Shown: piece by piece, positions 1 to 64,000 of the stretch | Layout of the letters: the number at the start of each line of letters is the position of its first letter | Numbering within the stretch: position 1 is the stretch's first letter | From: Amphiscolops sp. MND2022 | Lineage: Eukaryota | Assembly: GCA_964187785.1 (NCBI GenBank) | Contig: OZ076412.1 | Location: 25,606,001 to 25,670,000 of the forward strand | Reading direction: 5' to 3' | DNA length: 64,000 nt | Notes under the pieces: generated by a model | The model's input: the letters and a program-made list of their open reading frames with translations, nothing else | Databases searched by the model: none | Told to the model about the DNA's origin: nothing | Made by a program: the position numbers and the translations under genes

Positions 1-779
1 TACTTCCTAACCCACCTAACCAACATGCCAAAACCACCACATTCTTTGTTTACTTAGTCAATAACTTCATTTTATGCTTTAAATGTCATTTATTTATCCA
101 ACATATTTCAACTGATATTTGCTTATATTTACTGTAGAATTGTAAACCATATGTATACCATTATTAGATAGAGATTTTCTCCACTGTATAGCTATAGTCA
201 AGTTGGGTCTCAGGACCGCGAGACTAATTAATCAACTTCTCAATCTTCACAACTTTTCGCTAGAGTCAGAGCGACTAAGTAGCTACTCTCATAGTTGGAG
301 AGCCGGAGCGCGTGAAGATACTGTGAGGGAAGTGTGTGCAGGATCACATCGGATCCAAATCAGTGCAAAGCGGAATCGCAGGAGATTCCACGGGTCACAT
401 CGGACCCACCAGTCAAAAGATACAGTCCTTTAAACAAGAAAACCAGGAATTGTTTAGTGACGGTCCACAGCACTAAGCAACGGATCAGGGCGGCGTAAAG
501 CTTGTCAAGCCTCAGCGCAGGATAAGGGCAAGCAGCCGTTACACCATCGTTGATTGCGTTAATTGCGCGTCAAGAGTTTCTCTATTTGTTTGCTTTAGTA
601 ATGGCGCGGCCTCGCTCGCGTTCTCGCTTTCCGCTCTCTTGCTTGTATCATTCTTGTCTGTGATTGGTTGCCGTGCGCCGTGCTATGCTTGTTGATTCGT
701 CAGTTTTGAGTTCTTTATTTCTGAAACGACATTATTAGTAAGCCGTTCATTCCATAATGTATTTGCCTTTATAGCATTA

Positions 780-2490
780 ACTGTTTGTGTTGTTGGATTT
801 CGGGAAAGGTAGTCAGCTATGCCTAATGTTCTCCCCGGTCTATGGATTACTTCGAATTCAAATGGTAGTAGGCGGTCTACACACCTTGTTATTCTACTTG
901 AATATGTTTTAGTTGCTTTTTTCTTTTTAGCACTGTTGCCAGTGTTTCATGGTCCGATATTATTTCGAATTGTAATCCGTATACGTAACGTCGAAAGTAT
1001 TCTACCGCCCAAAAAATTGCGAGCAATTCTAGTTTGTTTATTGAGTCCTTAGTTTCTAGATCAGCAAGAAATCGCGACGCGAAAGAAATAGCTTTCCATT
1101 CGTTATTTTCTTCTTGTTGCAGAACTGCTCCTAATCCTGCTTTAATTGAGTCGCAGACTATTCACAGCGGTCACTTTCTATTGAAGTGGTTTAACATTGT
1201 TGTTTTTTTGTTATTTATTTTGTTAGACGCGTTTCCTTGTTCTGTTGTCCAATACCATTCATTGTTTTTCATTAAAAGCGTTCTGAATGAAGCGCCGGGA
1301 AAAGATCTTGATTGTTTCAAATTTTGCGGTCGTCGTCTTCCGGAAATTCCTTGGACCTTACTGTTTATTGGCGCCGCTCCTTCTTGTGTTAGTTTGTATC
1401 CCACCAATTCTATGCTCTTCGCCGCGAATGTACATTTTTGCAATTTGAGACTATTGTTTGCTTCGTTCAGTCTCGTCAGGACTTCTTTTACCTTGAGCAT
1501 GTGCTCTTCCTCAGTTCCGTTTGTTACGACTAGTATGTCGTCAATGAAAGCAAAGGTGTTTGAGATACCTGCTAGTGTTAGAACCATTATTCTGTGGAAT
1601 TCCGTTGGCATTGTAGTCCGTAGAAAACCGTAAGAAATCGGTATCTTCCTGTTGCTTTGCCGCCCACAAATTGGAAACTGCACTGCCGTGCTGTATCCTT
1701 GCTCAGTTCTACTTGGCCGTAGGCGTACGTCATGTCCAGTGTTGTGTAGAAGTTTTGTCCCGTTTTTTTGCTACGTGTTCTGCAATCATATCCATAAAGT
1801 TATCTAAGTTGGGCATTGGGTATTTATCTTTTACCACGTTTCTGTTTAGTTCTCTTGTGCTGGTGCATTTTTTACGCTTCTGTCCTTTTTGACGGTAACT
1901 ACGGTGGGTTGCAGAACTACGTTTTCCTTAATTTCGTACACTTTCACGATGTGTCCCCCATTAGCAATCTGTTTACCTCTTGTTGTACTGCTTGTTGTAG
2001 TTGGATTGGTACGCGGCGTCCCTTCTGTTGTTTTAGCACTGTTCCTTCGTGGAGTTTTGCGTGTATTAGGCGATGTTTTATACGACCTTTTGGAAACGGG
2101 AAAGTTTTGGAAAATGTTCTTTAACAGCGATTTTCCACCTATCTTGTGATGTTTCGCCTCCTCTATTCATATTATTTTTAGTGTTTGACTTACCTCCTTT
2201 CTTTGGTTTAATAGAGTATTGGGATAGTTCAGCCAATCTCGCCCGTTGGTTAATTTTGCCCCAGATCTAGACACCAGTATTCTTGCTTTTCTGATGTACT
2301 TGTCGCCGACTTCTAGTTCGCAGAAGATGTACTCCAGTCGGTCTACCGGTCGTTTGTTAAAGTCGACCTTTTTTTCGTCTTTTGGTAATGGTCGCACAAA
2401 CAGTACATCATATGTAGTACATGATTGTAGTAATTTTTGGAGTTCATCGTTCCCAATGATGGCAACGGGGGATCCTGAATCGATCATCAA
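780..2490 (-). pseudogene. pol: Disrupted pol (protease-RT-RNase H) of Gypsy element 1
   Basis: DSG protease motif, FIDD RT motif, RNase H motifs. Many stops and frameshifts; RT N-terminus deleted. Confidence 0.85.
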
Positions 2491-2599
2491 ACAACCTTTT
2501 CTTGTTTACCTTTCCTTTTTCCTTTCAAGGAGAAGGTGAACCGTCTCCATCGATACCCAGTACATTTCCTTCTTCTTCTTGATCATCTGTGTTTTCTTG

Positions 2600-3480
2600 T
2601 TCATCATTTGCTTCTACTCAGTTTATTCGCCGCGATATAGTTGCTGTTCTTGGTCGTTTGTTTGTATTGTTCGGGTTAACTCTGCACACCTTTCCGAAGT
2701 GGCCCGTCATTCTACGTTTGTTGCAATGCTTTTCTTTCGCCTTGCATATATTTAAGTGTTCCATGGTAAAGTTCTCCATGACAAATCGTAGACAGTCCTT
2801 CGTTTTGCTTATAGCGCATACTGGTTCGACTTTGATTTGTGGTTTGGTCTCTCTATGTGATCCGATCGCTCCTTCTTCAAATGCTACTGCGAATGCTAGT
2901 GCTTCTTGTGGGGTTGCTTCTGGTACGGTACAAGGGTTTTCTTGTACTGTTTGGTTTTTCATGTTTAGTTTGAAAAAACCATGTACTAAACTTTCGGTTT
3001 GGTTTCCGAAGTCACATTCCGCCGCGAGCCCATTTAGTGAATGCCAGAATTGTTTTAGCGTTTCTGTCTGCGTTTATTTTCGTGATAAGAAGCGGACCTT
3101 GTCTAGTGTACAATTTCGTTTTGTGTCGAACGTTTCTTTGCAGTTTGTTAATCATTCCTGCCAGTGACATTTCTGCGATTTTTGCATTTAGATACTTGCC
3201 CATAACTGTCTTTCTCGCGGCTGCTCCCAGTGATAAATATAATACGTTCACAAATTTGCATTCTGCCACTGCGTGGTCCAAGTTATCTAGAAGGGCCTTG
3301 TTTCGGTCCGTCTCATTTGCCACGTGTCGTAACACTTCCGCTGTTGATTATGAGTGTTTTGCTGTCATCGCAACTGAGAATACGTAACTCCATTTCTTCC
3401 ATTCAACACTGGATTTTAAGTGTGGGTCGTGACAGTACGGGTGTAAACCCGCCACTACCGTTCCTCCCTCTTTTCTTTTT
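2600..3480 (-). pseudogene. gag: Frameshifted gag of Gypsy element 1
   Basis: ORF pieces 3012-3335 and 2618-2962 (ALAFAVAFEEG; Cys/His cluster near the end) lie upstream of the protease. Confidence 0.65.
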
Positions 3481-3689
3481 CGTCTTCATTATTGTTATGT
3501 CGCAGCGCCAAGTTAAAGGAAAACAATTGGGCTAACGAAAAAATCTTTAATTGACAGCAATATCTTTACGGTCTGTAGCAACTTGCTGCAATGATTAACC
3601 GCTCTATCACGGCGCCAGAAAATGTTGACAGGTATGTGATATTTACAACTTGATTTTCGTTAGCGCTTTTTCGTTATTTGATTGACAGA

Positions 3690-6600
3690 TGCTCTCTGCC
3701 ACACCTGACAGTTTATCTCACGGCCCGCGCTCACACAAAAGACTATGAGGAGCTGGGGTACCGCCTTCACACACGGACAAGCCATATTACGACAGTCATG
3801 ACGGCTGATACTGGTTGTCAATCTGTCCTAGTTGAATCAAAATATTCCACAGGCTGGGTGTAAAAAATCGGACCTCTGACCCATGAAAACACAAATATCG
3901 CCCGTGATTCATCCCAATTTTATGGGCAATTATTCTACGAATGTATGGAAAGTCGGGGTCCAGCAAAATGTTAGAGACAGCACAATGATGCTACGTGACC
4001 GACGTGATAGAAGGTGCATACTTGTGTCTGGAAGGCTTTACAACGCAGAGAATCATCCCGAGCGACTTCCCGCGTATCGGATCTGCCACTCAGCAACCAA
4101 TGTCAGTCAGTTCAGCTGCAGCAAGCCCACCCGATGAGGAATGCGGCTGCTTCTGCCCAATACGCACCAAGTCGTCACCATTACCAACTGCTCTACTATT
4201 CCTTGCAACCGATGGCCACCGGGCCGCTCTCCAGAAGTGGATACTAGAAAGATACCGATCCAGCAGTTTCAACACGTGCGATTGCTAAACACTCCCTCTA
4301 ATGGAGGGTCTGCCTTTGAAACTCCAAGTCGACCCCGAGGCCAAGCGGATCGCAGTCCACAAACCATTTCCAGGCCCTCTGCACTTGCAACGGGAGGTGA
4401 AGGCGTTTATCAACAGAGATGTCAAACTCGTGTCCTGGAAGCTGTCCCAGTGGGAGAACCGCCGGTTACTGGTGTCATCGAATGGTCACGTCTCGGAAGA
4501 AAAACGGCATGCCCCGACGCACAGTGGACATGCAGGTGCTCAACAAACATGCTGTCCGTGAAACACATCACACCCAATCCCCGTTTCATCAGGCAACGTT
4601 GGTACCTTCTGGGACCAAGAAGACTATCATCAGTTCTTGGAACGGGTATCACAGTGTGCCAATCCGAGATTGCCACCTCACCGCGTTCATCAAGCCGTGG
4701 GGTCGGTACCGATACAAAACTTATCCACGGGGCTACGTTGCGTCACAAGACGGATACACCAGAATATTCGACAAGTCTGTCGAGGACTTTTCCAACAAAT
4801 CCCATTGCATCGATGACATATGCTTATGGGCAGACACTCTCAAAGAAATTTTCTTTCAAACATGTCGTTTCTAGACATTTGCGGTCGACCCGGAATTATG
4901 CAGAAACCCAAACATTTGCAATTGGCTCCGACACGATGGAATTTGCTGGATTCGTAATCACTCCGACCAATATCCAGCCCAGTGACAAACACTACTGCGC
5001 AATCTGTGACTTCCCTAGGCCACAAAACATCACTGACATCCAATTTTGGTTCGGCCTCATCAACCAAGTGTGATACTGCGATTCCCTCCGCAACGACATG
5101 GCACTTTTCCGCGAGCATCTTAAGCCGTCGTCAACGTTCTATTGGAATCATCAGCTACTACAAGATTTTGAGCAATCCAAAGCTGCTATACTGCACAAAA
5201 TAACCGAGGGGGTCCGGATATTCAACTGCAAACGCGTCTCGCCACAGATTGGTCCAAGAAAGGCATCGGTTTCGGCTCTTGCAGAAGTACTGCACATATG
5301 AGGCAACACATCACTCGTATCTGTTGCTTAACGGGATGGACAGTGTTCGCCGGTAGCAGGATCGCACACCCAGAAGAACCAATATATGCTCATTTTGAAG
5401 CGCAGCATTGGCTGTGGTTTATGGATTGGAGTCCGCTAGCCACGCTACTGGGGGTCCTCAACAACCGGCATCTCGGCGATATCAAGAATGAACGACCATT
5501 GTCACTCAAGGTAAAGACGCTGCCATACCGCTTCTCTATCATCCTTATACCCGGACAGAAACAAAAGGCGCGAAAACAAACTCGAGAAAACACACTGGTG
5601 ATGCGAACAAAATTCCCCTGGATAGCGATTTCGAGGAGTCGGTTTCCATTGCTTGTATTGAACTGCGTCTCCGCCTTCCTGAGGCCTCCATAACGTGGGA
5701 ACCCGACACATCAGCTGATCTTGAAAAAAAGCTTGCCGTTGCTGCGGCCACAAATCTCGGCGACATCCGCGCCGTTACATGGGCCGAGGTCCGAGAACTT
5801 ACCCTACGCGATGAAAATCTACAAAATCTCCGCGAAACGATCGAACCCGGTTTCCAGGGCATTACCTAACGATTAGATCTTGCCCTGGGTGTACGGGAAT
5901 TCTTCCAAGTCAAGGATGGACTCAGCACAGTGGATGGGGTGATTCGTTACAACAACAGGAATGTTATCCCATCACCACTAAGAGAAGTAATCCTAACAGC
6001 ATTGCGGCATTGCAGGCGCACTATCTTCGGACGGCGGAATTGAATTTACGGCTGAGGAGACGCAACAATTGTTGCAAAGTGGGGTGTCCATCAACGCCCC
6101 TCATCTGTTGCACATGTCCATTCAAGCGGTCGCGCCGAGCTCGCCGTCGAGACCTGCAAGCGCATGCTCATGGACAACAATGACCCGAACAACGAGATCA
6201 ACCTCGACCAGTTTCAAAGAGACATGATTCAATTCCGCAACACCCCCAGTCGCGAGACTGGTTTTTTCCCAAATGAAAGACCGGCACAAATGATCTTTGG
6301 ACGACCCATAAAAGACTTCATCCCTGTTCTGCCCGGTTCGTACAGACATCACAACACCTGGATAGAAACATCGCGGGGGCAGGGAAGAGGTAATGCGTGT
6401 TGGAAACGTCGGAAATGCTGAACGCCCCACCGAACACACGGTACAGTTATAACCCCTTACAGTTGGCGACCGAGTCTTTATCCAAAAGCAAACAAGGTAA
6501 CCATCCACTACGATGGGATCGAACCGACCTAGTGATCGAGGTGAAACAGTTCGACCAGTGCGCCGTCAAAGTTGATGGCTCGGGCAGAGTTACTCTCCGG

Positions 6601-6950
6601 AAGCTGAAATTTCTACGGAAGTTTGACAAGATCGCTGTGGACCGCATACCTGGTACTACCCGCACCATCCAATTTTTGAAAACAACCAACAACGCCGAGA
6701 ATCTGTCTCCGACGAATCAACGAACCAACCGATCCAAGACCAGGCACAGCAAAGCTGGAAACTTTGCAACCGGAAACAAAGCGTCAAGTTTTGACTGATG
6801 CACAGTATACACAACGCCTTCCCCCCAGAAATACCGGCAGTTTTAATTGAAACCCCACCCAAGTTCAACTGCACTCCAAACGAGTCCCTAAGACATGAGA
6901 ACGAGCCTTTGCTGACACATCACCTCTACAAGATCACCCAACAAGGAGTA
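3690..6950 (+). mobile_element. pol: Degenerate 5'-truncated Ty3/Gypsy pol (PR-RT-RH-partial IN)
   Basis: TADTGCQS protease (~3790), RT WCHRMV..RRTVDMQVLN..CIDD (4419-4874), RNase H remnants (5200-5560), integrase C-terminal part AVETCKRMLMDN..FRNTP..AQMIFGRPIKD (6150-6620). Confidence 0.85.
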
Positions 6951-6985
6951 AAAGTGTTGTGATAAACTTAATGGAACTGGGTCAC

Positions 6986-7727
6986 CCGACAAGAGAGTTG
7001 TCCAATATGGCAAGACACATTTATCACCCACTGCTTAAACACAAAAATCAAAGTTTTGGAAAAATAACCTAGAAATCACTCAAAACAAAGAAAAACACTG
7101 CATGATTTTCACAACAACAAAAACATGAAAACTCACTGATTTAATTCTAACACCACCGGAATAACATCTGAAAATCACTAAATTTACCTGACAATTACTG
7201 GAAGAAGATCTAGAAGCACTGGAATAAGAACTACAACTTCAGGAATATCTAAAAGTCACAAGAAGTGCACCTAAAAATCACTGGATTTCCTCGATCTTCA
7301 AAAGAAATCTGGACGGGAATAATCTCTAAAGGGAATAAGATCTGAAATCACCAAATGTTAATCCCCCTTCTTGAAAATAGGATTCGAAGGGAATAAGATC
7401 AAAAATTTTAGAACTTATTCCCTTTGAAAACGTGTGGTTTTTTTTACAAAAATCTCATTACTTATACCATATTCCCTCCCGAAATCAAGATCAAGTCTAA
7501 AAAATTGCGTAAAGACATGGCAGAAGAATTATCATACGAATGTGACCATTTTCGAAACTCTTCATCGAAATTTTTATTTCTTAGATATTTTTCTATCTTC
7601 GTAAAATTCGATCATGGGATAATGATACATTTGGAAAGATCTAAGTAAGAATCTTGCCGGGGGATCCATGGTTGCCAAGATGTAGTAAAAATTTGGCAAG
7701 ATGTTGGTAAGTGGGTCAATCCGGAAA
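6986..7727. repeat. Unclassified interspersed repeat with short reiterated motifs
   Basis: Repeated AAATCACT and GGAATAAGATC words; local inverted pair AGGGAATAAG/CTTATTCCCT. No clear TSD. Confidence 0.35.
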
Positions 7728-7937
7728 GCTATGGTACCATATTTGCAGCCAAGTGGTCAAGTACTGGTGGACTTGATGCTGTGGTTTCGAAGTGACTTGC
7801 TCGATATCACAAACGTCTGACTGCTCACCGTTGCCCTTTTCATTTTTGCTTTTCTTCTCCAAATGCGTTATTTTTTGTCACTGACCATACCACTTAGCTA
7901 GAGATGAAGGCCTTTTTTAAGGCCCAACAATGGTGAG

Positions 7938-8045
7938 TTGAGAGATATTTGAACCTGATACCGACCCAGTATAGGCCGAATTCTTTAACCACTACACCAT
8001 GCAATAACCACTACACCATGCTCTAACCACTACACCATGCTCCCC
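7938..8045 (-). pseudogene. tRNA-derived (SINE-head-like) sequence with triplicated A box
   Basis: Minus strand has TGGTGTAGTGG (A box) three times at a 19-bp period (7986-8040) and GGTTCAAAT (B box-like). No complete cloverleaf. Confidence 0.6.
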
Positions 8046-8049
8046 GATC

Positions 8050-9600
8050 AAGGCTCCTTGGATAACCCTGGAACCAGCGTCGCAGAATCACGAAAAGTTG
8101 AGAAGTATGTAGTGAAAATCAATCTACTTCAAACATCTGCAATTGGTTATAAGTATTTAAACTCTTTGAAATTGAACGGGTGTTGTCAAGGTACAAAAAA
8201 ACATACGCGTGTTACTCCTGCCTCAAAGTCACTGCTTGATCACATAGTACATAATGATTGCTTGGTGTCATCAAAACCAATATTACAGACCATTATCCAA
8301 CTAATGTCTAATTGGATATAACAAAACGGTAATCCAATCTTTTTCAACAAACCAGGGCAACAATGCCATTTCTTCGAAACGGGTATCATCAAGAGGAATA
8401 CTTAAACTACTTAAGGCCTTGTCTGGAACTGTCAAATTTAGAACAGGTTGTCGATAGGTTAACTGAAAGTCTGGTTGATGCATTCACAACAGCTGTGAAC
8501 AATTTCACTTTCAAATAAAATATAAAATTTGCGAAATCATGTATGGTAGTACCAAAAAGAAAGTTTGGTAGTTTTCAACAGACTGTATAACTTCATGCAA
8601 GTAAACAATCTTTTCTAGAGTGGTCAATTCGGATTGAAATCAAAAATGAGTACATTGCAAGCACTAACCGACTAACGGAACTGATCCGGAATAACACCCA
8701 AGTTGATGTATCCTGTGTGCTATTAGATCTGAGAAAAGCTTTTGTTACAAAAAATCATGAAATCTTATCATTGAAACTGGATAGCTTTTCTGTGAGAGAT
8801 ATTTGTTTAGATTGGGTCAGGTCGTGTCTCAATGATCGTACCCAATGGGTTGCTAATAATCATCAGTATTCAAAAACACTAGCTGTTGAGTGTGGTGTAC
8901 CACAATGATCAATTCTAGGACCGCTTTTGCTTCTAACATACGTCAAAGACTTTCCCAGCTCTTGTGATGATATGGTACCATTCTTGAACGCAAGTGATAC
9001 TAACTGTTAAAATATTCAATCAAAAAATGCTACTTCGACATTTCAAGATGAGCATATACCGTCGTGGATGGAAAAAAATTGAGCTTTCATATTGAAAAGA
9101 CTGAGTTTGTGCACTTCTTGTGCTGTCGGGATAAAAGTGTGAAAAATGCAAATATAACTATTTCTCAAACCAAATCTGTGAAACATCTGGGCGTTCACCT
9201 AGATAAAAAACTGACCTTCGAAGCCCTTGTTCAAAGTGTACCTGGTAAAATGGCTAAACATGTATCAGTGATAATGCGGTTTAGGCATTTTTGTAAAAGT
9301 TCAATAGCGGTCAGATATTATAACAATTTCATCAAATAATATCACCCAATACGTGAGTAAGTATATGTACTGCGAGTTGTCTTTGTCAAAAATACTGCGA
9401 AATGCCTGTGTCGAAAATTGGAGATATCTGTCCGATGTGCTGTTCGAACGAAGACGTTTAAGAAATAATTATGATCTCAATGTTTGTGAACTTTTGAAAT
9501 ATGCTGTTCATTCAACGAGAGGCAAAATTGAAATTGATAGTAATTCAGCTATCGCCCCATTGCCAGTCTATCAAAACTGTACCTTTGCGTTAAAATATTA
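8050..9600 (+). mobile_element. Degenerate LINE (APE-RT type) remnant
   Basis: LLDHIVHND (endonuclease end), LLDLRKAF..GVPQ*SILGP (RT), KHLGVHLDKKLTF. Confidence 0.8.
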
Positions 9601-10030
9601 CTGGTCGCAAAGCTGTATCCAATTATTGTGGAGTCGCAATTTTTTAATAACCAACATGGCTTTTTGAAACGGAATTCTACATCAACTCAACTCCTCGTCC
9701 AGTTAAAACTTCTTCAGTACGCTTTTGAAAATAGAGAAGATATTCATACCTTGTATCTGGACTTTTCAAAAGCATTCGATAGAGTATGTCATCAAATACT
9801 TCTGAAAAAACTTTCGGTATTGGTTGTAACTTGTTGAAGTTGCTGAGTTCTTACCTCCAAAATCGAAGACAGTGGGTAATCGTCAATGACTATGCCTCTG
9901 AGTTTTAAAATATTACGAGTGGAGTCCCACAAGACTCAATTTTGGGGCCTATAATATTCATTATTTTCATTAATGATCTACCTGAATGCTGCACAAAGTC
10001 TCACGTTCTCATACTTGCATATGATACAAA

Positions 10031-10650
10031 GAGGCATATCATATAACCTTTCAACACCAAGACCCCATGGGTTTTAACCCCATGTCAAATGACTCTGTGG
10101 TCACAATATTTTGACCCTATGACACCATGAGGCATATCATATAACCCTTTGACCCCATGATCCCATGGGTTTTAACGCCATGTCAAAACACCCTGTGACC
10201 ACAAAAATTTGACCCTATGACGCCATACTGATTCGATATTCTACCCCCATGTTCATTTCAGTGTTGATCTTTGAATTATCAATATTAAACGTGCCTCGGA
10301 AATGTCGCCATTTCCTCTAAAGCCCCGCTGCCCCTTGGGGCCTTTATGTCCCCATCTTGCTAAGTGAGGTCGAACAGGAGCAAAGACATAGCGGGAACGG
10401 AGGACGCGAAGCGATCGTAGTGGAAGCTGGTCTTTGCAACGGTGAGGGCGAGTGTGCATACATCGAATATGACCCCACATTATTTTGCTTTAACTCAAAG
10501 ACCTTGATTTCTTCGTGATTTCGTCACCTATTTTCCATATATTTCCTTTAATTTTTCCATGGGTTCCTTTTTCACGGGTTCATAGGGTGCTCTTGGCCTC
10601 TATGGGGTCAGAGGGTTATTTTCCATAGTGTAATGGGGTCAAAGGGTCAA
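10031..10650. mobile_element. Foldback MITE M1 (GACCCC/GGGGTC arms) carrying core A
   Basis: Left arm has a ~99-bp direct repeat (10031-10226); right arm has the inverted motif. Right end is eroded and there is no clear TSD. Confidence 0.6.
10287..10481 (+). repeat. GC-rich core module A, copy 1
   Basis: ~195-bp sequence CGTGCCTCGG..GCGAAGCGATCGTAGTGG..CCCCACATT, seen 6 times in the window. Confidence 0.9.
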
Positions 10651-11012
10651 AAAACAAAACTCTGATCCAAAGATATCAAAGAAATGCCCTTATGAATTTC
10701 AAAGGATCTTCCTCGACTACATGGTTGAGCATTTGAAAAGAAAATGGTTTTTAACGCTGATAGAACAAAACTCATATGGTTCTCTTTGAAAAAGCCAGAT
10801 GTAAAAGTACAACCAAAGTTAGTCTTGGAGGATGAAAACGTTTCATTGACCTTCGAACCGGTCAAAGATCTTGGTATCGTTTTTGTTTCAACCCCTCTCT
10901 TGGACCCCCTACATTAATAAACGAATACATGATGCCTACGGCTGTTTTATCAATCTCTCAAAGCTTCTCTCAAGTCAGCAAAAAACTTTTGCCTACCAAA
11001 CTTACTTTCAAC

Positions 11013-11535
11013 GGTATAAAACCAGTTTGTAGAAAACCAGTTTGTAGAATCCAGTTGGTAAAAAAGTGAGGTTCGGAGAATTTTTTTCTACAAACTGGAC
11101 TCTACAAATTGGTTCTCTACAAACTGGTTAGGTCCAGTTTGTAGGAAACCAGTTTGTAGAATTCTGGAATTAAAAAAAAACAACGAGATCAATAATGTTG
11201 GAATGATGCAAAGTGTAAAGCGTTCCTCGGATATGTCTCCATTTCCTCTAGTGCCCCGCGGCGGGAACGGAGACCGCGAAGAGATCGCAGTGGGAGCTGG
11301 TCTTTGCGACGATGAGGGCGAGCGTGCATACACCGGATATGACCCACATTTCAGTTTTTAGATCTTATTTCTTTAATCTTAGGCGATGGACCTCTCCGGA
11401 TCTTGTGTGAAGGATATCCAGGTTGTAGAATTTGATGATCCAATTCGTAGAATTCAATAATTCAGTTTGTAGAAAAAAAGTTCTACAAACTAGACCACAT
11501 AGAATTCTACAAACTGGTATTCCACAAACTAGACC
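11013..11535. mobile_element. Foldback MITE M2 (CCAGTTTGTAGAA arms) carrying core A
   Basis: GG..CC termini, inverted arm motif, imperfect flanking duplication TACT(T)TCA. Confidence 0.7.
11217..11350 (+). repeat. Core module A, copy 2 (internal deletion)
   Basis: Same ends as copy 1; ~60 bp deleted at GCGG microhomology. Confidence 0.9.
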
Positions 11536-11642
11536 TACTTCATTTCTTATGAATGGCTCTCAAATCTGGCTCCCAAATTTGACAAATATTGAAAAACTCG
11601 AAAAAATTCAAAGCTATGTTTCCAGGTGGATGTCTCGTAAAA

Positions 11643-11996
11643 GGGTGGCTGTAAATAGGTCGAATTTTTCTGGTCGAAAGGACAAAGGTCCAACCTTTTG
11701 ATCGAATTGCAGGGATCCAATGGAATGCGGTCGCATTTTATCGTATGTGTTGTATGGCTCGGTCGCTTGGCCCCCTTCGCCAAGTAGCAACATTGGGGCA
11801 TGGCCATATGGCACGTCGCTCCGCTTCGCTTCGCTTCGCTCCTGCATTCAGGGCACTAGGGGTATGTGAACATATCTGACTACGTTTTAAAAATTTCGAT
11901 CCGAGTTGTTTCGATCCCATTCAAAAATTTGGTATGTCGACCTGATGACTAACTGTGATTTTCGATCCCGTTCCTTCGACCTATTTCCGCCCACCC
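11643..11996. mobile_element. Foldback MITE M3 carrying core B; 9-bp TSD
   Basis: TIR GGGTGGCTGTAAATAGGTCGAA / TTCGACCTATTTCCGCCCACCC. Flanks CTCGTAAAA and CTCGTAAGA. Confidence 0.8.
11743..11877 (-). repeat. GC-rich core module B, copy 1
   Basis: ~135 bp, near-identical to 32129-32257; contains GCTTCGC repeats. Confidence 0.9.
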
Positions 11997-12117
11997 CTCG
12001 TAAGACATCTTATGAAAGTCGTATGATTCATTCAAATCTATTGCCGATTTAGCTTTTGTTTCAGTCAGCTCTGATTTATTGTACTGACCCGAGTGTACGT
12101 CTTTGATCTAATTCATT

Positions 12118-12601
12118 GGGTCTAATGGAATTAGATCTAACTTTCAGATCCAATTTAGGTCTAACTTTAGGTCTAACTTTCAGATCTAATTTTCTCTAAA
12201 ATACTTAGTCTGGCCCCTTTATGATCTAATATGTGATCTGAAAGCGAAAATAAAATGTGGGGCATGTGCGATGTATGCACGCTCGCCCTCACCGTCGCAA
12301 AGACCAGCTCCCACTACGATCGCTTCGCGATCTCCGTTCCCGCTAGGTCTTTGCTCCTGTTTGACCTCGCTTAGCAAGATGGGAATTTAGGTGGCCCCAA
12401 GGGGCCGCGGGGCACTAGAGGAAATGGTGACATATCCGAGGCACGTTTTAAACTTTATATTACTTTTTAGTTTTAGATCCTCATTGACTTATTGTTTTTC
12501 TCAAATTAGATCAAATTAGAAGTTGATTTTTAGACCTATTATTTAGATCAATTTATTTAGATCTCAGTTTTGACCTCTCTTAGATCTATTTCATTAGACC
12601 T
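12118..12601. mobile_element. Foldback MITE M4 (GATCTAA/TTAGATC arms) carrying core A
   Basis: TIR GGGTCTAATGGAATTAGATCTAA / TTAGATCTATTTCATTAGACCT. TSD not convincing. Confidence 0.7.
12254..12448 (-). repeat. Core module A, copy 3
   Basis: Reverse complement of the copy 1 sequence. Confidence 0.9.
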
Positions 12602-12729
12602 GATTCCACGCACTTCACTCTGACATCATCTTCTTGCACTATATGATGAGTTCAAATTCCAGCTTGAACTTTGATGACCTGTTCGGTGTGAGAAAAGACA
12701 CGTTCAACTGTCAACTTCGTCCCACAACT

Positions 12730-13283
12730 GGTAAATGGTCACTTGGCTTAATGCCATTTGGCTTAAAGTCATTTGGCTTAAAACAATTGGTCACTTGTCT
12801 CAATGTTTTTAAGCTAAGTGTCTCAGGTATTGGTCACAGGTATTAGTCATTTGATTCAAAACCACTAGTTGAAAACACGTGGAAGATTTTGTCGAATTTA
12901 TCTTTATAACGTAGTCAGCGTATTTTTATAACATGTCATATCAAGTACCCCTCGGATATGTCCCCATTTCTTCTAGTGCCCTGCGGCCACTTGCGGCCGC
13001 TTATATTCCCATCTTGCTAAGCGAGGTCGAACAAGAGCAAAGATCTAGCGGGAACGAAGATCGCGAAGTGATCGTAGTGGGAGCTGGTCTTTGCGACGGT
13101 GAGGGCGAGCGTGCATACACCGCATATGCCCCACATTATGATATTTCCGGGAGTTGACATATTTATTCCTCGAGTTGGAATGGAGTTGGCTTAATTTTGT
13201 GGTCACTTGGCTTAAAATTTTTAAGCCTAATGACTCAACGAAAAAATTGAGCCAAATGGTATTAAGCCAAGTGACTGGTAACC
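12730..13283. mobile_element. Foldback MITE M5 (TTGGCTTAA arms) carrying core A; 8-bp TSD
   Basis: TIR GGTAAATGGTCACTTGGCTTAATGCCATTTGGCT / AGCCAAATGGTATTAAGCCAAGTGACTGGTAACC. Flanks CCACAACT and TCACAACT. Confidence 0.8.
12943..13137 (+). repeat. Core module A, copy 4
   Basis: Matches the other copies over the full length. Confidence 0.9.
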
Positions 13284-13330
13284 TCACAACTTACTTCATA
13301 TAACAAAAACCAAACCGATTGCAAACTACC

Positions 13331-13897
13331 TGTACGATCTCTTTTTTTGGCTTCTTCGGATTTTTCTTTTTTTTTTATTGTAGTTCCAGCTTTTTTCTAG
13401 AAAAAGTTAGTTCTCTGTTCTTACAATGTATTCAGCTTCCCTTTTCTACGCGTTGGGTTCGGTTGATGGTGTAGAAGACTTTGTCGATCGTAGAATTTTG
13501 ATATTTTTCTTCAGAAACAGAGAAAAACGAGTTAAGTTGATGATTTTGTTCTAGATTTAAATTAGAGCAAATACAATATTCAACTGAAGTTATATTCAAC
13601 TTCTCGCAAGCAAGTCTCTCGGTTGGTGTGTCAGTAATTTTCCTTCTTGCAATCTATAATTTTGGCACTTCCTGTTTCCCGTTTGTTTGAAGGAAGTGGT
13701 GATCAATATTTATAAAATGCCGCACCAAATATGGTAAAACATGATTATTATGAGAGTTTAAATATTTGATGATTGGTAATAAATTGCTTATTTTGCTGGT
13801 CAAGTTCGATAATCTCTTGGGTGATGACCTTTCCTTGTTGGGTAAGTTCCATCAACGATGGCCTTTTTCAGGTCAATGGTAACATGGATATGTTACA
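13331..13897 (-). repeat. 3' LTR (567 bp)
   Basis: TGTACGATC..ATGTTACA; highly similar to 26267-26630. Confidence 0.95.
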
Positions 13898-14141
13898 CTA
13901 CCCAACTTCAGAAGCTTCCAGTGGGTTTGAAAAATTGACCGGTCGGTATCGTGAAGAAGCAATTTCCAGATTAGGAGTGATCGTTGTGTAGAAAGAAGGA
14001 CGAAAGATGGCGATCCACACGCAGAAGTCCAGGTCAAGGAGAAGGGAGAAAATGAAGAGTCATAGGATATACAATTTGAAAGGGATGATATACAGCTAAA
14101 CAGTCATTGTTTATGATTTTTCAATAGCAGTTGATACATGA

Positions 14142-16486
14142 TTACACATTCATTACGCTTGAATTATATAAGAAAAAGCTCTTTAAAAGATTTTTGTTAT
14201 AAATATTATTTTTCGATTTCATAAAGGGGGCAGGTAATGTATATTGAGCTGGGGCTAGCGTGTCCCTAGTTGAGCCACGTCGTCTGATAAAGATTGTGTC
14301 TGTCTCTCGTTGTTCAATGTCTGTGCTTGCGTTTGTGCCAGCGTTTAACTTGAGCATATGGTCAGAGGCATATTTTTGGCATGTTTTGCATTTATGATAG
14401 AAGAACATGAAAATGAAATGAAGTATCATTGATCCAAAAAATGAAACGATGCTCATTCCAATTGATGTTTTCCAGGTCGAATACGAACTGAGTTCATCCT
14501 GCAGGAGTGGTCGTAATGATCTCATTTTGCTCGTGATGGGTCTCGCTATTTCCATTAGTTTGTCCGTTGATTATAGTTTCGGGCTCGTAAGAAGTTTTTG
14601 CCGAAGTTCTGTCAGCATTTGAACGACTTTGTTGGAAAATATGGCATTTCGTCTACTGGTGGAACTTCGCTCAAAAGACGTTTCAGTGGGTCAGGCAAAT
14701 TAACATGAATTTTGATCGCTGGTATACTTTTACATGTTTGTAGGTCAGATCGAATTGTTATATGTGGTCCCGTGAGTTGTTTTCAACATGCTAATGTAAT
14801 TATGCAAATATTACAACCTGGGTATTTGGTCAAGCCTGTTGCCGTGTTTGAGTCTGAAGTAGTCTCATACAACGTGTAGGCTTTTGTTGCCGATGTCACT
14901 AGCCAAACTCCATAGCCAAGGTTTTCTGCTTTTTCTGTAGCCGGTAGTTCAATCACTTCGGTATCACATTTTTGAATTGATTCTGACGATCCTTTGAAGA
15001 ACAATGTTGCCAAACACGATCCATGACCGCGTTCAGTGGCAATTGAACGATGACAGATTTGATAGGTTGGTGATCCAATGCAATTCACCAAATCATATTT
15101 GCTCAAAAGAGCTGTTTCTAGATTGCTAGATTGTCTTCCGAGATAGCGAGGAACTGAGTTTCTGTTTTCCATTTCATCGCCAGTGTCAGTTCTGGTTGCG
15201 GCATTGGAATCGGTGTTGCTCTATAAACTGTAAGCGATGTTTGTTTTGACGCCAATGGTATTGATAAAGTCATTAGGAGACCTTCTTCCAATGTGATGAC
15301 ATCTGTCAGAAGTTTCGCTTCGTAGTACGCTAGAATTTCTTTTGGTGGAATGGCCAATGTTAAACGATCGTCAGCTTGACCCTGTTCGATAATGACTTCT
15401 TCTAATATCTTCAGTAGTGATTGTCGCGGCACTAGTGACAATGGTAGAAATTGTCCCAAAATTGTTGGTATCGCATTCACAATGTTCAACTGGTAGGCGT
15501 ACAATGAACTACGGTAAGCTTTAATATTTGTATGTGTCATTGTTAACAGTGCTGTCATAGTATCATACTTAAAATTCATCTGCTGTCGTGAGAATAGAAG
15601 TTGTGTAATAGATGAATGTTGTTTTGGAACACAGCAAATTGATTTTCAATTATCTTCCAGTTGTTGTCTTGTGTTTCAGCTAGTTCTTGTTGTATTTGAT
15701 GTAACTTGGAGACTTCATTCGTCAGCAGGTAGATTTTTTCGTTAGATTCGGATCGTAGTTTGTGAACATTCTCAGCGATGTTTTCGGAAATGCGGTCCAG
15801 TCGAAGTATGTTGTTTGCATTTTCCTTCGCTTTGTCTTGACATGAGCCGAAGACTCCTCTAAGTCCGCAGCACTCACTACTGCCTAGCAGAATCCCACTT
15901 CCAAAAAACCAACTGAAGCTAGAGCAGCAAATGCTAATGGCGCTGCTCTCTTTACTCGACTTTGGCTTCCGAATTGTGGTTCTTCGTTAGGATGCAATAG
16001 TATTGAAATTTCGTTACGTAAGTTCTAGAGATCGGTGGAAGCTAATTGTGATTCATTTTGCACGTGATGTAAAATCCAATTAATGTCAAAAACTGAGTCA
16101 TTTGTTGTGAAATTACTGGAGAATGTCAAGTCACAAAATATACTCGGTTCTTTCCAAAGTTGGTGCAAGGCGTGAACTGATTCATTGAGATGTTCGTGCA
16201 ATTGTATGTCCAAGTTCGGAAATGGTACCAGAAATTCAACATTTATGAACTTTTCCGCTAGTAGGATTTTTGTTTCATGATTGAAGATGATACCATTTTC
16301 CAAAAGAGCATTTGCCTCGTGATCAGGAATAATGTCTGATGCCCATTTCGATGAATTGTCAGAAAGAGACAGCGTGAGAAGCCCGGAAATGACTAAAACG
16401 CAAAGAAAGTTTGTTAAAGGTTTTGTTGTGAATGTTTTTTTAGAAGTTGTGTTGTGCCAAGAATGAATTGCCGAAATGTCACCCAC
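14142..16486 (-). pseudogene. env: env-like class I (F-type) fusion glycoprotein, frameshifted
   Basis: Hydrophobic signal-like stretch FLCVLVISGLLTLSLS, furin site RVKR (15947-15958) followed by AAPLAFAALASVG, heptad-like region, Cys-rich region, C-terminal TM SIGMSIVSFFGSMILHFIFMFFY. Confidence 0.85.
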
Positions 16487-16684
16487 AATTTACAGTGCTG
16501 TGGAAACGTCTTGTGCTTTGCCCAAGAGGGAGAGATTGTAACCTGTTCCTCGAGGCACATATTTTGTGCCACCACTACTACCATTGGGCCCAGTGGAGTA
16601 CGGGCAGATCATTCATGGGTGACGCTGTGTATTCTGACAGGCATTCTCGTGCTTTTACTGGTGGTGCGCATGATGCGACGGTAG
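16463..16684 (+). CDS. Small Cys-rich single-pass membrane protein (73 aa), antisense in the LTR element
   Basis: Cys-rich N-terminus with an NVT sequon, TM-like WVTLCILTGILVLLLVV, basic RMMRR tail. Confidence 0.4.
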   Translation: MNCRNVTHNLQCCGNVLCFAQEGEIVTCSSRHIFCATTTTIGPSGVRADHSWVTLCILTGILVLLLVVRMMRR

Positions 16685-16972
16685 AATGTGACTGTCGATG
16701 TTCCAGGAATGAGGTGTGATTCCTCCAGTGGAAGAACTGTCTCTTCAGCCCTGTTGTTTTGCTCTGGTTGCGTTTTTTTTGTTTATTGATTACTTTGATC
16801 AGGATTACATGTTTTTATCAAATACCAGTTAGTTGTTAGCGTAAGAAAGAGCGGATAATAATTAAAGTCTCAACGGTTTAATTTGTTTTTTTTGCGAAAT
16901 ACTTTTAGTGATGATGAAGCAAGATAATTCATTGGAAAATTATCTAGTTGCGTGTTTGAAGCATGTTAAGTT

Positions 16973-17482
16973 TTGCACGTATTTGAGATAGCGATGGCAG
17001 TAAGCAAATTGAATTATCTGATTGAAAATTTCGGCAGCCGAGAAGGTCTAGAGGAACTTGGTTGGCAAAATGTGCCTGTTCTGAATTGCCCCGAAGCCAA
17101 AGATTGGAAGGAAATTATATCATGCGCCTGCAGGAAGAACTTTGGACTTTATGTAGATTCAACCGGAAAATCGTCCTGGTTTCAAAAGCCAATAGCGGTG
17201 AGAAATGCAAATGTGTTTAATTTGAATGTTGATTTTGTGGAAGCGGTCAAAAGGTGCCGCACTGAGAAAGATGTCATGAAGGTTTTCAACAAATTTACAG
17301 AAGCAGGTAAATCGAGGCTCATCAGTAGATTGGGCGATAAGGAGTGGGCGCCTCAATCAAAAGCGTGGAACATGCGTGTGACCGATCTAGCGGAATACTC
17401 AGTTCCCTCAAATCTATCCGGTCACCACAGTAGTGGAATCATAACACTCGGACGATGGCATACCGATGGGAATGTAGAGTGA
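16973..17482 (+). CDS. Hypothetical antisense accessory protein (~165 aa)
   Basis: Open 510-bp frame with globular-protein composition, between pol and env. Confidence 0.5.
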   Translation: MHVFEIAMAVSKLNYLIENFGSREGLEELGWQNVPVLNCPEAKDWKEIISCACRKNFGLYVDSTGKSSWFQKPIAVRNANVFNLNVDFVEAVKRCRTEKDVMKVFNKFTEAGKSRLISRLGDKEWAPQSKAWNMRVTDLAEYSVPSNLSGHHSSGIITLGRWHTDGNVE

Positions 17483-17512
17483 GGAGGGGATGATTCGCTC
17501 TCCTACACTCCT

Positions 17513-18034
17513 GTGGGTTTAAAAATTTTTCTCATCGCCAAATGGGGAAAGTATTCGCAACTTTTGCTGAAAAGCACCAAAACGATGGAGTGCACAGTTA
17601 ATCTGATCCTTAATGGTCCTCCTAAAGGGTGGAAAGAGAATGTTAAGATCTTTGTGTCGGCCAGTGATCTTTTTCTGGCGCAGCCAGCCTTGTGTTGCCA
17701 TTCAGTCCTTACAGTATCAGAGGGACCAGCTTTTGTCACTGGCTGGGAAGCCATGGACAGGAACGATACCAAGCGCAGTCGGCAAACACAGAATTTTTTT
17801 GCCACTGGGCTCTCGGCAAAAACACTCCGCGAGTTGCGGAAAAAAAAGAGTATGAGCCAAATCTCAGCTATCATTGAAAAGAAAGAGGAGGAGGAGGCTG
17901 CAAACAAACCGCAGGAAGAGCAGAGCGAGTCAGAGGCAGCGATGCAATTACGTTCCCTGGTGGAACGTGGACTTGACGTAGTGGCTCCCCCACAAAAAAG
18001 CGGCGTTCCCGAAAGGGGCAAAAACAACAGATGA
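17513..18034 (+). CDS. Hypothetical antisense accessory protein (up to 173 aa, charged C-terminal half)
   Basis: Open frame 30 bp after the previous ORF; LRELRKKK..EKKEEEEAA helix-like segment. Confidence 0.45.
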   Translation: MGLKIFLIAKWGKYSQLLLKSTKTMECTVNLILNGPPKGWKENVKIFVSASDLFLAQPALCCHSVLTVSEGPAFVTGWEAMDRNDTKRSRQTQNFFATGLSAKTLRELRKKKSMSQISAIIEKKEEEEAANKPQEEQSESEAAMQLRSLVERGLDVVAPPQKSGVPERGKNNR

Positions 18035-19627
18035 ATTTGCCAAATGTAAAGAAGAGTATCTTAAAGAAGAAAGGCCTGAGCATTGAATAAACCCTCTGTT
18101 TTTGGTGAGTTTGATCCCTGCGTTTATGATTTTTGTTTTGTTTTACAGAGTTGTGAGTGGACTGAACTGGATAGTGTTGTGAAATGTCATGTGTGAGCAA
18201 CTGTTTGTGTTGGTTGTAAACATTGTTCGTGTGGCCAACTGAAAAAAAAATTTTGTTTTGTTTCTTTTTTTGCATCTCGTTGGTTGCTGAAGTCCTCGGT
18301 GTCAGTATACCGAATTGTCAGGGCTCTTGCCAGGGGGGGAGGTGTTTTGTTTTAACAGTTTTGAAGAGTTGTTGACTAAATGTTTGATTGGTTGGGCGTG
18401 TAGCGTTCGACCCAAAAAAGTTAGCTCTTGAAACGAAATCGCTCGATGGCATTAGACAGTCCAGTGATGTGTACTTTGATCTGATCACGTGGATGTGTCG
18501 AGGCTAGAATTTACGTATTGGTTGAAATTATCTTGATTTGGTATTTTATCGCTCGGTCAAATATTTCTCATTGAGGCAAAAACTTTTACATCGAAAAAAG
18601 TTAGTTCTTTGGAAGAAATCTTAAAATACGGTTTTGGCGACCCGATATGGCCTACTGAGAAACCATCTGACGATTTGGCGAGGATGTATTTTTGATTGTC
18701 CGTCTTTTTGTTTTGAAAATATTGTCTTGTTTTTCATAACATGCTCGTCTTTTTTCCGTTCAAAATTTTTAAGTATATTTTTTTTGAATTTTTGATTGTG
18801 ATTGTGTCCCTGTAATTGGGGTGCTTAGTCAAGTGCAAATGCTCGTTAGGCTCTTAATAATTGATGGGTTGAGAAAGGTCCTGAACGGAATTACAAATGA
18901 AATCCATCCAAAAGTTACTTCCCATGATGTTCAATGGAGGTTTCAAAAGGTAAGTTTTGCTATAAAATATAAAGTATGCGGTGCTGTAGTTTTCTCGCTT
19001 TCAAGCTTCTGCAATCAGCTTCCAGGTTTTGGCAAGAATGATTCCGCATTTTATAGTCTAGTTGTTTTTGTGATGGTATTTGGTGAAAAACAGCGTGAAG
19101 GGAACCCACGAAGGAAAAAAGTTAGTTCTCATCCGAAAGGCGCTCGGTGGCAGAAAGGAAGCCAGCAATGACTTGAATATAAGCGTCTCCAAGATTTCTC
19201 GAGCGCAGTTTTTGCAACCGTTCTTTGTGAAAATGTTTTTTTTCCACAAAATTATGGATTCTCGTGCTATTTGTGTTGGAGCCTTGAATCGTGCGCTCGA
19301 GGCTTTGTAGATCCAGAAACGTTTGTGTTGTTCAAGAGGCGTATGTTCAAAGGAAGTTTGTTGTCAAACACTTGTCACAACCGAAAAAGGTTGTTTTCTC
19401 ATTTTCAGTTTTTCAGTATGCAAAAGATTTTAACTGTAGCTGCAATGCCTTTCCTGCGTTTGCTCGATAGCGTTTTAATCGTTTGCGTTTTCTGATTGTC
19501 GATCATAGTTGTTTGATCTAAGAAAATAATTGGACTTATTTGCCTCACGTTGAAAGGTACTGTTAGTTCTTGTGGTATTTTGTGATTTGGATCTCGTTAC
19601 CGGTTGAGAATGTGTGTTCTGTTGCAA

Positions 19628-22600
19628 TCATTCTACCGCTTCTAAAGTTTTTCTATTAGCTTCCAATTGTGAAGACAAAAGTGCTCTTCGAGCAGCTCTA
19701 GCTTGATCACCTAGAGTTCGCGCCATTTTGTCATCATCAGAGAACCAAGACACCGTGTGTGATGTCGGTGTTGCCGTTGGTGACGGAACGCGAGGATGAA
19801 TTCGCGCATGTAGTCTAGGTCGCTGTGTTTCTGATTGCACATCAGGTTGCTCAAAGAGACGTTCCAAATTAAAGTCTGTTGTGTTGTCTCTTGGAGCGTT
19901 TGGTTCTCTTCTAGTGAGCGCCAATGCTGGTTGTACTATTGGAAATAGTAGCGTGGTTGTCACTTCATTTTGTGGTTCACTGTCCTGCAGGTTGAGTGTT
20001 TCAACGTTTGTGTGATGTTCATTCAACAGCTGTGGCAATTCATTGTCGAATAGACCTGGTTAACTCCGAAATTGACTTAGGGATGGATCAGGTTTGAATT
20101 CGGAAGGATGAAGTCTCGGCAAATCTTCAACGGTATATTGTGGTTTTATTGGTCTAATATGGAGTCTTTGAACGCATTGAGTGAATGGCGGTCCTACCTT
20201 TCGAATGATATAATTCGATTTCGTGAGAACCTGCTCGACTCGGTAGAGAGGCAGCCATGACTGCACTGTTTTAGACATAGTGCTAGACTGATCAGTGAGC
20301 AACGGGTTCAAAAGCAAGCAGTATTCGTGTTTTTTCAACGGTTGAGCTTCCGCTTTTTGATCATAGTAGTTTCGGTAACGATGATATGAGTTCAAAATGC
20401 GAGATTTTGTTTCGCAAAACTGCTGAACAAGAGTGTCTTGCAAGTCATTCACAAAGTCGCTCGATGGTTGAGACGAGTTTACATGTTTACTGAATCTCGA
20501 ATCAATGGGTTTGGAGGGATCTCGGCCATGATTTATTGAACTTGGCGTGGTACCGATTGAGACATGGTAAGATGTGTTGTGTACAAACGTTGCAATATCC
20601 ACAAACTTATGCCAGTTAGACCATGCACTGGTTGAGTTAATCTTCAAAATCCGTTTGAATGCACTATGTGCTCTCTCAACTACACCAACAACTTGTGCGT
20701 GTTTCAAAGATGCATGATTTAATTTATTTTCTAGCATGTTTGTCAACTCGTGCATTAGCTTGGATGTGGAACCTGTACCTAAATCTGCTAGAATAGTTTT
20801 AGGTATATAACTGTGTTTCAGAAATATGGAAACTAGCGCTTTTGCTACATTCTCTGCGCTGATGCTAGACAGCGGCACCGCGAACAGGTATTTCGAAAAG
20901 ACGTCGATTCCTGTTAGTGCGTATTTGTATACCGGTGCAATGAATTGACCAACGAGATCAATCTGCATCAAATCTCCGGGGAAGGTATGATCAGATGCTA
21001 ACGATTCTAGAGGTGGTCGCAACCTTTTCTGCTGAATGTTTTTCGTTTGCAAACAAGTTGAGCAGTTTTTCACATAGTTGAGCAAATATTCCGTGAAGCT
21101 TGGAAAATAGAAACGTTTTCGAAATTCGTATACTATTTTATTGATGCCCAGATGATCACTAGTTGGGGAATTGTTTAGTCTGTATAAAATTTCGGATCGA
21201 AGATGCTTTGGAACACAGTATTGTAAATGCGAGACAACTCCAACGTCGTTGAAAAACTTTCTGTAGAAGATACCATTTTCGAGTACCAGGCGACTGCGGT
21301 GTTTTGCATACTTCTTGATTTCTTGGGTTTCGTAGGTTATGTCAATGTCCAAGTTTTCTTCTAGCCATTTACGAACTTTGCGCAGTGCAGGGTCTTTCAA
21401 TTGTTCTGCTTTCAGGTTTAAGGTTGTGGCATGTGCAGAGATCTCAAAATCATTTAGTGGATCAGGTTCGTAGAGTGCGTTGTTTTCTGCTCTTGTTAAA
21501 CTTGTGTATTCCCAGTCGCACATGCTTTCTTTTTCACGAATAAAATTCGTAAGCTCGGGGAATTTTTCTTCTATTCCTGAAATTTTGTTCAAAATTTTCT
21601 CATATTCCTCATGGGTAGAGTTTTTATCCAAGGTTGTGTTGTTGAATTGAAGCTCGATTATTGAGATATCTGGTGTTTTGGCTGTCATCGAAACTTTTAT
21701 CTCTCAGATTGGTAATGAATCCGTTAGTCCGAGCTGTAGCGTTGCTCCTGGTTCTGTTTCCATGCGTGAAAGAAAGTCTGCGGCTGCATTTTCAATTGTG
21801 ATTCATTAAAGGTTTTTGAACCGAAAGAAACTGGTGCGTACTTTCTCGTTTTTCATTCTGCCGTCTTGTCAATGTAGTCCTCTATCATGAGTACAAAACC
21901 ACTACAATGGTAGCTAACATCGCAAAGGATAACGTACTGTTGATTTGGTTATGCCCAACGCAATGTTGTTGTCGTTGCTTTTAAAAGATCAGTTTTAATT
22001 TGCTTAAAATTTTCGATATGGTCATCTTGAACTCTGAAATCGACATCCTTCGCATAAATTTGTAAAAGGGTAGCAGCTTCTCGTTTAACTTTGGTATGAA
22101 ATTTCGAAAAAATTGTGTGAAGCTGATGAGTCTTTTGACTTGTTTCACCGTTTGTGGTATTTTGACTTTGTCTAGAAACTTTTCTATTTTCTTCGTTTCG
22201 GGAGTAATTCCCTCAGATGTGATCGTATTGCCTAAGAAAGAACTTTGCGACATTCCAAACTGACATTTTTCTGGTGAAAGCTTGAGTCCGGAACTTCGGA
22301 TACTAGCGAAAATTTTGGTCAGGTTTTCTTTGATTTCCGCAAAGTTTTCTGCTCCACTCCCACTGTCGTCCATGAATTGGGTGCAGAGGTTAGCCGCAAG
22401 ACATTGATCCAAGTATTTTCGTACAAAGGCACTAAATCCCGTAACGGATTTACTCAAACCTTGTGCCAAAACTTTGTATGCGTATGTCCTGGATACGAAA
22501 TTGAATGCAAGCAATTGTACCGAGAGCGAGTCTGCCATTTGAACGCAGTGGTACGCTTGCGAACAATCTAATTTTGTGAACAATTTCTTTCCCGCAAAAT

Positions 22601-24400
22601 GGTTAACAGCGTCCGTCATATTGGAAATAGGAAAATTGTGGTTGGCATATTCATGTCGCAGCAAATGATTTATTTTTCTGAGGTCATGCAAAATTCGCAA
22701 TCTTCCCGACGGCTTTCGCTGAGCGAAAATTGGGCTACTGTACTTCGAATTTGTTAGTGTTGTTATATTGACGTAGTATTGCAAAAGAGCCAATTCAACC
22801 ATCATTTCGTCTCGGAGGTGTATTGGCGTTGGCGGACTTTGCATATAAACTGCATTCGAGTGTTTGGGCGTCAATTTAATTTTCATTTCGGTGTTATAAC
22901 CAACGTCGAACCTGTGTTTGGCAAAAGTATCTTCAAATTCGATGAGAAGGTGTTCGAGCTCGCTGATTTCATCTGATGTCAAAACCGAATTCTTCCAATC
23001 GAACTTAGATAGAAATTCGTTCCGATCCGCTTCATTTTGTTTAGGGTTTTTTTGTTCGAGTTGCTGGAAATGGTGAAGTTGTTCATAAATTTTACGCGGT
23101 TTTGGTGTCAATTGTTCAGGATTATCACACGTTTCAGGTGTGGGAAACCATAAATTTTTGTAGTCAGGTTTCGGTTTTTGTGGTTGAAGTACTTTACCTT
23201 TGTCTTCACATTGGACTAGTTGGTTTATTTCCTGAAATAGCTCACCTTTCATAGCTTCATCAAGTGTCAAAGTTTCTGCCGGTATAGGTATCAACGATTA
23301 AGCTTCATCGAGAGTTAAAATCTGGAACTTTGCGACTGGTTGATTTTTTGAGACAGTGACTACATAATCTGTTAAATTCAAAGCCAGAATTTGTAATTCA
23401 TTATTACTTGCTATTGTTGTTAGACAAGATGACAAGCAAAGATCATGTTTCCGTTCAAACTGTACATCAGGTAAAATCATTCCCGTCATTCCTTCGAATT
23501 TTTTATCGTTTCGAGAAAATTTCAAATTTAAAACTTCTTGAGAATTAGGCTTGATCGTGACTTTTTGAGTTGTTTCAGCAACAATTTTCGTTTTGGAGTG
23601 AATTTTCCGCCTGGTTCCAGCTTTTTTTATTTCGTTCAGTTATAAAGTTATATCAGGAAACTTGAGTAACTTTTCACCTGGAAACATTCCTACTGGATAT
23701 TTTGAAAAAAAAAGAGTTCCCAAAATAACACTATTCATTGTTGGGAGAATCATGAAAGTTTCTTCAAATTCGCTGTCATGAATAAAAAATTTCAAAACGA
23801 TTTCGCCGAGTACTGGTAATGATTTGCCAGAGGCCATCCGAACTGTTTTATATTTCGCATTTTTGACCAATGTTTTCATTACGTCCACATCCGTCATCAG
23901 CTCTGTATAAAGAGACTCTGGGATCGCACTAGAGCACGCACCTGTATCTATCAACGAGCGTCGCCGAAGTTTTGAGCTAAACTTCAAGGGTACATCAAGT
24001 AAGGGGTACATCACCTTCTAACGGAATTACTGCATCCAAAAGATTTCTAGAATCTTCTGAATCAAAAGTGTCTTGCAGTTCATGAACAATTTCGTTAAGT
24101 TGCGATAATGGGATGTTTTGTTTCACTTTTTTCTTCGTAAATTGTCTACATTCTTCAGCTAGATCTTTCGAAATTTTTGCTTTCAAATTTTTATCGTATT
24201 GACCTTCTTCGAATTGTTGGTCCACATGCTTTAAAGCACCCTGTAAGGCTAACTCTTTTGTTTTCAATAGATGTCGCAGGGTATCATTTTTATTTAATTT
24301 TTTGGATTTTATATTCAAGTTTTCTAGATCTTTTTCTAAAGAACGTTTATCTGCTAAGTATGGTGATGAGGATGATTTTGGGAAAGACCTGTTTTTCTAG
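19628..24400 (-). pseudogene. pol: pol (PR, RT, partly deleted RNase H, integrase), frameshifted
   Basis: LIDTGACSS protease; RT RKPSGRLRILHDLRKIN, LDCSQAYH, QFMDD; CDVS RNase H; integrase H..CSTC, QIDLVG, ADLG, VERAH. Confidence 0.95.
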
Positions 24401-24410
24401 TGTGGAGGAT

Positions 24411-25618
24411 TTAGTTTTTTTGTTCTCTTGAGAACGGGATTTTTGCACCACGTTGCGATTTTGGGCTTGCTGCTACACAGGCTCGGGCCATATGATCAGG
24501 ACCACCGCATCTATGACATATTATTTTAGTGTAGTGCATGTATTGTGATCCACCTGTGGCATTTAACGGTTCCGGATTTTCAATCTGGCCGTGACTCTGA
24601 TGGAAGTTTTGCGCTTGGTAATATCCTTGCGCCAAACTAGCATCATTATTTTGGGGTGCGTGAAACCGTTGTCCATACCGTGGTCGATAGGATTGGTTTT
24701 GATAGGACAAGTACGCCCGGTTTTGATAATATCTTTGCCTCGTTGGTAATTCGAGCCGAATTGATTGCCTCGATAGTGATTCTGTTGATATCTTGGCAAA
24801 TAATTTTGTGCTCGAGGATAACCGCTTGAATTAGTCTGAATGGCATTCAAAGACAGACTTTCATCCACTTTTTTAATGAAATTGTTCATTTTGTCCTCCA
24901 TTGCACTATGAGTTTCAGTAATTTTAGCCAAAACATTCAAGTAATCTTCACTTTGTACGTTACTGACTTCGCTGAATGCGTTTGCGTTCCAATCATCTAC
25001 TTCGCAAATCTGATTCAAATGAAGCGTACGACGTGCTAAGGTGCAAAGGTCGCCTACGGTTCTTTCCTCTGGTTGTTCTGGTAATTTTCGTCAAATAAAA
25101 TTTGGCATTGCTTTCAAGAATAGCCGTTTTACATGTTGCTCTCGTTGCAGTTGTGAAAAACTGAGCCTTTCAGTGTTAGCAGCAGTTTCAGCTGCAACTC
25201 TATCTCTCTCACCATCTGTTTGATCTCTAGCAGCCTCTACTGGAAGGGCTTCAGCGTCTGGATAAGCGGAGTTTGCTAAATTTTGTAATTTCACTAAGAA
25301 TGCTTCAGGATTTTCTGTTTTGTGATTGTATTTCATGTTTTCAATTTGAATAATGTACAATTCTTTATACGTTGGATTACAAAAATGCGTTTTCAAAGCG
25401 TTTAGACATCTATTTAAATTTCCGCGTGTGTCAGCGTCATGAGTATGAAAATATTGCAAAGCGTTGTCTTTTAGGTGAAGTTTTAAGTAGTCAACTTGAT
25501 TTGCAGCGTCTACATTTGCTACTTGAATGATGCTGCGGAGTTGTCATTCAAAATCGCGCCAATTTTCTGATTCACCGCCGAACTGTTTTAAACTGATTGT
25601 AGTGTTCGCTGCGGCCAT
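24411..25618 (-). pseudogene. gag: gag with terminal zinc knuckle, disrupted
   Basis: MAAANTT start; FGGESENWRDFE, LHLKDNALQYF; CHRCGGPDHMARAC knuckle. Confidence 0.9.
24414..24420 (-). promoter_or_regulatory. Candidate -1 ribosomal frameshift heptamer A_AAA_AAC
   Basis: In-phase X XXY YYZ heptamer immediately before the gag stop TAA. Confidence 0.55.
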
Positions 25619-25876
25619 TTTTTTAATTCATGCACAGTTTACTGTTCACTTGTTTTTCGCTACAATGTGGGTTCAAGTTTATCCACAGATAAATCACGGA
25701 TGATAGGTGAAAAGATGAACAATTAACATAGATGAAATCAAGTGAAGTATGACTCACCAATGATGACTCTCAATTCACCCTTCATGACCTTTCGTGAACG
25801 TGTTGTGGCGATAGTTTCAAAGTTCCCCAAAGTTCGTCACCGTATTTGGTTGATTGTAGTTATGGTGACTTCCTCG

Positions 25877-26173
25877 TCAATCCAGTGGTAAAAAATTCTC
25901 CAAGTATCCGAGCAATTCTTCAAATTCGTGGAGACTGTTGACGTCTCGATTCAGATAGGGCACGTAGTTGTACAAGATTTCCTCCAATTCCTTCCAAATT
26001 GGTGTGTGTTTGTGGACAAGCAAATGAAAGACTTCGTATGGCTGTGTTGCTGTGATGCCAAGAAGCAAAATTGGTTTTCCGCAAGACCAAAAAATTCTTC
26101 GTATCGTGAGATGATCGCCAACTGATGAGGGCCAAAAAATGTCAACGATGTGTTCTGCACACTCGTGGTCCAA
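25877..26173 (-). CDS. Hypothetical leader ORF upstream of gag (98 aa, non-ATG start in the track)
   Basis: Open frame between PBS and gag with protein-like composition (IWKELEEILYNYVPYLN). Confidence 0.35.
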   Translation of the reverse strand: MDHECAEHIVDIFWPSSVGDHLTIRRIFWSCGKPILLLGITATQPYEVFHLLVHKHTPIWKELEEILYNYVPYLNRDVNSLHEFEELLGYLENFLPLD

Positions 26174-26250
26174 GTAGTGTTGAGGAAGAGCCAGTTTTGT
26201 CGTGTTCTTCTAGCTATCGTTGATTGGCTTAGTGCTGAGTGTTTGTCTCC

Positions 26251-26266
26251 GGCACCCTTGTCACCA
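26251..26266 (-). promoter_or_regulatory. Primer binding site TGGTGAC.. (tRNA-Trp-like start)
   Basis: TGG-initiated sequence abutting the 5' LTR. Confidence 0.7.
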
Positions 26267-26630
26267 TGTACGATCTCTTGTTTTTGGCTTCTTCGGATTT
26301 TTCTATTTTTTTAAAATGTAGTTCCATTTCAATTTCTCGCAAGCAAGTCTCTCGGTTGGTGTGTCGATCTTTTTCCTTCTTGCAATCTATAATTTTGGCA
26401 CTTCCTGTTTCCCGTTTGTTTGAAGGAAGTGGTGATCAATATTTATAAAATGCCGCACCAAATATGGTAAAACATGATTATTATGAGAGTTTAAATATTT
26501 GATGATTGGTAATAAATTGCTTATTTTGCTGGTCAAGTTCGATAATCTCTTGGGTGACGAACTTTCCTTGTTGGGTAAATTCCATGAACGATGGCCTTTT
26601 TCAGGTGAATGGTAACATGGATATGTTACA
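26267..26630 (-). repeat. 5' LTR (364 bp, ~200 bp shorter than the 3' LTR)
   Basis: Same termini as 13331-13897; lacks the segment ~13390-13595. Confidence 0.95.
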
Positions 26631-27076
26631 CTACCGAAACAATTTTCTTCACGAGAGTCACAAAATTAGCGAATTCCCTTTAAGCAAATTTTGCTTTAAA
26701 CTTTGAGTTGAGCAAATATGAATTCAAAAACGAACTAAAGAAAGTTTTTTGGAGCAATCTTTAATTTTGTTGATAGAAATACTTGTGCTCGTTTCCTGAA
26801 ATGCTATTGTTAAATGTGATATTTGGTGCATCTATTTTTTTCTCTACCAGATATCATGGATCTTCGTCATCAATTAAGTGCCATGTGTATCGTCATAACG
26901 GGGGAGAAGACACACACCCGTGGTCTGCAACGAAAGTAGGGAACCCCATACCAGCCACTATACCAGTAGCCCAGTAACAAAAAAAACAACCAACAAACTA
27001 CTCAAACGAGCCACTATGCAGTCGACCGGTGGAGTTTTTTTAAAGATGCTATGAGATAAAGGTCAAAAAAATTAGG

Positions 27077-27240
27077 CTATATGTAATAAATTTCTTCAAA
27101 CGCATCTCTGTCGCTCACAGTTCCTAGAACACAAGCCGCATTGCCAATCTGAAGAGCCATTGAAATCCGTTGCTTCAAAAAGTTTCCAGCTCGTTGATCG
27201 TCGTGCGAACGACAGAGCATTTTACAGAGACGCGTGATGA
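27077..27240 (-). mobile_element. C-terminal fragment of a restriction-like-endonuclease non-LTR retrotransposon (CRE-like)
   Basis: Translates as QRAGNFLKQRISMALQIGNAACVLGT..IYYI*, resembling the typical QRISxAxQxGNA ending. Confidence 0.7.
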
Positions 27241-27513
27241 AAATTTCACTGCTCTTATTCTAGTGGTGCATCTTATTTTTTTGGGGTGTGATAAGCCTAA
27301 TTGTTGTGATGAACTTGTTAAATAGTTTCAGAGAGTTTTGATTGAATTGATTGATCTTCATCACATCACTGGACGGGTTGTGCAGGACCGATCAAGGCTT
27401 TCGGGGGATCTGTGGCTCTTCTGTTGGCTTTTCGCACCAATTGGGTGGACCTATTTAGACAATTCTGTTAGTTTGTTCCAATTCATATTTCTCGAGGTCC
27501 TTATGTGATTCCT

Positions 27514-28137
27514 ATGGTTTATATAGTTGGAGCTAGCTCATTACACGCAACAGTAGAATCAACTACTTACAAATTCAGAAAAACTATTCGAACTTCATTA
27601 CCGCAATACCAGGTCTCAGTTTCTGTCACAACTCGAGACTGAAAAAGTTGCAGCATCTTCTATCTCAAGGAAAACTGAAATATCAACATAACCTGCTCCT
27701 CTGGCACGACCTGATAAATAATACTTTATCCCCACATTCAAGCAACAATCATAAACCCTGGACCCCTCAGCAACTAGTTACGGCATTAAAACAGCAAAGT
27801 CATCGAATAACTGCAGTCATTTACTGCAGAAGGTTTGGGACTGCAGATATCTTTAACCCATTACTGGCTACCAATATCCTTATAATCCGGGCTGATAAAC
27901 ACCTTCTATCCCACAGAAAGGGGAACAATCATTGTATTAAAACGCAACTTGCGGAAGTGCATCCCTGAAGCGCATTGAACTGAACTTGCTACACACGGTT
28001 TTACAGCGGAGCAAAAAGCTGCAGTCAATAGTTATTCAAAACCGCTCCAGAACCAGAAAACGTAAATCCAAGAAAAGATCCACTTCCGCGAGAAAGAGGA
28101 GCAAAAAAGCGAAACAGGAATCTCTAACTTGGTAGCT
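27514..28137 (+). pseudogene. Frameshifted SGNH/GDSL-like ORF with basic tail, probably TE-borne
   Basis: MVYIVGASSL (block I-like), IPGLSF, LLWHDLINN, VIYCRRFGT; tail RKRKSKKRSTSARKRSKK. Confidence 0.4.
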
Positions 28138-28199
28138 ATTTGAGCCTTTGTCGGTTTGAAGCGGCCCGGGGCGAATAACCTGCTTGCTTTGAATCAAAA

Positions 28200-29383
28200 A
28201 TGACTGGCACACGCAGTAGAAATCAATCCACCTCGGACGAAAAATGTCCGCAGTGCAAAAGTAAGGTAGCTGAAAAAGAAAAGAACTCAATTCTTTGCAA
28301 CGGTTGTTTTGAATGGTGGCACGGGACATGTGGAGGAATAGAAGTGAAAGATTTGTCAATATTGGCGAAGTACTCGGCTGTGCACTGGTACTGTCCCAAA
28401 TGTGAAAACGACACTTTGCAAAAACAAGGTATGACCATCATGAAGTCCGTAAAAACGTTAAATCAATGGTATAATTATGAAAGTGAAATTCGCAAACAGG
28501 AAACTGATCTATTGATGTCAATTAAAACTGATATCGAAATCATCAAGCAAAAAAACCCCTCAGGAATAACCTATGCAGAGAAAGCTAAAATCGCCCGAAA
28601 ACCTTCGCCCTCTACGAGACAAATTCCTCGAAACAAAGAGAAAGACTTGAGTACCATATTGATTGTCAGTGGCAATCAAAAGTATCGAGATAGCATTGAA
28701 ATTAAAAGGGCATTTTCAAAAATTTTTTCTATGAAAAAATTGATTGTAGCATTCAATACTGCTCGGGGAAACATTCACTTAGAATTCTTGAACTCTCAAG
28801 AGTCTGACGAGGTGTTCTCCAACTGGAAAGCTGATTATCTTGGAAAACCGGTATACGAAAAGCTACCGCTAGAGGTGAGCAGAGAAACGCTGTCATAAAA
28901 GGTGTTCCGAAAGACATAGACGAGGTTCATATTACTGAAATTCTAAAGAAGAAGTATCCTGGGATCTATGTGAAAAGATTCGTAAAAGCGGATGGAACAA
29001 TTCTGCAGATAGTGAAACTGACCTTCCAGTCAGAGCTTCAATACAAGAATGCACTATCTGAGGGACTCTTTTTGGCTTCCATTTACTACCAGCCATATGC
29101 GTTTGTTCAGAGAGGCATAAGAATCATTCGATGTTACAACTGCCAAAAATTCGGTCACCTTAGCGGAAACTGCCAATCCAAAACAGCCTGTAAACTTTGC
29201 AGTGAACATCACAAAATTGAAGACTGTCCGAATAAAGAATTAGAAAGCAAATGTATGAATTGCAAAGGGACTCACGATGCGGATTCACTTGTGTGCCCAA
29301 CTTACATTAAACAAAAACAAGTGGTTTATGACGCTCGGGGGCTAACTGATGAAAATCATGATGGATGGCATGATGGCTGCTGA
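28200..29383 (+). pseudogene. LINE ORF1: PHD finger plus three CCHC-type knuckles (one frameshift)
   Basis: CPQC..CNGC..WWHGTC..WYCPKC; CYNCQKFGHLSGNC, CKLCSEHHKIEDC, CMNCKGTHDADSLVC. Confidence 0.85.
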
Positions 29384-31790
29384 AAGGAGAATATCATTTT
29401 TACAGATCAACATTTGCGGCTTGAGTAATCACAGTAAAATTGCAATTGATGCATATCTTGAAAAACATAAACCAGATGTGGTTTTTTTGAATGAAACCAA
29501 ACAATAATTTCCTGATAATGCCTTCACCAATTATACAACTCTCGGTAGTACTCCAAAGAAATTGACAAGCGGGGTTGCGTTGTTGTTTCGTAACGATGTG
29601 GCGTATGCTCAAATAGAGATATTAGAGACCAAAAACAGTGACAATATTGTGACTGCAGCGGCAGCTAATGTCCGCGGCCTAAAATTACTAACTACGACTG
29701 CTTATGTAAAACTTGATGACAAAGGTGAACAAATAGAACTCATAAAAAGACTTGAAGCCTGTAAAGTCTACGCAGATACAAATCACATGGAAGGTGTTCT
29801 TTACTTTGGCGACTGCAACGCCAAACACTTATACTGGGGTGATCAGACGTGCAATGCACTTGGAAATGAGTTTATCAGCCTCGTACCAACTTATACTATT
29901 TTGAACGATGGCCAACCTACTTTCCTCTCAATCAACGGCCAAAGTGTAATAGATCTTTGCATTTGCTATGGAAACTTCATTAACCAATACAAATGCTCGC
30001 TTACAACCGATGAAGATACGGAACTGTTCACTGGAGCACCCTCCAGGGGCCACCTGCCTGTGCTAGTTTCTCTTGTCGAGTCAAAAAGTGGTTATTTCAA
30101 AGAGAAGCCGTGGATTGAGAAAGCAAGGTGGGATGACTGGCGCGCACATCTAGAAACTGAAATGCTCGACTGGACAACTTCAGATAATGCTCTGGAATTG
30201 TGGGAATTTTTCAAGAACTCTTTAAAAGAGGCCACACTACTTTTCATTCCTTTCAAAAACGTTACGCAACATAGTAAACCATTTTGGTGCACCGAGTTAA
30301 CTATAGCCAGTAAAGAGCTCAGGCAGCTGCGTCGGAACTTCCGATACAAGTCCAACCATGCAAATTTAGAAAAACTAGCAGAAGCGAAAGAATTATTCAA
30401 ACAACTACTCAGTGAAAAGGCGTCTGCCTGGATGAAAGACTACTTGAAGGCACTGGGACACAAGCGAGGCAATGAAGTTTGGGTATCGTACAAGAAACTG
30501 TTCGCTGGAAGCAGTTCCCAAGTGGATCTCATCAAGAATAAACACGGGAAACTGCTGCTCTCAAAAAAAGATATTGCTCAAGAATTCCAAGAGACGTTCT
30601 CCAAAGGAAAACATCTGGAAACTCTCAACTTCGACGAGTCAATGTCAAGGACAGTCTCAGGTTATCTGGACTCGTTTGATGATGCTTCCGAGCAGGCTTC
30701 GGAAAATTTTTAATGAACCTTTCACAATTGAAGAACTAAACGAAGCAATGAAACAATCTTCTGATACAAACTCCTTCGACCCTGACGGGTTCCACGTCAA
30801 AATGATCAAAAACTTGGGAGTCAATGCGAAAACTCTTCTCTTGGAGATTTTTATTACATGTTGGGAACATGCTGTATGGCCCTGGTCTTTATCACGAATT
30901 GTGTTTATCAGGAAGCCTAACAAAGACAGGTATGACGACTGTTCCAGCTATCGACCGCTATCTATTTCTAGTCATTTTAGAAAACTTTTTGAGCGTATGC
31001 TGTGCAACAGATTAAACTATTTCACGGGAACCGAGAAGATTCTGGCGGACGAACAAGAAGGTTTCAGAAGTAAAAGAAACACAGTCAGATCTCTGTACAG
31101 GCTACATCTTAATCTAGAATGTTCTAAATTAATGAAAACACCGACCGCTCTACTCAACATTGACCTCGAAAAGGCCTTTGACATCGTGTGGATAGATGGC
31201 CTACTTCACAAACTCAGACATTACAAAATAAACGGTAAAATGTTCTGCATTTTACGAATTTTTTTGAAGAACCGAGAAGCATTCATTGAGTGATCTGACT
31301 TCCGTTCATCTGTGTTCAAAATAGACAATGGTGTCCCTCAGGGAAGTGTCTTGTCACCACTTTTGTTTGTAATATTTTTGAACGATTTTCTGAGTGAGGA
31401 ACCGTGTCACTACAAGTTCGCTGACGACAGTGCTATTTTAATTCTAGGCTGCAATGAAAATGATATCTCCCAAAAACTCGAACAGTCTTGCAGGGGGATA
31501 GAACAGTGGTGCCGCAAATGGAGAATGGGAGTGAATGGCTCCAAGACAGAATTGATAGTTTTCAATGTGGAAAGAAACAACATAACTGCGCCGAGCCTGA
31601 ACAATGAAGCGTGCGCTATCACAAAAGCTACAAAATCTCTCGGTCTCCTGGTTGATGATAACCTGTGTTACAAAGACCACGCCGAAAAAACCTGTAACAA
31701 AGCTAAACGCAGCTGGGATAATGCTTCTAGAATTTTGAGATGCAAACGGAGCTTGTCAATTCCAACGTTAATTTTCCTCTATTTATATCC
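29370..31790 (+). pseudogene. LINE ORF2 (APE endonuclease and RT), frameshifted
   Basis: INICGL, LNETK, GDCNAKH, SVIDL, QEGFR, DLEKAFD, GVPQGSVLSP, FADD. C-terminal CICGK..YHYFFCCP at ~40430-40480. Confidence 0.9.
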
Positions 31791-32011
31791 TAGAATTATG
31801 AGAATCCTATAAATATTATTTAGGTAGTTTTCCCCACCTAAGATGGGATCATATACGGTGTATGCACGCTCGCCCTCACCGTCGCAAAGACCAGCTCCCA
31901 CTACGATCGCCTCGCGATCTCCGTTCCCGCTAGGTCTTTGCTCCTGTTCGACCTCGCTTAGCAAGATGGGAACATAAGCGGCCCCAATGGGCCGCGGGGC
32001 ATTAGAGGAAA

Positions 32012-32358
32012 GGGTCAGGGACATTTCGTCACCAGCCATTTGGGCGACAATATGGCGTCGGTCACATGGGCGACAAAAGTGTCGACCAAATGGGTTGATC
32101 AAATATGTGATATATTTGAAGAGGTTAGCATATTTGTTTTATGGCTCGGTCGCTTCGCTCCCTTCGCCAAGTAGCAACATTGAGGTATGGCCATATGGCA
32201 CGTCGCTCCGCTTCGCTTCGCTCCTGCATTTAGGGCACTAGGGGTATGTGAACATATTTGGCCATTTAGTCTACGGGACATTTGGGCGACATTATTGTCG
32301 CCGAAATGGGCTGAAATTTTTGTCGCCCAAATGGCTGGTGACGAAACGTCCCTGCCCC
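32012..32358. mobile_element. Foldback MITE M6 inserted into core A, carrying core B; 8-bp TSD
   Basis: TIR GGGTCAGGGACATTTCGTCACCAGCCATTTGGGCGACA and its inverse; perfect AGAGGAAA flanks (32004-32011, 32359-32366). Confidence 0.85.
32129..32257 (-). repeat. Core module B, copy 2
   Basis: Near-identical to 11743-11877. Confidence 0.9.
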
Positions 32359-33047
32359 AGAGGAAATGGGGGGCATATCCGACGGCCAAAAAACATTGTT
32401 ATTTGAAAACGCTAGGTATTTGAAAACATGGATTCGATCTCATTTTCTTTGACCATTTTACTCCGATCTCAGTGACAGATTGCATATTCGCGCAAATTCA
32501 TTCGATCCAAACTCCCACCGCCGTTTGAAAGAAATAGAAGCTCAGTCATGAGAGTCCAGAATCATATCATCAAATCAATCTTTCGACATAGTTTTACTCG
32601 TACCATTAGCATCTGCGAAACGCTGCTAGGACTACCTCTGGACATTTACAATGATGCCATAAAAATCAAATTTGTCATCAAAGTCAAAAGAGCCAATGAC
32701 TTGGTGAGTAATACCCACTCTCTTTTCATCTCCAACCGAAGTAAAGCTGCAGCATTAGAAAGTGGGGAAACGGAAATCGGACTAAAGAAATAGAACTAAT
32801 GGAATTAGGACTAACATGCTCAAAATTTCTTAAACGTTCATGTGAAATAGAACTAATTTCGTATAATCTCAAACAGGAATTACAACTAATTTGTTACGGG
32901 AAATGGAACTAAAAACAGGAATTAGAACTAATTTGTCACGGGAATTGGAACTAAAAAAGTGAGAATAGGACCTGACATGCGGAATGAGACCCAAGGGGAG
33001 AACGGAATAGTATCTAAAGGAATAATATCTAAAATTTTTCAAAGTAT

Positions 33048-33244
33048 AAAACGTGCCTCTGATATTTCCTCATTTCCTCTAGTGACCCGCGGCCCCTTGG
33101 GGCCGCTTATGTTACCATCTTGCTAAGCGAGGTCGAAGAGGAGCAAAGACCTAGCGGGAACGGAGATCGCGAAGCGATCGTAGTGGGAGCTGGTCTTTGC
33201 GACGGTGAGGGCGAGCGTGGATACACCGAATATGCCCCCACATT
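33048..33244 (+). repeat. Core module A, copy 6
   Basis: Full-length match to the other copies. Confidence 0.9.
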
Positions 33245-33575
33245 AGAAGGGGAAAGTACTGAAAATTTTGTGAGTCATTTACGAAACGTAAAGTTTTATT
33301 CTTGAATAAAATGATTTGAGATCTGACTTTTTTAGAAAATCAATGGAAGGAGAAAAATAATGAATGTATCAATTTTTTATTGATCAATTGTATTACGTTA
33401 CTTTTGTACTACTTTCATTGTACTACCACAAAATTTGAATTTTGTACCATGTTTTTATCCGCTTCTGCGTTTTTTTGTTGTAACTTTTTTTATGTTGGAT
33501 GTTTACAGTGGTAGTAGTAGTAGTAAAAGACTCAATTCCTTTTTAAAGGGTGATACGACATCAAAATGTAATGAG

Positions 33576-35714
33576 TTATGATCTACAAAAAGTACTTAGG
33601 CGTTTCAGGTAGAAACTGCATGAGTGATCAATGTTGAAACAATTTGCAGTTTTATCAGCAAGGAACCGATTTATACAAGACTTGAAAATATCAAGAGGCA
33701 TATCAAAAGACACAATTTTCAAATTTATCAGTTCATTTGCTGAACGCGCCGCTCTAATATAGAAATTGTCATTTGTGGAAAATTTGTTGCATTTTGGAAT
33801 GTAGAACAGGCCATTCGATGACGAGCGTGTGCATAGGTTGGATCTCATGATATTGTTGTCTAGGTCCACAGAATTGTTACACAACTTCCATAACAGAATA
33901 ACGTCGTTTTTCACAATTTGGTAGCATATTGGAAGGATGTCAAGATGTATCAGTGCTGAAACAAGAGAAGAAGTTTTATTGATCCAACGTATTACTTTGT
34001 ATTGAAAATTTTCAAGTTGACGAAGCTGGGTTCTAGTTGGACACCATACAGGTGAGCCATACAGTGAAATAGAAAGAATAAGGGATGAATACAAAAACTT
34101 TTTCCTTTTAGAAGATGTAGAAAATGGAATGTTTCTCTTTAGAAAAAAGAATACTCTTTTTGATATTAGGAGCTTAGAATCAACATGTCGTTTCCATGAT
34201 AAGTGGTTAGAGATAATGAAACCAAGGTCATCCATTTCTTCGACAAAGGGAAGAGGATTGCAACCAAACATCAATTGGTCGGATTTGTTTTTGCGACTAA
34301 AATCGATAACTTTACACTTTTTAGGGTGAAAGTCAAGATTGTTCAATTCGCTCCATTCAGAAAGACTATTAATGTCGGCTTGAACTGATTGTGCATTGAA
34401 GTTATTGAAGACCTTAAGATCATCGGCAAAGAGTCGGAATTGGCTGTCTTGTATGCCATCACCAATATCATTTATTAAACATAAAAATAGTAACGGACCC
34501 AACACACTGCCCTGGGGCACACCTGATGTAACAGGTAGGGCCGACGAAATAGATTGATTTATGCGCACACTCTGGAAGCGCCCAAATAGATAAGAGTTGA
34601 ATAATTCTAGAAAATTGCGGTCGAAATAAAATTTTTCAAGTTTTGACAACAACAAATGGTGAGAAACAGAATCAAAGGCCTTTGTGACATGAAAATAAAC
34701 AGCAACGGCATAAGAATCACAATCACAAGAAGCATAAACACTGTCCAGGTAGCTGATTATTTGAGAAACAGTGCTTCTAGATTTCATGAAACCATGTTGT
34801 TCACGTTTAATCATTCGACTAATTCTAGGGTAAATAAAATTAAACAATAATCTCTCAAGGACAAGCGACAGCTTAGGCAGAATACTAATTGGTCTGTAGT
34901 TGGTAATGTCCGAATGATTTCCAAGCTTATGTAGAGGAGTGACAAGTGAAGTTTTCCATTGAGATAGCCAGGTACGGTTCCGTATAATCCAATTAAATAA
35001 ATCAAAAGCAAGAGGGGCGAGGATATCAGAACAGCTACTTAGAACAAATGATGGAATATTGTCAGCACCACATGCACTGGAATCAGGGCATTTTCTCAAC
35101 AGATCTTCAACATCGGAAACAGACAGTTGGAAGTCATCTAGTTTAATCGAGGGGTTATCAAAGGTCTCATGAAACTGATGATCTTCTTTCTCAATGAATA
35201 CAGACGCAAAATAAGAATTGAACTCTGAAGATTTTTCATGATCGCTATTCAGAGCTTTGGTTTTGTGAAACATTACTGAGGGAAGTGTCTTGCCAAATCC
35301 AAGGTTGCGTAACAACTTGAAACACAGCCTAGAAGATGAAAGATCAAACTGATTTACGAACAATTGTTTGTCTAGTTCGATAGAATCAGAAATAGCTGTT
35401 GTAATTTCTTTGAGTTTGGTAGCTTGCAGGAAAGAACTGCACTTTGACAATTTGCGAAGAGTTGTGTCTCTGGTATTTAGAAGATGAATAGTGTGAGAAG
35501 AATAGTATAACGGCAGTGATAGTCGTTTAGCACGTTTAGTTGCAATGGAGCTGTTTAGCGATGAAGATAGAATCAAATACCACTCTTCGGGATATTGACT
35601 GTTTGGGAAATTGTCGAAACTGATCAGATTGAATAAAGGTTGTAAACAACCATTGAATGAAATCACATTGAAGGATGATCTGGAAAAAACATTCTTGTAG
35701 GAGTTTGAAGACAC
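33576..35714 (-). CDS. LINE ORF2 RT and C-terminus (712-aa open portion)
   Basis: NYRPISIL, EQHGF, AFDSVSH, GVPQGSVLGP, FADD. Confidence 0.9.
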   Translation of the reverse strand: MSSNSYKNVFSRSSFNVISFNGCLQPLFNLISFDNFPNSQYPEEWYLILSSSLNSSIATKRAKRLSLPLYYSSHTIHLLNTRDTTLRKLSKCSSFLQATKLKEITTAISDSIELDKQLFVNQFDLSSSRLCFKLLRNLGFGKTLPSVMFHKTKALNSDHEKSSEFNSYFASVFIEKEDHQFHETFDNPSIKLDDFQLSVSDVEDLLRKCPDSSACGADNIPSFVLSSCSDILAPLAFDLFNWIIRNRTWLSQWKTSLVTPLHKLGNHSDITNYRPISILPKLSLVLERLLFNFIYPRISRMIKREQHGFMKSRSTVSQIISYLDSVYASCDCDSYAVAVYFHVTKAFDSVSHHLLLSKLEKFYFDRNFLELFNSYLFGRFQSVRINQSISSALPVTSGVPQGSVLGPLLFLCLINDIGDGIQDSQFRLFADDLKVFNNFNAQSVQADINSLSEWSELNNLDFHPKKCKVIDFSRKNKSDQLMFGCNPLPFVEEMDDLGFIISNHLSWKRHVDSKLLISKRVFFFLKRNIPFSTSSKRKKFLYSSLILSISLYGSPVWCPTRTQLRQLENFQYKVIRWINKTSSLVSALIHLDILPICYQIVKNDVILLWKLCNNSVDLDNNIMRSNLCTRSSSNGLFYIPKCNKFSTNDNFYIRAARSANELINLKIVSFDMPLDIFKSCINRFLADKTANCFNIDHSCSFYLKRLSTFCRS

Positions 35715-36240
35715 AGAGGAAGCGAAATCAAAGTATATAGGTTAGTGATCAGAAAATAGAACAAGGCTAATTGACAGGGCTAAACATTGACTATCACAGA
35801 ACACAAGGTCAAGATTGTTTTGATTTTTATGTGTAGGCTCATGAACCATCTGAACTAGGTCTTTTTCAAGAATAAAGTCAAGGAAATAACGTTCCATTGA
35901 AGAAGTAGAAGAATAGGATTTCCAGTCGACATTTGGGAAGTTGAAATCACCAAGAATGTAGACATTATGGGTACCAGTGTAGCCGAATTGCAGCAAAATA
36001 TCAACAAATTTTTTGTAATAGGCTTCCATACATCGGACTAATTCTGAAATAACCACAGAATATTTAGAAGAGTAGTAGGGAGGATTGTATACCAATATAA
36101 AGAACGAGGGAACATCACTGAGAATTACACAAGCAATGGCGAAACCGAATTCCTCAATAGTAATATCAATATACAGTAAGGGAGAATCATTGACGATTAC
36201 AAGTAGAAACAGCTTTAGTTGTCAATGTTAAACTGTCACA

Positions 36241-36288
36241 ATATGTTTACAAACGTTTTCGACTATGAAAAGTCATCATCAGGCATAA
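36241..36288 (-). ncRNA. Minimal type I hammerhead ribozyme-like motif
   Basis: CUGAUGA-U-GACU[UUUCAU]AGUC-GAAA followed by palindromic AACGUU. Confidence 0.7.
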
Positions 36289-36395
36289 TAATCTGAAAAT
36301 ATAAACAACATGAAAGCACCAAACTAAATGGAGATTTATAAATTTGATAGAACGTAAAAAATGCAATGCGTAGACGTTATAAATCAATTGAACTG

Positions 36396-38898
36396 CTAGA
36401 ACTTCAACGTCAACTGCCTTCTGCGATACTCGTCGCGCTGGTTGAGGGCTGGACGGAACTTCTGAATATATAGCGCTTCAAGAGTCAATAATTTGGAGTC
36501 GGAACGGGCAAAATCAAGAATCTGAGGTTCAGGAAAAGCGGTATTTGGAGAACATTGTGATAAATGTTGGGTTACTGGTGCAGACGATCTCTGATGCTCG
36601 TACATTCTTGTCGATAGATGACGGACAGTTTGTCCGACATAGCTGGCATTACAGCCAGGACAAATTAACTGATACACGACAGAACTACGAAGCATTTTTG
36701 AGAAACTCGACTTCAATGAAGGCAATAACGACTTCAGCTTCCTGGTGGTGAACACTACCTTCACAGGAACAAATGATTCAAGCTTCCGTTTGAAATCATC
36801 AGAGATGCGACCACGATATTGAGTTGAAAACCACAACTTACGTTCTTCGGTTGTATTTTTGGGGCTGTTCGTAACCTCGAGTACAATTTTATCCACCGTG
36901 TCTTTCAAAATGGGGTTGTAAAAACCTTTCGGGTACTGGTTAGCCGTCCAAATCGCTTTGGATGCCTCTATACCTTCATGAAAGTTGTTCCAATTCGATG
37001 TTGCGTTGAAAACACGATGTACATGTCCACTAATGATATTTCTCTTATACCTCATAGGGGCAAGTGCACGAAACGAGAGGGTTGTTCCAGTGTCTGTAGG
37101 TTTTCTATACCACCTTGTTGAAAGTCTGTTACCACTCTGCGACACCACCATATCCAGAAAAGGTATTTCATGATTGAGCGATCTTTCTATCGTGAACTTG
37201 AGGTTCACATGCATTTGGTTGAAATAACCTAGTAAACTGTCAACTTCCGTACTTCGAACTGTTCGGATAATGTCGTCTACATAACGTGCGAAGAGTTTGC
37301 ACCCACTTTTATGATTGAGACAGATGTTGCAACACCATGGATCTTCCTCAGAAAGTGCCCTAAACTCATTCAACGATAAACTGGAGCATTTGCGGTGAAA
37401 CCAGAGGTCACAACTGTCACATTGGATGGAATAACCTCTATAAGTAACTGTTTTATTGCAGATACCACACAAGCAATTAGCATGTTTCGCCATAGTACCC
37501 TGGTCACATTTTAGTCTATTTTCAAAATTTTTCAACCATAAGTTAGCAAGAATAACAGAAAGTGATGCCCCCATGGCCACACCATCTTTCTGGACGAACC
37601 ATTTCCCATCCACCATGAACTTCACGTTTTCACGGCTAATTTCATTAGCTCGTGGAAGGTGTTCTGAGGCATTTTAGGTCTGTGTTCAGATGCATACAGC
37701 TTAGCAAGAGCAAAATCGATAGCTTCGTCAATAGGGACATTCGTATAGAGGCTTTTCACATCAAATGACACAATTTTCTCGTCATCAGATAATACGACAG
37801 TCTCAAGTAGGTGTTTTACTTTCATTGTAGATGTTTCTATGCTGGCGCCAGGTAAATTAACAAAGAAATCCGAGATAAACTGGTTGATGTTAGCGTAACA
37901 AGACCCCGGAAGGGACAATACTGGCCTTAAGGGTATACCATCTTTATGCACTTTTGCTAATCCATACAGACGAGCCGGTTGACTACCAGAACTACGTAAC
38001 TTGTTGTAAACACTCGAACCTAACTGGCCGTGTTTCTTGAGGTATTCCAGTTTCTTGTTAAAGGCGTCCTCCGTTCTCTGTAAAAGATGTTTTTTGCCAC
38101 TTATATCAGTTACCTCCGAAAACTGCTCACCGGTTGTTACATCATTGAGTTTATCAGAATACTGTTGTTTTGTCATTATACAAAAACCGCAACCTTTGTC
38201 AAAAGGAACAGCCATCAGGTCATATTCTTTAAGGAATTTGCAAGTTTTCAAATACGATCTATCCGGTCGTTGGGTGCTAGCTTTCCGAATGTATGACACC
38301 GATAACGCATTGAGGTTGTTAATTGTGCCACTAGTATTTTGAGGGCTATGTTTCACCTGACACATCAATCTGTCCATATCAGCGAGAAAGGACATTTCGT
38401 TGAATTTGTCCAAAACAGGGTGTTTCGGACCACGCGATAGGACATCAAGCACGTAGTTGGGCGGTTTCACATCTGCTAAGACAACTACGTTATCAGATCG
38501 CTCAGCCAACGGCTTGTCCTGATCAACAGCCAGTTTTTTCAATTTTGCACGGTGTTTGTTTCTCAGCAACTTAAAGTTTAGTTTCAAACTTTGTCGTATA
38601 TAGAACGATACAGATACCAAAAGCTTATCCGAAAAAGCAGACGATACTCCTTGTCGGGCACAGCTAAGTTTTTCTTCGGTCTGGTTTCGGGCCAGACGTG
38701 CCTTTGCCAACTCGCTTCTCAGCAATTTTTCTGGAAATCATGAACAATCGTAGGCTCAAAACACCCATTTTCAGGTACGCGGAACTTCAGGAACTTAGGG
38801 ATGATGTCATTTTTTAGACACTCCGATAGAAAGTTAATCCGTGCAACATTGTTAGAGTATTTCGCTACAGCACTTTTGTACCGCGAGAATAAATCCAT
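36396..38898 (-). CDS. PLE RT - GIY-YIG protein with PHD insertion (two 1-nt frameshifts in A-runs)
   Basis: FDVKSLYTNVP, QKDGVAMG, YVDD, IPFLD, WYRKPT, VVYQLICPGCNASYVGQT. PHD at 37320-37469. Confidence 0.9.
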
Positions 38899-38998
38899 TT
38901 CTGTTTTGTACGAATAAGTTTTTCGAATATACAGTAAGGGAGAATCATTGACGATTACAAGTAGAAACAGCTTTAGTTGTCAATGTTAAACTGTCACA

Positions 38999-39046
38999 AT
39001 ATGTTTACAAACGTTTTCGACTATGAAAAGTCATCATCAGGCATAA
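38999..39046 (-). ncRNA. Minimal type I hammerhead ribozyme-like motif (second copy)
   Basis: Identical motif in the pseudo-LTR. Confidence 0.7.
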
Positions 39047-40989
39047 TAATCTGAAAATATAAACAACATGAAAGCACCAAACTAAATGGAGATTTATAAA
39101 TTTGATAGAACGTAAAAAATGCAATGCGTAGACGTTATAAATCAATTGAACTGCTAGAACTTCAACGTCAACTGCCTTCTGCGATACTCGTCGCGCTGGT
39201 TGAGGGCTGGACGGAACTTCTGAATATATAGCGCTTCAAGAGTCAATAATTTGGAGTCGGAACGGGCAAAATCAAGAATCTGAGGTTCAGGAAAAGCGGT
39301 ATTTGGAGAACATTGTGATAAATGTTGGGTTACTGGTGCAGACGATCTCTGATGCTCGTACATTCTTGTCGATAGATGACGGACAGTTTGTCCGACATAG
39401 CTGGCATTACAGCCAGGACAAATTAACTGATACACGACAGAACTACGAAGCATTTTTGAGAAACTCGACTTCAATGAAGGCAATAACGACTTCAGCTTCC
39501 TGGTGGTGAACACTACCTTCACAGGAACAAATGATTCAAGCTTCCGTTTGAAATCATCAGAGATGCGACCACGATATTGAGTAATATCAATACCGTTGAT
39601 TACAATTGAGTAATATCAATTCAGTAATATCAATTGCACGAATTGGAATGTTGGACGAATGGGCAAATAGTAAGCCACCATGTTCACCGCGACTTCTATC
39701 AGTGCGCGCAATAGTACGATAAGAGGAACCAATGAAAACTTCTGAGTCAGTAATTTCATCATGAAGCCATGTTTCCGTAAGAAAAACCAAAGCAACAGAT
39801 TTAGAATTGCACAGATGGACTGAAGTCATACGCTTTTCCATTGGACATATTGATTGACAATTCACCAGCATATTTTAGGAGCACAGCCTCAAGGACAAAA
39901 GCTTCACTCACCTTGTAAACTCCACGCCTTACAATTGAACATGTCGTGATTTTGTCAATTCGATCTACGTAATTCCCATATTTCCGTGCCAAAAGTTGTT
40001 TTAGTCCTATTTCAAGTAGTCCTATTTCCATTAGTTCTAAGGCGGCACTAAAAAATAATTAGTTCTATTTCCATTAGTCCTATTTCAGTTTTGATCATTA
40101 GTCCTATTTCATTAGTCCGAATTCCTGTCTCCCTTAGAAAGTAAGTTGAGTAAATTCAAAAAGTTCCTTGATGACGATACTCGGACAGAATACAACAAGC
40201 ACGAAATAGATGAATTCATAGAACAAAGTTGGATAAAGAGATGGAAGAACATCCAAAACAAAGGCCTCTTGCAACATCTCCCTAACACGCAACCACAGTT
40301 AAACACCTGTTGTCCGTTAACTATTGGAGACTCTTATGTTGTCAATAAAATCTGCGAATTAGTAATTGGGAATTCCTTTGCTTTTGCCGAATATGCCTGG
40401 AACATGTGGAAGTGTGAATCACCAATGTGCATATGTGGAAAGTAAGAAGACAATCCCTATCACTATTTCTTCTGCTGTCCGCACTATAACGAGATACGCC
40501 CAGATATACAGAGCCTAAATTTAATGGAAGCGAATGATTGTCAAAAACTCCGAGATTTCATAATTAATACAAATAAACTGAACTTATAGACTTTATAGAC
40601 TATTGACCTATCATTAACATCCTCCCGCAAATAGGGGTTTTTGTAGAAATTATATATATATATATATTTTTTTTTGGGTGCATCTTATTCTAGTTATGTT
40701 ATGATGAACATAATTCAAGTCTTCTCTGTCTGTCTTTCTGTTTGTCTGAAATCTCTCTGAGTGCTTACCCAATCGTTTAGTTTACCTGGACTTCACTGAA
40801 ACTGTTCAATAAGCCCGAATCGTATAGCGATTATTTGTTATGTAAAACAATTCTTCGCGGTTGATGTTTCATGTTGAACAGGAATCCATTCTTAGGAAGC
40901 TTGAGGATTGGTTACCCGAGGAATTGGAGGAATGTAGGCGAAAATCTTTCCTGCACTTGGAGACTTGGCTGTGAATGTTAGAAACAACT

Positions 40990-41340
40990 ACAGGAATAAG
41001 TAGACCTGCCTTTTTGTTGTTGTAATAGAGGGGTGATATCTGACCAACTGGCAAAGAAAGTACGGTCCGCGGCAGGGGTTGCTGTGATTTTCAAAACTAA
41101 GAAAGAACCTGTTTACCATCCCTGTAGGACAATGTCGATCATCAAAAGTCGCGTTGTGTACCCAGTTGACTGTACGAGCTGCAAGGACAGCCATGTCGGC
41201 TAAATTACTCAGCCTAGAGGCGTTATACATTGAGACATTACATCCTGAACTCAATTCCAGGGAGGAGTACCGGCAGCTTTTTTTGTTGCTTCTGTATTTT
41301 CAGAATCTGATGGTGGCATTTTGCTGGAATCGTTTGTCAA
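40990..41340 (+). mobile_element. Old PLE remnant (GIY-YIG end, decayed hammerhead)
   Basis: YRGVISDQLAKKV, SRVVY, LLSLEALYIETLHPELNSREEYR; CTGATGGTGGCATTTTGCTGGAATCGTT at ~41307-41335. Confidence 0.65.
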
Positions 41341-41571
41341 TAAAATATTGATAAATCACTTCCCAATAATTATAATGTTAACGAACGCATTAGCTTGAAC
41401 GACTCAAAGAAAACCCTACATGACTTGAAAAATTGGCTACTGGTAGTCCAAGGCAACGCCCGACTATTGCTCAGTCTTATCATTTTACCAATTTTTGATT
41501 ATTTGGTGATTGCTTAGTTTCATTAACTATTTTTCAGATCACATCTATTTGCCGGATACACACATTAGATT

Positions 41572-41840
41572 ATGGAGCCAAACAAAACTGACCAGACGAG
41601 TGCTTTGCACTCTAATAATTCATCTTCCAAAACAGAAATTTTATCTATCAAGACAAGCTGTCCCATTGCAAGCGTGTCAGCACAATCTTTGAAATCGGCC
41701 AACAATGACGTTCTATTCTGTTGTGGAACCTTTGAAGAATCCAATAAGAACAAATTGTATTTCTCAAAATTCAATGGTGATGCTGGGACATTGAAAGCGG
41801 CCATTGCAGTGGATCATTACCTGCCCCCCTCGAAATTAAT
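41572..41840 (+). CDS. DCAF7: DCAF7/WDR68-like WD40 gene, coding exon 1
   Basis: GTFEESNKNKL and DHYLPPSKL match DCAF7 GSFVEEYNNKV and DHPYPTTKL. Donor AT|GTTAGT, phase 2. Confidence 0.75.
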
Positions 41841-44800
41841 GTTAGTTTTGGTTTTGCAAAAACAGTTCAAGCGGCTTAATATCAGAATCATTAAATCTTA
41901 TCGGACCCCTTTAATACAATTTTTCCGCAGTCAAGTTGTATAGTCAACAAGCCGGGAACGGCCCGAGTCGGCGCAATATCTAAGGTTCAAAAATAGCAAA
42001 AGGACTTCAAAGTGTCAAAGTATTCTCTTCTACAGCACCCGAAAAATCCAAAAGTTGGACCGAATTGGTGAACCAGGGGGACACTTTTAGATTTTTCATC
42101 CATTCTGTCGCAAATCGTCAAAAAATTGAAGGGGGGAACCTTTTTGAAAAAAGTCACAATGCCGAAAAAAACTGAAAGGGACCCTTTAGTCTCGCCCGGT
42201 ATTGTATGAAAAAAGAAAAAACCTTTTTGGTTCAGTCCCCTGGGCCCACAGGTACAATATAAAATTTTTTAGAACGTTTGGTAGAACTATTTTGGTCACT
42301 TCAGTTGTATCGAAAAAAACACTGACGAAAAGCCATAACTATCGTCGACTCTTAAGCGCCGACTAAAAATGTTATAGGCTTCTCGCTGCTGCAGTTTCAT
42401 TCATTCATTGAGTCGTAAGTTTTTATCGGTTTTTTCGAAGTCATTTATCCTAGTACTGGAGTTTCGTGTGGATGTTTGGTTTCTGATTGGTCTTCGAGCC
42501 ACCTGTTCACAGAGTCTTCTTGAAAAGTTGAGGATTGTGAGGAACATGTATCGTCTAGCGGACCAGAAGATAGTTACGAAACAAAATTTTAAAAGCATTT
42601 CCAATCGATACTCAACCGGAAACCAGAACACAATCGAAGGAAAAATATCGTTTTACTTCCAAAAAGAGTTACTATTCAAAATGTACATGGGACGAAGATT
42701 CAATTTGCTACTATACTGAAGCGGAAGTTGCATGCAGTAGTCCTATTGTGCATGAGCTCGAATATGACGTGCGAGCTAGGAACTGTGGAGCCTCGAAGCT
42801 TTTTGATTGCTAAGATGGACTGAACAATTTTGTAAGAGGTTCAGACCTTTCTGACGGTCATTTTCGACACTTGTTTCATTTTAGGCATTTTTTTTCATTG
42901 AAAAACGTGACATTTTTCTATGCAGAAATATGCTGAGTACTAGTTTTTGTCGTTGAACTCAAAGATAATCCTAACCTAAAACATTCCTAACAAAAATGAC
43001 AGATGGTCAAAGAGTGGCAAATTTTTGCGTTTTTGGTTATTTTGCGGACATTTTTGATTTAGTTTTTTCTTCAATTCTGGCCAAGTCCTATGGCGTTATG
43101 CTGCCGGTTCGGGTAAAAGTAAATTCAAAAATTAGGTTCTTGTACTGAAGCTGAAAACGAAAAATATTTAGAAATATTTCCTGTTCTGAGCTTTGGTAGA
43201 GAAAATTTTTTTAATTAGTCACTTATCTGAATTTCTATGTCAAGTTTTTGTTTAAGTGGAAATGCCTTTGTTGCGCTTAAAACGTTTGGAAACCACCAAG
43301 CTAATGCCTTTGAGGAAACCATGTAATTCTTTAACTGTTTTCTCCCTCTCCAAGTATTTTGTCATAAATCAAACAGTTTCTCAGGTAAGGATCCCTGGAG
43401 ATGGTACTCCCTTCGTTGTTTCCTATGCATATTAATTGGCAATATTTTGAATTACTTTTTGAAGAAACTATCAATAATAATAAGCTACATGATCATTGTG
43501 GGAGTTTGATTCAGGCAAACCTACTTCGATGTCAAAGTTTCCAATCCGTCCGTAAAGGATTGTCCCAGAGTACTGAGACTCGTAAGAGCCACCAGAAGCA
43601 GCTAAGAGGCCTAAATTCTCGAAATGAAGAGTGCTACTTTTGTTCTGTTGACTCTCTGCTCTCTGACGGTGACCCAAATGTCAGCGGAACTAAATAAAGC
43701 CTCCGATGACGTCAAGATTTATATGAGCATGAAAATCAGCATCGCGCTTCGTTGAAGTATAGTAGCTCAGCATCAAATCATCAAAATTCCGGAAAAGATG
43801 CTAGAATAATGGCTTCTTTTAATGGATTAATAGTAGCCGATTCTTTTATGTTTTTTTTTCACGGATAAGAGGCCATTGTTACTATGTAAGACTTTTCATA
43901 TTCGAATATGGAAACTCAGCTTCGAATACGTGATGTCCAAGTTCGAGGCATGTAGATAGTATCAAGTTCGGGTTTGGATGCTTTTCAAAAATTCTTCACA
44001 CGCTGGATTGTTGCGAAAATATCAGACCTGTCTTTTCCCAGTTTTCAAATCGTGAAATAGCTTATAGGTTTCAATTACATAGTTAATTCTCAGTTGCTTT
44101 TAATCGAGCAACAAAGCTTCCAGTTCAAAATTGGGATGTGTTCGATAGCACTCAATCAGTTGGTTTTCTATTTTTTTTTTGTTTTTATCTACTGAAAATT
44201 TTATTTGTCTGTTTTTCTATTTTTTATCTACCCTCGAAATTAATGTTAGTTTTGGTTTTGCAAAAACAGTTCAAGCGGCTTAATATCAGAATCATTAAAT
44301 CTTATCGGACCCCTTTAATACAATTTTTCCGCAGTCAAGTTGTATAGTCAACAAGCCGGGAACGGCCCGAGTCGGCGCAATATCTAAGGTTCAAAAATAG
44401 CAAAAGGACTTCAAAGTGTCAAAGTATTCTCTTCTACAGCACCCGAAAAATCCAAAAGTTGGACCGAATTGGTGAACCAGGGGGACACTTTTAGATTTTT
44501 CATCCATTCTGTCGCAAATCGTCAAAAAATTGAAGGGGGGAACCTTTTTGAAAAAAGTCACAATGCCGAAAAAAACTGAAAGGGACCCTTTAGTCTCGCC
44601 CGGTATTGTATGAAAAAAGAAAAAACCTTTTTGGTTCAGTCCCCTGGGCCCACAGGTACAATATAAAATTTTTTAGAACGTTTGGTAGAACTATTTTGGT
44701 CACTTCAGTTGTATCGAAAAAAACACTGACGAAAAGCCATAACTATCGTCGACTCTTAAGCGCCGACTAAAAATGTTATAGGCTTCTCGCTGCTGCAGTT

Positions 44801-46600
44801 TCATTCATTCATTGAGTCGTAAGTTTTTATCGGTTTTTTCGAAGTCATTTATCCTAGTACTGGAGTTTCGTGTGGATGTTTGGTTTCTGATTGGTCTTCG
44901 AGCCACCTGTTCACAGAGTCTTCTTGAAAAGTTGAGGATTGTGAGGAACATGTATCGTCTAGCGGACCAGAAGATAGTTACGAAACAAAATTTTAAAAGC
45001 ATTTCCAATCGATACTCAACCGGAAACCAGAACACAATCGAAGGAAAAATATCGTTTTACTTCCAAAAAGAGTTACTATTCAAAATGTACATGGGACGAA
45101 GATTCAATTTGCTACTATACTGAAGCGGAAGTTGCATGCAGTAGTCCTATTGTGCATGAGCTCGAATATGACGTGCGAGCTAGGAACTGTGGAGCCTCGA
45201 AGCTTTTTGATTGCTAAGATGGACTGAACAATTTTGTAAGAGGTTCAGACCTTTCTGACGGTCATTTTCGACACTTGTTTCATTTTAGGCATTTTTTTTC
45301 ATTGAAAAACGTGACATTTTTCTATGCAGAAATATGCTGAGTACTAGTTTTTGTCGTTGAACTCAAAGATAATCCTAACCTAAAACATTCCTAACAAAAA
45401 TGACAGATGGTCAAAGAGTGGCAAATTTTTGCGTTTTTGGTTATTTTGCGGACATTTTTGATTTAGTTTTTTCTTCAATTCTGGCCAAGTCCTATGGCGT
45501 TATGCTGCCGGTTCGGGTAAAAGTAAATTCAAAAATTAGGTTCTTGTACTGAAGCTGAAAACGAAAAATATTTAGAAATATTTCCTGTTCTGAGCTTTGG
45601 TAGAGAAAATTTTTTTAATTAGTCACTTATCTGAATTTCTATGTCAAGTTTTTGTTTAAGTGGAAATGCCTTTGTTGCGCTTAAAACGTTTGGAAACCAC
45701 CAAGCTAATGCCTTTGAGGAAACCATGTAATTCTTTAACTGTTTTCTCCCTCTCCAAGTATTTTGTCATAAATCAAACAGTTTCTCAGGTAAGGATCCCT
45801 GGAGATGGTACTCCCTTCGTTGTTTCCTATGCATATTAATTGGCAATATTTTGAATTACTTTTTGAAGAAACTATCAATAATAATAAGCTACATGATCAT
45901 TGTGGGAGTTTGATTCAGGCAAACCTACTTCGATGTCAAAGTTTCCAATCCGTCCGTAAAGGATTGTCCCAGAGTACTGAGACTCGTAAGAGCCACCAGA
46001 AGAAGCTAAGAGGCCTAAATTCTCGAAATGAAGAGTGCTACTTTTGTTCTGTTGGCTCTCTGCTCTCTGACGGTGACCCAAATGTCAGCGGAACTAAATA
46101 AAGCCTCCGATGACGTCAAGATTTATATGAGCATGAAAATCAGCATCGCGCTTCGTTGAAGTATAGTAGCTCAGCATCAAATCATCAAAATTCCGGAAAA
46201 GATGCTAGAATAATGGCTTCTTTTAATGGATTAATAGTAGCCGATTCTTTTATGTTTTTTTTCACGGATAAGAGGCCATTGTTACTATGTAAGACTTTTC
46301 ATATTCGAATATGGAAACTCAGCTTCGAATACGTGATGTCCAAGTTCGAGGCATGTAGATAGTATCAAGTTCGGGTTTGGATGCTTTTCAAAAATTCTTC
46401 ACACGCTGGATTGTTGCGAAAATATCAGACCTGTCTTTTCCCAGTTTTCAAATCGTGAAATAGCTTATAGGTTTCAATTACATAGTTAATTCTCAGTTGC
46501 TTTTAATCGAGCAACAAAGCTTCCAGTTCAAAATTGGGATGTGTTCGATAGCACTCAATCAGTTGGTTTTCTATTTTTTTTTGTTTTTATCTACTGAAAA
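41827..46600 (+). repeat. ~2.4-kb tandem duplication (41827-44198 and 44231-46600)
   Basis: Near-identical copies offset by 2404 bp, with a ~32-bp filler at the junction. Confidence 0.95.
41946..42369 (-). mobile_element. HINE/DINE-1-like (Helentron-associated) repeat; duplicate at 44350-44773
   Basis: Subterminal inverted AGTCGGCGC/GCGCCGACT, terminal hairpin GCCG-GGAA-CGGC, internal tandem subrepeats. Confidence 0.65.
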
Positions 46601-46629
46601 AAAAATCAGATATTTTCTTCGGCAGTGAC

Positions 46630-46820
46630 TATAAGCGTGAGAATTAAATTTCTCAAGCTGCCGACGACAATTCAATTCTCGTGCGATGAAGCGAGCGCGT
46701 GGTTTTTATGCTTTCGTACGCCGAATTAATGAGATGAAGCGAATGAGTGTTAATTATTCGTTCAGCAAGAGCTTCGCCTGCATTCAAATGCGAATGCGAA
46801 ACTTCGTATACGCTTAGTAG
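46630..46820. repeat. Possible Helitron-like short repeat
   Basis: CpG-rich GCTTCGC/GCGAA words in AT-rich surroundings; termini not established. Confidence 0.3.
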
Positions 46821-46977
46821 TTATATTTTCTTTAGTCCGATAAGAATTAGAGGCGGTGTAAATTAATTGTCCGCTAAATAATGAATAAACAGGAGTGTAT
46901 TGATATTCCAGATATGATTCTATTATTGAAAATGAAAGATTAAAATAGAAATGATAGTGTGCCCCGGAGTGCCCTAT

Positions 46978-47374
46978 TTTTAGTCGGTAGTAGTGACTTT
47001 TCTTTTTTTTAGTCGGCGCTTTTTCGTAAAAAAACGCAGACTATAGTAGTGACTTTTCTTTTTTTTGAGACCAACGAAGTGACAGATTTTTTAAGCTTTA
47101 TAAGCTGACTTGAACTAACACTAAATGCCACACTACTTCTACTGGCACTTGAGATAGATGTTAATTAGGCTTTTTTGAGGTCCCCTTCTACATTTTTCGG
47201 CACTATGCGACTTATCGGAGACCAGAAAAATTTTGAAAAAAAAACTTCAAAAAAATGGGCTTTCCAATTTTTCCTCATGCGGGTACTGTAGAAGAGAATA
47301 TTTGACACTATGAAGTCCTTTTGCTATTTTTTAGCCTCAGATATGGCGCCGACTTGGGCCGTTCCCGGCTTGTT
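46978..47374 (+). mobile_element. HINE-like repeat
   Basis: TTTTAGTCGGCGC..GGCGCCGACTTGGGCCGTTCCCGGCTTGTT. Confidence 0.65.
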
Positions 47375-47568
47375 CTAATGGTAGCTGTATTTCATGAGAC
47401 TCGAACTCCAATAGTATGTGAGCAAAAATGGTCTTGATATCGTCAATCCCTAAAACTGATCAACTGAAACAAGAAAAGTCAACTTTGAAACTAATCAAAG
47501 TTCCGAATTATAGTGTTTGCAGACAAATGAAAAACCCTTGAAAGTCTGATTACACTTGAGATAAGCAA

Positions 47569-48570
47569 GTGTTATGGGAAAGTGCGGGTGCTTTTTTTTC
47601 CGCGCGACAACTCTCTGATTTCACGCGGCAACTCGCACGTTTCACGCGTTCGTGGTCTAGTGGTAAGATGCTTGCTTTTCAACCCAGAGGTTTCGTGTTC
47701 GAACCCGTGGGTTTGCGCTAATTTTTTTACAAGTATTCCGAAGCAGAAGGTTCTGACTTCTTTCGGCACTATGAGACTTTTCGGCTTTGTGAGACTTTTC
47801 GGCTTTGTGAGACTTTTTTTCGAAATTTTTTAAATGTCCCCAAAGAGTCCTCCTTTCAATTTTTTTGATATTTTGCAAGAGAACGAATGTTAAAAAGTCC
47901 CAAAGGGTCCCTTTTTTCTGAATTTTCGGCACTATGAGACTGTTCAAAATTCTAATTTTTTTTCAAAACTTTTTTAGACCCCTTATTTTCAAAAATTTTT
48001 TAATCTAGCCAAAGCGTCCTCCTTTCAATTTTTTGATATCTTGCAACAGAACGAATGTTATAAAATCCTAAAGGGTCCCTTTTTCACATTTTTCGACACT
48101 ATGCGACTTAGCGGAAACTTCAAAAAAATTCGGAAAATTTTTTCTCAATTTTTAGTTTTGAAAGACCGTTTTTTTAAAGACCGATCTTTTTTCTATGCGA
48201 CTTTTTTAAAATTTGTTTTCACCGAAACCCCTGCTCAATTTTTACAAGAAACGAAACGTTTTGCGAGAGGACTCCTCAAGGCTTTGCGACTTACCGGAGA
48301 CCATCAAAAATGTTTTCGAAAAATTTTGAAATTTTTTTTCTATTTTCTGTTTAAGGTTTTCCGTTGAGAAAGAATGGGGTTTTTTGCTGTTTTCAGTTGG
48401 GGAAGAATGGTTTTCGAGGCTTACGCGTATCCCTTCGGGTGTTTTTTGGCGCTGTAAAATTGATGAAATTTTAATCTCCTTTTACCCTTGGTTTTCTGTA
48501 TGAAATTGCTTATTTGGTTTCCTTCAAAAGTTCGCAAGTGTTTGCGAAGCACGGCTTCGCCTCTGTGTTA
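47569..48570 (+). mobile_element. tRNA-Glu-like-headed composite repeat ending in a GCGAAGC hairpin
   Basis: A/B-box segment at 47649-47710; end GCGAAGCACGGCTTCGCCTCTGTGTTA; paralog at 54558-56204. Confidence 0.65.
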
Positions 48571-51500
48571 ACTACGGAATTACGAAACTGTGGAAACTTT
48601 AACTTGAAATCGAACATTTTAGTTGTGAAAAAATTTTGAAACTTACCTAAGAAGTCACTGAAAAAAGTTTTAGTTTAGTTTTTAGAATTGAAGTTAAGCG
48701 AATCGCAGATTTCCTCTCGAGACTCGCAGATTTCCTCCATTTTTGTAGTTTTCTCCTTTTTGAGATACGTTGAAATTATTCATAAGTAGCGTAATCTGTA
48801 GTCTTAGCGAATCGATTGTTCAATGACGTGTGATTGACCGGCTTCCTAATCTACAATAATTCGGCTAATCGTAGAAGCTACTTGGGAATTGGGTTTCGTA
48901 TAGAAAAATGGTTTGGTATAACAAGGTTGCTCAGATATGAATGGTATTCTACGTTTCCTGCTTTTTCGAAGCATCATGAACAGAAATGATAAAATGGGTG
49001 AAAACTGAGAAGAATCTAGTTTGTCTTGGTTACAGACTGCCTGAAGAAAAAGAAAGATGCAATCAATTTACTACCTTCTAATAAAATATATTTCCAAAAA
49101 TAGGGTGTTCATTCGACTAATTTCTGCATCGCTAACCATTTGTAGAATTGTATATATTTTTTCTAATAATTCTCAGCACTCGAACACCAAAGACTACCTC
49201 CTTTTTACTGGTTTTAGCCTTGACGGCTAGCTTGGAAGGCATTTACGGCATACCTGTTTTGTTTAGTTCATAAAATTGCCCCAGAGGTGAAGAGAGCGAA
49301 AAAGTAGCGTTATGGTTAAATTACGTATTGCATGAACAAACGCGAAGGAATGTAATCGGTGGTCGTCTGTTTGTTTGTTCGAAATGTCGCTTATATGATT
49401 TTGCATCTTGTACCCGTCAGAGTGAAAAACTTGTCCAGTTCGCATGGTTTAGTGTTTAACTCAATTTATGGAGCTCTCCTCAGATTCAGAATGTTGGTAA
49501 ATAACTTGGGCTGGTTTCTCATCTAAATTTCTCAAGGTTTACTGACTTTGACGAAATGACTCGTGGCTGTATCGCTATAACCGATATTCGTTTTAACCGT
49601 GATAAATTTTGATTTTAGAAACGCCTGTTGACAATCGCTATAGTGTTATTAAATTTGCTTTCTTCAAACTGTTCTCAATGAACTGTAGCTAAAAATTTCC
49701 GGTATTCCTGAAATCTTTTCCCGATGGCAAATTGATATACCTGACTCCTTATTTGGGAAATTCCCACTTGGACGTTGTTGTAGGTAATGATTCATAATAG
49801 CTACATGTAAGCATACCAAACATTGTAAACATGTCATGAAATTCACAAATGCTGCAGCAATTGAGCCAACAAGTTGACTGGCTGGTATTTCCTGGTATTT
49901 TGTGAATATCGGGAGCGTAAACACTTAACGTGCGAATAGATCCAACTTAGGTGCCTAGCTTGACAAAGAGAGTGACTGTTATTGTCATACACACTGCTGT
50001 TCGTTGGCCCGGTTGGCATATAGACCGAATATTAAGTAGTCTACCCCGTTCAAAATTTGAGGAATTGAGCGGAGCGAATTTCTTCCCCCACTTTGGAACT
50101 GCATTTATTTAGAGTAACTGGGAGCGGAGGACGGAGGAAGGAAATATATTGATTAGTGTCCTTGTTCGTACTAATATGTTTGCAAATACGTGTTAACTTG
50201 CAGTAATTCAAATCACATGAAGTTCGTCATTAACACGATACAAGATTTTGTAGGTTGTTCAACAATGCAAGTGAATGTAAACTAGGCTAACTTGTTTCTT
50301 AATGCATTGTCTGAGATCGTCCCATGCACTAAGGGCTTACCGCTCTCGGATTTTGAGGAAGTTGATGAAAACGGGGTTTGAACGTTTGAAACATGGGGTC
50401 CCTTTCGAAGTTGTTGATGTCGAGTTGTTTGCGTGAGTTCAAATTTCATTCCGCTTCTAGACTAGACTAAAACTAGTAAAGTTGAACTTTTCACAGATTT
50501 GTAATAATAAATTAATTTATCTGTTCAATTATATATACAGAACAATTTCCATGAAAAAAAGACGGAAGCTTTAATACACGCAAAAGAAACTGAGTCGTGT
50601 CTAATATGTTTTTAATAGGTTTTTTCCTGAATGATCTTAGTTTCTTGCATTACAGAGTAGTGAGAGAAAAATGTAAGCGGAGTTCTAAGAAAACTTAGGA
50701 GTGAATCGATAAGTGAATGAAGATAGAAAAATGCATGAATATAGCTTCTTGTAAACGACGAAATATTCAATATATCCGAACTTTTTGACAATGAGAAAAG
50801 TAGTGCCGAAGTCTTGTTGAAACACTGTGATGAATGGTTTTCATGCCGTGAATTACCCTTATGTGGGAGTAGTCACCGTTAGCAGGGGAAATGAAAAATT
50901 GACTGAAACGATTTCGAAGAATTTGAAAAAATCGGAACTCGCGACCACTGATAACGTCTATCATTTTACAGCTTCCGCACACCTGATGCCCGACTTTACT
51001 GACCCAAGAGCCCACAATGATCGCGGGACCATATATAAGAGTTCGTTTGAACACTAACGCAGGATTTTTGCATCAGGGGCGGAAGGGAGATGGGGAGATT
51101 CCAATATTCTCTTTTTGTCCATCATTCCCACTGAAAATGAAAAAATCTTCGTTTGAATGTTGATGACTTGTCAAACTATTCAAGTTTGGACAGGTGTTGT
51201 AGTTTTCAGTACATGCTGGTGGTTTTTCATCGTTTTTTGATTTTCAAAATCTTGGGAGAACACAAATTGAATCAATATTTGGCAAGATGATGAAATTGTA
51301 AACAGATTTTTGAAGTTTTAGTAGCTAAATTAGTGGTACAATTCATACACACATCCTCTTAATCTAGCATTACCAGAATATATAATTCGTTAACAATATA
51401 TTCAACGCTACTTTGAGGTCAGTTTCACATGCCTATCCTTTCGTTTACATATTAATATGTATCATGAATGAGAGAATACCAGGTATGAAATGTAATTGCG

Positions 51501-53557
51501 GCTACAAATTACTTGCTGCTAAGAATTGCTGCTGTTTTTTACAATATTTTCCGCGCATTTTCCATTAGTCAAAGAACATTGATTTCCTAGTGGCGTTTTT
51601 CAAAACAGTTGCCATGTTCTAATTTTTGCCCAAAAGGTAAAGATTCTTCCATAGTGCTTCTTTATCAAGTTTTTAAGTTAAGCATTAAGTGCTTTTGAGT
51701 TGCGACCAGTTCCCAATTTTGCAATTCTCGAATGTTTTCGTAGTTGATTTTAGTTTCGTAGTGTATTGGTTTTGCTCTAGCCCTAAATTAAATATATGTT
51801 GTTGTTAAAATAGTTCAGGGCGGAAAATATCGCCTGCTCAACGGGCGTTTAGGCTCCCATCATAAAGGAAGTTCTCATTATGTACACAAATACAAGATGT
51901 GCATATTCATATGTGTATATTTGTCGGTTACACGAATCTTTTAGATGTTCAGAAAGCTTTAGTCGCTTGCGCCAAATATATACCTACATCGCTAATGTTG
52001 AATTAAATATATTGAAAAAGAATTTCATGTAAATGTGCAAGTCTGATTCTTTTCCTGTTTGGCTACTTGCTACTTCACTGACAGGGCGTTAAAATGAAGC
52101 AATGTGTGTATGTTTTAGAGTCCGAGGAAACCGCGAAAAATTCGAAAAAAGTGAGGATTCTTTGCTTCACGCAAACAAAATGTAATTATTGAGTGATAAT
52201 TTCAGTCAACGCTTATTTGATCGTATGTTGAAAAGTTCTTGCACGTCACCACTCAAGATGAAGGTCGACAGAAAAGTGTTTCACAGAATTTATTGATCAC
52301 TTTATTCTGCCTCTCAGATGCGCTACCAAAAATACGATTATGAATTGACTAATGCATTAATCCGCGTCCCAAATGAGTTCATTCTGTTGAAAATTGTTGC
52401 ATAATGTACCGTCACATTGTCCTTGGAGTTTTCTCGAGGGATCTTTCTGATATTTGAAGATGAAATCTGTATTTAAAGGAAACAGTTCAGCTAGAAATGA
52501 AACGTCATTAAACTCGCTTTTCTCGGTGTTTTTTCATTTTGGTTCTGTGAATGATGTTACACAATATATTTTCTCAACTTTCTACTAGACCTAAAAAAGA
52601 CTCCCTTCTATGTAAGAGAAAAACAAAGCTTGGTTTCTAGTATTAAAAAGGCAGTGTGCTTAAAAATAAGTGAAATGACAAGTTATTCGGAAGTTCTCTA
52701 TGATATTTCTAATTAAATCGGTATTCCTTCCAACATTTGAGGCTGTGCTACGGCCTGTCTGCATCTGAGGCCTATTTTCTCTAAAACCATTCTATCAATT
52801 TCTTTTTCATAGTGTGGTAACACTTTCGAAAGGATTTTAGTTTCTCAAAGCGCTATTCGGTTTACTCGATTTTATCCGGTATAAATCATTTCTGTACACT
52901 TTTTTCTCAAGGATGAATAGGAGGGGGCATTCAGCGACGTCCACAAACTTTTTCGTAAATTTTTGGTGCAATATTTCTTGGCTTGAAAAGAATTGGAATT
53001 GATTCGTACATAACCCATAACCTGGAGCGTCATTTTTCTGAAGTTCTTTGGTTCTTTGAGTCTTTGGATTATCTCAAAACAACTCGAGATCGACCCAAGT
53101 CGGCGCCCGGTTAATCACTTTTAAACATTATTTGCTATTAAAGGTTTTTTAAACTGATATATCTTGGGGTCGCTTCTTTTTCTTATTCATATAAATAATT
53201 TTTCAAAGTTTTACGATGTTCAAAATCTGGCAATGTTAGCTGATTATACTACATTTTTTAAAAAAATTGCATTGTATGCTGTACATGAAGTGTGTACAAA
53301 AAGTATTTTCTTATAGGCGATTTTGACTTGAATTATAGCGCTCACTTGTTAAAATTTATCATGATATTTATGAATTTATCGCCTAAATCATCAATTAGAA
53401 TTCAACAGAAAATGTTTCCAAAGAGAAAACACCGTTTACTGGAAATTTCAACGAATAAAAGCAAGTTTAAGCTTGAGAAAAATTTCGACAGACGTGGTCG
53501 CTTTCAAACTTGTGCAAAAGTTAATGAAATATTTAACAAATAGAAGCACGTAGTGTA

Positions 53558-54142
53558 TTTTTAGTCGGCGCTTCATGAAGTGAAACTCGACTATTATAGT
53601 GACTTTTTTTCAATCCACACGAACTGACCAAAATAGTTCTACAAAGTTCTACGAAATTTTATGATGTCAAATTCAACCGTCTGGCTTAGCGAACGGAACC
53701 AACAAGGTTTTTCTTTTTTTTTCGCGTAACATACAATACCGGACGAGGCCAAAGGGCCCAATTTCAGTTTTTTTCGGCAGTGAGACTTTTTCTGAAATTT
53801 TTTTTTCGCCAAAGGGTCCCCCTTCAATTTTTTTGATGCTTTGCGACAGAATGGATGTTGAAAAATCTCAAATGGTCCCCCTTTCAGTTTTTTCGGCATT
53901 GAGAGATTTTTTTCGGAAAAAAATTATAATGACTTCAAAGGGTCCCCCTTTCATTTTTTGATGTTTTGCGACAAAAATGTTGGAAAATCCAAAAAGGTCC
54001 CCCTTTTAGCCGGCCAGGCGTCCGCGCTAGGGTCCAACTTTTGGGTTTTTTGGGTACTGTAAAAATTACTTCTCACATTTAAGTACTTTTGCTATTTTTG
54101 AGCCTTAGATATAGCACCGACTTATGCCGTTCCCGGCTTGTT
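53558..54142 (+). mobile_element. HINE-like repeat
   Basis: Same termini as the other copies. Confidence 0.7.
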
Positions 54143-54557
54143 TCAAAAAATAAACAAAATTTATTCCTTTTGGCGATACTTTCGGTCAGAGTTGGCATGT
54201 TTTATAACAGTTATACTTTTTGATTTTCGTAAACCTCCTTCCACACCGTCTTCAGCTGGTCTGGAGAGGGTTTTTCATCCGTGGGTCATGTACATTCTGA
54301 AATTCGGAAACCTGAGAAAGTCCGTCAACTGACCTTTTGTATGTGCTTGCTAAATTCAGCGTCATTTTCTGTGTAGTTTTTGTGATGATGAAGTGGAATG
54401 AGCTTTCAGCTCTCAAGCTGTGTTATGAAACCTTTTAAACGTATAAAAATACTTTTGAACGTTTTTTAACCAATCCTGCTTTCGGTGCAAACAACCGTTG
54501 CCATTTCAGGTAGGACCTAATGTCCTTATTGCAAATAATTACTCTTGCGATTAGCAA

Positions 54558-56204
54558 GTGTTATGGGAAAGTGCGGGTGCTTTTTTCCGCGCGACAACTC
54601 TCTCGTTTCAGCCCGCAGGTCGCATAGTTCAGGCCTTCGTGGTCTAGTGGTAAGATGCTTGCCTTTCAACCCAGAGGGTTCGTGTTCGAACCCGTACGTA
54701 TGTGCCAATTTTTTTAGTCGGCGCTTCATGAAGTGAAATGCGACTATTATAGTGACTCTTTTTTTTTCTATCCACACGAACTGACCAAAATAGTTCTTGA
54801 AAGTTCTACAAAATATTATGGTGTCAAATAGCACCATTTGGCCTAGCGAACTGGACCAAAATGGTTTTACCTGTTTTTCCGCGTAACATACCATACCGGG
54901 CGAGACCAAAGAGTCCCCCCTTTCAATTTTTTTCGGCACTGCGAGACAATTTTTTTCGGATTTTTTTTTCGGAATTTTTTTCCCTCAAAGGGTCCCCCTG
55001 CATTTTTTTGATGTTTTGCGACAGAATGGATGTTGGAAAATCCCAAAGGGTTCCTCCTTTCAGTTTTTTTGGCATTGTGAGATTTTTTCCCAAAAATAAA
55101 AAAAATTTTTTCTTCAATTTTTTCATGTTTTGCGACAGAATGGATGTTGAAAAACCTCAAAGGGTCCCCCCTTTCAGTTTTTCGGCATTGTGAGACGTTA
55201 GCGCGCCAGGGGCTCGCGCTAGCGAGCCCCGGCGCGCCACTCGGTCCATTTTTTTAGTATGTAATTTTTTCAAAAAAAAAATTTTCGAAAAATTTTCGAT
55301 TTTCGACTACTGTAAAAGAATACTTGACACTTGGAAGTCTTTTTGCTATTTTTGAGCCTTGGATATGGCGCCGACTTGGGCCGGTCCCGGCTTGTTTTTA
55401 CAAATATTCGGCTTTGTGAGACTTTTTTTCGAAAGTTTTTTAATGTCCCCAAAAGATCCTCCCTTCAATTTTTTTGATATTTTGCAACAGAACGAATGTT
55501 AAAAAAGCCTAAAGGGTCACTTCTTTAGGATTTTTCGGCACCATGAGACTGTTAAAAATCCTCAATTTTTGGTTTTTTTTCGAAAAGTTTTCAAAGTCTC
55601 AAGGGTTCCCATTCGATTTTTTTTTGAAATTTTGCAACAGAATGGATGTTTAAAAAATCTCAAAGGCCCCCCTTTACAGTTTTCGGCATTGTGAGATTTT
55701 TCAAAATTAATAATTTTTGTCTTAAAATTAGGTTTTCTCAGGCCCAGCACGCTATGTCCGATTTTTGTTTTTTTTTCAAAGACTGGCGTTTTTTATGCGA
55801 CTTTTCTAATTTGTTTTCATCGAAGCTCCCCTCAATTTTTACTAGAAACGAAACGTTCTGCGAGCATAAAGAACTGCTCAAGGTTTTCGGCACTGTGCGA
55901 TTTACCGGAGACCTTCATTAAAAAAATTTCGTAAAATGTCGAAATTTTTTTCTTTAATTTTCTGTTTTTTTTTAATGTTTTCGGTTGAGAAAGATGGGTT
56001 TTTTGCTGTTTCCAGTTGGAGAAGAATGGTTTTCGAGATCTATGCGTATCCCTTCGAGTATTTTTTGGCGCTGTAAAATTGATGAAATTTTAACAATTTC
56101 CTTTTACGCTTGGTTCTTCGTATGATATTTTTTATTTGGTTTTCTTCAAAAGTTCGCAACTTTCTTCGCAAGTGCTTGCGAAGCACGGCTTCGCCTCTGT
56201 GTTA
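54558..56204 (+). mobile_element. tRNA-Glu-like-headed composite repeat with a HINE (54716-55396) inserted in its T-run
   Basis: tRNA-like segment at 54636-54698; comparison with 47720 shows the empty T-run. Confidence 0.7.
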
Positions 56205-56227
56205 ATATAGCAATTGATTATCTTCAG

Positions 56228-56413
56228 ATTCAACCCAAGCAAAGACAGCGATGCCTCCCGGATGTTGCTGTCCACTGGTGCTGACATCATCATCTGGGGC
56301 TTCGAGTACTCGTCGTCTTCGGGGGAGGCAACTGAGTCTACTAGCAGCCAACTGTCCGTGATCCGAGACCTCAACTTCAGCAGCTCCTACCTCATAGACT
56401 GCCCCGTGATCAG
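56228..56413 (+). CDS. DCAF7: DCAF7-like gene, exon 2
   Basis: Acceptor TTCAG|; FNPSKDSDASRMLLSTGADIIIW matches WIPD..PDLLATSGDYLRVW. Probable donor CAG|GAATGT. Confidence 0.75.
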
Positions 56414-56659
56414 GAATGTTGAACAAAACCAACCAACTAGCTGGCCACTTTTATCAATCATCAATTTTACTAATTCTACCAATGTACACTCGTTATTTTT
56501 TGGCTGTGGACTAATTATTGCATAAATTCTGGGAGAACTTGATAGAAAACTTGTTTTTTTGCACATGACGAAGTCAATGTGCATTGCAGTCCAGCTAAGA
56601 AAGTTTTTTTTCCACAGTAGCCAACTTCATAATAAGCTCCTTTTAGAGAAAAGCCAAAA

Positions 56660-56851
56660 CCCCAGAGAGATTCGAACCTGCAGCCTCCCGATTGCGCGGC
56701 ATAAGTGTTAACCACTGTGCCATAAGGACGTTATTGAATAAAGTTGAACTGTTGAATATATACGCATGCTATTAAAATAATATATATACGCATATTAAAA
56801 TAATCGTTGTCTTCGTCATGTGTTGCGAAGCACCGCTTCGCCTCTGTGTCA
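56660..56851. repeat. tRNA-derived segment (minus) plus GCGAAGC-hairpin end
   Basis: Minus strand TGGCACAGTGG..GGTTCGAATC; GCGAAGCACCGCTTCGCCTCTGTGTC at 56825-56850. Confidence 0.55.
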
Positions 56852-57434
56852 CAACTTTCTGTGAACATTTAAAAAAACATGGGATCAGTTAAAGTCCAAT
56901 TGGTTATTGACAGATTAATTTATTTATTATGTTTTTGTATATATCCATTTAAGGTTCGGAAAATGTATTGTTTATGATTCACGTATTCAAAACTGTCCAC
57001 ATTCAAAAAATCACGAGTGTATTATGAAAGATCGAAGTTATATGTTCTGTTACTAGCTGACTGCGTAATTTCAAATCATTCTGTCATCTCTAGTTGTTGC
57101 CAATCGGTTTTCCACTTTGGAATATGAATTGAAGTTCAAAATTCTGTTGGCTAAGACACGAGTAGGCTATTTTGCCCTTTTTTGAAAGTATTTTTTGACA
57201 CTGGTCCTTAATAATAGACGCCATGATGAATATCCCGATTTTTTTCAGACTTGATGCAAATCAAACCTCAATTCAGTGTGAATTTTATGGTAAAATTTGA
57301 CAATTTTATTCTTGATTCTCACACCTTCAAAATAATTGAAATTAGTGCTGCGGCACTTTAGATGTAGAATGTATTTATTTGAAACTAATCTCCACAAAGT
57401 TATGGATTATTTCAACAATCCTGTCATTGATCAG

Positions 57435-57541
57435 TGCGAGTTGGAACGAACAGGACCTCAACGTCATAGCCACAGGACTGGTAGATGGCTGTGTGTTCGT
57501 CTGGGACATCGAAACGGGCGCATTCTCAGAGAAAATGCCAA
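57435..57541 (+). CDS. DCAF7: DCAF7-like gene, exon 3
   Basis: SASWNEQDLNVIATGLVDGCVFVWDIETG matches [29 protein letters not shown]. Donor A|GTACGT. Confidence 0.85.
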
Positions 57542-58177
57542 GTACGTCATTCACAATGAATCAAACAATTTGAGGCTGCCATTTAATCTAAGTACCTACC
57601 GTGAAAACTTGGGGATTATAAAAACTTTTCATGATGGAAAAACTTCAGAAACCAGAAACTCGAAATAGAAGTATTCTGCGTAGGCTAGGAGGTAAAAATA
57701 GGTTGGCGCTCCACTTCAGCTCAAAAAGCACAAAGTTTGCTGAAAGGTTGTTTTCATGAAAATTTTGAAAAATCTCTTATTGCCAAAAACCTCAAGGGGC
57801 AGACTTTGAGCTTAAAAGGACTTTTTCCTAACCACAAAAAAAAATCAAAAGGGGACCCTTTGGTTGAGAAGAAAAAATGAAAAAAGTCGCCCATTGCCTG
57901 AAAAAAAGGACCATTCGTTGTTTCATAGATTGTTAAAATATGGGAAATTCAAAAGAACTGCTAAACCTTGGTTAGTACTCTTTATATCTCCGGATAAAAG
58001 ATTGTAAAAGTGGGCTTTTCAGAGCGGAAATTGTCATCCTACAAAAAGAACAAAAAGCGCCCTACTAAAAACTCAGCTATTGCTATTTAATAGATCGGAG
58101 TTTCTATAATTTATCCGGTTTTTATTTGTCTATTCGATTTCATGTTCAGTTTAATGAAAGATGGTTGTCTTTTCCAG

Positions 58178-58407
58178 CTGTTCGCAGTACCAAATGCAAA
58201 GTGCGGGCCAAAGTAGCTCTTTACAAGAACGAGGTGTTTGACTTGACCTTTCGACCCAACTGTAAGAATGACCTGTATTGTGGAGGTCGCGAGGGAGTCA
58301 TCAAGCACATAGACATTCGCAGCGCGGGCGAGTTCAATCACTGCTACAAACAACCCGACAAAACTGCCATCGTGCGCATCGCGTTCAATGACTTGAACAA
58401 CAACCAG
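58178..58407 (+). CDS. DCAF7: DCAF7-like gene, exon 4
   Basis: KNEVFDLTF..EGVIKHIDIR..IVRIAFN matches DKEVYDIAF..DGSVRMFDLR..LLRLCWN. Acceptor TTCCAG|, donor CAG|GCATGT. Confidence 0.85.
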
Positions 58408-59200
58408 GCATGTTTAAACAATGGATCGAAAAATGAAACGGAACTTTAAATAATTTAAACAGTAATTGAGAGCAGTGAATTTAAATTAAACCGTATGGAG
58501 TTGTATGGAAGTAACATTTCATCCAAAATGGTTCCAGGTATTTCATTTGTTAGCGTGATGTCAAACTTCTTTCTCATGGGAATGGAAGTTTAACAGTTTT
58601 CGAAAGGGGTTCCAAATGAGCGACCTGATGGTGTCAATAATATTAACCAGCCCTGATAGCAGCAATGAAATATCGAAAAAGAACCTTGATAAAAAATATA
58701 TCTAATCAATAAGAATTTCAGAAATAATCATGACCATTTGCAGCCGTAGTTCAGGGATCTGTATTTTTCAACATTTTCTGCATTGTTGGCAGTGAAGCCC
58801 GTTTTTATAATTTTCTGATGATATCATTGCAATGTCGGATAGGTTTCATCGAAACAGAATCTATTCGAAACAGCTTTACGAAACTATTTTGTGAAATTAA
58901 CGAGAATTTTATGAAAAAATTTTGGAATACATGAAAAGATATTTTGGCTAATTGTGTTCAAATAATATCGAAATGTGCATCACTGGTGTTTTATTCCTGT
59001 TATCATATCACATTCGCGTAGCATAAATTATCGGGGATAATGGTTGTGTCAACTTCAGAGACAAGAAAATTTATCTTACGATTCGTTTTTCGGGATAGTA
59101 GGTTTTCCAAAGGTTCTCAGCTCAGGTTAATATCGTCAAAGCTAGCAAAATATTCGTTTCCTTCCAACAATTCACTTTTAACGTGCCTGGTGCCTTGCAG

Positions 59201-59351
59201 CTAGCATTCTCGACCAGTGAATCTCCTTTTGTGTCGCTGCTGGACCTCAGATGGTCAGCCAAGCCAGTCGCTTTCTTCCAGACCCCCTCCAGGGTTAACT
59301 CCCTCCAATGGGCACCTCGGGGTTCACTCCTTTCTGGGTACATTGCGTCAG
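59201..59351 (+). CDS. DCAF7: DCAF7-like gene, exon 5
   Basis: LLDLRWSAKPVA..VNSLQWAP matches ILDVRVPCTPVA..VNGIAWAP. Donor CAG|GTTAGC. Confidence 0.85.
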
Positions 59352-59858
59352 GTTAGCTAACATGCTATAGACATTTTGATAATAAAGAAATTAAACCGCA
59401 AGGCATTGTTAATGAAACATCGTTCAAGTCCTCTTCGTTTTGTTGTACGCTGAACTTATCCAAAGTTACACCGACTTTATTAGTCAATTATCACAAATAA
59501 CTTCCGGAAAAGCGAGTGGAAAGGCAGCAGTGCGTGTAGTTGATTTGGCTCCATTTTCAGCGACATCAAGTGCCGAAACGTGGAAGTACACGAAAATACT
59601 AGAATATACTGGGTTAAAGTGGGAAATTCTAAAAGACCCGAATCGGAGTTTAAGCACTAACCCGTCGATTATTCGAATGAAGGATCCGTTATTATTCGGT
59701 CGGAATAATTAGTTTATTGCGCATATTTCTGAATTGATAAAATCGATATCTCGAAATTTTTCTGAAAAACTCTGCGTTTTGCATCATGGAATGAAATGGA
59801 CTATTTCAATACAAAATCCTGTACGTTTCGTAGTTATAACCATTTTTGTATTAATCAG

Positions 59859-60040
59859 GATCCAATGATGGCTCAGTCTGCATTTGGGACGCAAACTCTC
59901 TCAACGAACCTGGAATCAAGGAGTACCCCGCGCTCAACTGCCGCATGGGCAAGGGCATATGGAACTTTCTGTGGTTCCCTACCGACCCTTCTTACCTCGG
60001 AGTCGCCACTGATTCGGGATTCCAAATTCTCCAAATTTGA
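59859..60040 (+). CDS. DCAF7: DCAF7-like gene, exon 6 (terminal)
   Basis: GSNDGSVCIWD..FQILQI* matches AADDHQALIWD..LEILRV*. All exon phases join into 374 aa. Confidence 0.85.
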
Positions 60041-61084
60041 TTGGATTCCATAGATAGTCTCAGGAATGTATTATCATTAGATGGGAAGATGGAAATCTAA
60101 TTTGCATGAAATCTCAAAAGTTAGCTTATGCGTTGCGAACCGTATGAAAAACTTCATGATTTTTGTTGTTTATATTTTTTTCTGAACTCAAAATTTCGTG
60201 TTATCTATGGAACATTTTTCTCCCGTTTTCTTAAAACTTGGTAGATCTTCGGCTCTAAAATATTGATTGAAAATGGAGTCACTGTTGGACATCTTTTCAT
60301 CTATTTCTTTATTCCAGAAAGTACAGTAATCCGATAAAAAAAGGGCCATATTAGGCTCCATTTTCTCAAAATCGATTGAAAATTTTGAAAAACATCAAAA
60401 GTAGAAGTTTCTTAGAATTTCATCTAGTTTAGATTAATATTTTAAAATTTCAGAGACAAAAATTGAGAACTTTTAAATAGCTGACTTTGAGCAAAATTGG
60501 GACTTGTTGTTTTTTCAATTTCTTTTACCGTTTCATCCCGTTTTTTGACAAATTTTATGCTCAATTATCCCCCACAGATCTACTGGATCCGTGGATGTGT
60601 TTTAATTTCAAAAATGATCAACCGTTTTCGAAATATCAGGCTCAAAAGGTAAATTTTTCTCATGAATTTCTTTTGATTCACTTGATCAAAATTGAAAGTT
60701 GAAAGTGAGAGCAAATTAACCATTTTAATTGTCTGAGAACGTCATAGGGGACGATTTCTTAATCACAGTACTGTAGGGGGCCAACTTTCCATCTTCTTCA
60801 TTATCAACCATGGTGCAATATCTTCTACAAAGATATAAAAAATGTTGTTACGACGTGTTTATCATGTTCGTTCTTCTTTTGGTGTCACAAAATGTATTAA
60901 TTTGCCACTTTTTACTTTTCTGCCCAAATTATTGGATGCTCTATAGATGTCTATATATATGTATGTGAATGTTATTCAAGTTTTTATGAAATGAACTATT
61001 GTTGCAAACAATTTTTTATCTGCATCTTATTTGCTTTTTGAAGGCTGTTTTAATCAGTGAGAATCATACTATTGAAATTTTTGA

Positions 61085-61613
61085 TATGAAGTGAAACGCG
61101 ACTATTTTAGTCACTCTTTTTTCAATCCACACGAACTGACCAAAATAGTTCTACAAAAGTTCTACGAAATATTATGGTGTCAAATTGAAGCATATGTCCT
61201 AGCGAACTGAACCAAAAAGGTTTCTCCTGTTTTTCCGCGTAACATACAGTACCGGGCGAGACTAAAGGGTCCCCTTTCAGCTTTTTTCGGCATTGTGAGA
61301 CTTTTTCGAAAAAATTTTCTCAAAGGTCCCCCTTCAATTTTTTTATGCTTGCCGACAAAATGGATGTTTAAAAAACCCAAAGGTCCCCTCTTTCAATTTT
61401 TTCGGCATTGTGGGGCTTTTCTTTGAAAAAAATTCCCCTTCAATTTTTGATGTTTTGCAACAATGGATGTTAAAAAATCCGAAAGGGTCCGTGACAATTC
61501 GGTTCAACTTTTGGGTTTTTCGGAAACTGTAAAAGAGTACTTGACACTTTGAACTCCTTTCGCTATTTTTGAGCCTTTGATATGGCGCCCACTTATGCCG
61601 TTCCCGGCTTGTT
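61085..61613 (+). mobile_element. HINE-like repeat
   Basis: TGAAGTGAAACGCGACT start; GCCGTTCCCGGCTTGTT end. Confidence 0.65.
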
Positions 61614-61689
61614 CATCGAAACTCCCAGATAAACAGATTCGAAAGATATGTTCGCGCCACCAGAAATCAATGAAACTTTTTTAGAGCTT

Positions 61690-62170
61690 TTTCTCTTCTA
61701 CAGCACCCGAAAACCCAAAAGTTGGACCGAATTGGCGCGCCAGGGGACGCTTTCAGATTTTTCATCCATTCTGTCGCATGAAAAAAAGGGGACACCCTTT
61801 GGTGAAAGTTTTTTGAAACAAAAAGTCCCACAATGCCAAAAAAACTGAAAGGGGGGACCCTTTGGGATTTTTCAACAAGCATTCTGTCACAAAACTTTAA
61901 AAAAATGAATGGGGACCCTTTGGAGAAAATTTCTTTCGCAAAAAATCTCAATGCCGAAAAAAACTGTAAAACTTTGGTCTCGCCCGGTACTGTATGTTAC
62001 GCGGAGAAAAGAAAAACCTTTTTGGTTCAGTTCCCTGTGCCAACAGGTACAATTTAAAATTTTGTGGAACTTTTGGAAGAAATATTTTGGTCTTTTCAGG
62101 TGTATCGAAAAACACTCACGAAAAGCGATGACTATAGTCGACTTTTCTCAAGAAAAGTGCCGACTAAAAA
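61690..62170 (-). mobile_element. HINE-like repeat (hairpin end lost)
   Basis: Same body as 41946-42369; ends GCCGACTAAAAA. Confidence 0.6.
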
Positions 62171-62464
62171 CGATTATTAGGAGGATCCATGTGTTTAGTG
62201 TGAGTTTTTGACTCAGTTTGTTTCGGCTTCTCATACATGTGTCTGTGTTCCTTTCTAGGCATACAACTTGTTGATATAGTTCATGAAATCATCCCCTTCG
62301 TCTATTGAAAAGAACAAAAAATAATAATGGAAACCTCGTACTTTTTTTCCTATTTGAGGGTTTCATTCAAGTCGGCCTTGGCCCTTGGAAGTTTCTTCTG
62401 CTGGTGCTTTACTTGTAAGTTTTCATAACCATGTGTGTTTGTTTACATTCAGGAGATTATCATC

Positions 62465-62840
62465 AGTCAGCGCTTCATGAAGTAAAACGCAACTATATAA
62501 TAGTGTGTTTCAATCCACACGAACTGACCAAAATAGATCTACAAGTTCTACAAAATTTCAAGACGCCAAATTGTACCATTCGGCCCAGGAACTGAACTGT
62601 AATAGTTGCTCCGTTTTTATCGTAACATGCAAAACCGGACGAGACTAAAGTGTCCCCCTTTCAATTTTTTCGGGACTGTGAGACTGTTTTATCGCAATTT
62701 TTTGTCTCGAAAGGGTCCCCCTTCGATTTTATTGAAGTCTTCCCTCGTAAGATCCGGAGTAAAGTTAGGTCCAGTTTGGTCCCCCATAGGGTTTTTCGGG
62801 TACAAGAGAATACTTGACACTTTGGATTACTGTGGTAGAG
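62465..62840 (+). mobile_element. HINE-like repeat (degenerate)
   Basis: GCGCTTCATGAAGT..GAACTGACCAAAATAG..GAATACTTGACAC. Confidence 0.55.
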
Positions 62841-63744
62841 AGAAGTAATTTCGTCAAATAAGAAATTTGAACTTCTCGTCCAACAAATTCTTCGGCGAGC
62901 AATTTTTTTCTGCACAAATATTTGGACTTTAGGACTGACTGCAAATCTAATTCGAATTTAGTCCCTTGACGAGTTTTTTGTTTTACTGCTGAATCGTTTC
63001 GTGTTTCGGATCCCTGAGCATTTGAAGAGAATCGTTTTGCTCTCAAAATCTCTTGGCGTGTCATTCATTGACCGTTCAAGTAGATCACAAGTCTAGTGAT
63101 TATTATATCTGATACAATTTTCGCTACATAATCGTGTTGAGTAATTGAGCTTTTACGCTTATTTGAGCATATGACAACATTTTGGCCAACGTCTATTATT
63201 GTACAAATTTGAAGTTACAGCAGAGTTCATCGGCTGATTGATTCTCTACTGCTTCGTTTCTTTTTTTGTAGTTTTGGTGAGGTGAGTTGGAAAACGTTCA
63301 GTTCAAATTGTTTTGAAATTGGCTCGTCCGTGTCGTGTCCCAGATATTGCTACTCGCCTATTTGTCACATTGTGAAGGATAGCGGTGTTACTACATGTAG
63401 TTGTACTATCAGTTCATCTTCGGGGATCTTCTTTACTCAAAAATAAATTGGCGTAATATCTTCTCCCTATTGTTTCATTTATCAACGACGTTTTTCAATT
63501 GAACATCTGGAAAGTTTGAACAAGTTTAAAGCTTTTCAATAAAAGGTTTGTTGTTTCAGTGTATAACATAATTTTTATACTGCATTGTCTCGCTAACGTC
63601 TTCTTGAGAATTGTAAAAAGCAATATGGCAAAAGGGGACTAAGTTGGCCTTGGCGGGACTTGGCCTTAGGTGGTTTCAGGATTGTTTCTAAAAAGCGGAC
63701 CGATCAGTGTGAGGATTGTACTCTGAAGAAAAACAAGACTTGAA

Positions 63745-64000
63745 CGTCTAAAGTCGGCGCTATATCTAAGGGTCAAAAACAGCAAAAGGACTTCAAAGTG
63801 TCAAAGTATTCTCTTCTACGGTACCGGAAAAACCCAAAGGTTGAACCGAATTGGCGCACCAGAGGGGACTCTTTGAGATTTTTCATCCATTCTGTCGCAA
63901 ATCATTAAAAAATTGGAGCGGCACTTTTGGTGAAAAAAAAATTTTTAAAAAAAAGTCTCACAATGCCGAAAAAACTGAAAGGGGGAACCCTTTGGGGAAA
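63745..64000 (-). mobile_element. HINE-like repeat running off the window end
   Basis: AGTCGGCGCTATATCTAAGGGTCAAAAACAGCAAAAGGACTTCAAAGTG. Confidence 0.6.

What the first reader, a model, noticed from the sequence alone, without database searches (positions are those of the whole stretch)
10031..40133. Modular foldback MITE system: many arm types, one shared GC-rich core
Seen: eight elements (M1-M8) have GG..CC ends where intact, 8-9-bp TSDs where scorable (M3, M5, M6, M7) and arms made of short reiterated motifs, mostly unrelated (GACCCC, CCAGTTTGTAGAA, TCGAA, GATCTAA, TTGGCTTAA, TTGGGCGACA, GAACTAA; M3 and M8 share TTCGATC). All six core A copies and both core B copies lie between such arms, and none of these eight elements lacks a core. 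Established: GG termini with 8-9-bp TSDs fit Mutator/foldback or Merlin. Inference: the core is either a conserved cis element (internal enhancer or promoter) kept while arms turn over, or a separate mobile unit that homes to the spacer of palindromic elements. I know of no description of either here.
Basis: partly seen in the sequence, partly recalled or inferred. Interest (0 to 1): 0.85.

Follow-up and report, generated by a model that had tools for sequence, protein, structure and literature searches.

The report
MITE clan sharing one conserved core
Many families of small cut-and-paste transposons in an unidentified animal genome have different arms but carry almost the same 200-base GC-rich middle piece, which is kept nearly unchanged in the lineages that spread and is a site where elements recombine and swap arms.

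Summary
The window has six core A copies and two core B copies, each inside a short element with G-rich ends, short repeated arm motifs and 8-9 bp target site duplications (TSDs).

The window comes from a eukaryotic contig of ENA metagenome assembly ERZ25074608. Core A is a high-copy repeat there:
- 940 ORF clusters at 90% identity match it.
- I saw at least 15 arm types in 342 kb.

Each arm type I could test is a real multi-copy MITE family. For example, the 483-bp 'M8' family has 97-99% identical copies and 9-bp TSDs in 8 of 8.

The arms are not truly unrelated. All families share one end design.

Core B is a distant, inverted relative of core A.

The founder cores of eight families differ at only 2-4 sites, while single copies have decayed 2-11%. 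Within a family, core and arms decay equally. So the constraint acts on the lineages that propagate, not on inserted copies.

Modules are shuffled:
- The same arms occur with core A or core B.
- Some elements have mismatched left and right arms.
- One unequal crossover inside the core is caught between two 99.2%-identical loci.

I found no solo cores, no core TSDs and no intact core-less arms, so a separately homing core is not supported.

This is the class-II counterpart of the 'highly conserved domains' (HCDs) of SINEs, so a new variant of a known kind. The transposase, the host species and the core's function remain unknown.

The parts
10032..10663 (+). M1: MITE with GACCCC/GGGTCAAAG-type arms, inserted in a LINE reverse-transcriptase ORF. 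TSD GATACAAAG (10023-10031) / GATCCAAAG (10664-10672).
10283..10482 (+). Core A copy 1, in M1.
   Evidence: 87.6% to the reference copy
11005..11540 (+). M2: MITE with CCAGTTTGTAGAA arms; each arm is itself palindromic. The ends are approximate and the TSD cannot be scored.
11209..11350 (+). Core A copy 2, in M2, with an internal deletion of about 62 bp.
11643..11996 (+). M3: MITE with GGTCGAA/TCGATC arms and ends GGGTGGC... / ...GCCCACCC. 9-bp TSD CTCGTAAAA / CTCGTAAGA.
   Evidence: family copies
11740..11890 (+). Core B copy 1, in M3.
12092..12610 (-). M4: MITE with GATCTAA/GGTCTAA arms. Other family copies are at L008 10770-11267 and L014 8678-9167.
12254..12456 (-). Core A copy 3, in M4.
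12730..13283 (+). M5: MITE with TTGGCTTAA arms and ends GGTAAATGG... / ...CTGGTAACC. TSD CCACAACT / TCACAACT.
   Evidence: L003 11130-11694, 91%
12950..13138 (+). Core A copy 4, in M5.
31815..32522 (-). M8: a truncated copy of the 483-bp TTCGATC-arm family. One arm is missing, and M6 is nested inside its core.
31829..32011 (-). Core A copy 5, in M8. The rest of this core lies at 32359-32390, beyond the M6 insertion.
32012..32358 (+). M6: MITE with TTGGGCGACA arms and a 39-nt terminal inverted repeat (95%). It sits inside core A with an exact 8-bp TSD, AGAGGAAA.
32131..32260 (+). Core B copy 2, in M6.
32764..40133 (+). M7: MITE with GAACTAA/GGACTAA arms and an exact 9-bp TSD, TTAGAAAGT (32755-32763 / 40134-40142). 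Its right arm is separated from the rest by a nested retroelement.
33040..33256 (+). Core A copy 6, in M7, including the start of the class-b 3' extension.
33300..39990 (-). Penelope-like retroelement nested in M7 (RT, PHD + GIY-YIG). It is not part of the MITE system. The ends are approximate.

Best explanation
**What the elements are.** M1-M8 belong to one large, recombining clan of non-autonomous cut-and-paste DNA transposons (MITEs). The host is an unidentified animal genome.

**Shared end design.** Every family has the same layout at its ends:
- a G-rich terminus of 9-13 bp;
- then 2-4 A/T;
- then a family-specific short motif, often of the G-N-N-C-G/T-A-A type, repeated in both orientations.

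**Insertion.** Insertion makes a TSD of 9 bp, sometimes 8 bp. That is Mutator/Rehavkus-like or Merlin-like.

**The core.**
- In the middle, each element carries a non-coding module of about 190-205 bp and about 55% GC.
- The module has three strong palindromes.
- This is core A. Core B is a distant relative in the opposite orientation.

**Constraint.** The core behaves as a 'highly conserved domain'. It stays almost unchanged in the lineages that found new families, whereas inserted copies decay neutrally, core and arms alike.

**Shuffling.**
- Left arm, core and right arm are reshuffled between families.
- At least part of this happens by homologous recombination inside the shared core.
- These elements insert strongly into one another, which places cores side by side and helps such exchange.

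**Shown**
- copy number and family structure;
- TSDs;
- nesting bias;
- founder-level conservation;
- module swaps;
- one crossover inside the core.

**Inferred**
- The core is required in cis for successful propagation, for example as a binding platform, or as a unique GC-rich anchor for faithful gap repair of the donor copy.
- That requirement, together with its role as a recombination hub, is why every successful arm type carries it.
For: **Abundance.**
- 940 ORF clusters at 90% identity match core A, all from ENA and all sharing the core frame.
- 349 clusters at 50% identity match, all but one unrelated 764-aa repeat protein being short ORFs.

**Real families with TSDs.**
- M8 family: 8 copies, 97-99% identical, with 9-bp TSDs.
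- M3, M4 and M5 recur elsewhere at 87-93% identity.
- Families x2, x3, M6 and M7 also have 9-bp TSDs.

**Nesting.** 5 of 8 M8 insertions lie in clan MITEs, which cover only 4-7% of the sequence (P about 6e-6).

**Module swaps.**
- M3-type arms at 90% identity flank core B in the window but core A at L010 5490-5999.
- M5-like arms flank a core B at L009 16426-17575.
- Core A occurs with 18 left and 17 right flank clusters among 39 copies, including mismatched left/right pairs.

**Crossover caught.**
- L014 and L015 are 99.2% identical.
- L014 has an extra 810-bp unit. The middle core in that unit is Q-type on its left and P-type on its right.
- The switch lies inside an invariant 24-nt block.
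- A mismatched-arm element, L017 4168-5085, has non-matching flanks, as expected for a recombinant.

**Constraint.**
- Founder cores of 8 families differ from the global consensus at 2-4 sites, almost all at the edges, whereas single copies differ at 2-11%.
- Within families, arms and core have equal identity.

**Cores A and B are related.** Local alignment score 51, against 25 +/- 4.6 for shuffles.
Against: - No transposase or autonomous partner was found, so the superfamily and any cis requirement are untested.
- Recombination inside the core swaps only one arm at a time. It does not explain how a new arm type first acquired the core.
- In 8 or more arm types the core edges are identical to within a few bp. 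That is sharper than simple recombination or deletion predicts.
- The founder-level argument rests on 2-4 copies per family.
- The 342-kb sample was anchored on core A ORFs, so it is biased towards core-bearing regions.
- Any unique GC-rich spacer could serve gap repair, so that idea does not explain sequence-level conservation.
Confidence: 0.5

Rival explanations
1. The core is a separate mobile unit that inserts specifically into the centre of palindromic MITEs.
For: - The edges are sharp and shared. The 5' edge is AAAGTATAAAACG and the 3' edge is CACATTA in 8 or more unrelated arm contexts.
- The core relationships are star-like, as if copies came from one master.
- The core is always central.
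Against: - No TSD or conserved target flanks the core, and the core has no terminal inverted repeats.
- None of 39 full-length copies is a clean solo copy with unrelated flanks.
- No intact core-less arm pair was found. Only two arm fragments lack a core.
- The edges come in at least 3 versions at the 5' end and 4 at the 3' end, some nested within each other.
- The one observed shuffling event is a crossover, not an insertion.
Confidence: 0.1
2. The core is copied again and again from one conserved source. The source could be a host small-RNA gene or an internal part of the autonomous transposon. Copying would occur as filler DNA during gap repair after excision, or by Pack-MULE-like capture.
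For: - The founder core is almost constant across families of different ages.
- The commonest 5' version starts with GTATAAAA, and CCATTTC follows about 28 nt downstream, which looks like a TATA box plus initiator.
- The plus strand folds better than shuffles (z = -3.1).
- Ectopic gap-repair filler is a published origin for MITE interiors (PMC1562414).
- Pack-MULEs prefer GC-rich fragments (my own knowledge).
Against: - No source copy outside MITEs appears in 342 kb or among the ORF clusters.
- There is no Rfam or tRNA match.
- The TATA-like edge is absent from the youngest, most active family, M8.
- Random template switches should not give identical edges.
Confidence: 0.15
3. The core has no function. 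It is a neutral passenger inherited from a common ancestor and looks conserved only through recent common origin or homogenisation by gene conversion.
For: - All families share one end design, and cores A and B are related, so common ancestry is real.
- Recombination between cores does occur.
- The core is GC-rich, as biased gene conversion would produce.
Against: - Within families the core is no more similar than the arms, so inserted copies are not being homogenised.
- Old families (per-copy decay 7-10%) and young families (about 2-4% per copy) have nearly the same founder core.
- Arms cannot be aligned between families although the cores are 98-99% alike at founder level.
Confidence: 0.15

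Closest known systems
HCD-SINE superfamilies (CORE, V, Deu/Nin, Ceph, Meta and others)
   Same: - Non-autonomous elements built from modules.
- One central domain is highly conserved and shared by families whose other parts are unrelated.
- Why it is conserved is an open question. The published hypotheses include a recombination hotspot for module exchange (PMC5804259, PMC6887750).
   Different: - Those are class I retroposons (RNA-derived head, body, LINE tail), and their domains are shared across phyla.
- Here the carriers are class II TSD-making MITEs within one genome, and the domain is about 200 bp.
- Sequence identity to any known HCD could not be tested, because neither Dfam nor Repbase was available.
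MER6/MER6A, a human Tc1/Mariner MITE carrying the SINE V domain
   Same: A conserved domain sits in the interior of a MITE (PMC6887750).
   Different: - MER6 is one family with TA duplications, formed from a Mariner element and a V-SINE.
- Here at least 15 arm types with 9-bp TSDs share the domain, and the domain shows no SINE features.
Galileo (P superfamily, foldback-like) chimeric copies in Drosophila mojavensis
   Same: - Its arms are internally repetitive.
- Some copies have terminal repeats of one subfamily and a centre from another.
- Some copies have mismatched ends and no matching TSD. These are ascribed to ectopic recombination or conversion (PMC3573991).
   Different: - Galileo subfamilies can be aligned throughout, have 7-bp TSDs, and have a known transposase.
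- Here the arms cannot be aligned and only the centre is shared.
Mutator-like elements, including Rehavkus and Pack-MULEs
   Same: - 9-bp TSD.
- G-rich termini.
- Minisatellite-like subterminal repeats, as in Rehavkus (PMC6446971).
- The interior can be foreign DNA.
   Different: - In Mu and Pack-MULEs one set of terminal repeats carries many different interiors. Here the opposite holds.
- The terminal inverted repeats here are short.
- No transposase was found.
P-derived MITEs of Anopheles gambiae with hybrid ends
   Same: - MITE interiors are unrelated to the master element and were proposed to come from ectopic gap repair.
- One family has ends taken from two subfamilies (PMC1562414).
   Different: No shared conserved interior across families is reported there.

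Membership tests
MITE (non-autonomous class II element) | Short, non-coding and multi-copy, with defined ends and a fixed-length TSD. | tested here: met
   - M8 family: 483 bp, 8 copies at 97-99% identity, 9-bp TSDs.
- Other families recur elsewhere.
- Only short chance ORFs are present.
Mutator-like / Rehavkus | TSD of 9 bp (range 8-11). | tested here: met
   - 9 bp in 7-8 of 8 M8 copies.
- Also 9 bp in M3, M7, x2, x3 and one M6 copy.
- 8 bp in some M5, M6 and M3 copies.
Mutator-like / Rehavkus | A DDE transposase of the MULE type (with a PHD finger in Rehavkus) in an autonomous partner that has the same ends. | not testable with these tools
   - No transposase domain appears among the called genes of 18 loci or among the window ORFs.
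- The assembly cannot be searched by DNA.
Mutator-like / Rehavkus | Long terminal inverted repeats (often 100-400 bp). | tested here: not met
   True inverted repeats at the ends are about 12-40 nt. The arms share motifs but do not align as long inverted repeats.
Merlin | 8-9 bp TSD and GG-starting terminal repeats (my own knowledge), plus an IS1016-like transposase. | tested here: inconclusive
   The TSD length and GG ends fit. The transposase was not found.
Foldback elements (Drosophila FB type) | Very long inverted arms made of tandem repeats that can fold back on each other. | tested here: not met
   - The arms are 100-250 bp with scattered motifs.
- Left and right arms of M8, M3 and M4 pair only over 10-22 nt.
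- Only some families (x3, M6, M2, M5, L016) have longer pairs of 26-61 nt.
HCD-bearing element superfamily (as defined for SINEs) | A central domain far more conserved than the rest and shared by otherwise unrelated families. | tested here: met
   - Founder cores differ at 2-4 of about 200 sites across 8 families.
- The flanks fall into 17-18 clusters that do not align with each other.
HCD-bearing element superfamily (as defined for SINEs) | Retroposon structure: a pol III head, a LINE-derived tail and variable TSDs. | tested here: not met
   - No tRNA, 5S or 7SL match.
- The TSDs have a fixed length of 8-9 bp and the elements have terminal inverted repeats.
Helitron / HUH-type hairpin-guided elements (considered for the core alone) | A hairpin close to the 3' end, a conserved insertion dinucleotide or target, and no TSD. 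| tested here: not met
   - The hairpins lie 45-160 nt from either edge.
- The sequences flanking the core are not conserved.
Known RNA gene family (for the core) | A match to an Rfam covariance model. | tested here: not met
   No hit on either core, at the gathering threshold or at E <= 5.

The most novel reading that the evidence does not exclude
Core A is a class-II counterpart of the SINE highly conserved domains. Under this reading it is a cis-acting module that every successful arm type of this transposon clan must carry. It is conserved by selection on propagation, and it also serves as the recombination hub through which arms are exchanged. The L014/L015 pair would then be a first direct snapshot of HCD-mediated module exchange, a hypothesis that has remained unproven for SINEs.
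Probability: 0.35. Interest if true: 0.8.

Novelty: new variant of a known kind. Interest (0 to 1): 0.62.

Why it matters
Why some non-autonomous elements keep a nearly invariant central domain while everything around it turns over is an acknowledged open question for SINEs (PMC5804259).

This genome offers a tractable DNA-transposon version of that question:
- It has thousands of copies and many arm types.
- Some families are young and probably still active.
- Two near-identical loci, probably haplotypes, differ by a fresh recombinant.

The system therefore allows two separate tests:
- whether the core is needed for mobility: a transposition assay with and without the core, once the transposase is found;
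- whether the core acts as a recombination hub: counting recombinants between haplotypes.

It also shows that MITE 'families' defined by their arms can be mosaics. That matters for repeat annotation.

Tried and rejected
**RNA gene.**
- No Rfam family at gathering or lenient thresholds, and no tRNA.
- Compensatory changes cannot be judged, because copies decay neutrally.

**Protein-coding exon.**
- One frame of core A is open in many copies.
- All but one of the matching proteins in two very large libraries are short ORFs of 43-257 aa with arm-derived tails; the exception is an unrelated 764-aa repeat protein.
- Two of five window copies carry stops.

**Host identification.** A 730-aa YTH-domain ORF found only proteins from the same assembly.

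**Core B abundance from its ORF.** Only 6 hits, because that frame is rarely called as a gene. This is uninformative.

**Autonomous partner.** Pfam scans of the larger unannotated ORFs gave no transposase. Three earlier attempts failed because of stop codons in the references.

**Strict terminal-repeat/TSD scan.** It found only 4 elements, because the ends contain indels.

**Intact core-less elements.** The two arm hits without a core are a truncated half element and a 95-bp fragment.

**TSD around the mismatched-arm element in L017.** The flanks do not match. A CTGCAGA 7-mer lies nearby, but it is offset by 7 nt, so I did not count it.

**PHI-like test for recombination on the core alignment.** Borderline (P = 0.05), because only 21 sites are informative.

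**Literature search for core A sequence strings.** No paper holds them.
Full report
**Source of the window.** The window is part of a 611,803-bp linear contig (ctg185629, about 129x coverage) of ENA metagenome assembly ERZ25074608. Record coordinate equals window coordinate plus 166,058. It is eukaryotic, animal-like DNA. It carries LINE endonuclease and reverse-transcriptase ORFs, an LTR-retrotransposon pol gene, and a Penelope-like element with PHD and GIY-YIG domains. I could not identify the host species.

Coordinates are in the parts list.
- Each copy lies in a short AT-rich element whose arms are made of short repeated motifs.
- Five elements have scorable TSDs:
  - M1: GATACAAAG / GATCCAAAG.
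  - M3: CTCGTAAAA / CTCGTAAGA.
  - M5: CCACAACT / TCACAACT.
  - M6: AGAGGAAA, exact.
  - M7: TTAGAAAGT, exact.
- M6 sits inside the core A of M8.
- M7 is split by a 6.7-kb Penelope-like insertion. This explains why the finding extends to 40133.
- The elements are nested in LINE coding sequence, which makes the insertion sites easy to read.

**Genome-wide abundance.**
- The gene caller used for the public protein collections called ORFs on core A, for example an 86-aa ORF at window 31782-32039 on the minus strand.
- Searching that peptide found 940 clusters at 90% identity, all from ENA. Some clusters hold 36-102 members.
- A profile of the core peptide searched against 1.84 billion representatives found 349 clusters at 50% identity. 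All but one are ORFs of 64-257 aa with diverse tails derived from arms; the exception is an unrelated 764-aa repeat protein.
- Core A is therefore a repeat of at least a thousand copies, sits in a great many sequence contexts, and is not part of any real protein.
- I fetched 16 further loci from the same assembly, giving 342 kb in all. These hold 58 core A and 19 core B blast matches.

**Each arm type is a true MITE family.**
- Nine loci carrying the identical 73-aa ORF define the 'M8' family. It is 483 bp long and its copies are 97-99% identical.
- In 8 of 8 copies homology stops at the same bases and is flanked by a 9-bp duplication. Two of these have one mismatch, and one could be 8 or 9 bp.
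- M3, M4 and M5 recur elsewhere at 87-93% identity over their full length.
- Further core A families were seen with these arm motifs: AAGTTCGAA (x1), CAATTTGCCGAA (x2), AAGATCTAA with GGAATAAGATC (x3), TTTGCCGAAACG (x4), GACGTTTCGGCGACA, ACTGGGTAACTAGG, TCGACATAT and others.
- TSDs read for x2 (TTGCTAACA), x3 (TCGAATTTT) and a second M6 copy (ACTTGGCGC) are 9 bp.

**The arms are not unrelated.** The ends of nine families follow one plan:
- first a G-rich stretch of 9-13 nt, for example GGGTGGGCGG, GGGGAAACGG, GGGGACCGC, GGTGGGGTA, GGGGCACGG, GGTGAGGGAC or GGGCTACGTGG;
- then 2-4 A/T;
- then the first copy of the family motif. Most motifs differ from one another by only one or two bases, for example GGTCGAA, GGACTAA, GGTCTAA, GATCGAA, GTTCGAA, GCCGAA and GGCTTAA.

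The families therefore belong to one transposon lineage with diverging subterminal repeats.
- This plan, plus 9-bp (sometimes 8-bp) TSDs, fits Mutator/Rehavkus (9 bp, minisatellites; PMC6446971) or Merlin.
- Without a transposase the choice stays open.
- 'Foldback' is not apt, because the arms pair over only about 12-40 nt in most families.

**The core.**
- Core A has sharp edges. In eight or more arm contexts it begins at AAAGTATAAAACG and ends at CACATTA.
- The edges nevertheless come in versions.
  - There are three 5' versions.
  - There are four 3' versions.
  - Two of the 3' extensions are homologous to each other.
  - The short form looks like a truncation of a longer ancestral module.
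- The core is about 55% GC against 29-42% in the arms.
- It contains three perfect palindromes: GCGGCCCC..GGGGCCGC, GATCGC-GAA-GCGATC and GCAAAGACC...GGTCTTTGC.
- It folds better than shuffled sequence as RNA (z = -3.1 on the plus strand, -1.3 on the minus strand) and as DNA (z = -2.3).
- It matches no Rfam family and no tRNA.
- Core B, read on the opposite strand, aligns with core A. The match is best over the first 35 nt, with a score of 51 against 25 +/- 4.6 for shuffles and a maximum of 44. The two cores are distant relatives.

**Conservation pattern.**
- Within a family, core and arms are equally diverged. For example, in M4 the values are 92%, 94% and 90% for left arm, core and right arm. 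In x8 they are 91%, 91% and 88%. Inserted copies therefore decay neutrally and are not homogenised.
- Between families the cores relate in a star-like way, with only 21 informative sites among 33 sequences.
- The positions at which all copies of a family share a non-consensus base number only 2-4 per family. Nearly all of these lie at the two edges.
- Individual copies, by contrast, differ from the consensus at 2-11% of sites.
- Families whose copies are old (M2, x1) and families whose copies are young (M8, x3) had practically the same founder core.
- The core is therefore held constant in the lineages that give rise to families. Either it is selected for propagation, or it is repeatedly drawn from a conserved source.
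- It rests on few copies per family.

**Module shuffling.**
- M3-type arms (90% identical) flank core B in the window. The same arms flank core A at L010 5490-5999, and also in L011 and L008.
- M5-like arms flank a core B at L009 16426-17575.
- Among 39 full-length core A copies, the flanks form 18 left and 17 right clusters.
- Several pairings are mismatched: an M5-type left arm with an x2-type right arm, an x8-type left arm with another right arm, and a new left type with an M4-type right arm.
- x1-family elements exist with two different 3' extensions of the core.
- One shuffling event can be seen directly.
  - L014 and L015 are 99.2% identical loci on different contigs. They are probably haplotypes.
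  - In L015, two different MITEs lie 800 bp apart, each with its own core (P and Q).
  - L014 has one extra 810-bp unit. The middle core in that unit carries Q's left flank and Q's diagnostic bases up to alignment column 179. From column 203 onward it carries P's bases and P's right flank.
  - This is an unequal crossover within an invariant 24-nt block of the core.
- The mismatched-arm element in L017 has non-matching flanking 9-mers, as expected for a recombinant rather than a transposed unit. The same was reported for chimeric Galileo copies (PMC3573991).

**Target preference.**
- Five of the eight M8 insertions lie inside other members of the clan: once next to the core A hairpin, once in core B, and three times in M3-type arms.
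- Such elements cover only 4.2% of locus flanks more than 3 kb from the anchor, and 6.8% of the window (binomial P about 6e-6).
- M3 copies were found inserted exactly at either edge of core A.
- Many ORF tails show M3 or M6 ends inside core A.
- Nesting explains the clusters of cores, such as four within 3 kb in the window and seven within 12 kb in L014. It also puts cores close enough together for unequal exchange.

**What is not supported.**
- The core shows none of the marks of a separately transposing unit.
  - No duplication or conserved target flanks it, and it has no terminal repeats.
  - I found no clean solo copy. Five of 39 copies lack detectable inverted flanks, but those are mismatched-arm or interrupted elements.
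  - I found no intact core-less pair of arms. Only a truncated half element and a 95-bp fragment lack a core.
- The sample is biased towards core-bearing regions, so these absences need a whole-assembly census.

**Mechanism and unexplained points.**
- The best reading is a single clan of MITEs whose central module is a highly conserved domain.
  - It is required, or at least strongly favoured, for propagation.
  - It is also the place where different families recombine.
- What the core does is inferred, not shown. Two options are:
  - a binding platform for the transposase or a host factor;
  - a unique GC-rich anchor that lets the two repair strands anneal correctly when the donor copy is restored after excision.
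- Two points are not explained:
  - how a new arm type first obtains the core, since a crossover swaps only one arm;
  - why the edges are so sharp.
- A conserved external source, such as a small-RNA gene, remains a live rival. The commonest version begins with GTATAAAA and has CCATTTC 28 nt downstream.

**Comparison with known systems.**
- The nearest precedent in concept is the highly conserved domains of SINEs.
  - Nine such domains are shared by otherwise unrelated SINE families.
  - Their conservation is called 'a major enigma'.
  - 'Recombination hotspots facilitating module exchange' is one of three unproven hypotheses (PMC5804259).
- One of those domains, V, also sits in the human MITE MER6 (PMC6887750).
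- Chimeric centre/arm combinations are known in Galileo (PMC3573991).
- Ectopic gap-repair filler and hybrid-end MITEs are known in Anopheles (PMC1562414).
- What appears new here:
  - the carriers are many class II families within one genome;
  - the contrast is extreme, with founder cores 98-99% alike against arms that cannot be aligned;
  - a crossover inside the domain is observed directly.
- I therefore rate it a new variant of a known kind.
- Two caveats: Dfam and Repbase could not be consulted, and the host is unknown.

Noticed in passing
window 33300-39990 (minus strand): A Penelope-like retroelement is nested in M7. The PHD + GIY-YIG ORF (36396-37625) lies upstream of the RT ORF (33576-35714), which is a permuted domain order. 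Perfect 657-bp direct repeats lie at 36168-36824 and 38926-39582.
   Followed up: partly
window 41827-46600: A 2.37-kb tandem duplication: 41827-44198 against 44231-46600, 99.8% identical.
   Followed up: no
window 47000-64000: A dense cluster of another short repeat family, with units containing AAAGGGTCCCCC...TTTTCGGCATTGTGAGA. Copies occur in both orientations at 61-89% identity. It is unrelated to cores A and B.
   Followed up: no
window 20060-23294 (minus strand): LTR-retrotransposon pol gene: integrase (H2C2 + rve) and RT ORFs.
   Followed up: no
L014 4414-6227 against L015 5223-6227: Two contigs are 99.2% identical apart from an 810-bp duplication created by unequal exchange between two core A copies. 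They are probably haplotypes of one locus.
   Followed up: yes
core A, e.g. L007 10725-10740: The palindrome GATCGC-GAA-GCGATC contains GCGAAGC, which I know as an unusually stable DNA mini-hairpin motif. Whether this matters here is unknown.
   Followed up: no
L019 6390-6480; L004 10525-10700; L014 4050-4130: x1-family elements carry a second copy of the last 15 nt of core A (ACACCGGATATGCCC) about 70 bp downstream. It brackets either an M2-like segment or the class-b extension, which looks like a scar of short-homology recombination.
   Followed up: partly
L018 about 3465 and L008 about 9721: M3-family elements are inserted exactly at the 3' edge and the 5' edge of core A. This suggests that the junction between the GC-rich core and the AT-rich arm is a favoured target.
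   Followed up: no
L003 1-7500 and 13221-18334: A run of ORFs without Pfam matches includes one weak Pox_A32-type ATPase hit, so this may be a Polinton-like element. Separately, a Monjiviricetes-type fusion glycoprotein ORF lies next to integrase and RT ORFs, which may be an env-bearing LTR element.
   Followed up: no
window 7150-7440: A short array of GGAATAAGATC-like motifs resembles x3-family arms, with one small palindrome (7383-7428) and no GC-rich core. It may be a degenerate arm fragment.
   Followed up: partly

Follow-up and report, generated by a model that had tools for sequence, protein, structure and literature searches.

Ty3/gypsy elements with an F-type envelope gene have been described from cnidarians, ctenophores, tunicates, rotifers and other animals (Chary and Hayashi, PMC13524379). 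In the sections of that survey compared here, these "ancient errantiviruses" resemble the family reported below in their gag-pol-env organisation, in an F-type env with furin site and fusion peptide, in their multiple copies and in their occurrence in animals other than insects. The Tor elements of Oikopleura (PMC4402516) are, as far as the compared passages go, likewise env-bearing Ty3/gypsy elements of a non-insect animal. Xenacoelomorpha lie outside the taxon list of the survey, and in the portions compared acoel names are absent from its main text and supplements (PMC13524379). The terms "antisense", "JmjC" and "accessory" are absent from the compared main text of the same paper, and no antisense enzyme cassette is described in the compared passages on Tor (PMC4402516).

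Against this background, the env gene of the locus studied here represents a known kind of element in a host phylum that is new for it. An initial annotation of the same DNA had implied greater novelty, which was overstated, as F-type env genes are already on record from Ty3/gypsy elements outside insects (PMC13524379, in the sections compared). What is new is an antisense JmjC cassette beside env, not the F-type env itself. With an acoel as host, Xenacoelomorpha would be one more phylum in which F-type env elements occur, a point relevant to the pre-Cambrian origin that has been proposed for env.

The locus is a Ty3/gypsy provirus of 13.3 kb on the minus strand (26630-13331) of a 64-kb stretch of DNA, hereafter the window, with a 5-bp target-site duplication (TSD) on each side. 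Read from its 5' to its 3' end, it comprises the following features:

26631-26635, minus strand: target-site duplication GGTAG, 5' side
26267-26630, minus strand: 5' LTR with TG...CA ends, lacking 205 bp internally in comparison with the 3' LTR
26251-26266, minus strand: PBS-like stretch starting with TGG, directly after the LTR and also present in four sister copies
24411-25543, minus strand: gag in several frames, with a zinc knuckle near the C-terminus (Pfam zf-CCHC, E 9e-4)
23640-24017, minus strand: aspartyl protease (Pfam E 0.002, below cut-off)
23298-23639, minus strand: possible degenerate dUTPase-like segment in the PR-RT interval (E 0.062, a weak lead)
21787-23297, minus strand: reverse transcriptase and RNase H, the latter broken and partly deleted
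19628-21703, minus strand: integrase with C-terminal extension, its frame interrupted by a stop
16994-18034, plus strand: antisense gene of JmjC type (Fe/2OG dioxygenase), encoding a basic C-terminal tail and defunct in this copy
16463-16684, plus strand: small antisense membrane protein with four invariant Cys, one TM and a short basic tail, open in this copy and head-to-head with env
14142-16489, minus strand: env pseudogene of a predicted F-type class I fusogen
13898-13909, minus strand: PPT-like stretch preceding the 3' LTR
13331-13897, minus strand: 3' LTR with TG...CA ends
13326-13330, minus strand: target-site duplication GGTAG, 3' side

The LTR ends, TSD, PBS, PPT and the order PR-RT-RNase H-IN identify the element as a Ty3/gypsy LTR retrotransposon (Metaviridae). 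The paired LTRs share 348 of 362 aligned bases, an extent beyond their 311-nt ungapped match. Pfam recognises zf-CCHC, aspartyl protease, RVT_1, Integrase_H2C2 and rve in the provirus, and the domain order gag-PR-RT-RNase H-IN is that of Ty3/gypsy elements. The top PDB match of the RT is 4ol8 (E 2.7e-17), which we take to be the Ty3 RT, and the RT also matches the Ty3 Gag-Pol structure 7q5b (E 2.3e-16). ARAGORN detected no tRNA in the 64-kb window. The integrase/Pol of the window copy has no macrodomain match; a TARG1-like macrodomain (Pfam Macro E 6.6e-6) occurs at the Pol C-terminus in L029:3-950 and in many of the loci L076-L115, and in L046 a macrodomain sits between RT and IN.

The initial annotation had placed env downstream of pol within paired LTRs, and the upstream gag-PR-RT-IN domains found by Pfam, the LTRs and the TSD GGTAG agree with this position. 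Env does not, however, stand directly after pol: an interval of about 3.1 kb separates the two and contains the antisense cassette, which had been missed. Gag, pol and env are all broken here, and the window provirus is a dead copy of a large env-bearing Ty3/gypsy family.

The remainder of the window contains other retroelements. Positions 28179-31812 hold an element with a PHD-containing ORF1 and an RT, which we presume to be non-LTR; we further take 33576-35741 to be a second non-LTR RT, 36396-39615 to be a Penelope-like element, in which there is a 657-bp exact repeat, and 4138-6800 to be a decayed LTR pol. A 2.4-kb tandem duplication with 99.8% identity (41827-46600) is either recent or an assembly artefact. 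Possible host-gene exons at 58069-58449 and 59416-59712 (plus strand), presumably WD40/DCAF4-like, have no Pfam match.

The minus strand contains all sequence features of env that had initially been read from the window: a hydrophobic, signal-like segment at about 16408-16361, the motif RVKR (15958-15947) with a hydrophobic run resembling a fusion peptide directly after it, an extended heptad or helical region, and a single C-terminal TM at 14456-14400. The layout of such a gene, with its position after pol, signal, furin site, fusion peptide and TM, is complete. Frame changes near 15900, 15600, 15140 and 14620 and in-frame stops make the window copy a pseudogene. Because no Met lies ahead of the signal stretch in the window, L002 or L009, env is predicted to need an upstream exon. 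A genome search with one env piece returned 698 candidates, of which 150 were scored and all 150 matched. Forty loci were picked from the match list for diversity, ignoring their cargo, a sample biased to the best-scoring relatives, and an env frame of at least 700 aa is present in 35 of them. The potential infectivity suggested earlier is plausible for the family only; the window copy itself is dead.

Structure prediction points to the nature of this protein. AlphaFold2 yielded a model of the naturally open copy L002 with pLDDT 76.7 when given 57 relatives (58 sequences), and no usable model from a single env sequence (pLDDT 34). In Foldseek against the PDB the top match is post-fusion RSV F (E 1.6e-8), and all matches listed are paramyxo- or pneumovirus F proteins (RSV, NDV, Hendra, Nipah, hPIV3). 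Against BFVD, the best-scoring models belong to an abalone herpesvirus protein, a myriapod virus glycoprotein and baculovirus F (E between 2e-20 and 5e-17; baculovirus F E 2.9e-17), and VIA superposes the model on Nipah F with Z 8.4 and rmsd 4.8 over 286 residues. The cleavage position reads RX[KR]R in 46 of the 58 sequences and RXXR or dibasic in 10 more, and 12 Cys are nearly invariant throughout the alignment. The modelled fold thus supports an F-type class I fusogen, as in paramyxo-, pneumo- and baculoviruses, which agrees with the F-like fusion protein of the initial annotation. A lack of structural likeness to class I fusogens, which would have refuted that annotation, is not what the model shows. 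Sequence comparison is less telling: Pfam Baculo_F matches weakly in 4 of 58 sequences (best E 0.001), none of the five window env pieces has a Pfam match, an env sequence search of the PDB gave nothing useful, and a cluster look-up of ten relatives returned no names. A resemblance of the env profile to haemagglutinin HA2 (E 0.012 or worse) was rejected in favour of the fold result.

The identity of the host can be approached from its own genes. In mitochondrial COX1, AGR encodes Ser, AAA Lys and TGA Trp (code 5), which, set beside established codes, counts against cnidarians, ctenophores, tunicates, echinoderms and rhabditophoran flatworms. Searches for homeodomains, which intron-split Hox genes could escape, recovered three Hox genes, an anterior one on scaffold C5, a central one on C4 and a posterior one on C8; we presume these classes from their motifs. 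According to the passages compared in PMC5054442, a set of three Hox genes without linkage is characteristic of acoels. The host is likely an acoel and very unlikely an insect, so that code 5 and the three Hox genes on three scaffolds uphold the non-insect animal host proposed at first. LTR elements make up about half of acoel genomes (10.1101/2022.08.27.505549, as far as compared).

The new feature is the antisense ORF between pol and env. We regard it as a JmjC-type Fe/2OG dioxygenase gene; the Fe/2OG residues are intact in its relatives and not in the window copy, where an in-frame stop (17480-17482) interrupts the ORF at 16994-18034 (plus strand) and the first iron ligand is absent. In a 96%-identical copy the ORF is open over 354 aa from stop to stop. 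A genome search gave 272 candidates, 150 of them scored, with matches in at least 95 places, and every one of 20 loci fetched around such matches holds the ORF (15 opposite a Gypsy env, three in BEL/Pao elements, two in another context). The H-x-E...H iron triad and a Lys predicted to bind 2OG are invariant in 21/21 aligned ORFs, and the corresponding 2OG-binding Thr is found in 19/21. The top ESM Atlas row is a JmjC cluster (0.96, 182/256 features). Pfam JmjC matches two of 21 members of the window's type, with a best E of 0.021 that is below cut-off; the profile of this type aligns with C. elegans KDM7A at E 0.74 with residues in register, and no JmjC structure was recovered by three other profiles.

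Two further JmjC types occupy the same slot in other env families. Pfam JmjC is passed in one of these types, with E-values of 3.6e-7 and 6.2e-7. The joint profile of these types has its best matches in KDM7A/PHF8 (E 0.004-0.005, 132 profile positions), followed by JMJD6 (E 0.007, 30 positions only). Profile-profile comparison (hhalign) links the window type to the other slot types with a probability of 96% (E 2e-9), whereas its match to the canonical JmjC proteins of this genome is weak (probability <8%). The slot proteins are intronless and stand-alone, 280-380 aa long, with 9-22 K/R in the last 60 aa, and Pfam finds no PHD, CXXC or other reader or DNA-binding domain in the 21 ORFs. Assignment to the KDM2/KDM7 subfamily, and with it the substrate, is tentative. 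A faint likeness of the C-terminal helix to histone H4 (E 0.6-1.9) was taken as chance. The idea that the ORF is the shadow of a sense gene was likewise rejected, as no long conserved sense ORF exists at the site.

The JmjC gene shares the slot with other genes. A small antisense membrane protein lies head-to-head with env in 37 of the 40 sampled loci, the other three being weak against the profile, and all 25 sequences that were aligned retain its four Cys. The remaining cargo of the 40 loci consists of an intact-type JmjC in five, a degenerate JmjC-like ORF in one, a multi-exon gene in 33 and only the last exon of that gene in one; JmjC and the multi-exon gene occur together in none (0/40). 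The multi-exon gene (L080-L115) is antisense and spliced, and one of its exons has 150 matches in the genome. Its start appears H2C2-like (Atlas 0.82, a lead only), and invariant Cys and His residues in OTU-like motifs are placed in separate exons. No Pfam, PDB or integrase-core match was obtained for it, and comparison with Pfam-positive OTUs gave short in-register matches (E 2e-3 and 2e-4 within a set of six sequences), so that it is possibly an OTU-like gene. Elsewhere in the genome, OTU ORFs without introns (325-347 aa) are also present in multiple copies and are probably carried by transposons (L178-L180). The window contains two further antisense frames at 18788-19495 (plus strand), possibly by chance; copy L012 has a 242-aa frame there.

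Substitution patterns indicate that the JmjC gene is under purifying selection. Among 16 JmjC pairs with dS of 0.05-2.0, all five with dS <0.5 have dN/dS of 0.20-0.40, and the 11 near-saturated pairs give unreliable values of 0.26-0.99. The constraint is weaker than that on env in three of four comparable pairs (env 0.05-0.13; one pair 0.63).

Comparison of closely related copies provides insight into the movement of the cassette. Five copies are 93-95% identical to the window in env, with homology ending at window position 16343-16363. In two of these the gag leader is 95-96%, the IN tail 83-85% and the JmjC 39-44% identical to the window. As the flanks are about 95% and the JmjC only about 40% identical, the IN tail and the cassette have been exchanged. 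The window-type JmjC is likewise found antisense in BEL/Pao elements with 243-bp LTRs, where it adjoins the 3' LTR, and the BEL sequences nest twice inside the Gypsy JmjC tree (support 100/99 and 92/94). The env tree is too unresolved within clades for formal co-phylogeny; pairwise identities correlate, with a rho of 0.80 from pairs that are not independent. JmjC genes also lie inside both LTRs of a Gypsy-env family (LTRs at least 3.7 kb) and of BEL families (repeats 1.3-1.6 kb). The former is a second, distant env-Gypsy family (L045/L046/L037, G000:C2 ~11.85-11.87 Mb), in which the LTRs of at least 3.7 kb are 99.9% identical, each contains a JmjC gene, and a 326-aa sense ORF follows env. Elsewhere, a JmjC ORF occurs in two 3.6-kb inverted repeats that are 98.7% identical and separated by about 14 kb (L048/L049, G000:C2:23195000-23219000), and an intron-containing KDM2/7-type JmjC family has dozens of near-identical matches (L062-L075).

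We propose, with a probability of about 0.5, that env mediates spread from cell to cell while the antisense JmjC protein removes a repressive histone mark and so keeps the element active. The F-type env, once cleaved by furin as predicted, would allow particles to fuse into neighbouring cells. Transcription of the cassette would start from a promoter of its own at the start of env, possibly a bidirectional one, and its JmjC product may enter the nucleus through the basic tail. By analogy with KDM7/PHF8 it could then act as a lysine demethylase and remove a silencing mark, for example H3K9me2 or H3K27me2, and loss of this mark would sustain transcription to the benefit of the element. An internal promoter upstream of env is described for some Oikopleura Tor elements in the passages compared (PMC4402516). 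If the proposal is true, a family of animal endogenous-retrovirus-like elements encodes its own anti-silencing enzyme, traded between Gypsy and BEL/Pao like a viral accessory gene. It would make transposon counter-defence directly testable in animals and point to the marks that acoels use against transposons.

The enzyme might instead serve counter-defence as a hydroxylase or demethylase of a non-histone target, similar to JMJD6 or JMJD4 and acting on RNA itself or on a protein of RNA binding, translation, the PIWI pathway or innate defence, rather than as a chromatin eraser. JMJD6, a hydroxylase, comes next to KDM7 in the profile search (E 0.007), JMJD4/Cupin_8 clusters appear in the lower Atlas rows (0.92), the slot proteins are devoid of PHD, CXXC or zinc finger, and a Gypsy element of orchids carries an active AlkB m6A RNA demethylase (PMC9289625, in the passages compared). 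We nevertheless regard a non-histone target as possible but rather doubtful, because the KDM7A/PHF8 match is both the best and the longest (132 positions against 30 for JMJD6), Thr and Lys are placed as in the KDM7 alignment, and basic tails with 9-22 K/R in the last 60 aa suggest nuclear import.

Considerably less probable is a passenger role, in which the cassette, nested or captured, would be the remnant of another transposon and bring no benefit to its carrier. JmjC genes do occur in other mobile contexts of this genome, such as the L048/L049 inverted repeats and the multicopy KDM2/7-type family, and the spliced alternative resembles Ginger1 transposases in its H2C2, OTU and introns (PMC2836005, as far as compared). 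A passenger would hardly explain, however, why position and orientation are fixed across families whose JmjC sequences are 25-45% identical, why the catalytic residues are invariant at dN/dS of 0.20-0.40, why JmjC genes lie inside both LTRs of young elements (LTR identity 98-99.9%), and why JmjC and the spliced gene exclude each other in 40/40 loci. The strictly antisense orientation could also suggest host control, through antisense piRNA or dsRNA triggers or through domesticated regulators that limit the elements, and plant Retand elements have antisense ORFs of possibly regulatory role (PMC11963269, in the parts compared). Protein-level selection and an active site kept intact across hundreds of mobile copies, and not at single host loci, render this explanation equally improbable.

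Histone-mark removal by the JmjC protein may be part of a wider pattern. It is conceivable, though we put this forward only tentatively, that acoel LTR elements from two superfamilies have in common an exchangeable antisense slot for a "chromatin eraser", either a histone demethylase of JmjC type or a deubiquitinase of OTU type. In env families, a single bidirectional promoter would drive this gene together with env and a small membrane protein accessory to fusion. Such a slot would mean that endogenous retroviruses encode their own histone-mark erasers, and would help to explain why LTR elements constitute about half of acoel genomes.

Among cellular enzymes, KDM7A, PHF8 and KDM2 share with the slot JmjC the HxD/E...H triad and Thr and Lys in register, and supply the best PDB matches of its relatives. 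The slot proteins, as predicted enzymes, differ in being stand-alone without PHD or CXXC, very divergent (E 0.004 at best), intronless and mobile. Transposons with TET/JBP enzymes are reportedly present in fungi (PMC12730594). The literature searched, with subscription journals and Repbase Reports outside its scope, contains no JmjC-bearing LTR element, its nearest cases being the AlkB-bearing Gypsy of orchids, ORF3 sharing in bdelloids and the Retand antisense ORFs; supplements of the compared papers other than PMC13524379 could list further domains. The following comparisons refer to the passages compared in each paper. Ginger1 is similar to the spliced slot gene in its intron-bearing H2C2 and OTU regions; it has no JmjC, and the spliced gene is without an integrase-core match (PMC2836005). 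Plant Retand elements have antisense ORFs between pol and the 3' LTR, likewise without JmjC (PMC11963269). The layout of the four-Cys protein recalls insect sORF2/FAST-like proteins, with their small size, TM, short ectodomain and basic tail and no JmjC; sORF2 stands in for env, whereas the four-Cys protein accompanies it (PMC11952523). The bdelloid LTR elements with ORF3 parallel the acoel elements in exchanging extra ORFs among unrelated retroelements, in a paramyxovirus-like env and, tentatively, in a dUTPase in pol, and differ in their cargo, a GDSL esterase or DEDDy nuclease, "JmjC" being absent from the text (PMC5408684). The AlkB-bearing Gypsy elements of orchids parallel the JmjC elements in carrying an extra ORF for an Fe/2OG demethylase, a predicted one in the JmjC elements, with a proposed role in counter-defence; their enzyme acts on RNA and is a recent acquisition of one plant lineage, whereas the JmjC gene is antisense, old and common to Gypsy and BEL/Pao elements (PMC9289625).

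Follow-up and report, generated by a model that had tools for sequence, protein, structure and literature searches.

Organization of the element

The window, that is, the whole stretch of DNA analysed here, comprises 64,000 nucleotides of the genome of Amphiscolops sp. MND2022 (contig OZ076412.1, positions 25,606,001 to 25,670,000). Its minus strand holds, at 13331-26630, an LTR retrotransposon with a 5-bp target duplication, which is assigned to the Ty3/Gypsy class with env, the LTRs, the target duplication, gag and the order protease, reverse transcriptase (RT) and integrase all being present. The features of the locus are as follows.

13331-13897, minus strand: the element's 3' LTR (567 bp), a candidate promoter for antisense transcription
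14145-16489, minus strand: env-like gene, lying head to head with ORF-A and interrupted by stops and frameshifts
16435-16443, plus strand: sequence resembling a splice acceptor, shortly before the ATG of ORF-A
16463-16684, plus strand: ORF-A, intact, 73 aa, cysteine-rich, whose C-terminal part has a single transmembrane helix and a basic tail
16994-18090, plus strand: gene for a 2-oxoglutarate/Fe(II) oxygenase of predicted JmjC fold, broken in the window copy
18086-18091, plus strand: AATAAA, a candidate poly(A) signal that overlaps the JmjC gene end and has a T-rich tract after it
18100-19560, plus strand: spacer between the JmjC gene and pol, likely non-coding and repeat-like, holding the frames 18400-18700 and 18821-19495
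19566-24011, minus strand: pol, broken, with protease, RT and an integrase with a long C-terminal extension (Pfam RVT_1, rve, Integrase_H2C2 and gag-asp_proteas)
24414-25618, minus strand: gag, broken
26267-26630, minus strand: 5' LTR, 364 bp, with an internal deletion

The two LTRs are 96.8% identical over 308 bp, and a sequence resembling a primer-binding site, with a TGG start, lies just inside the 5' LTR. As the preliminary description of this DNA had stated, gag, pol and env are all interrupted, by stops as well as frameshifts; the gag of a sister copy has a weak zf-CCHC match. The label env refers to position and hydrophobic anatomy only, because Pfam and PDB sequence searches found no match for this gene, nor for the open frame of about 780 aa seen in relatives.

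A cassette of two antisense genes

Between pol and env, the preliminary description counted five antisense ORFs. Plus-strand frames do exist at all of these places, but the cassette consists of two genes only, ORF-A and the JmjC gene. The ORFs 16973-17482 and 17513-18034 are the two halves of a single gene of about 350 aa, broken in the window copy: read from stop to stop, the frames 16970-17479 and 17483-18031 share one reading frame and only the stop at 17480-17482 lies between them, while in a sister copy, 97% identical, both halves form a single ORF of 346 aa. Two further lesions affect the window copy, namely a substitution of the first iron ligand, which leaves its iron triad incomplete, and a frameshift near 18,000, which puts the basic C-terminal motif in a different frame. 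The antisense ORFs had been said to remain open where gag, pol and env are broken; this holds for ORF-A, the only intact cassette gene in the window copy, but not for the main gene, so preferential survival of the ORFs in this copy is not supported. The JmjC gene is interrupted in many other copies too, yet it is open in many relatives.

ORF-A retains C3, C12, C13 and C35 in all 14 aligned copies, and its dN/dS is 0.15-0.32 (5 pairs). Its structure model is confident for a helix at residues 51-72 and of low confidence for the ectodomain; Pfam gave no family and the Atlas no usable match. Its likely role is that of an accessory protein on the virion or the cell surface.

At 18400-18700 and 18821-19495, where further broken protein-like frames had been described, frames are present, but they lack gene-like signs and conservation and fall in the spacer, where the stop-to-stop frames of the plus strand are 18788-19168 and 19172-19492. 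ORF-D (18821-19495) was rejected as a gene: it was not seen outside the subfamily, it has many frameshifting indels, and its start codons are not conserved. A 225-aa version of this frame occurs at only five near-identical places in the genome (12 matches), and the break at 19169 is common to three of the four close copies read (the window, L014 and L167, not L012). Its uncorrected dN/dS of 0.41-0.59 becomes about 1.1 and 0.8 once transition bias is accounted for, a test without power here, because on close sisters it gives 0.83 for JmjC and 0.75 for env. The spacer also holds three copies of a 13-bp motif (18416, 18596 and 19117) that has one copy in the 3' LTR (13402). Presence of the motif tracks the spacer and not the JmjC type, since two carriers, L087 and L119, have the same motif and different enzymes. 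In the window itself, a period of about 180 bp does not reach significance (6, with shuffles giving a mean of 3.4 and a maximum of 11).

Predicted fold and catalytic residues of the JmjC protein

Pfam and PDB sequence searches with the gene, and with profiles of 12 and 21 rows, gave no match, and phmmer did not recognise the family. The Pfam profile PF02373 was above its cut-off in none of 8 family proteins and none of 15 public relatives, among which the best E was 0.034, and identity to any solved JmjC is 7-14%. An AlphaFold model of the protein (pLDDT 83.8, pTM 0.81) provided the structural check that the preliminary description had proposed: in Foldseek, ranks 1-24, as listed, were all KDM7, PHF8, PHF2 or KDM2A, with a best E of 9e-10 and TM-scores of only about 0.4. 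The top four VIA-align matches were ceKDM7A, PHF2 and two KDM2A structures (Z 13.5-14.5), the best with Z 14.5, 258 aligned residues and an rmsd of 4.2. KDM7/KDM2 are only slightly ahead of non-histone enzymes in this comparison, because JMJD5 ties with KDM2A (Z 13.5) and TYW5 (12.9), JMJD6 (12.8) and FIH (12.6) score near them. The top ESM Atlas match was a JmjC cluster (0.96), and a deeper profile against the PDB gave KDM7 proteins in six of the seven rows with the triad in register, at E values of only 0.08-1.5. The protein is thus predicted to have a JmjC fold, a double-stranded beta-helix, apparently nearest to that of the KDM7/KDM2 histone demethylases.

Residues T157, H160, E162, K177 and H236 show no change in any of the 21 open-frame copies, which are 24-97% identical, and correspond to the iron and 2-oxoglutarate ligands, an H-x-(D/E)...H triad with Thr and Lys. 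Among public relatives, the three iron ligands are kept in 85/97, 91/101 and 89/98 aligned stretches, respectively. At residue 10 after the first His, KDM2A has a tyrosine and the family S, T or A. The protein is a single HxE domain in which no PHD, CXXC, zinc-finger or other reader or DNA-binding domain was found, and the last 60 residues of the family's proteins contain 7-22 K/R, forming basic C-terminal tails. Other mobile elements of the same genome carry recognisable KDM2/7-type JmjC genes; direct comparison of the family profile with one such transposon-borne JmjC and with the host KDM5 gave weak matches, with probabilities of 8% and 1%, respectively.

Selection, spread and exchange of the cassette

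Sequence comparison indicates that the antisense accessory cassette, as first proposed, is real and under purifying selection, which acts on both of its genes. For JmjC, dS is informative in 9 of 18 pairs, and these give a dN/dS of 0.12-0.36; the figures are uncorrected Nei-Gojobori values from non-independent pairs, and close sisters carry no signal for JmjC or env. The conservation and dN/dS check that had been suggested comes out in favour of JmjC and ORF-A; the frames between 18400 and 19495 are not conserved. Of forty genomic sites read, picked by their match to the JmjC gene so that the counts describe carriers only, 30 are env-type Gypsy, 5 BEL/Pao and 3 Polinton-type elements. At all 35 assignable LTR-element sites the gene is antisense and in a fixed position between pol and the 3' LTR, and the same layout is found on outside contigs. 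Open JmjC frames occur in elements with 99.5-100% identical LTRs (three of six LTR pairs compared).

Backbones that are 90-97% identical in DNA carry cassettes without a DNA match to one another and with 40-52% protein identity. In one related element the slot is taken by a different JmjC, of an HxD lineage, again preceded by a peptide of this kind; this second lineage passes the PF02373 cut-off with 30.3 bits. BEL/Pao and Gypsy cargo are intermixed in the JmjC tree, in which long branches meet. At one close-backbone site, L167, no JmjC match was found in the stretch read.

Expression signals

A TTYAG-type site lies at most 32 nt from the ATG in 12 of 13 ORF-A copies, compared with 116 of 1115 control ATGs, the pattern having been chosen after inspecting the sequences. 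The same pattern is missing before the JmjC start in 3 of 13 copies, the window's own included. AATAAA or ATTAAA occurs at -60 to +400 of the JmjC ORF end in 13 of 19 copies, a count with no formal control set. In the three BEL/Pao carriers measured, the start codon is 53-86 nt from the 3' LTR, and these fit a promoter in that LTR; in the window element, env sits between the 3' LTR and the cassette.

Proposed role and alternatives

The best reading, to which we give slightly better than even chances, is an element-borne JmjC demethylase with an anti-silencing role that keeps the element transcribed. Working copies would remove repressive histone methylation, possibly H3K9me2 or H3K27me2, and the element would remain transcribed. 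The protein would be made from a separate antisense mRNA, with a putative promoter in the 3' LTR or upstream and splicing to the acceptor before each ATG, and the basic C-terminal tail may mediate nuclear import. Having no reader or DNA-binding domain, such an enzyme would act broadly or via a recruiting partner. Exchange of the cassette could be driven by conflict with host silencing. The earlier guess of an anti-silencing function gains a concrete candidate in a predicted KDM7/KDM2-like JmjC.

Less probable, yet a substantial alternative, is an active JmjC oxygenase with a non-histone substrate, such as a host defence protein, a translation factor, a tRNA, or the element's RNA or Gag. Methyl-arginine marks in the piRNA pathway would be one example of a host-defence target. 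The close VIA-align scores of JMJD5, TYW5, JMJD6 and FIH, all within 2 Z units of the top, would agree with this, as would the absence of a chromatin-reader domain, the presence of the family in Polinton-type elements, whose life cycle differs, and the precedent of a Gypsy-borne 2OG enzyme that acts on RNA, the orchid AlkB m6A demethylase (PMC9289625). On the other hand, KDM7/KDM2 came first in three independent comparisons (Foldseek, VIA-align and the deeper profile), the basic tails suggest nuclear import, and the KDM2/7-type JmjC genes of other mobile elements in this genome point toward chromatin.

It is rather improbable that a chromatin enzyme is present for another purpose, be it integration-site opening, germ-cell reprogramming or self-damping with antisense RNA. 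Antisense orientation alone can yield double-stranded RNA and self-regulation, according to a review (PMC7264820), and the protein has no sequence-specific targeting domain, but rapid cassette swaps and two independently recruited JmjC lineages would fit conflict better than self-restraint. As for the idea that the gene is a passenger, captured or inserted by nesting and without a role for the element, the broken JmjC in the window and many other copies and its absence from the stretch read at L167 are in line with it; the fixed antisense position, the identical layout on outside contigs, the invariant catalytic residues and the low dN/dS speak against it, and the selection data largely refute this idea, leaving it very little probability. 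An extension of the anti-silencing reading, attractive but doubtful, is that the stand-alone JmjC eraser would be an exchangeable module of Gypsy-env, BEL/Pao and Polinton elements, and that in Gypsy an array of the LTR-shared motif, spaced like nucleosomes at about 180 bp, would mark the element's own chromatin for demethylation, making it an enzymatic animal counterpart of VANC.

An antisense extra ORF here encodes a recognisable enzyme of chromatin type, whose catalytic residues are intact in open copies. Whether animal retroelements carry erasers of their own silencing can thereby be tested directly. Its occurrence in three unrelated element classes, the swaps on near-identical backbones and the second JmjC lineage suggest a pool of counter-defence genes that these elements share under conflict. 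Since Pfam misses the family, it has probably been overlooked in repeat annotations. A compact, reader-less predicted demethylase of this size could also serve as a tool.

Comparison with known systems

The element JmjC resembles KDM7/KDM2 (JHDM1/PHF: ceKDM7A, PHF8, KDM7A, PHF2 and KDM2A) in predicted fold and in the layout T-x-x-H-x-(D/E)-x-G-G ... G-x-K ... P-x4-H-x-V-x-T, and it has the same His-to-Lys spacing as KDM2A. It differs in having Glu instead of Asp as the second ligand, in lacking PHD and CXXC domains, in its 9-14% identity to these proteins, in being missed by Pfam JmjC and in being encoded by mobile elements.

The preliminary description had looked to plant lineages for precedents, a context that does not suit a host with animal-type KDM4/5/6 genes. 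Antisense additional ORFs are known in the LTR retrotransposons Grande (gene23), RIRE2, Retand and Boty, and the protein of Grande localises to the nucleus and is expressed from a separate promoter; the accessible part of the review assigns no enzyme function to such proteins (PMC7264820). These elements likewise have an antisense gene downstream of pol that is retained in most copies (PMC7264820), whereas here the element is from an animal, also has env, and carries a recognisable enzyme cargo common to other element classes. A search of largely open-access main texts, including a word search of PMC5408684, PMC9289625, PMC6338049, PMC11105155 and PMC13524379, turned up no LTR element with a JmjC gene.

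Other parasites of the genome offer parallels. In Amoebidium, endogenised giant viruses carry KDM4-like genes with JmjC as their only domain, which have been proposed to act against chromatin silencing by the host; these are likewise reader-less, but they are KDM4-derived, contain introns and belong to giant DNA viruses, not retroelements (PMC11244446). In orchid Ty3/Gypsy elements, an AlkB m6A demethylase, also a 2OG/Fe(II) oxygenase, has become a fixed additional ORF of one Gypsy lineage; unlike the element JmjC, it has an AlkB fold and an RNA substrate and is a recent capture (PMC9289625). Bdelloid rotifer retroelements carry ORF3 cargo (GDSL, DEDDy and small transmembrane ORFs), again accessory enzymes and small membrane ORFs across diverse retroelements, the enzymes being other than JmjC (PMC5408684). 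VANC of VANDAL transposons is an element-encoded anti-silencing factor, as is proposed here, and is accompanied by non-coding tandem repeats that vary between relatives; it recognises its own motifs by direct binding, and the abstract does not present it as an enzyme (PMC5735166), while in the present element no DNA-binding domain was found and a repeat array with an LTR-shared motif is present.

Host element and state of the cassette

The cassette of the window lies in the following setting:

13331-26630, minus strand: Ty3/Gypsy-type LTR element, 13.3 kb, with a 5-bp target duplication
Minus strand: 3' LTR of this element, 567 bp
Minus strand: 5' LTR of this element, 364 bp, with an internal deletion
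16463-16684, plus strand: ORF-A, a short cysteine-rich peptide
16994-18090, plus strand: main cassette gene, of JmjC type

Protease, RT and integrase stand in Gypsy order (Pfam), and stops and frameshifts are found in gag, pol and the env-like gene alike. The preliminary description saw three plus-strand ORFs that stayed open while these genes broke. The frames are real, but the second and third are halves of one gene: 16970-17479 and 17483-18031 share a frame with a single stop between them, and one 346-aa protein in a 97%-identical sister spans both. Moreover, the JmjC gene of the window copy is disabled by three lesions (a stop, loss of the first iron ligand by substitution and, near 18,000, a frameshift). 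The cassette therefore survived no longer there than gag, pol and env, and ORF-A is its only intact gene. The C6 sister at 32.84 Mb has lost gag and most of pol beside its 5' LTR but retains env and the antisense region, and its cassette is duplicated (L017:9186-9974); it is a deletion derivative.

Identity and distribution of the JmjC gene

The main cassette gene is a JmjC gene by its predicted fold. Its protein found no match in Pfam or PDB sequence searches; as query, it returned JmjC clusters at 0.96 from the ESM Atlas. With its AlphaFold model (pLDDT 83.8), the structural comparison proposed earlier, run in Foldseek, put ceKDM7A, PHF2, PHF8, KDM7A and KDM2A at the top (best E 9e-10, TM near 0.4), and VIA-align gave Z 14.5 for ceKDM7A, 13.5 for JMJD5, and 12.6-12.9 for TYW5, JMJD6 and FIH. 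When distant public relatives were added to the profile, KDM7 proteins made up six of seven PDB rows (E 0.08-1.5), with the triad in register. T157, H160, E162, K177 and H236 are invariant in all 21 aligned open-frame copies (22 long frames were listed; L115, with its core deleted, was omitted), and 7-22 of the last 60 residues are Lys or Arg. Working copies very probably encode an active 2OG oxygenase of use to the element.

Genome searches with the two gene halves gave 84 and 82 matches at 22-100% identity, which are matches and not copy numbers. The surroundings of 40 matching sites were read, chosen by presence of the gene and hence silent on elements without it. Thirty are Gypsy elements of the same env-bearing group (env, pol or both seen) and five are BEL/Pao elements (Pfam Peptidase_A17), the gene being antisense to pol or env in all 35. 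Three belong to a Polinton-type element with unmapped ends, two adjoining a protein-primed polymerase gene and the third a nearby inverted partial copy; of the last two, one, a nested case, is ambiguous and the other has no assignment. The Polinton-type element (L020:2373-3083, minus strand; L023, L024) also carries, between polymerase and JmjC gene, a second, degenerate, cupin-like ORF with no Pfam match.

Public collections hold 353 representatives at E up to 0.001, and none of ten looked up had an informative name. Ten metagenome contigs match the gene, with ORF-A upstream in two and env head to head in one. The catalytic core of one outside relative (L190:636-1214) is apparently interrupted by a short intron or frameshift.

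Selection and exchange

The cassette is real, selected and exchangeable, and broken in the window copy. By uncorrected Nei-Gojobori estimates on 18 non-independent pairs, JmjC dN/dS is 0.12-0.36 in the nine with dS 0.07-1.9 (p 5e-3 to 1e-43); three other pairs are saturated, and six close ones give 0.40-0.64, five of them not significantly. In close, decayed sisters, neither JmjC nor env gave a selection signal after allowing for transition bias. ORF-A dN/dS is 0.15-0.32 in five pairs, a sixth being unalignable. Three of six LTR pairs compared are 99.5-100% identical, with JmjC frames open in those elements.

Two relatives, L087 and L119, share 90-96% DNA identity with the window over gag, pol and env, and hardly match its DNA at about 16,360-19,340, bar one 52-bp stretch. 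They are 96-97% identical to each other outside the cassette, yet their JmjC genes show 52% protein identity across 173 codons and saturated dS. The env fragment of L095 is almost the same as in L091 and L093, yet its JmjC is a distant one. In the JmjC tree, where long branches meet, two starred clades appear to unite cargo of BEL/Pao with that of Gypsy elements. A related Gypsy-env family (L164:4430-5290 and L165:4508-5404; G000 C7 and C12) holds a different, HxD, Pfam-positive JmjC in the same antisense slot; there it stands behind a signal-peptide version of ORF-A. Dozens of near-identical KDM2/7-type (HVD) JmjC genes, with KDM2A and PHF8 as best PDB matches, lie beside unclassified transposase-like ORFs at other places in the genome (L133-L156, L162, L163, L166).

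ORF-A, spacer and expression signals

Four cysteines are invariant in ORF-A (61-105 aa in 14 aligned copies), which ends in a hydrophobic helix and a basic tail and has no family or fold match. It precedes JmjC in most Gypsy carriers (the ORF filter found it in 14 of 19 loci) and was not seen in BEL/Pao or Polinton-type carriers among the listed long open-frame loci; given this link with elements that have env, it may act in particles or in spread from cell to cell.

The frame at 18821-19495, previously taken as protein-like, does not behave as a gene: its longest version matches only five near-identical places, and its start and breaks differ among copies. In our reading, the array at 18,100-19,560 is degenerate and non-coding. 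A period of 170-195 bp stands out above every shuffle in 10/19 Gypsy spacers, 0/5 BEL/Pao spacers and 0/4 controls, though not in the window spacer; L107 has a clear 182-bp array (L107:6234-6923). A 13-bp motif lies at 18416, 18596 and 19117, and at 13402 in the 3' LTR (four matches against 0.5 expected). A one-base-longer variant occurs in the L087, L119 and L169 spacers, with a further occurrence 4.8-5.3 kb upstream, which in L087 and L119 falls in the LTR, the shared motif changing in step between subfamilies. The spacer of one element holds an inserted 868-aa endonuclease/RT-like (non-LTR) ORF (L099:6550-9160). Elsewhere in the window, 36168-39225, 41827-46554 and 47190-63957 show local duplications spaced 2.4 and 2.8 kb apart, with 100% identity across the 300-bp references, along with a repeat family of 50-150 bp that is dispersed in either orientation. 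Another family of short repeats occupies 10271-13163 and 31829-33255.

An acceptor-like TTYAG, a pattern picked after a first look at the data, is found no more than 32 nt from the ATG in 12/13 ORF-A and 10/13 JmjC copies, compared with roughly 10% of control ATGs; the window JmjC start is among the three without it. In three BEL/Pao elements, 53-86 nt separate the JmjC ATG from the 3' LTR, and AATAAA overlaps the gene end in the window. Acceptors and LTR distances would fit antisense transcription that starts in the 3' LTR and is followed by splicing to ORF-A or JmjC, or leader trans-splicing.

Possible function and known systems

We lean, by a little more than even chance, towards a cassette-encoded nuclear demethylase that would act without a reader domain and lower repressive histone methylation, keeping the element active, its gene moving from one element to another as host silencing changes. 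Between His and Lys the spacing is the same as in KDM2A; in contrast to KDM2/7, the element-borne protein has Glu for Asp and lacks the tyrosine at His+10 and a reader domain. The small structural margin of KDM7/KDM2 over other JmjC enzymes makes a non-histone substrate the main rival, which we consider less likely. The host is an animal with genes that, by their motifs, are KDM4-, KDM5- and KDM6-like. The KDM5-like gene (L127:1-3147) is one unbroken frame of over 1000 codons (1435 in one of the searches), which suggests few introns.

The part of the literature covered yielded no JmjC in an LTR element, and a word search of PMC13524379, which surveys metazoan Gypsy elements with env, gave no JmjC, antisense or accessory gene. 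Among known systems, LTR elements of plants and fungi have antisense extra ORFs with no function assigned to them (PMC7264820), orchid Gypsy elements carry an AlkB enzyme (PMC9289625), and endogenised giant viruses carry JmjC-only genes (PMC11244446). The VANC proteins couple anti-silencing with variable tandem repeats (PMC5735166).

What the first reader, a model, noticed from the sequence alone, without database searches (positions are those of the whole stretch)
37320..37469. PHD finger inserted inside the reverse transcriptase of a Penelope-like element
Seen: a complete Cys4-His-Cys3 pattern (CGIC..CDSC..WFHRKC..WCCNIC) sits in frame between QKDGVAMG and the catalytic YVDD. Established: PLE proteins are RT plus GIY-YIG, these two motifs are normally close, and PHD fingers read histone H3 tails. 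Inference: a chromatin reader fused into the RT palm could steer integration. I know of no description of this placement.
Basis: partly seen in the sequence, partly recalled or inferred. Interest (0 to 1): 0.8.

Follow-up and report, generated by a model that had tools for sequence, protein, structure and literature searches.

The report
PHD finger inside Penelope-like RT
A young copy of a Penelope-like jumping gene whose reverse transcriptase has a conserved PHD zinc finger (a module that usually reads histone tails) built into a loop beside the catalytic site. The feature is real and marks a whole clade of these elements, but PHD fingers were already known at other positions in algal relatives.

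Summary
On the minus strand lies a Penelope-like element (PLE): a 2,758-bp unit plus a 657-bp 5'-truncated upstream copy, flanked by a 10-bp target duplication and nested in a LINE. A Pfam-significant PHD finger (window 37320-37469) sits in frame between RT4(B) QKDGVAMG and RT5(C) YVDD. That spacing is 95 aa here and 28-41 aa in 198 other PLE RTs examined.

The insert is not private to this copy. At least 10 diverged families in this genome carry it, as do relatives from at least five other sequence sources. On an RT tree built without the insert columns they form one clade (UFBoot 100). Zinc ligands, V502 and W517 are (nearly) invariant while synonymous sites are saturated. AlphaFold2 gives a folded PHD on flexible linkers; its nearest solved structures are Pygopus, BPTF and MLL H3K4me-reading PHDs.

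That the finger reads histone H3 or steers integration is inferred, not shown; the one docking test gave no answer. PHD insertions in PLE RTs are published for algal Chlamys elements at other sites, so this is a new variant of a known kind. The window copy carries three 1-bp deletions that break the frame. First readers of this scan noted the same feature at eight other places in this genome.

The parts
36168..38925 (-). Full PLE unit (2,758 bp): RT with PHD insert, GIY-YIG EN and the 3' non-coding part
   Evidence: The direct repeat offset of 2,758 bp defines the unit. It is 99.46% identical to an intact copy, L002.
38926..39582 (-). Upstream 5'-truncated copy (657 bp, 100% identical to 36168-36824). 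This is the pseudo-LTR arrangement typical of PLEs. The element's ATG (38948-38946) lies in it.
36161..36170 (.). Target-site duplication TAATATCAAT, left copy (boundary ambiguous by 1-3 bp because of microhomology)
39582..39591 (.). Target-site duplication TAATATCAAT, right copy
38722..38898 (-). N-terminal ORF piece (59 aa), separated from the rest by single-base deletions near 38894 and 38730
37625..38725 (-). ORF piece 2 (367 aa): N-terminal PLE motifs (GPKHP 38431-38417, DKG 38200-38192) and RT fingers/palm up to RT3
   Evidence: the consensus of 90 PLE proteins shows the DKG and LYGLxKVHK blocks
36396..37625 (-). ORF piece 3 (409 aa plus stop): RT4, PHD, RT5-7, thumb, GIY-YIG EN
37569..37592 (-). 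RT motif 4(B), QKDGVAMG
   Evidence: Q454, G457, M460 and G461 are invariant or nearly invariant in 90 PLEs
37305..37505 (-). The insert relative to insert-free PLEs (about 67 aa, residues 483-549 of the 851-aa ORF): linker, PHD, linker
37320..37469 (-). PHD finger core, C4HC3 (C495 C498 C511 C514 H519 C522 C541 C544 in the intact ORF)
   Evidence: Pfam PF00628 E 3.4e-7. The ligands are (nearly) invariant in the clade. The AF2 model superposes on Pygo PHD at 0.8-1.2 A.
37272..37283 (-). RT motif 5(C), catalytic YVDD
   Evidence: D559 and D560 are invariant
36450..36680 (-). GIY-YIG endonuclease core with the internal CCHH motif (VVYQLICPGC...YVGQT...EH...H)
   Evidence: Pfam PF01541 E 3.6e-4, 21.2 bits, just under the cut-off of 22.6. 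Y760, C764, Y771, G773, R782, H786, H796 and E825 are nearly invariant in 90 PLEs.

Best explanation
SHOWN. [quoted passage not shown] It is now frame-broken. Its RT carries a PHD zinc finger of about 65 aa in the loop between the helix after motif B and the beta-hairpin of motif C. The finger was acquired once, at the base of a PLE clade. It has since been kept under purifying selection through deep diversification, in many families of this genome and in relatives from marine and other metagenome assemblies. It folds as an independent PHD module on two variable-length, low-confidence linkers.

INFERRED (most likely mechanism). The finger acts as a tethered chromatin-docking module. It binds the N-terminal tail of histone H3, probably in a K4-methylation-sensitive way as in Pygopus, BPTF and MLL PHDs. 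That would hold the RT-EN-RNA particle on nucleosomal DNA while the GIY-YIG nuclease nicks and target-primed reverse transcription starts, biasing where or how efficiently copies integrate. The module may have come from the pool of PHD fingers carried by other retrotransposons: a LINE ORF1 in the same genome has a 41%-identical PHD.
For: PLE identity: the DKG and GPKHP blocks, LYGLAKVHK, QKDGVAMG, YVDD and GIY-YIG with CCHH are present. The full-length AF2 model has pLDDT 93.1 and pTM 0.87, and its best PDB matches are telomerase RTs. The copy has the pseudo-LTR arrangement and a TSD.

The insert is real: Pfam PHD E 3.4e-7, and a gap of 95 aa against 28-41 aa in 198 relatives.

It is not copy-specific: at least 10 diverged families in this genome carry it, several with intact 850-905-aa frames. 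Relatives come from two Tara Oceans samples, ERZ25878734, ERZ25071359, ERZ17092181 and JGI Ga0126343. Those tested from the first three sources are at most 59% identical to anything in this genome.

Single origin: a careful ML tree with the insert columns removed puts all 24 insert-bearing rows in one clade. Support is UFBoot 100 / SH-aLRT 99, with one change in 100% of bootstrap trees (quick tree).

Constraint: C498, V502, C511, C514, W517, C522 and C541 are invariant. C495, H519 and W539 are at least 90% conserved in 20 proteins that are 37-58% identical to the window family's intact ORF. Synonymous sites are saturated (pS 0.70-1.0). The PHD core's pN of 0.22-0.40 equals that of the thumb and EN.

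Fold: in the full-length model the PHD has pLDDT 81-92 and its linkers 63 and 68. The PHD-only model superposes on Pygo PHDs at 0.8-1.2 A over 55 residues (33% identity). The next matches are BPTF, Alfin, MLL1-PHD3 and TAF3, all solved with H3K4me peptides.

Pocket: in human Pygo1, mutating V350, A356 or W366 abolishes or strongly reduces H3K4me binding, and I357 contacts T3 (PMC2726290). Their aligned equivalents here are V502 (invariant), residue 508 (always small: S, G, A or T), W517 (invariant) and I509 (mostly hydrophobic: I, V, F or A).

Precedent: PHD fingers occur in Chlamys PLEs, CR1 LINEs and Rehavkus transposons (PMC8557442). A LINE ORF1 in this genome has a 41%-identical PHD.
Against: There is no direct evidence of histone binding. 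The docking test of PHD with H3(2-40) gave no answer.

The Pygo residue E360, which contacts H3 A1, aligns with a variable position (D, E, K, H, A or others). A BPTF-style four-aromatic cage is not conserved.

Many clade members end the finger with CxC (CGC), and one family with CxxH, instead of CxxC. This is unusual for histone-reading PHDs.

Pygo PHD needs a cofactor (BCL9 HD1) for good H3 binding, so likeness to Pygo could equally point to a protein partner.

Insert-free PLEs with intact ORFs live in the same genome, so the finger is not needed for PLE activity in this host.

I could not inspect model coordinates, so the position of the finger relative to the nucleic-acid cleft is inferred from RT topology only. 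No insertion-site or chromatin data were available.
Confidence: 0.5

Rival explanations
1. The PHD is functional but does not read histones. It binds another partner instead. That could be a host or element protein (as the rear face of Pygo PHD binds BCL9 HD1), a second RT-EN protomer (PLE hammerheads and insertions suggest dimeric or tandem behaviour), or nucleic acid such as the template RNA or target DNA.
For: The closest solved relative, Pygo PHD, is a dual binder that depends on a cofactor. The A1-contacting position is variable, and the last ligand pair varies between CxC, CxxC and CxxH. The finger is embedded in an enzyme that handles RNA and DNA. The H3 docking test gave no support, which is not evidence either way.
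Against: The residues that stay invariant besides the zinc ligands (V502, W517) are the ones that form the K4me pocket in Pygo, rather than its HD1 face. All the top structural neighbours are H3-tail readers.
Confidence: 0.3
2. The finger is a structural or regulatory add-on of the polymerase itself, for example a zinc-stabilised brace of the palm that alters processivity or folding. It would have no targeting role, or be a nearly neutral passenger that is hard to lose.
For: The loop between motif B and motif C tolerates other inserts: a different 218-aa insert in P0196 and 46-aa loops in another PLE group. Insert-free PLEs thrive in the same genome.
Against: A passenger should decay, yet pN in the PHD core is as low as in the thumb and EN while pS is saturated. 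No member of the 24-row clade has lost it. The long, variable, low-pLDDT linkers fit a tethered module better than a brace.
Confidence: 0.12
3. The insert is an artefact or is not part of the mature protein: an intron that is spliced out, an assembly chimera, or a chance Cys/His pattern.
For: No RNA data exist to show the mature transcript.
Against: The insert is in frame, with domain-level conservation, in dozens of copies and in independent assemblies and metagenomes. PLE copies are made from RNA, so a spliced-out segment would be missing from copies, yet all of them retain it. Pfam and PDB E-values are about 1e-7.
Confidence: 0.02

Closest known systems
Chlamys PLEs of Chlamydomonas with PHD-finger insertions (Craig, Yushenova, Rodriguez & Arkhipova 2021, PMC8557442)
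   Same: Both are Penelope-like retroelements with a PHD finger inserted inside the enzymatic polyprotein, in some cases inside the RT. It is presumed to be a chromatin-related accessory module.
   Different: In Chlamys the insert lies between RT2a and RT3(A) or inside the EN, not between RT4(B) and RT5(C). Chlamys elements have an N-terminal EN without CCHH and live in green algae. Five families were reported there. Here it is a monophyletic, diversified clade of C-terminal-EN elements in an animal-type genome and in marine metagenomes. The two are therefore independent acquisitions.
Canonical C-terminal EN+ PLEs of the Penelope/Poseidon type
   Same: The shared features are the DKG-containing N-terminal region, a TERT-like RT, a GIY-YIG EN with the internal CCHH, no CX2-5CxxC linker, a unit of about 2.7-3 kb, pseudo-LTR or tandem copies, and a TSD.
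   Different: This clade carries the 60-90-aa PHD insert. No hammerhead ribozyme was detected by Rfam in this copy or in seven related loci. I had no Repbase reference sequences, so placement within named clades was not tested phylogenetically.
Pygopus PHD finger (PDB 2vpe, 2dx8, 4up0, 3zpv)
   Same: It is the best sequence match (E 2e-7, about 33% identity) and the best structural match (0.8-1.2 A over 55 residues). The two share the C-x2-C-x12-C spacing, the conserved V and the WFHR-C Trp that wall the K4me pocket. Precomputed Pfam hits label the insert PHD_Pygo (PF27108).
   Different: Pygo is a free-standing nuclear cofactor whose PHD needs BCL9 HD1. Pygo has CEASC where the element has CxxC. 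The A1-contacting Glu is not conserved. Many clade members end with CxC.
PHD-bearing ORF1 proteins of CR1-like non-LTR retrotransposons (Kapitonov & Jurka 2003, as cited in PMC8557442)
   Same: A retrotransposon protein carries a PHD of the same subtype. A LINE in this genome has an ORF1 with PHD, coiled coil and CCHC knuckles, whose PHD is 41% identical (pairwise E 6e-12) to the PLE finger.
   Different: There the PHD is an N-terminal domain of a separate RNA-binding ORF1 protein, not an insertion within the polymerase fold.
Chromodomain of chromovirus (Ty3/Gypsy) integrases (recalled from general knowledge, not checked here)
   Same: A histone-mark reader is fused to the integration machinery of a retroelement and biases target choice. 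This is the functional analogy for the proposed mechanism.

Membership tests
Penelope-like elements (EN+) | RT of the PLE/TERT lineage with the PLE-specific N-terminal conserved blocks, including the DKG motif | tested here: met
   FDKGCGFCIM lies at window 38200-38192 and the GPKHP block at 38431-38417. A 90-sequence PLE alignment shows D251 and K252 nearly invariant. The AF2 model's best PDB matches are TERTs.
Penelope-like elements (EN+) | GIY-YIG endonuclease fused to the RT | tested here: met
   The C-terminal sequence is VVYQLICPGC..YVGQT..R..EH. Pfam PF01541 gives E 3.6e-4 and 21.2 bits, just under the cut-off of 22.6. The catalytic Y, G, R, H and E positions are nearly invariant in the alignment.
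Penelope-like elements (EN+) | Pseudo-LTR or partial tandem organisation with a target-site duplication | tested here: met
   A 657-bp 5'-truncated copy sits directly upstream of the full unit, with the 10-bp TSD TAATATCAAT. Tandem arrays with 2,743-bp spacing lie on contig C1820.
Penelope-like elements (EN+) | Hammerhead ribozyme motif in the pseudo-LTR (canonical PLEs) | tested here: not met
   Rfam cmscan found no hit up to E 10 in 36150-36400, nor up to E 1 in 35500-40500 or in eight related loci. A CUGAUGA...GAAA string at about 36282-36255 (-) does not fold convincingly. Naiad and Chlamys PLEs also lack canonical HHRs, so this does not exclude PLE membership.
Penelope/Poseidon-type EN organisation | CCHH motif inside the GIY-YIG core and no CX2-5CxxC linker upstream (criteria from PMC8557442) | tested here: met
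   The CCHH pattern is C-PG-C ... H ... H (C764, H786, H796). The 50 residues upstream of GIY contain no Cys. Phylogenetic placement against named reference families was not possible because I had no Repbase sequences.
Hydra clade of PLEs | CCHH absent, DKT instead of DKG, CxCX5C linker | tested here: not met
   CCHH is present, DKG (or DKS) is present, and there is no Cys linker. It is not a Hydra element.
Naiad/Chlamys PLEs | N-terminal GIY-YIG EN, CxC motif, IFD in the RT | tested here: not met
   The EN is C-terminal. It is therefore not a member of the clade in which PHD inserts were previously described.
PHD finger (PF00628) | C4HC3 ligand pattern with cross-braced spacing and the conserved Trp before Cys7 | tested here: met
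   Pfam gives 30.6 bits against a cut-off of 24. C495, C498, C511, C514, H519, C522, C541, C544 and W539 are conserved. The fold matches PHDs at about 1 A. Zinc binding itself is not testable here.
H3K4me-reading PHD fingers (Pygo/BPTF/MLL type) | K4me pocket residues, including the Trp two residues before the ligand His, and A1/T3-contacting residues | tested here: inconclusive
   W517 and V502 are invariant, residue 508 is always small, and 509 is mostly hydrophobic. These match Pygo1 W366, V350, A356 and I357. The E360 equivalent is variable, and there is no full aromatic cage.
H3K4me-reading PHD fingers (Pygo/BPTF/MLL type) | Measured binding to H3 tail peptides | not testable with these tools
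   The predicted complex with H3(2-40) gave no verdict. Peptide binding assays are needed.

The most novel reading that the evidence does not exclude
A whole clade of animal Penelope-like retrotransposons built an H3K4-methyl-reading PHD finger into the palm loop of its reverse transcriptase. The finger may have been captured from the ORF1 of a co-resident LINE. The clade would use it to dock the TPRT machinery on nucleosomes carrying a particular mark. Target choice in these elements would then be set by chromatin state rather than by DNA sequence alone. That would be the first histone-mark reader placed inside a polymerase fold with a demonstrated targeting role.
Probability: 0.3. Interest if true: 0.7.

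Novelty: new variant of a known kind. Interest (0 to 1): 0.5.

Why it matters
How PLEs choose their insertion sites is poorly understood. A conserved reader domain hard-wired into the RT gives a concrete handle that can be tested by mutation. The same genome also holds intact insert-free sister PLEs, which provide a natural control for comparing insertion landscapes. The case also shows that the loop between motifs B and C of an RT can host a whole folded domain for a long evolutionary time. That is useful knowledge for engineering RT fusions. Finally, it adds an independent, animal-side example to the algal Chlamys cases, suggesting that PHD capture by retroelements is recurrent.

Tried and rejected
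1. Complex prediction of the PHD (alignment A3) with this genome's own histone H3 residues 2-40: no verdict (score 0.02). This is not evidence either way.

2. Hammerhead ribozyme: Rfam searches of the element, its non-coding part and eight related loci found nothing. A CUGAUGA...GAAA string did not fold convincingly.

3. Expression and splicing: no RNA runs hold the sequence, so I did not use read laying.

4. Formal dN/dS: synonymous sites are saturated between families, so only pN against pS could be compared. Within-family copies are about 99% identical and uninformative.

5. ESM Atlas feature search: it returned only generic PLE clusters, none carrying a PHD.

6. No supplementary files of PMC8557442 are held as text.

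7. Literature searches for PLE with PHD or plant homeodomain return only the Chlamydomonas work. A search on RT4/RT5 was noise.

9. I considered and rejected membership of the Hydra clade and of Naiad/Chlamys (see the membership test).

Full report
**1. What is in the window**

The finding lies on the minus strand, inside a Penelope-like element (PLE). Three adjoining minus-strand ORFs (38898-38722, 38725-37625, 37625-36399) together encode one PLE protein. Compared with an intact genomic copy (L002, 851-aa ORF), the window copy is 99.46% identical. It carries three single-base deletions, near 38894, 38730 and 37630, which split the frame. It also has an 18-bp insertion in the 3' non-coding part.

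A 657-bp stretch (36168-36824) is repeated without a mismatch at 38926-39582. So a 5'-truncated copy sits directly upstream of a full 2,758-bp unit. This is the pseudo-LTR arrangement typical of PLEs. The element's ATG (38948-38946) lies in the upstream partial copy.

The whole insertion is flanked by a 10-bp duplication, TAATATCAAT (36161-36170 and 39582-39591). It interrupts a LINE whose endonuclease fragments lie on either side and whose RT lies at 33576-35714.

**2.

- RT4(B) QKDGVAMG is at 37592-37569 and RT5(C) YVDD at 37283-37272.
- Between them lie 95 residues containing CGIC...CDSC...WFHRKC...WCCNIC.
- Pfam's PHD model matches exactly window 37320-37469, with E 3.4e-7 and 30.6 bits against a cut-off of 24. 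The intact copy gives the same match.
Among 256 related proteins with both motifs, 198 have a gap of 28-41 aa and 57 have 90-120 aa rich in Cys. One (P0196) has an unrelated 218-aa insert.
- In an exhaustive phmmer scan of 1.84 billion representatives, most PLE hits align as two stretches that skip residues 483-549.

**3. It is a clade character, not an accident of one copy**

Within this genome:
- About 20-25 copies of the window's own family were found. This is a lower bound, and many lie in a tandem array on contig C1820. All retain the finger.
- At least nine further families, only 39-55% identical in protein, carry an insert of 92-116 aa with the same ligand pattern. Several have open frames of 850-905 aa.
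- The genome also holds intact PLEs without the insert: ORFs of 817-818 aa with a 28-aa gap.

Outside this genome, insert-bearing relatives come from:
- two Tara Oceans marine metagenome samples;
- three other ENA assemblies (ERZ25878734, with at least four families; ERZ25071359; ERZ17092181);
- one JGI metagenome contig.

The four of these that I checked are at most 49-59% identical to anything in this genome, so they come from other organisms.

I built a maximum-likelihood tree of the RT core with the insert columns removed. All 24 insert-bearing rows form one clade (UFBoot 100 / SH-aLRT 99). Every bootstrap tree needs only one change of state (a quick tree of 89 rows gave SH-aLRT 97). The sister clade and all deeper PLE lineages lack the insert, so the simplest reading is one gain followed by retention.

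**4. Constraint**

I aligned 20 clade members that are 37-58% identical to the window family's intact ORF.
- Invariant: C498, V502, C511, C514, W517, C522 and C541.
- At least 90% conserved: C495, H519 and W539.
- Freely variable in length and sequence: the two linkers.

Between families, synonymous sites are saturated (pS 0.70-1.0). The PHD core has pN 0.22-0.40, the same as the thumb and EN regions. A formal dN/dS could not be computed, but this pattern is that of a selected domain.

The last ligand pair varies. It is CxxC in the window's subclade, CxC (CGC) in many others, and CxxH in one family.

**5. Structure**

AlphaFold2 on a 90-sequence alignment gave a confident full-length model (pLDDT 93.1, pTM 0.87).
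- The motif-B helix spans 463-481.
- The finger (about 491-540) has pLDDT 81-92.
- The flanking linkers have pLDDT 63 and 68.
- The motif-C hairpin spans 554-566.

The best PDB matches of the whole model are telomerase RTs, then group II intron RTs, as expected for a PLE.

The finger modelled alone (pLDDT 80.5) superposes on Pygopus PHD fingers at 0.8-1.2 A over about 55 residues (33% identity). The next matches are BPTF, Alfin-like, MLL1 PHD3 and TAF3, all solved with H3K4me peptides. A sequence search of the PDB agrees (Pygo2 PHD E 2e-7). Precomputed Pfam labels on the database relatives name PHD_Pygo (PF27108).

**6. Mechanism**

What is shown is a folded, conserved PHD module tethered by flexible linkers to a palm loop of an otherwise standard PLE RT.

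What I infer is that it docks the RT-EN particle on chromatin through the histone H3 tail. The basis is as follows:
- In human Pygo1, W366E abolishes H3K4me binding and V350E and A356E reduce it strongly. I357 contacts T3 and E360 contacts A1 (PMC2726290).
- By the HMMER alignment, these correspond to W517 (invariant), V502 (invariant), residue 508 (always S, G, A or T), I509 (mostly hydrophobic) and D512 (variable).

So the K4me-pocket wall is kept, but the A1 contact is not obviously kept. Pygo itself needs a cofactor, which leaves room for a non-histone partner.

A predicted complex with this genome's H3(2-40) gave no verdict. No RNA or chromatin data were available. I put the histone-tethering model at about 0.5, another ligand at about 0.3, a purely structural or near-neutral role at about 0.1, and an artefact or intron at about 0.02.

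The intron idea is also contradicted by the biology. PLE copies are made from RNA, and all of them keep the insert.

**7. Comparison with what is known**

By its EN organisation (internal CCHH, no Cys-rich linker) the element resembles Penelope/Poseidon-type PLEs. It is not a Hydra element and not a Naiad or Chlamys element, by the criteria in PMC8557442.

No hammerhead ribozyme was detected by Rfam in this or related copies. That is a departure from canonical PLEs, which I could not resolve.

PHD fingers inside PLE proteins are already published. Five Chlamys families of Chlamydomonas carry them between RT2a and RT3(A) or inside the EN. PHDs are also known in CR1 LINEs and Rehavkus transposons (PMC8557442).

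My literature searches found no description of a PHD between RT4(B) and RT5(C), nor of a PHD-bearing clade of C-terminal-EN PLEs from animal-type genomes. Subscription journals and Repbase notes are not covered.

The verdict is therefore a new variant of a known kind, by independent acquisition at a new site, and of moderate interest.

**8. A lead on origin**

A search of the genome with the finger alone also hit repeated 450-aa ORFs. These carry an N-terminal PHD, a coiled coil and CCHC knuckles. They sit directly upstream of a 1,096-aa ORF2 with an APE endonuclease and an RT. In other words, they are LINE ORF1 proteins. Their PHD is 41% identical to the PLE finger (pairwise E 6e-12), closer than Pygo. 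Capture from another retrotransposon is therefore plausible, but I did not test it.

**9. Earlier notes of this scan**

Eight first-reader notes describe the same feature at other places in this genome. This agrees with the multi-copy, multi-family picture above. I did not check those particular places.

Noticed in passing
G000:C4:27720649-27725203 (L104:2355-3704:- and L107:4150-7437:-); at least 8 similar 454-aa open frames elsewhere in the genome: A LINE whose ORF1 (450 aa) has an N-terminal PHD, a coiled coil and three CCHC knuckles. It is followed by an ORF2 with an APE endonuclease and an RT. Its PHD is 41% identical to the PLE finger, so it is a possible donor or sibling of the insert.
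   Followed up: partly
G000:C1:26600542-26606921 (L111:3545-9922:-) and contig C533 (L023): A PLE copy of the window's family in which a 52-73-aa segment just after the PHD/RT5 region is repeated in frame many times. This gives a 2,126-aa open frame. Its Pfam hits are spurious repeat matches.
   Followed up: partly
G000 contig C1820 (about 39 kb): A head-to-tail array of at least 14 units of the window's PLE family at 2,743-bp spacing. Several units have the intact 851-aa ORF. There are also inverted and tandem clusters at C3:18.94 Mb and on C202.
   Followed up: partly
window 33576-36095 and 39587-39871 (-): The host of the PLE insertion is a non-LTR retrotransposon: a 712-aa RT ORF plus APE endonuclease fragments split by the PLE.
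   Followed up: no
alignments A2 and A3: The last zinc-ligand pair of the inserted finger differs between subclades: CxxC, CxC (CGC) or CxxH. One member (P0002) has Gln in place of the ligand His. The functional meaning is unknown.
   Followed up: no
window 36255-36282 (-): A CUGAUGA...GAAA string followed by a quasi-palindrome (GUUUGUAAAC) recalls the dimeric hammerheads of PLEs. Rfam does not score it, and it does not fold above shuffled controls.
   Followed up: partly
P0196; L085 and L093-L095 (JGI metagenome contigs): The same loop between motifs B and C carries other length variants in other PLE lineages: a Cys-poor 218-aa insert in P0196 and a 46-aa loop in a separate group. The loop seems to be a tolerated insertion site.
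   Followed up: no
G000 contigs C67, C33, C82 and C4:21.12 Mb (L060): Large tandem arrays of a histone gene repeat of about 3.63 kb (H2B, H3 and H2A seen in L060). They fill many unplaced contigs.
   Followed up: no
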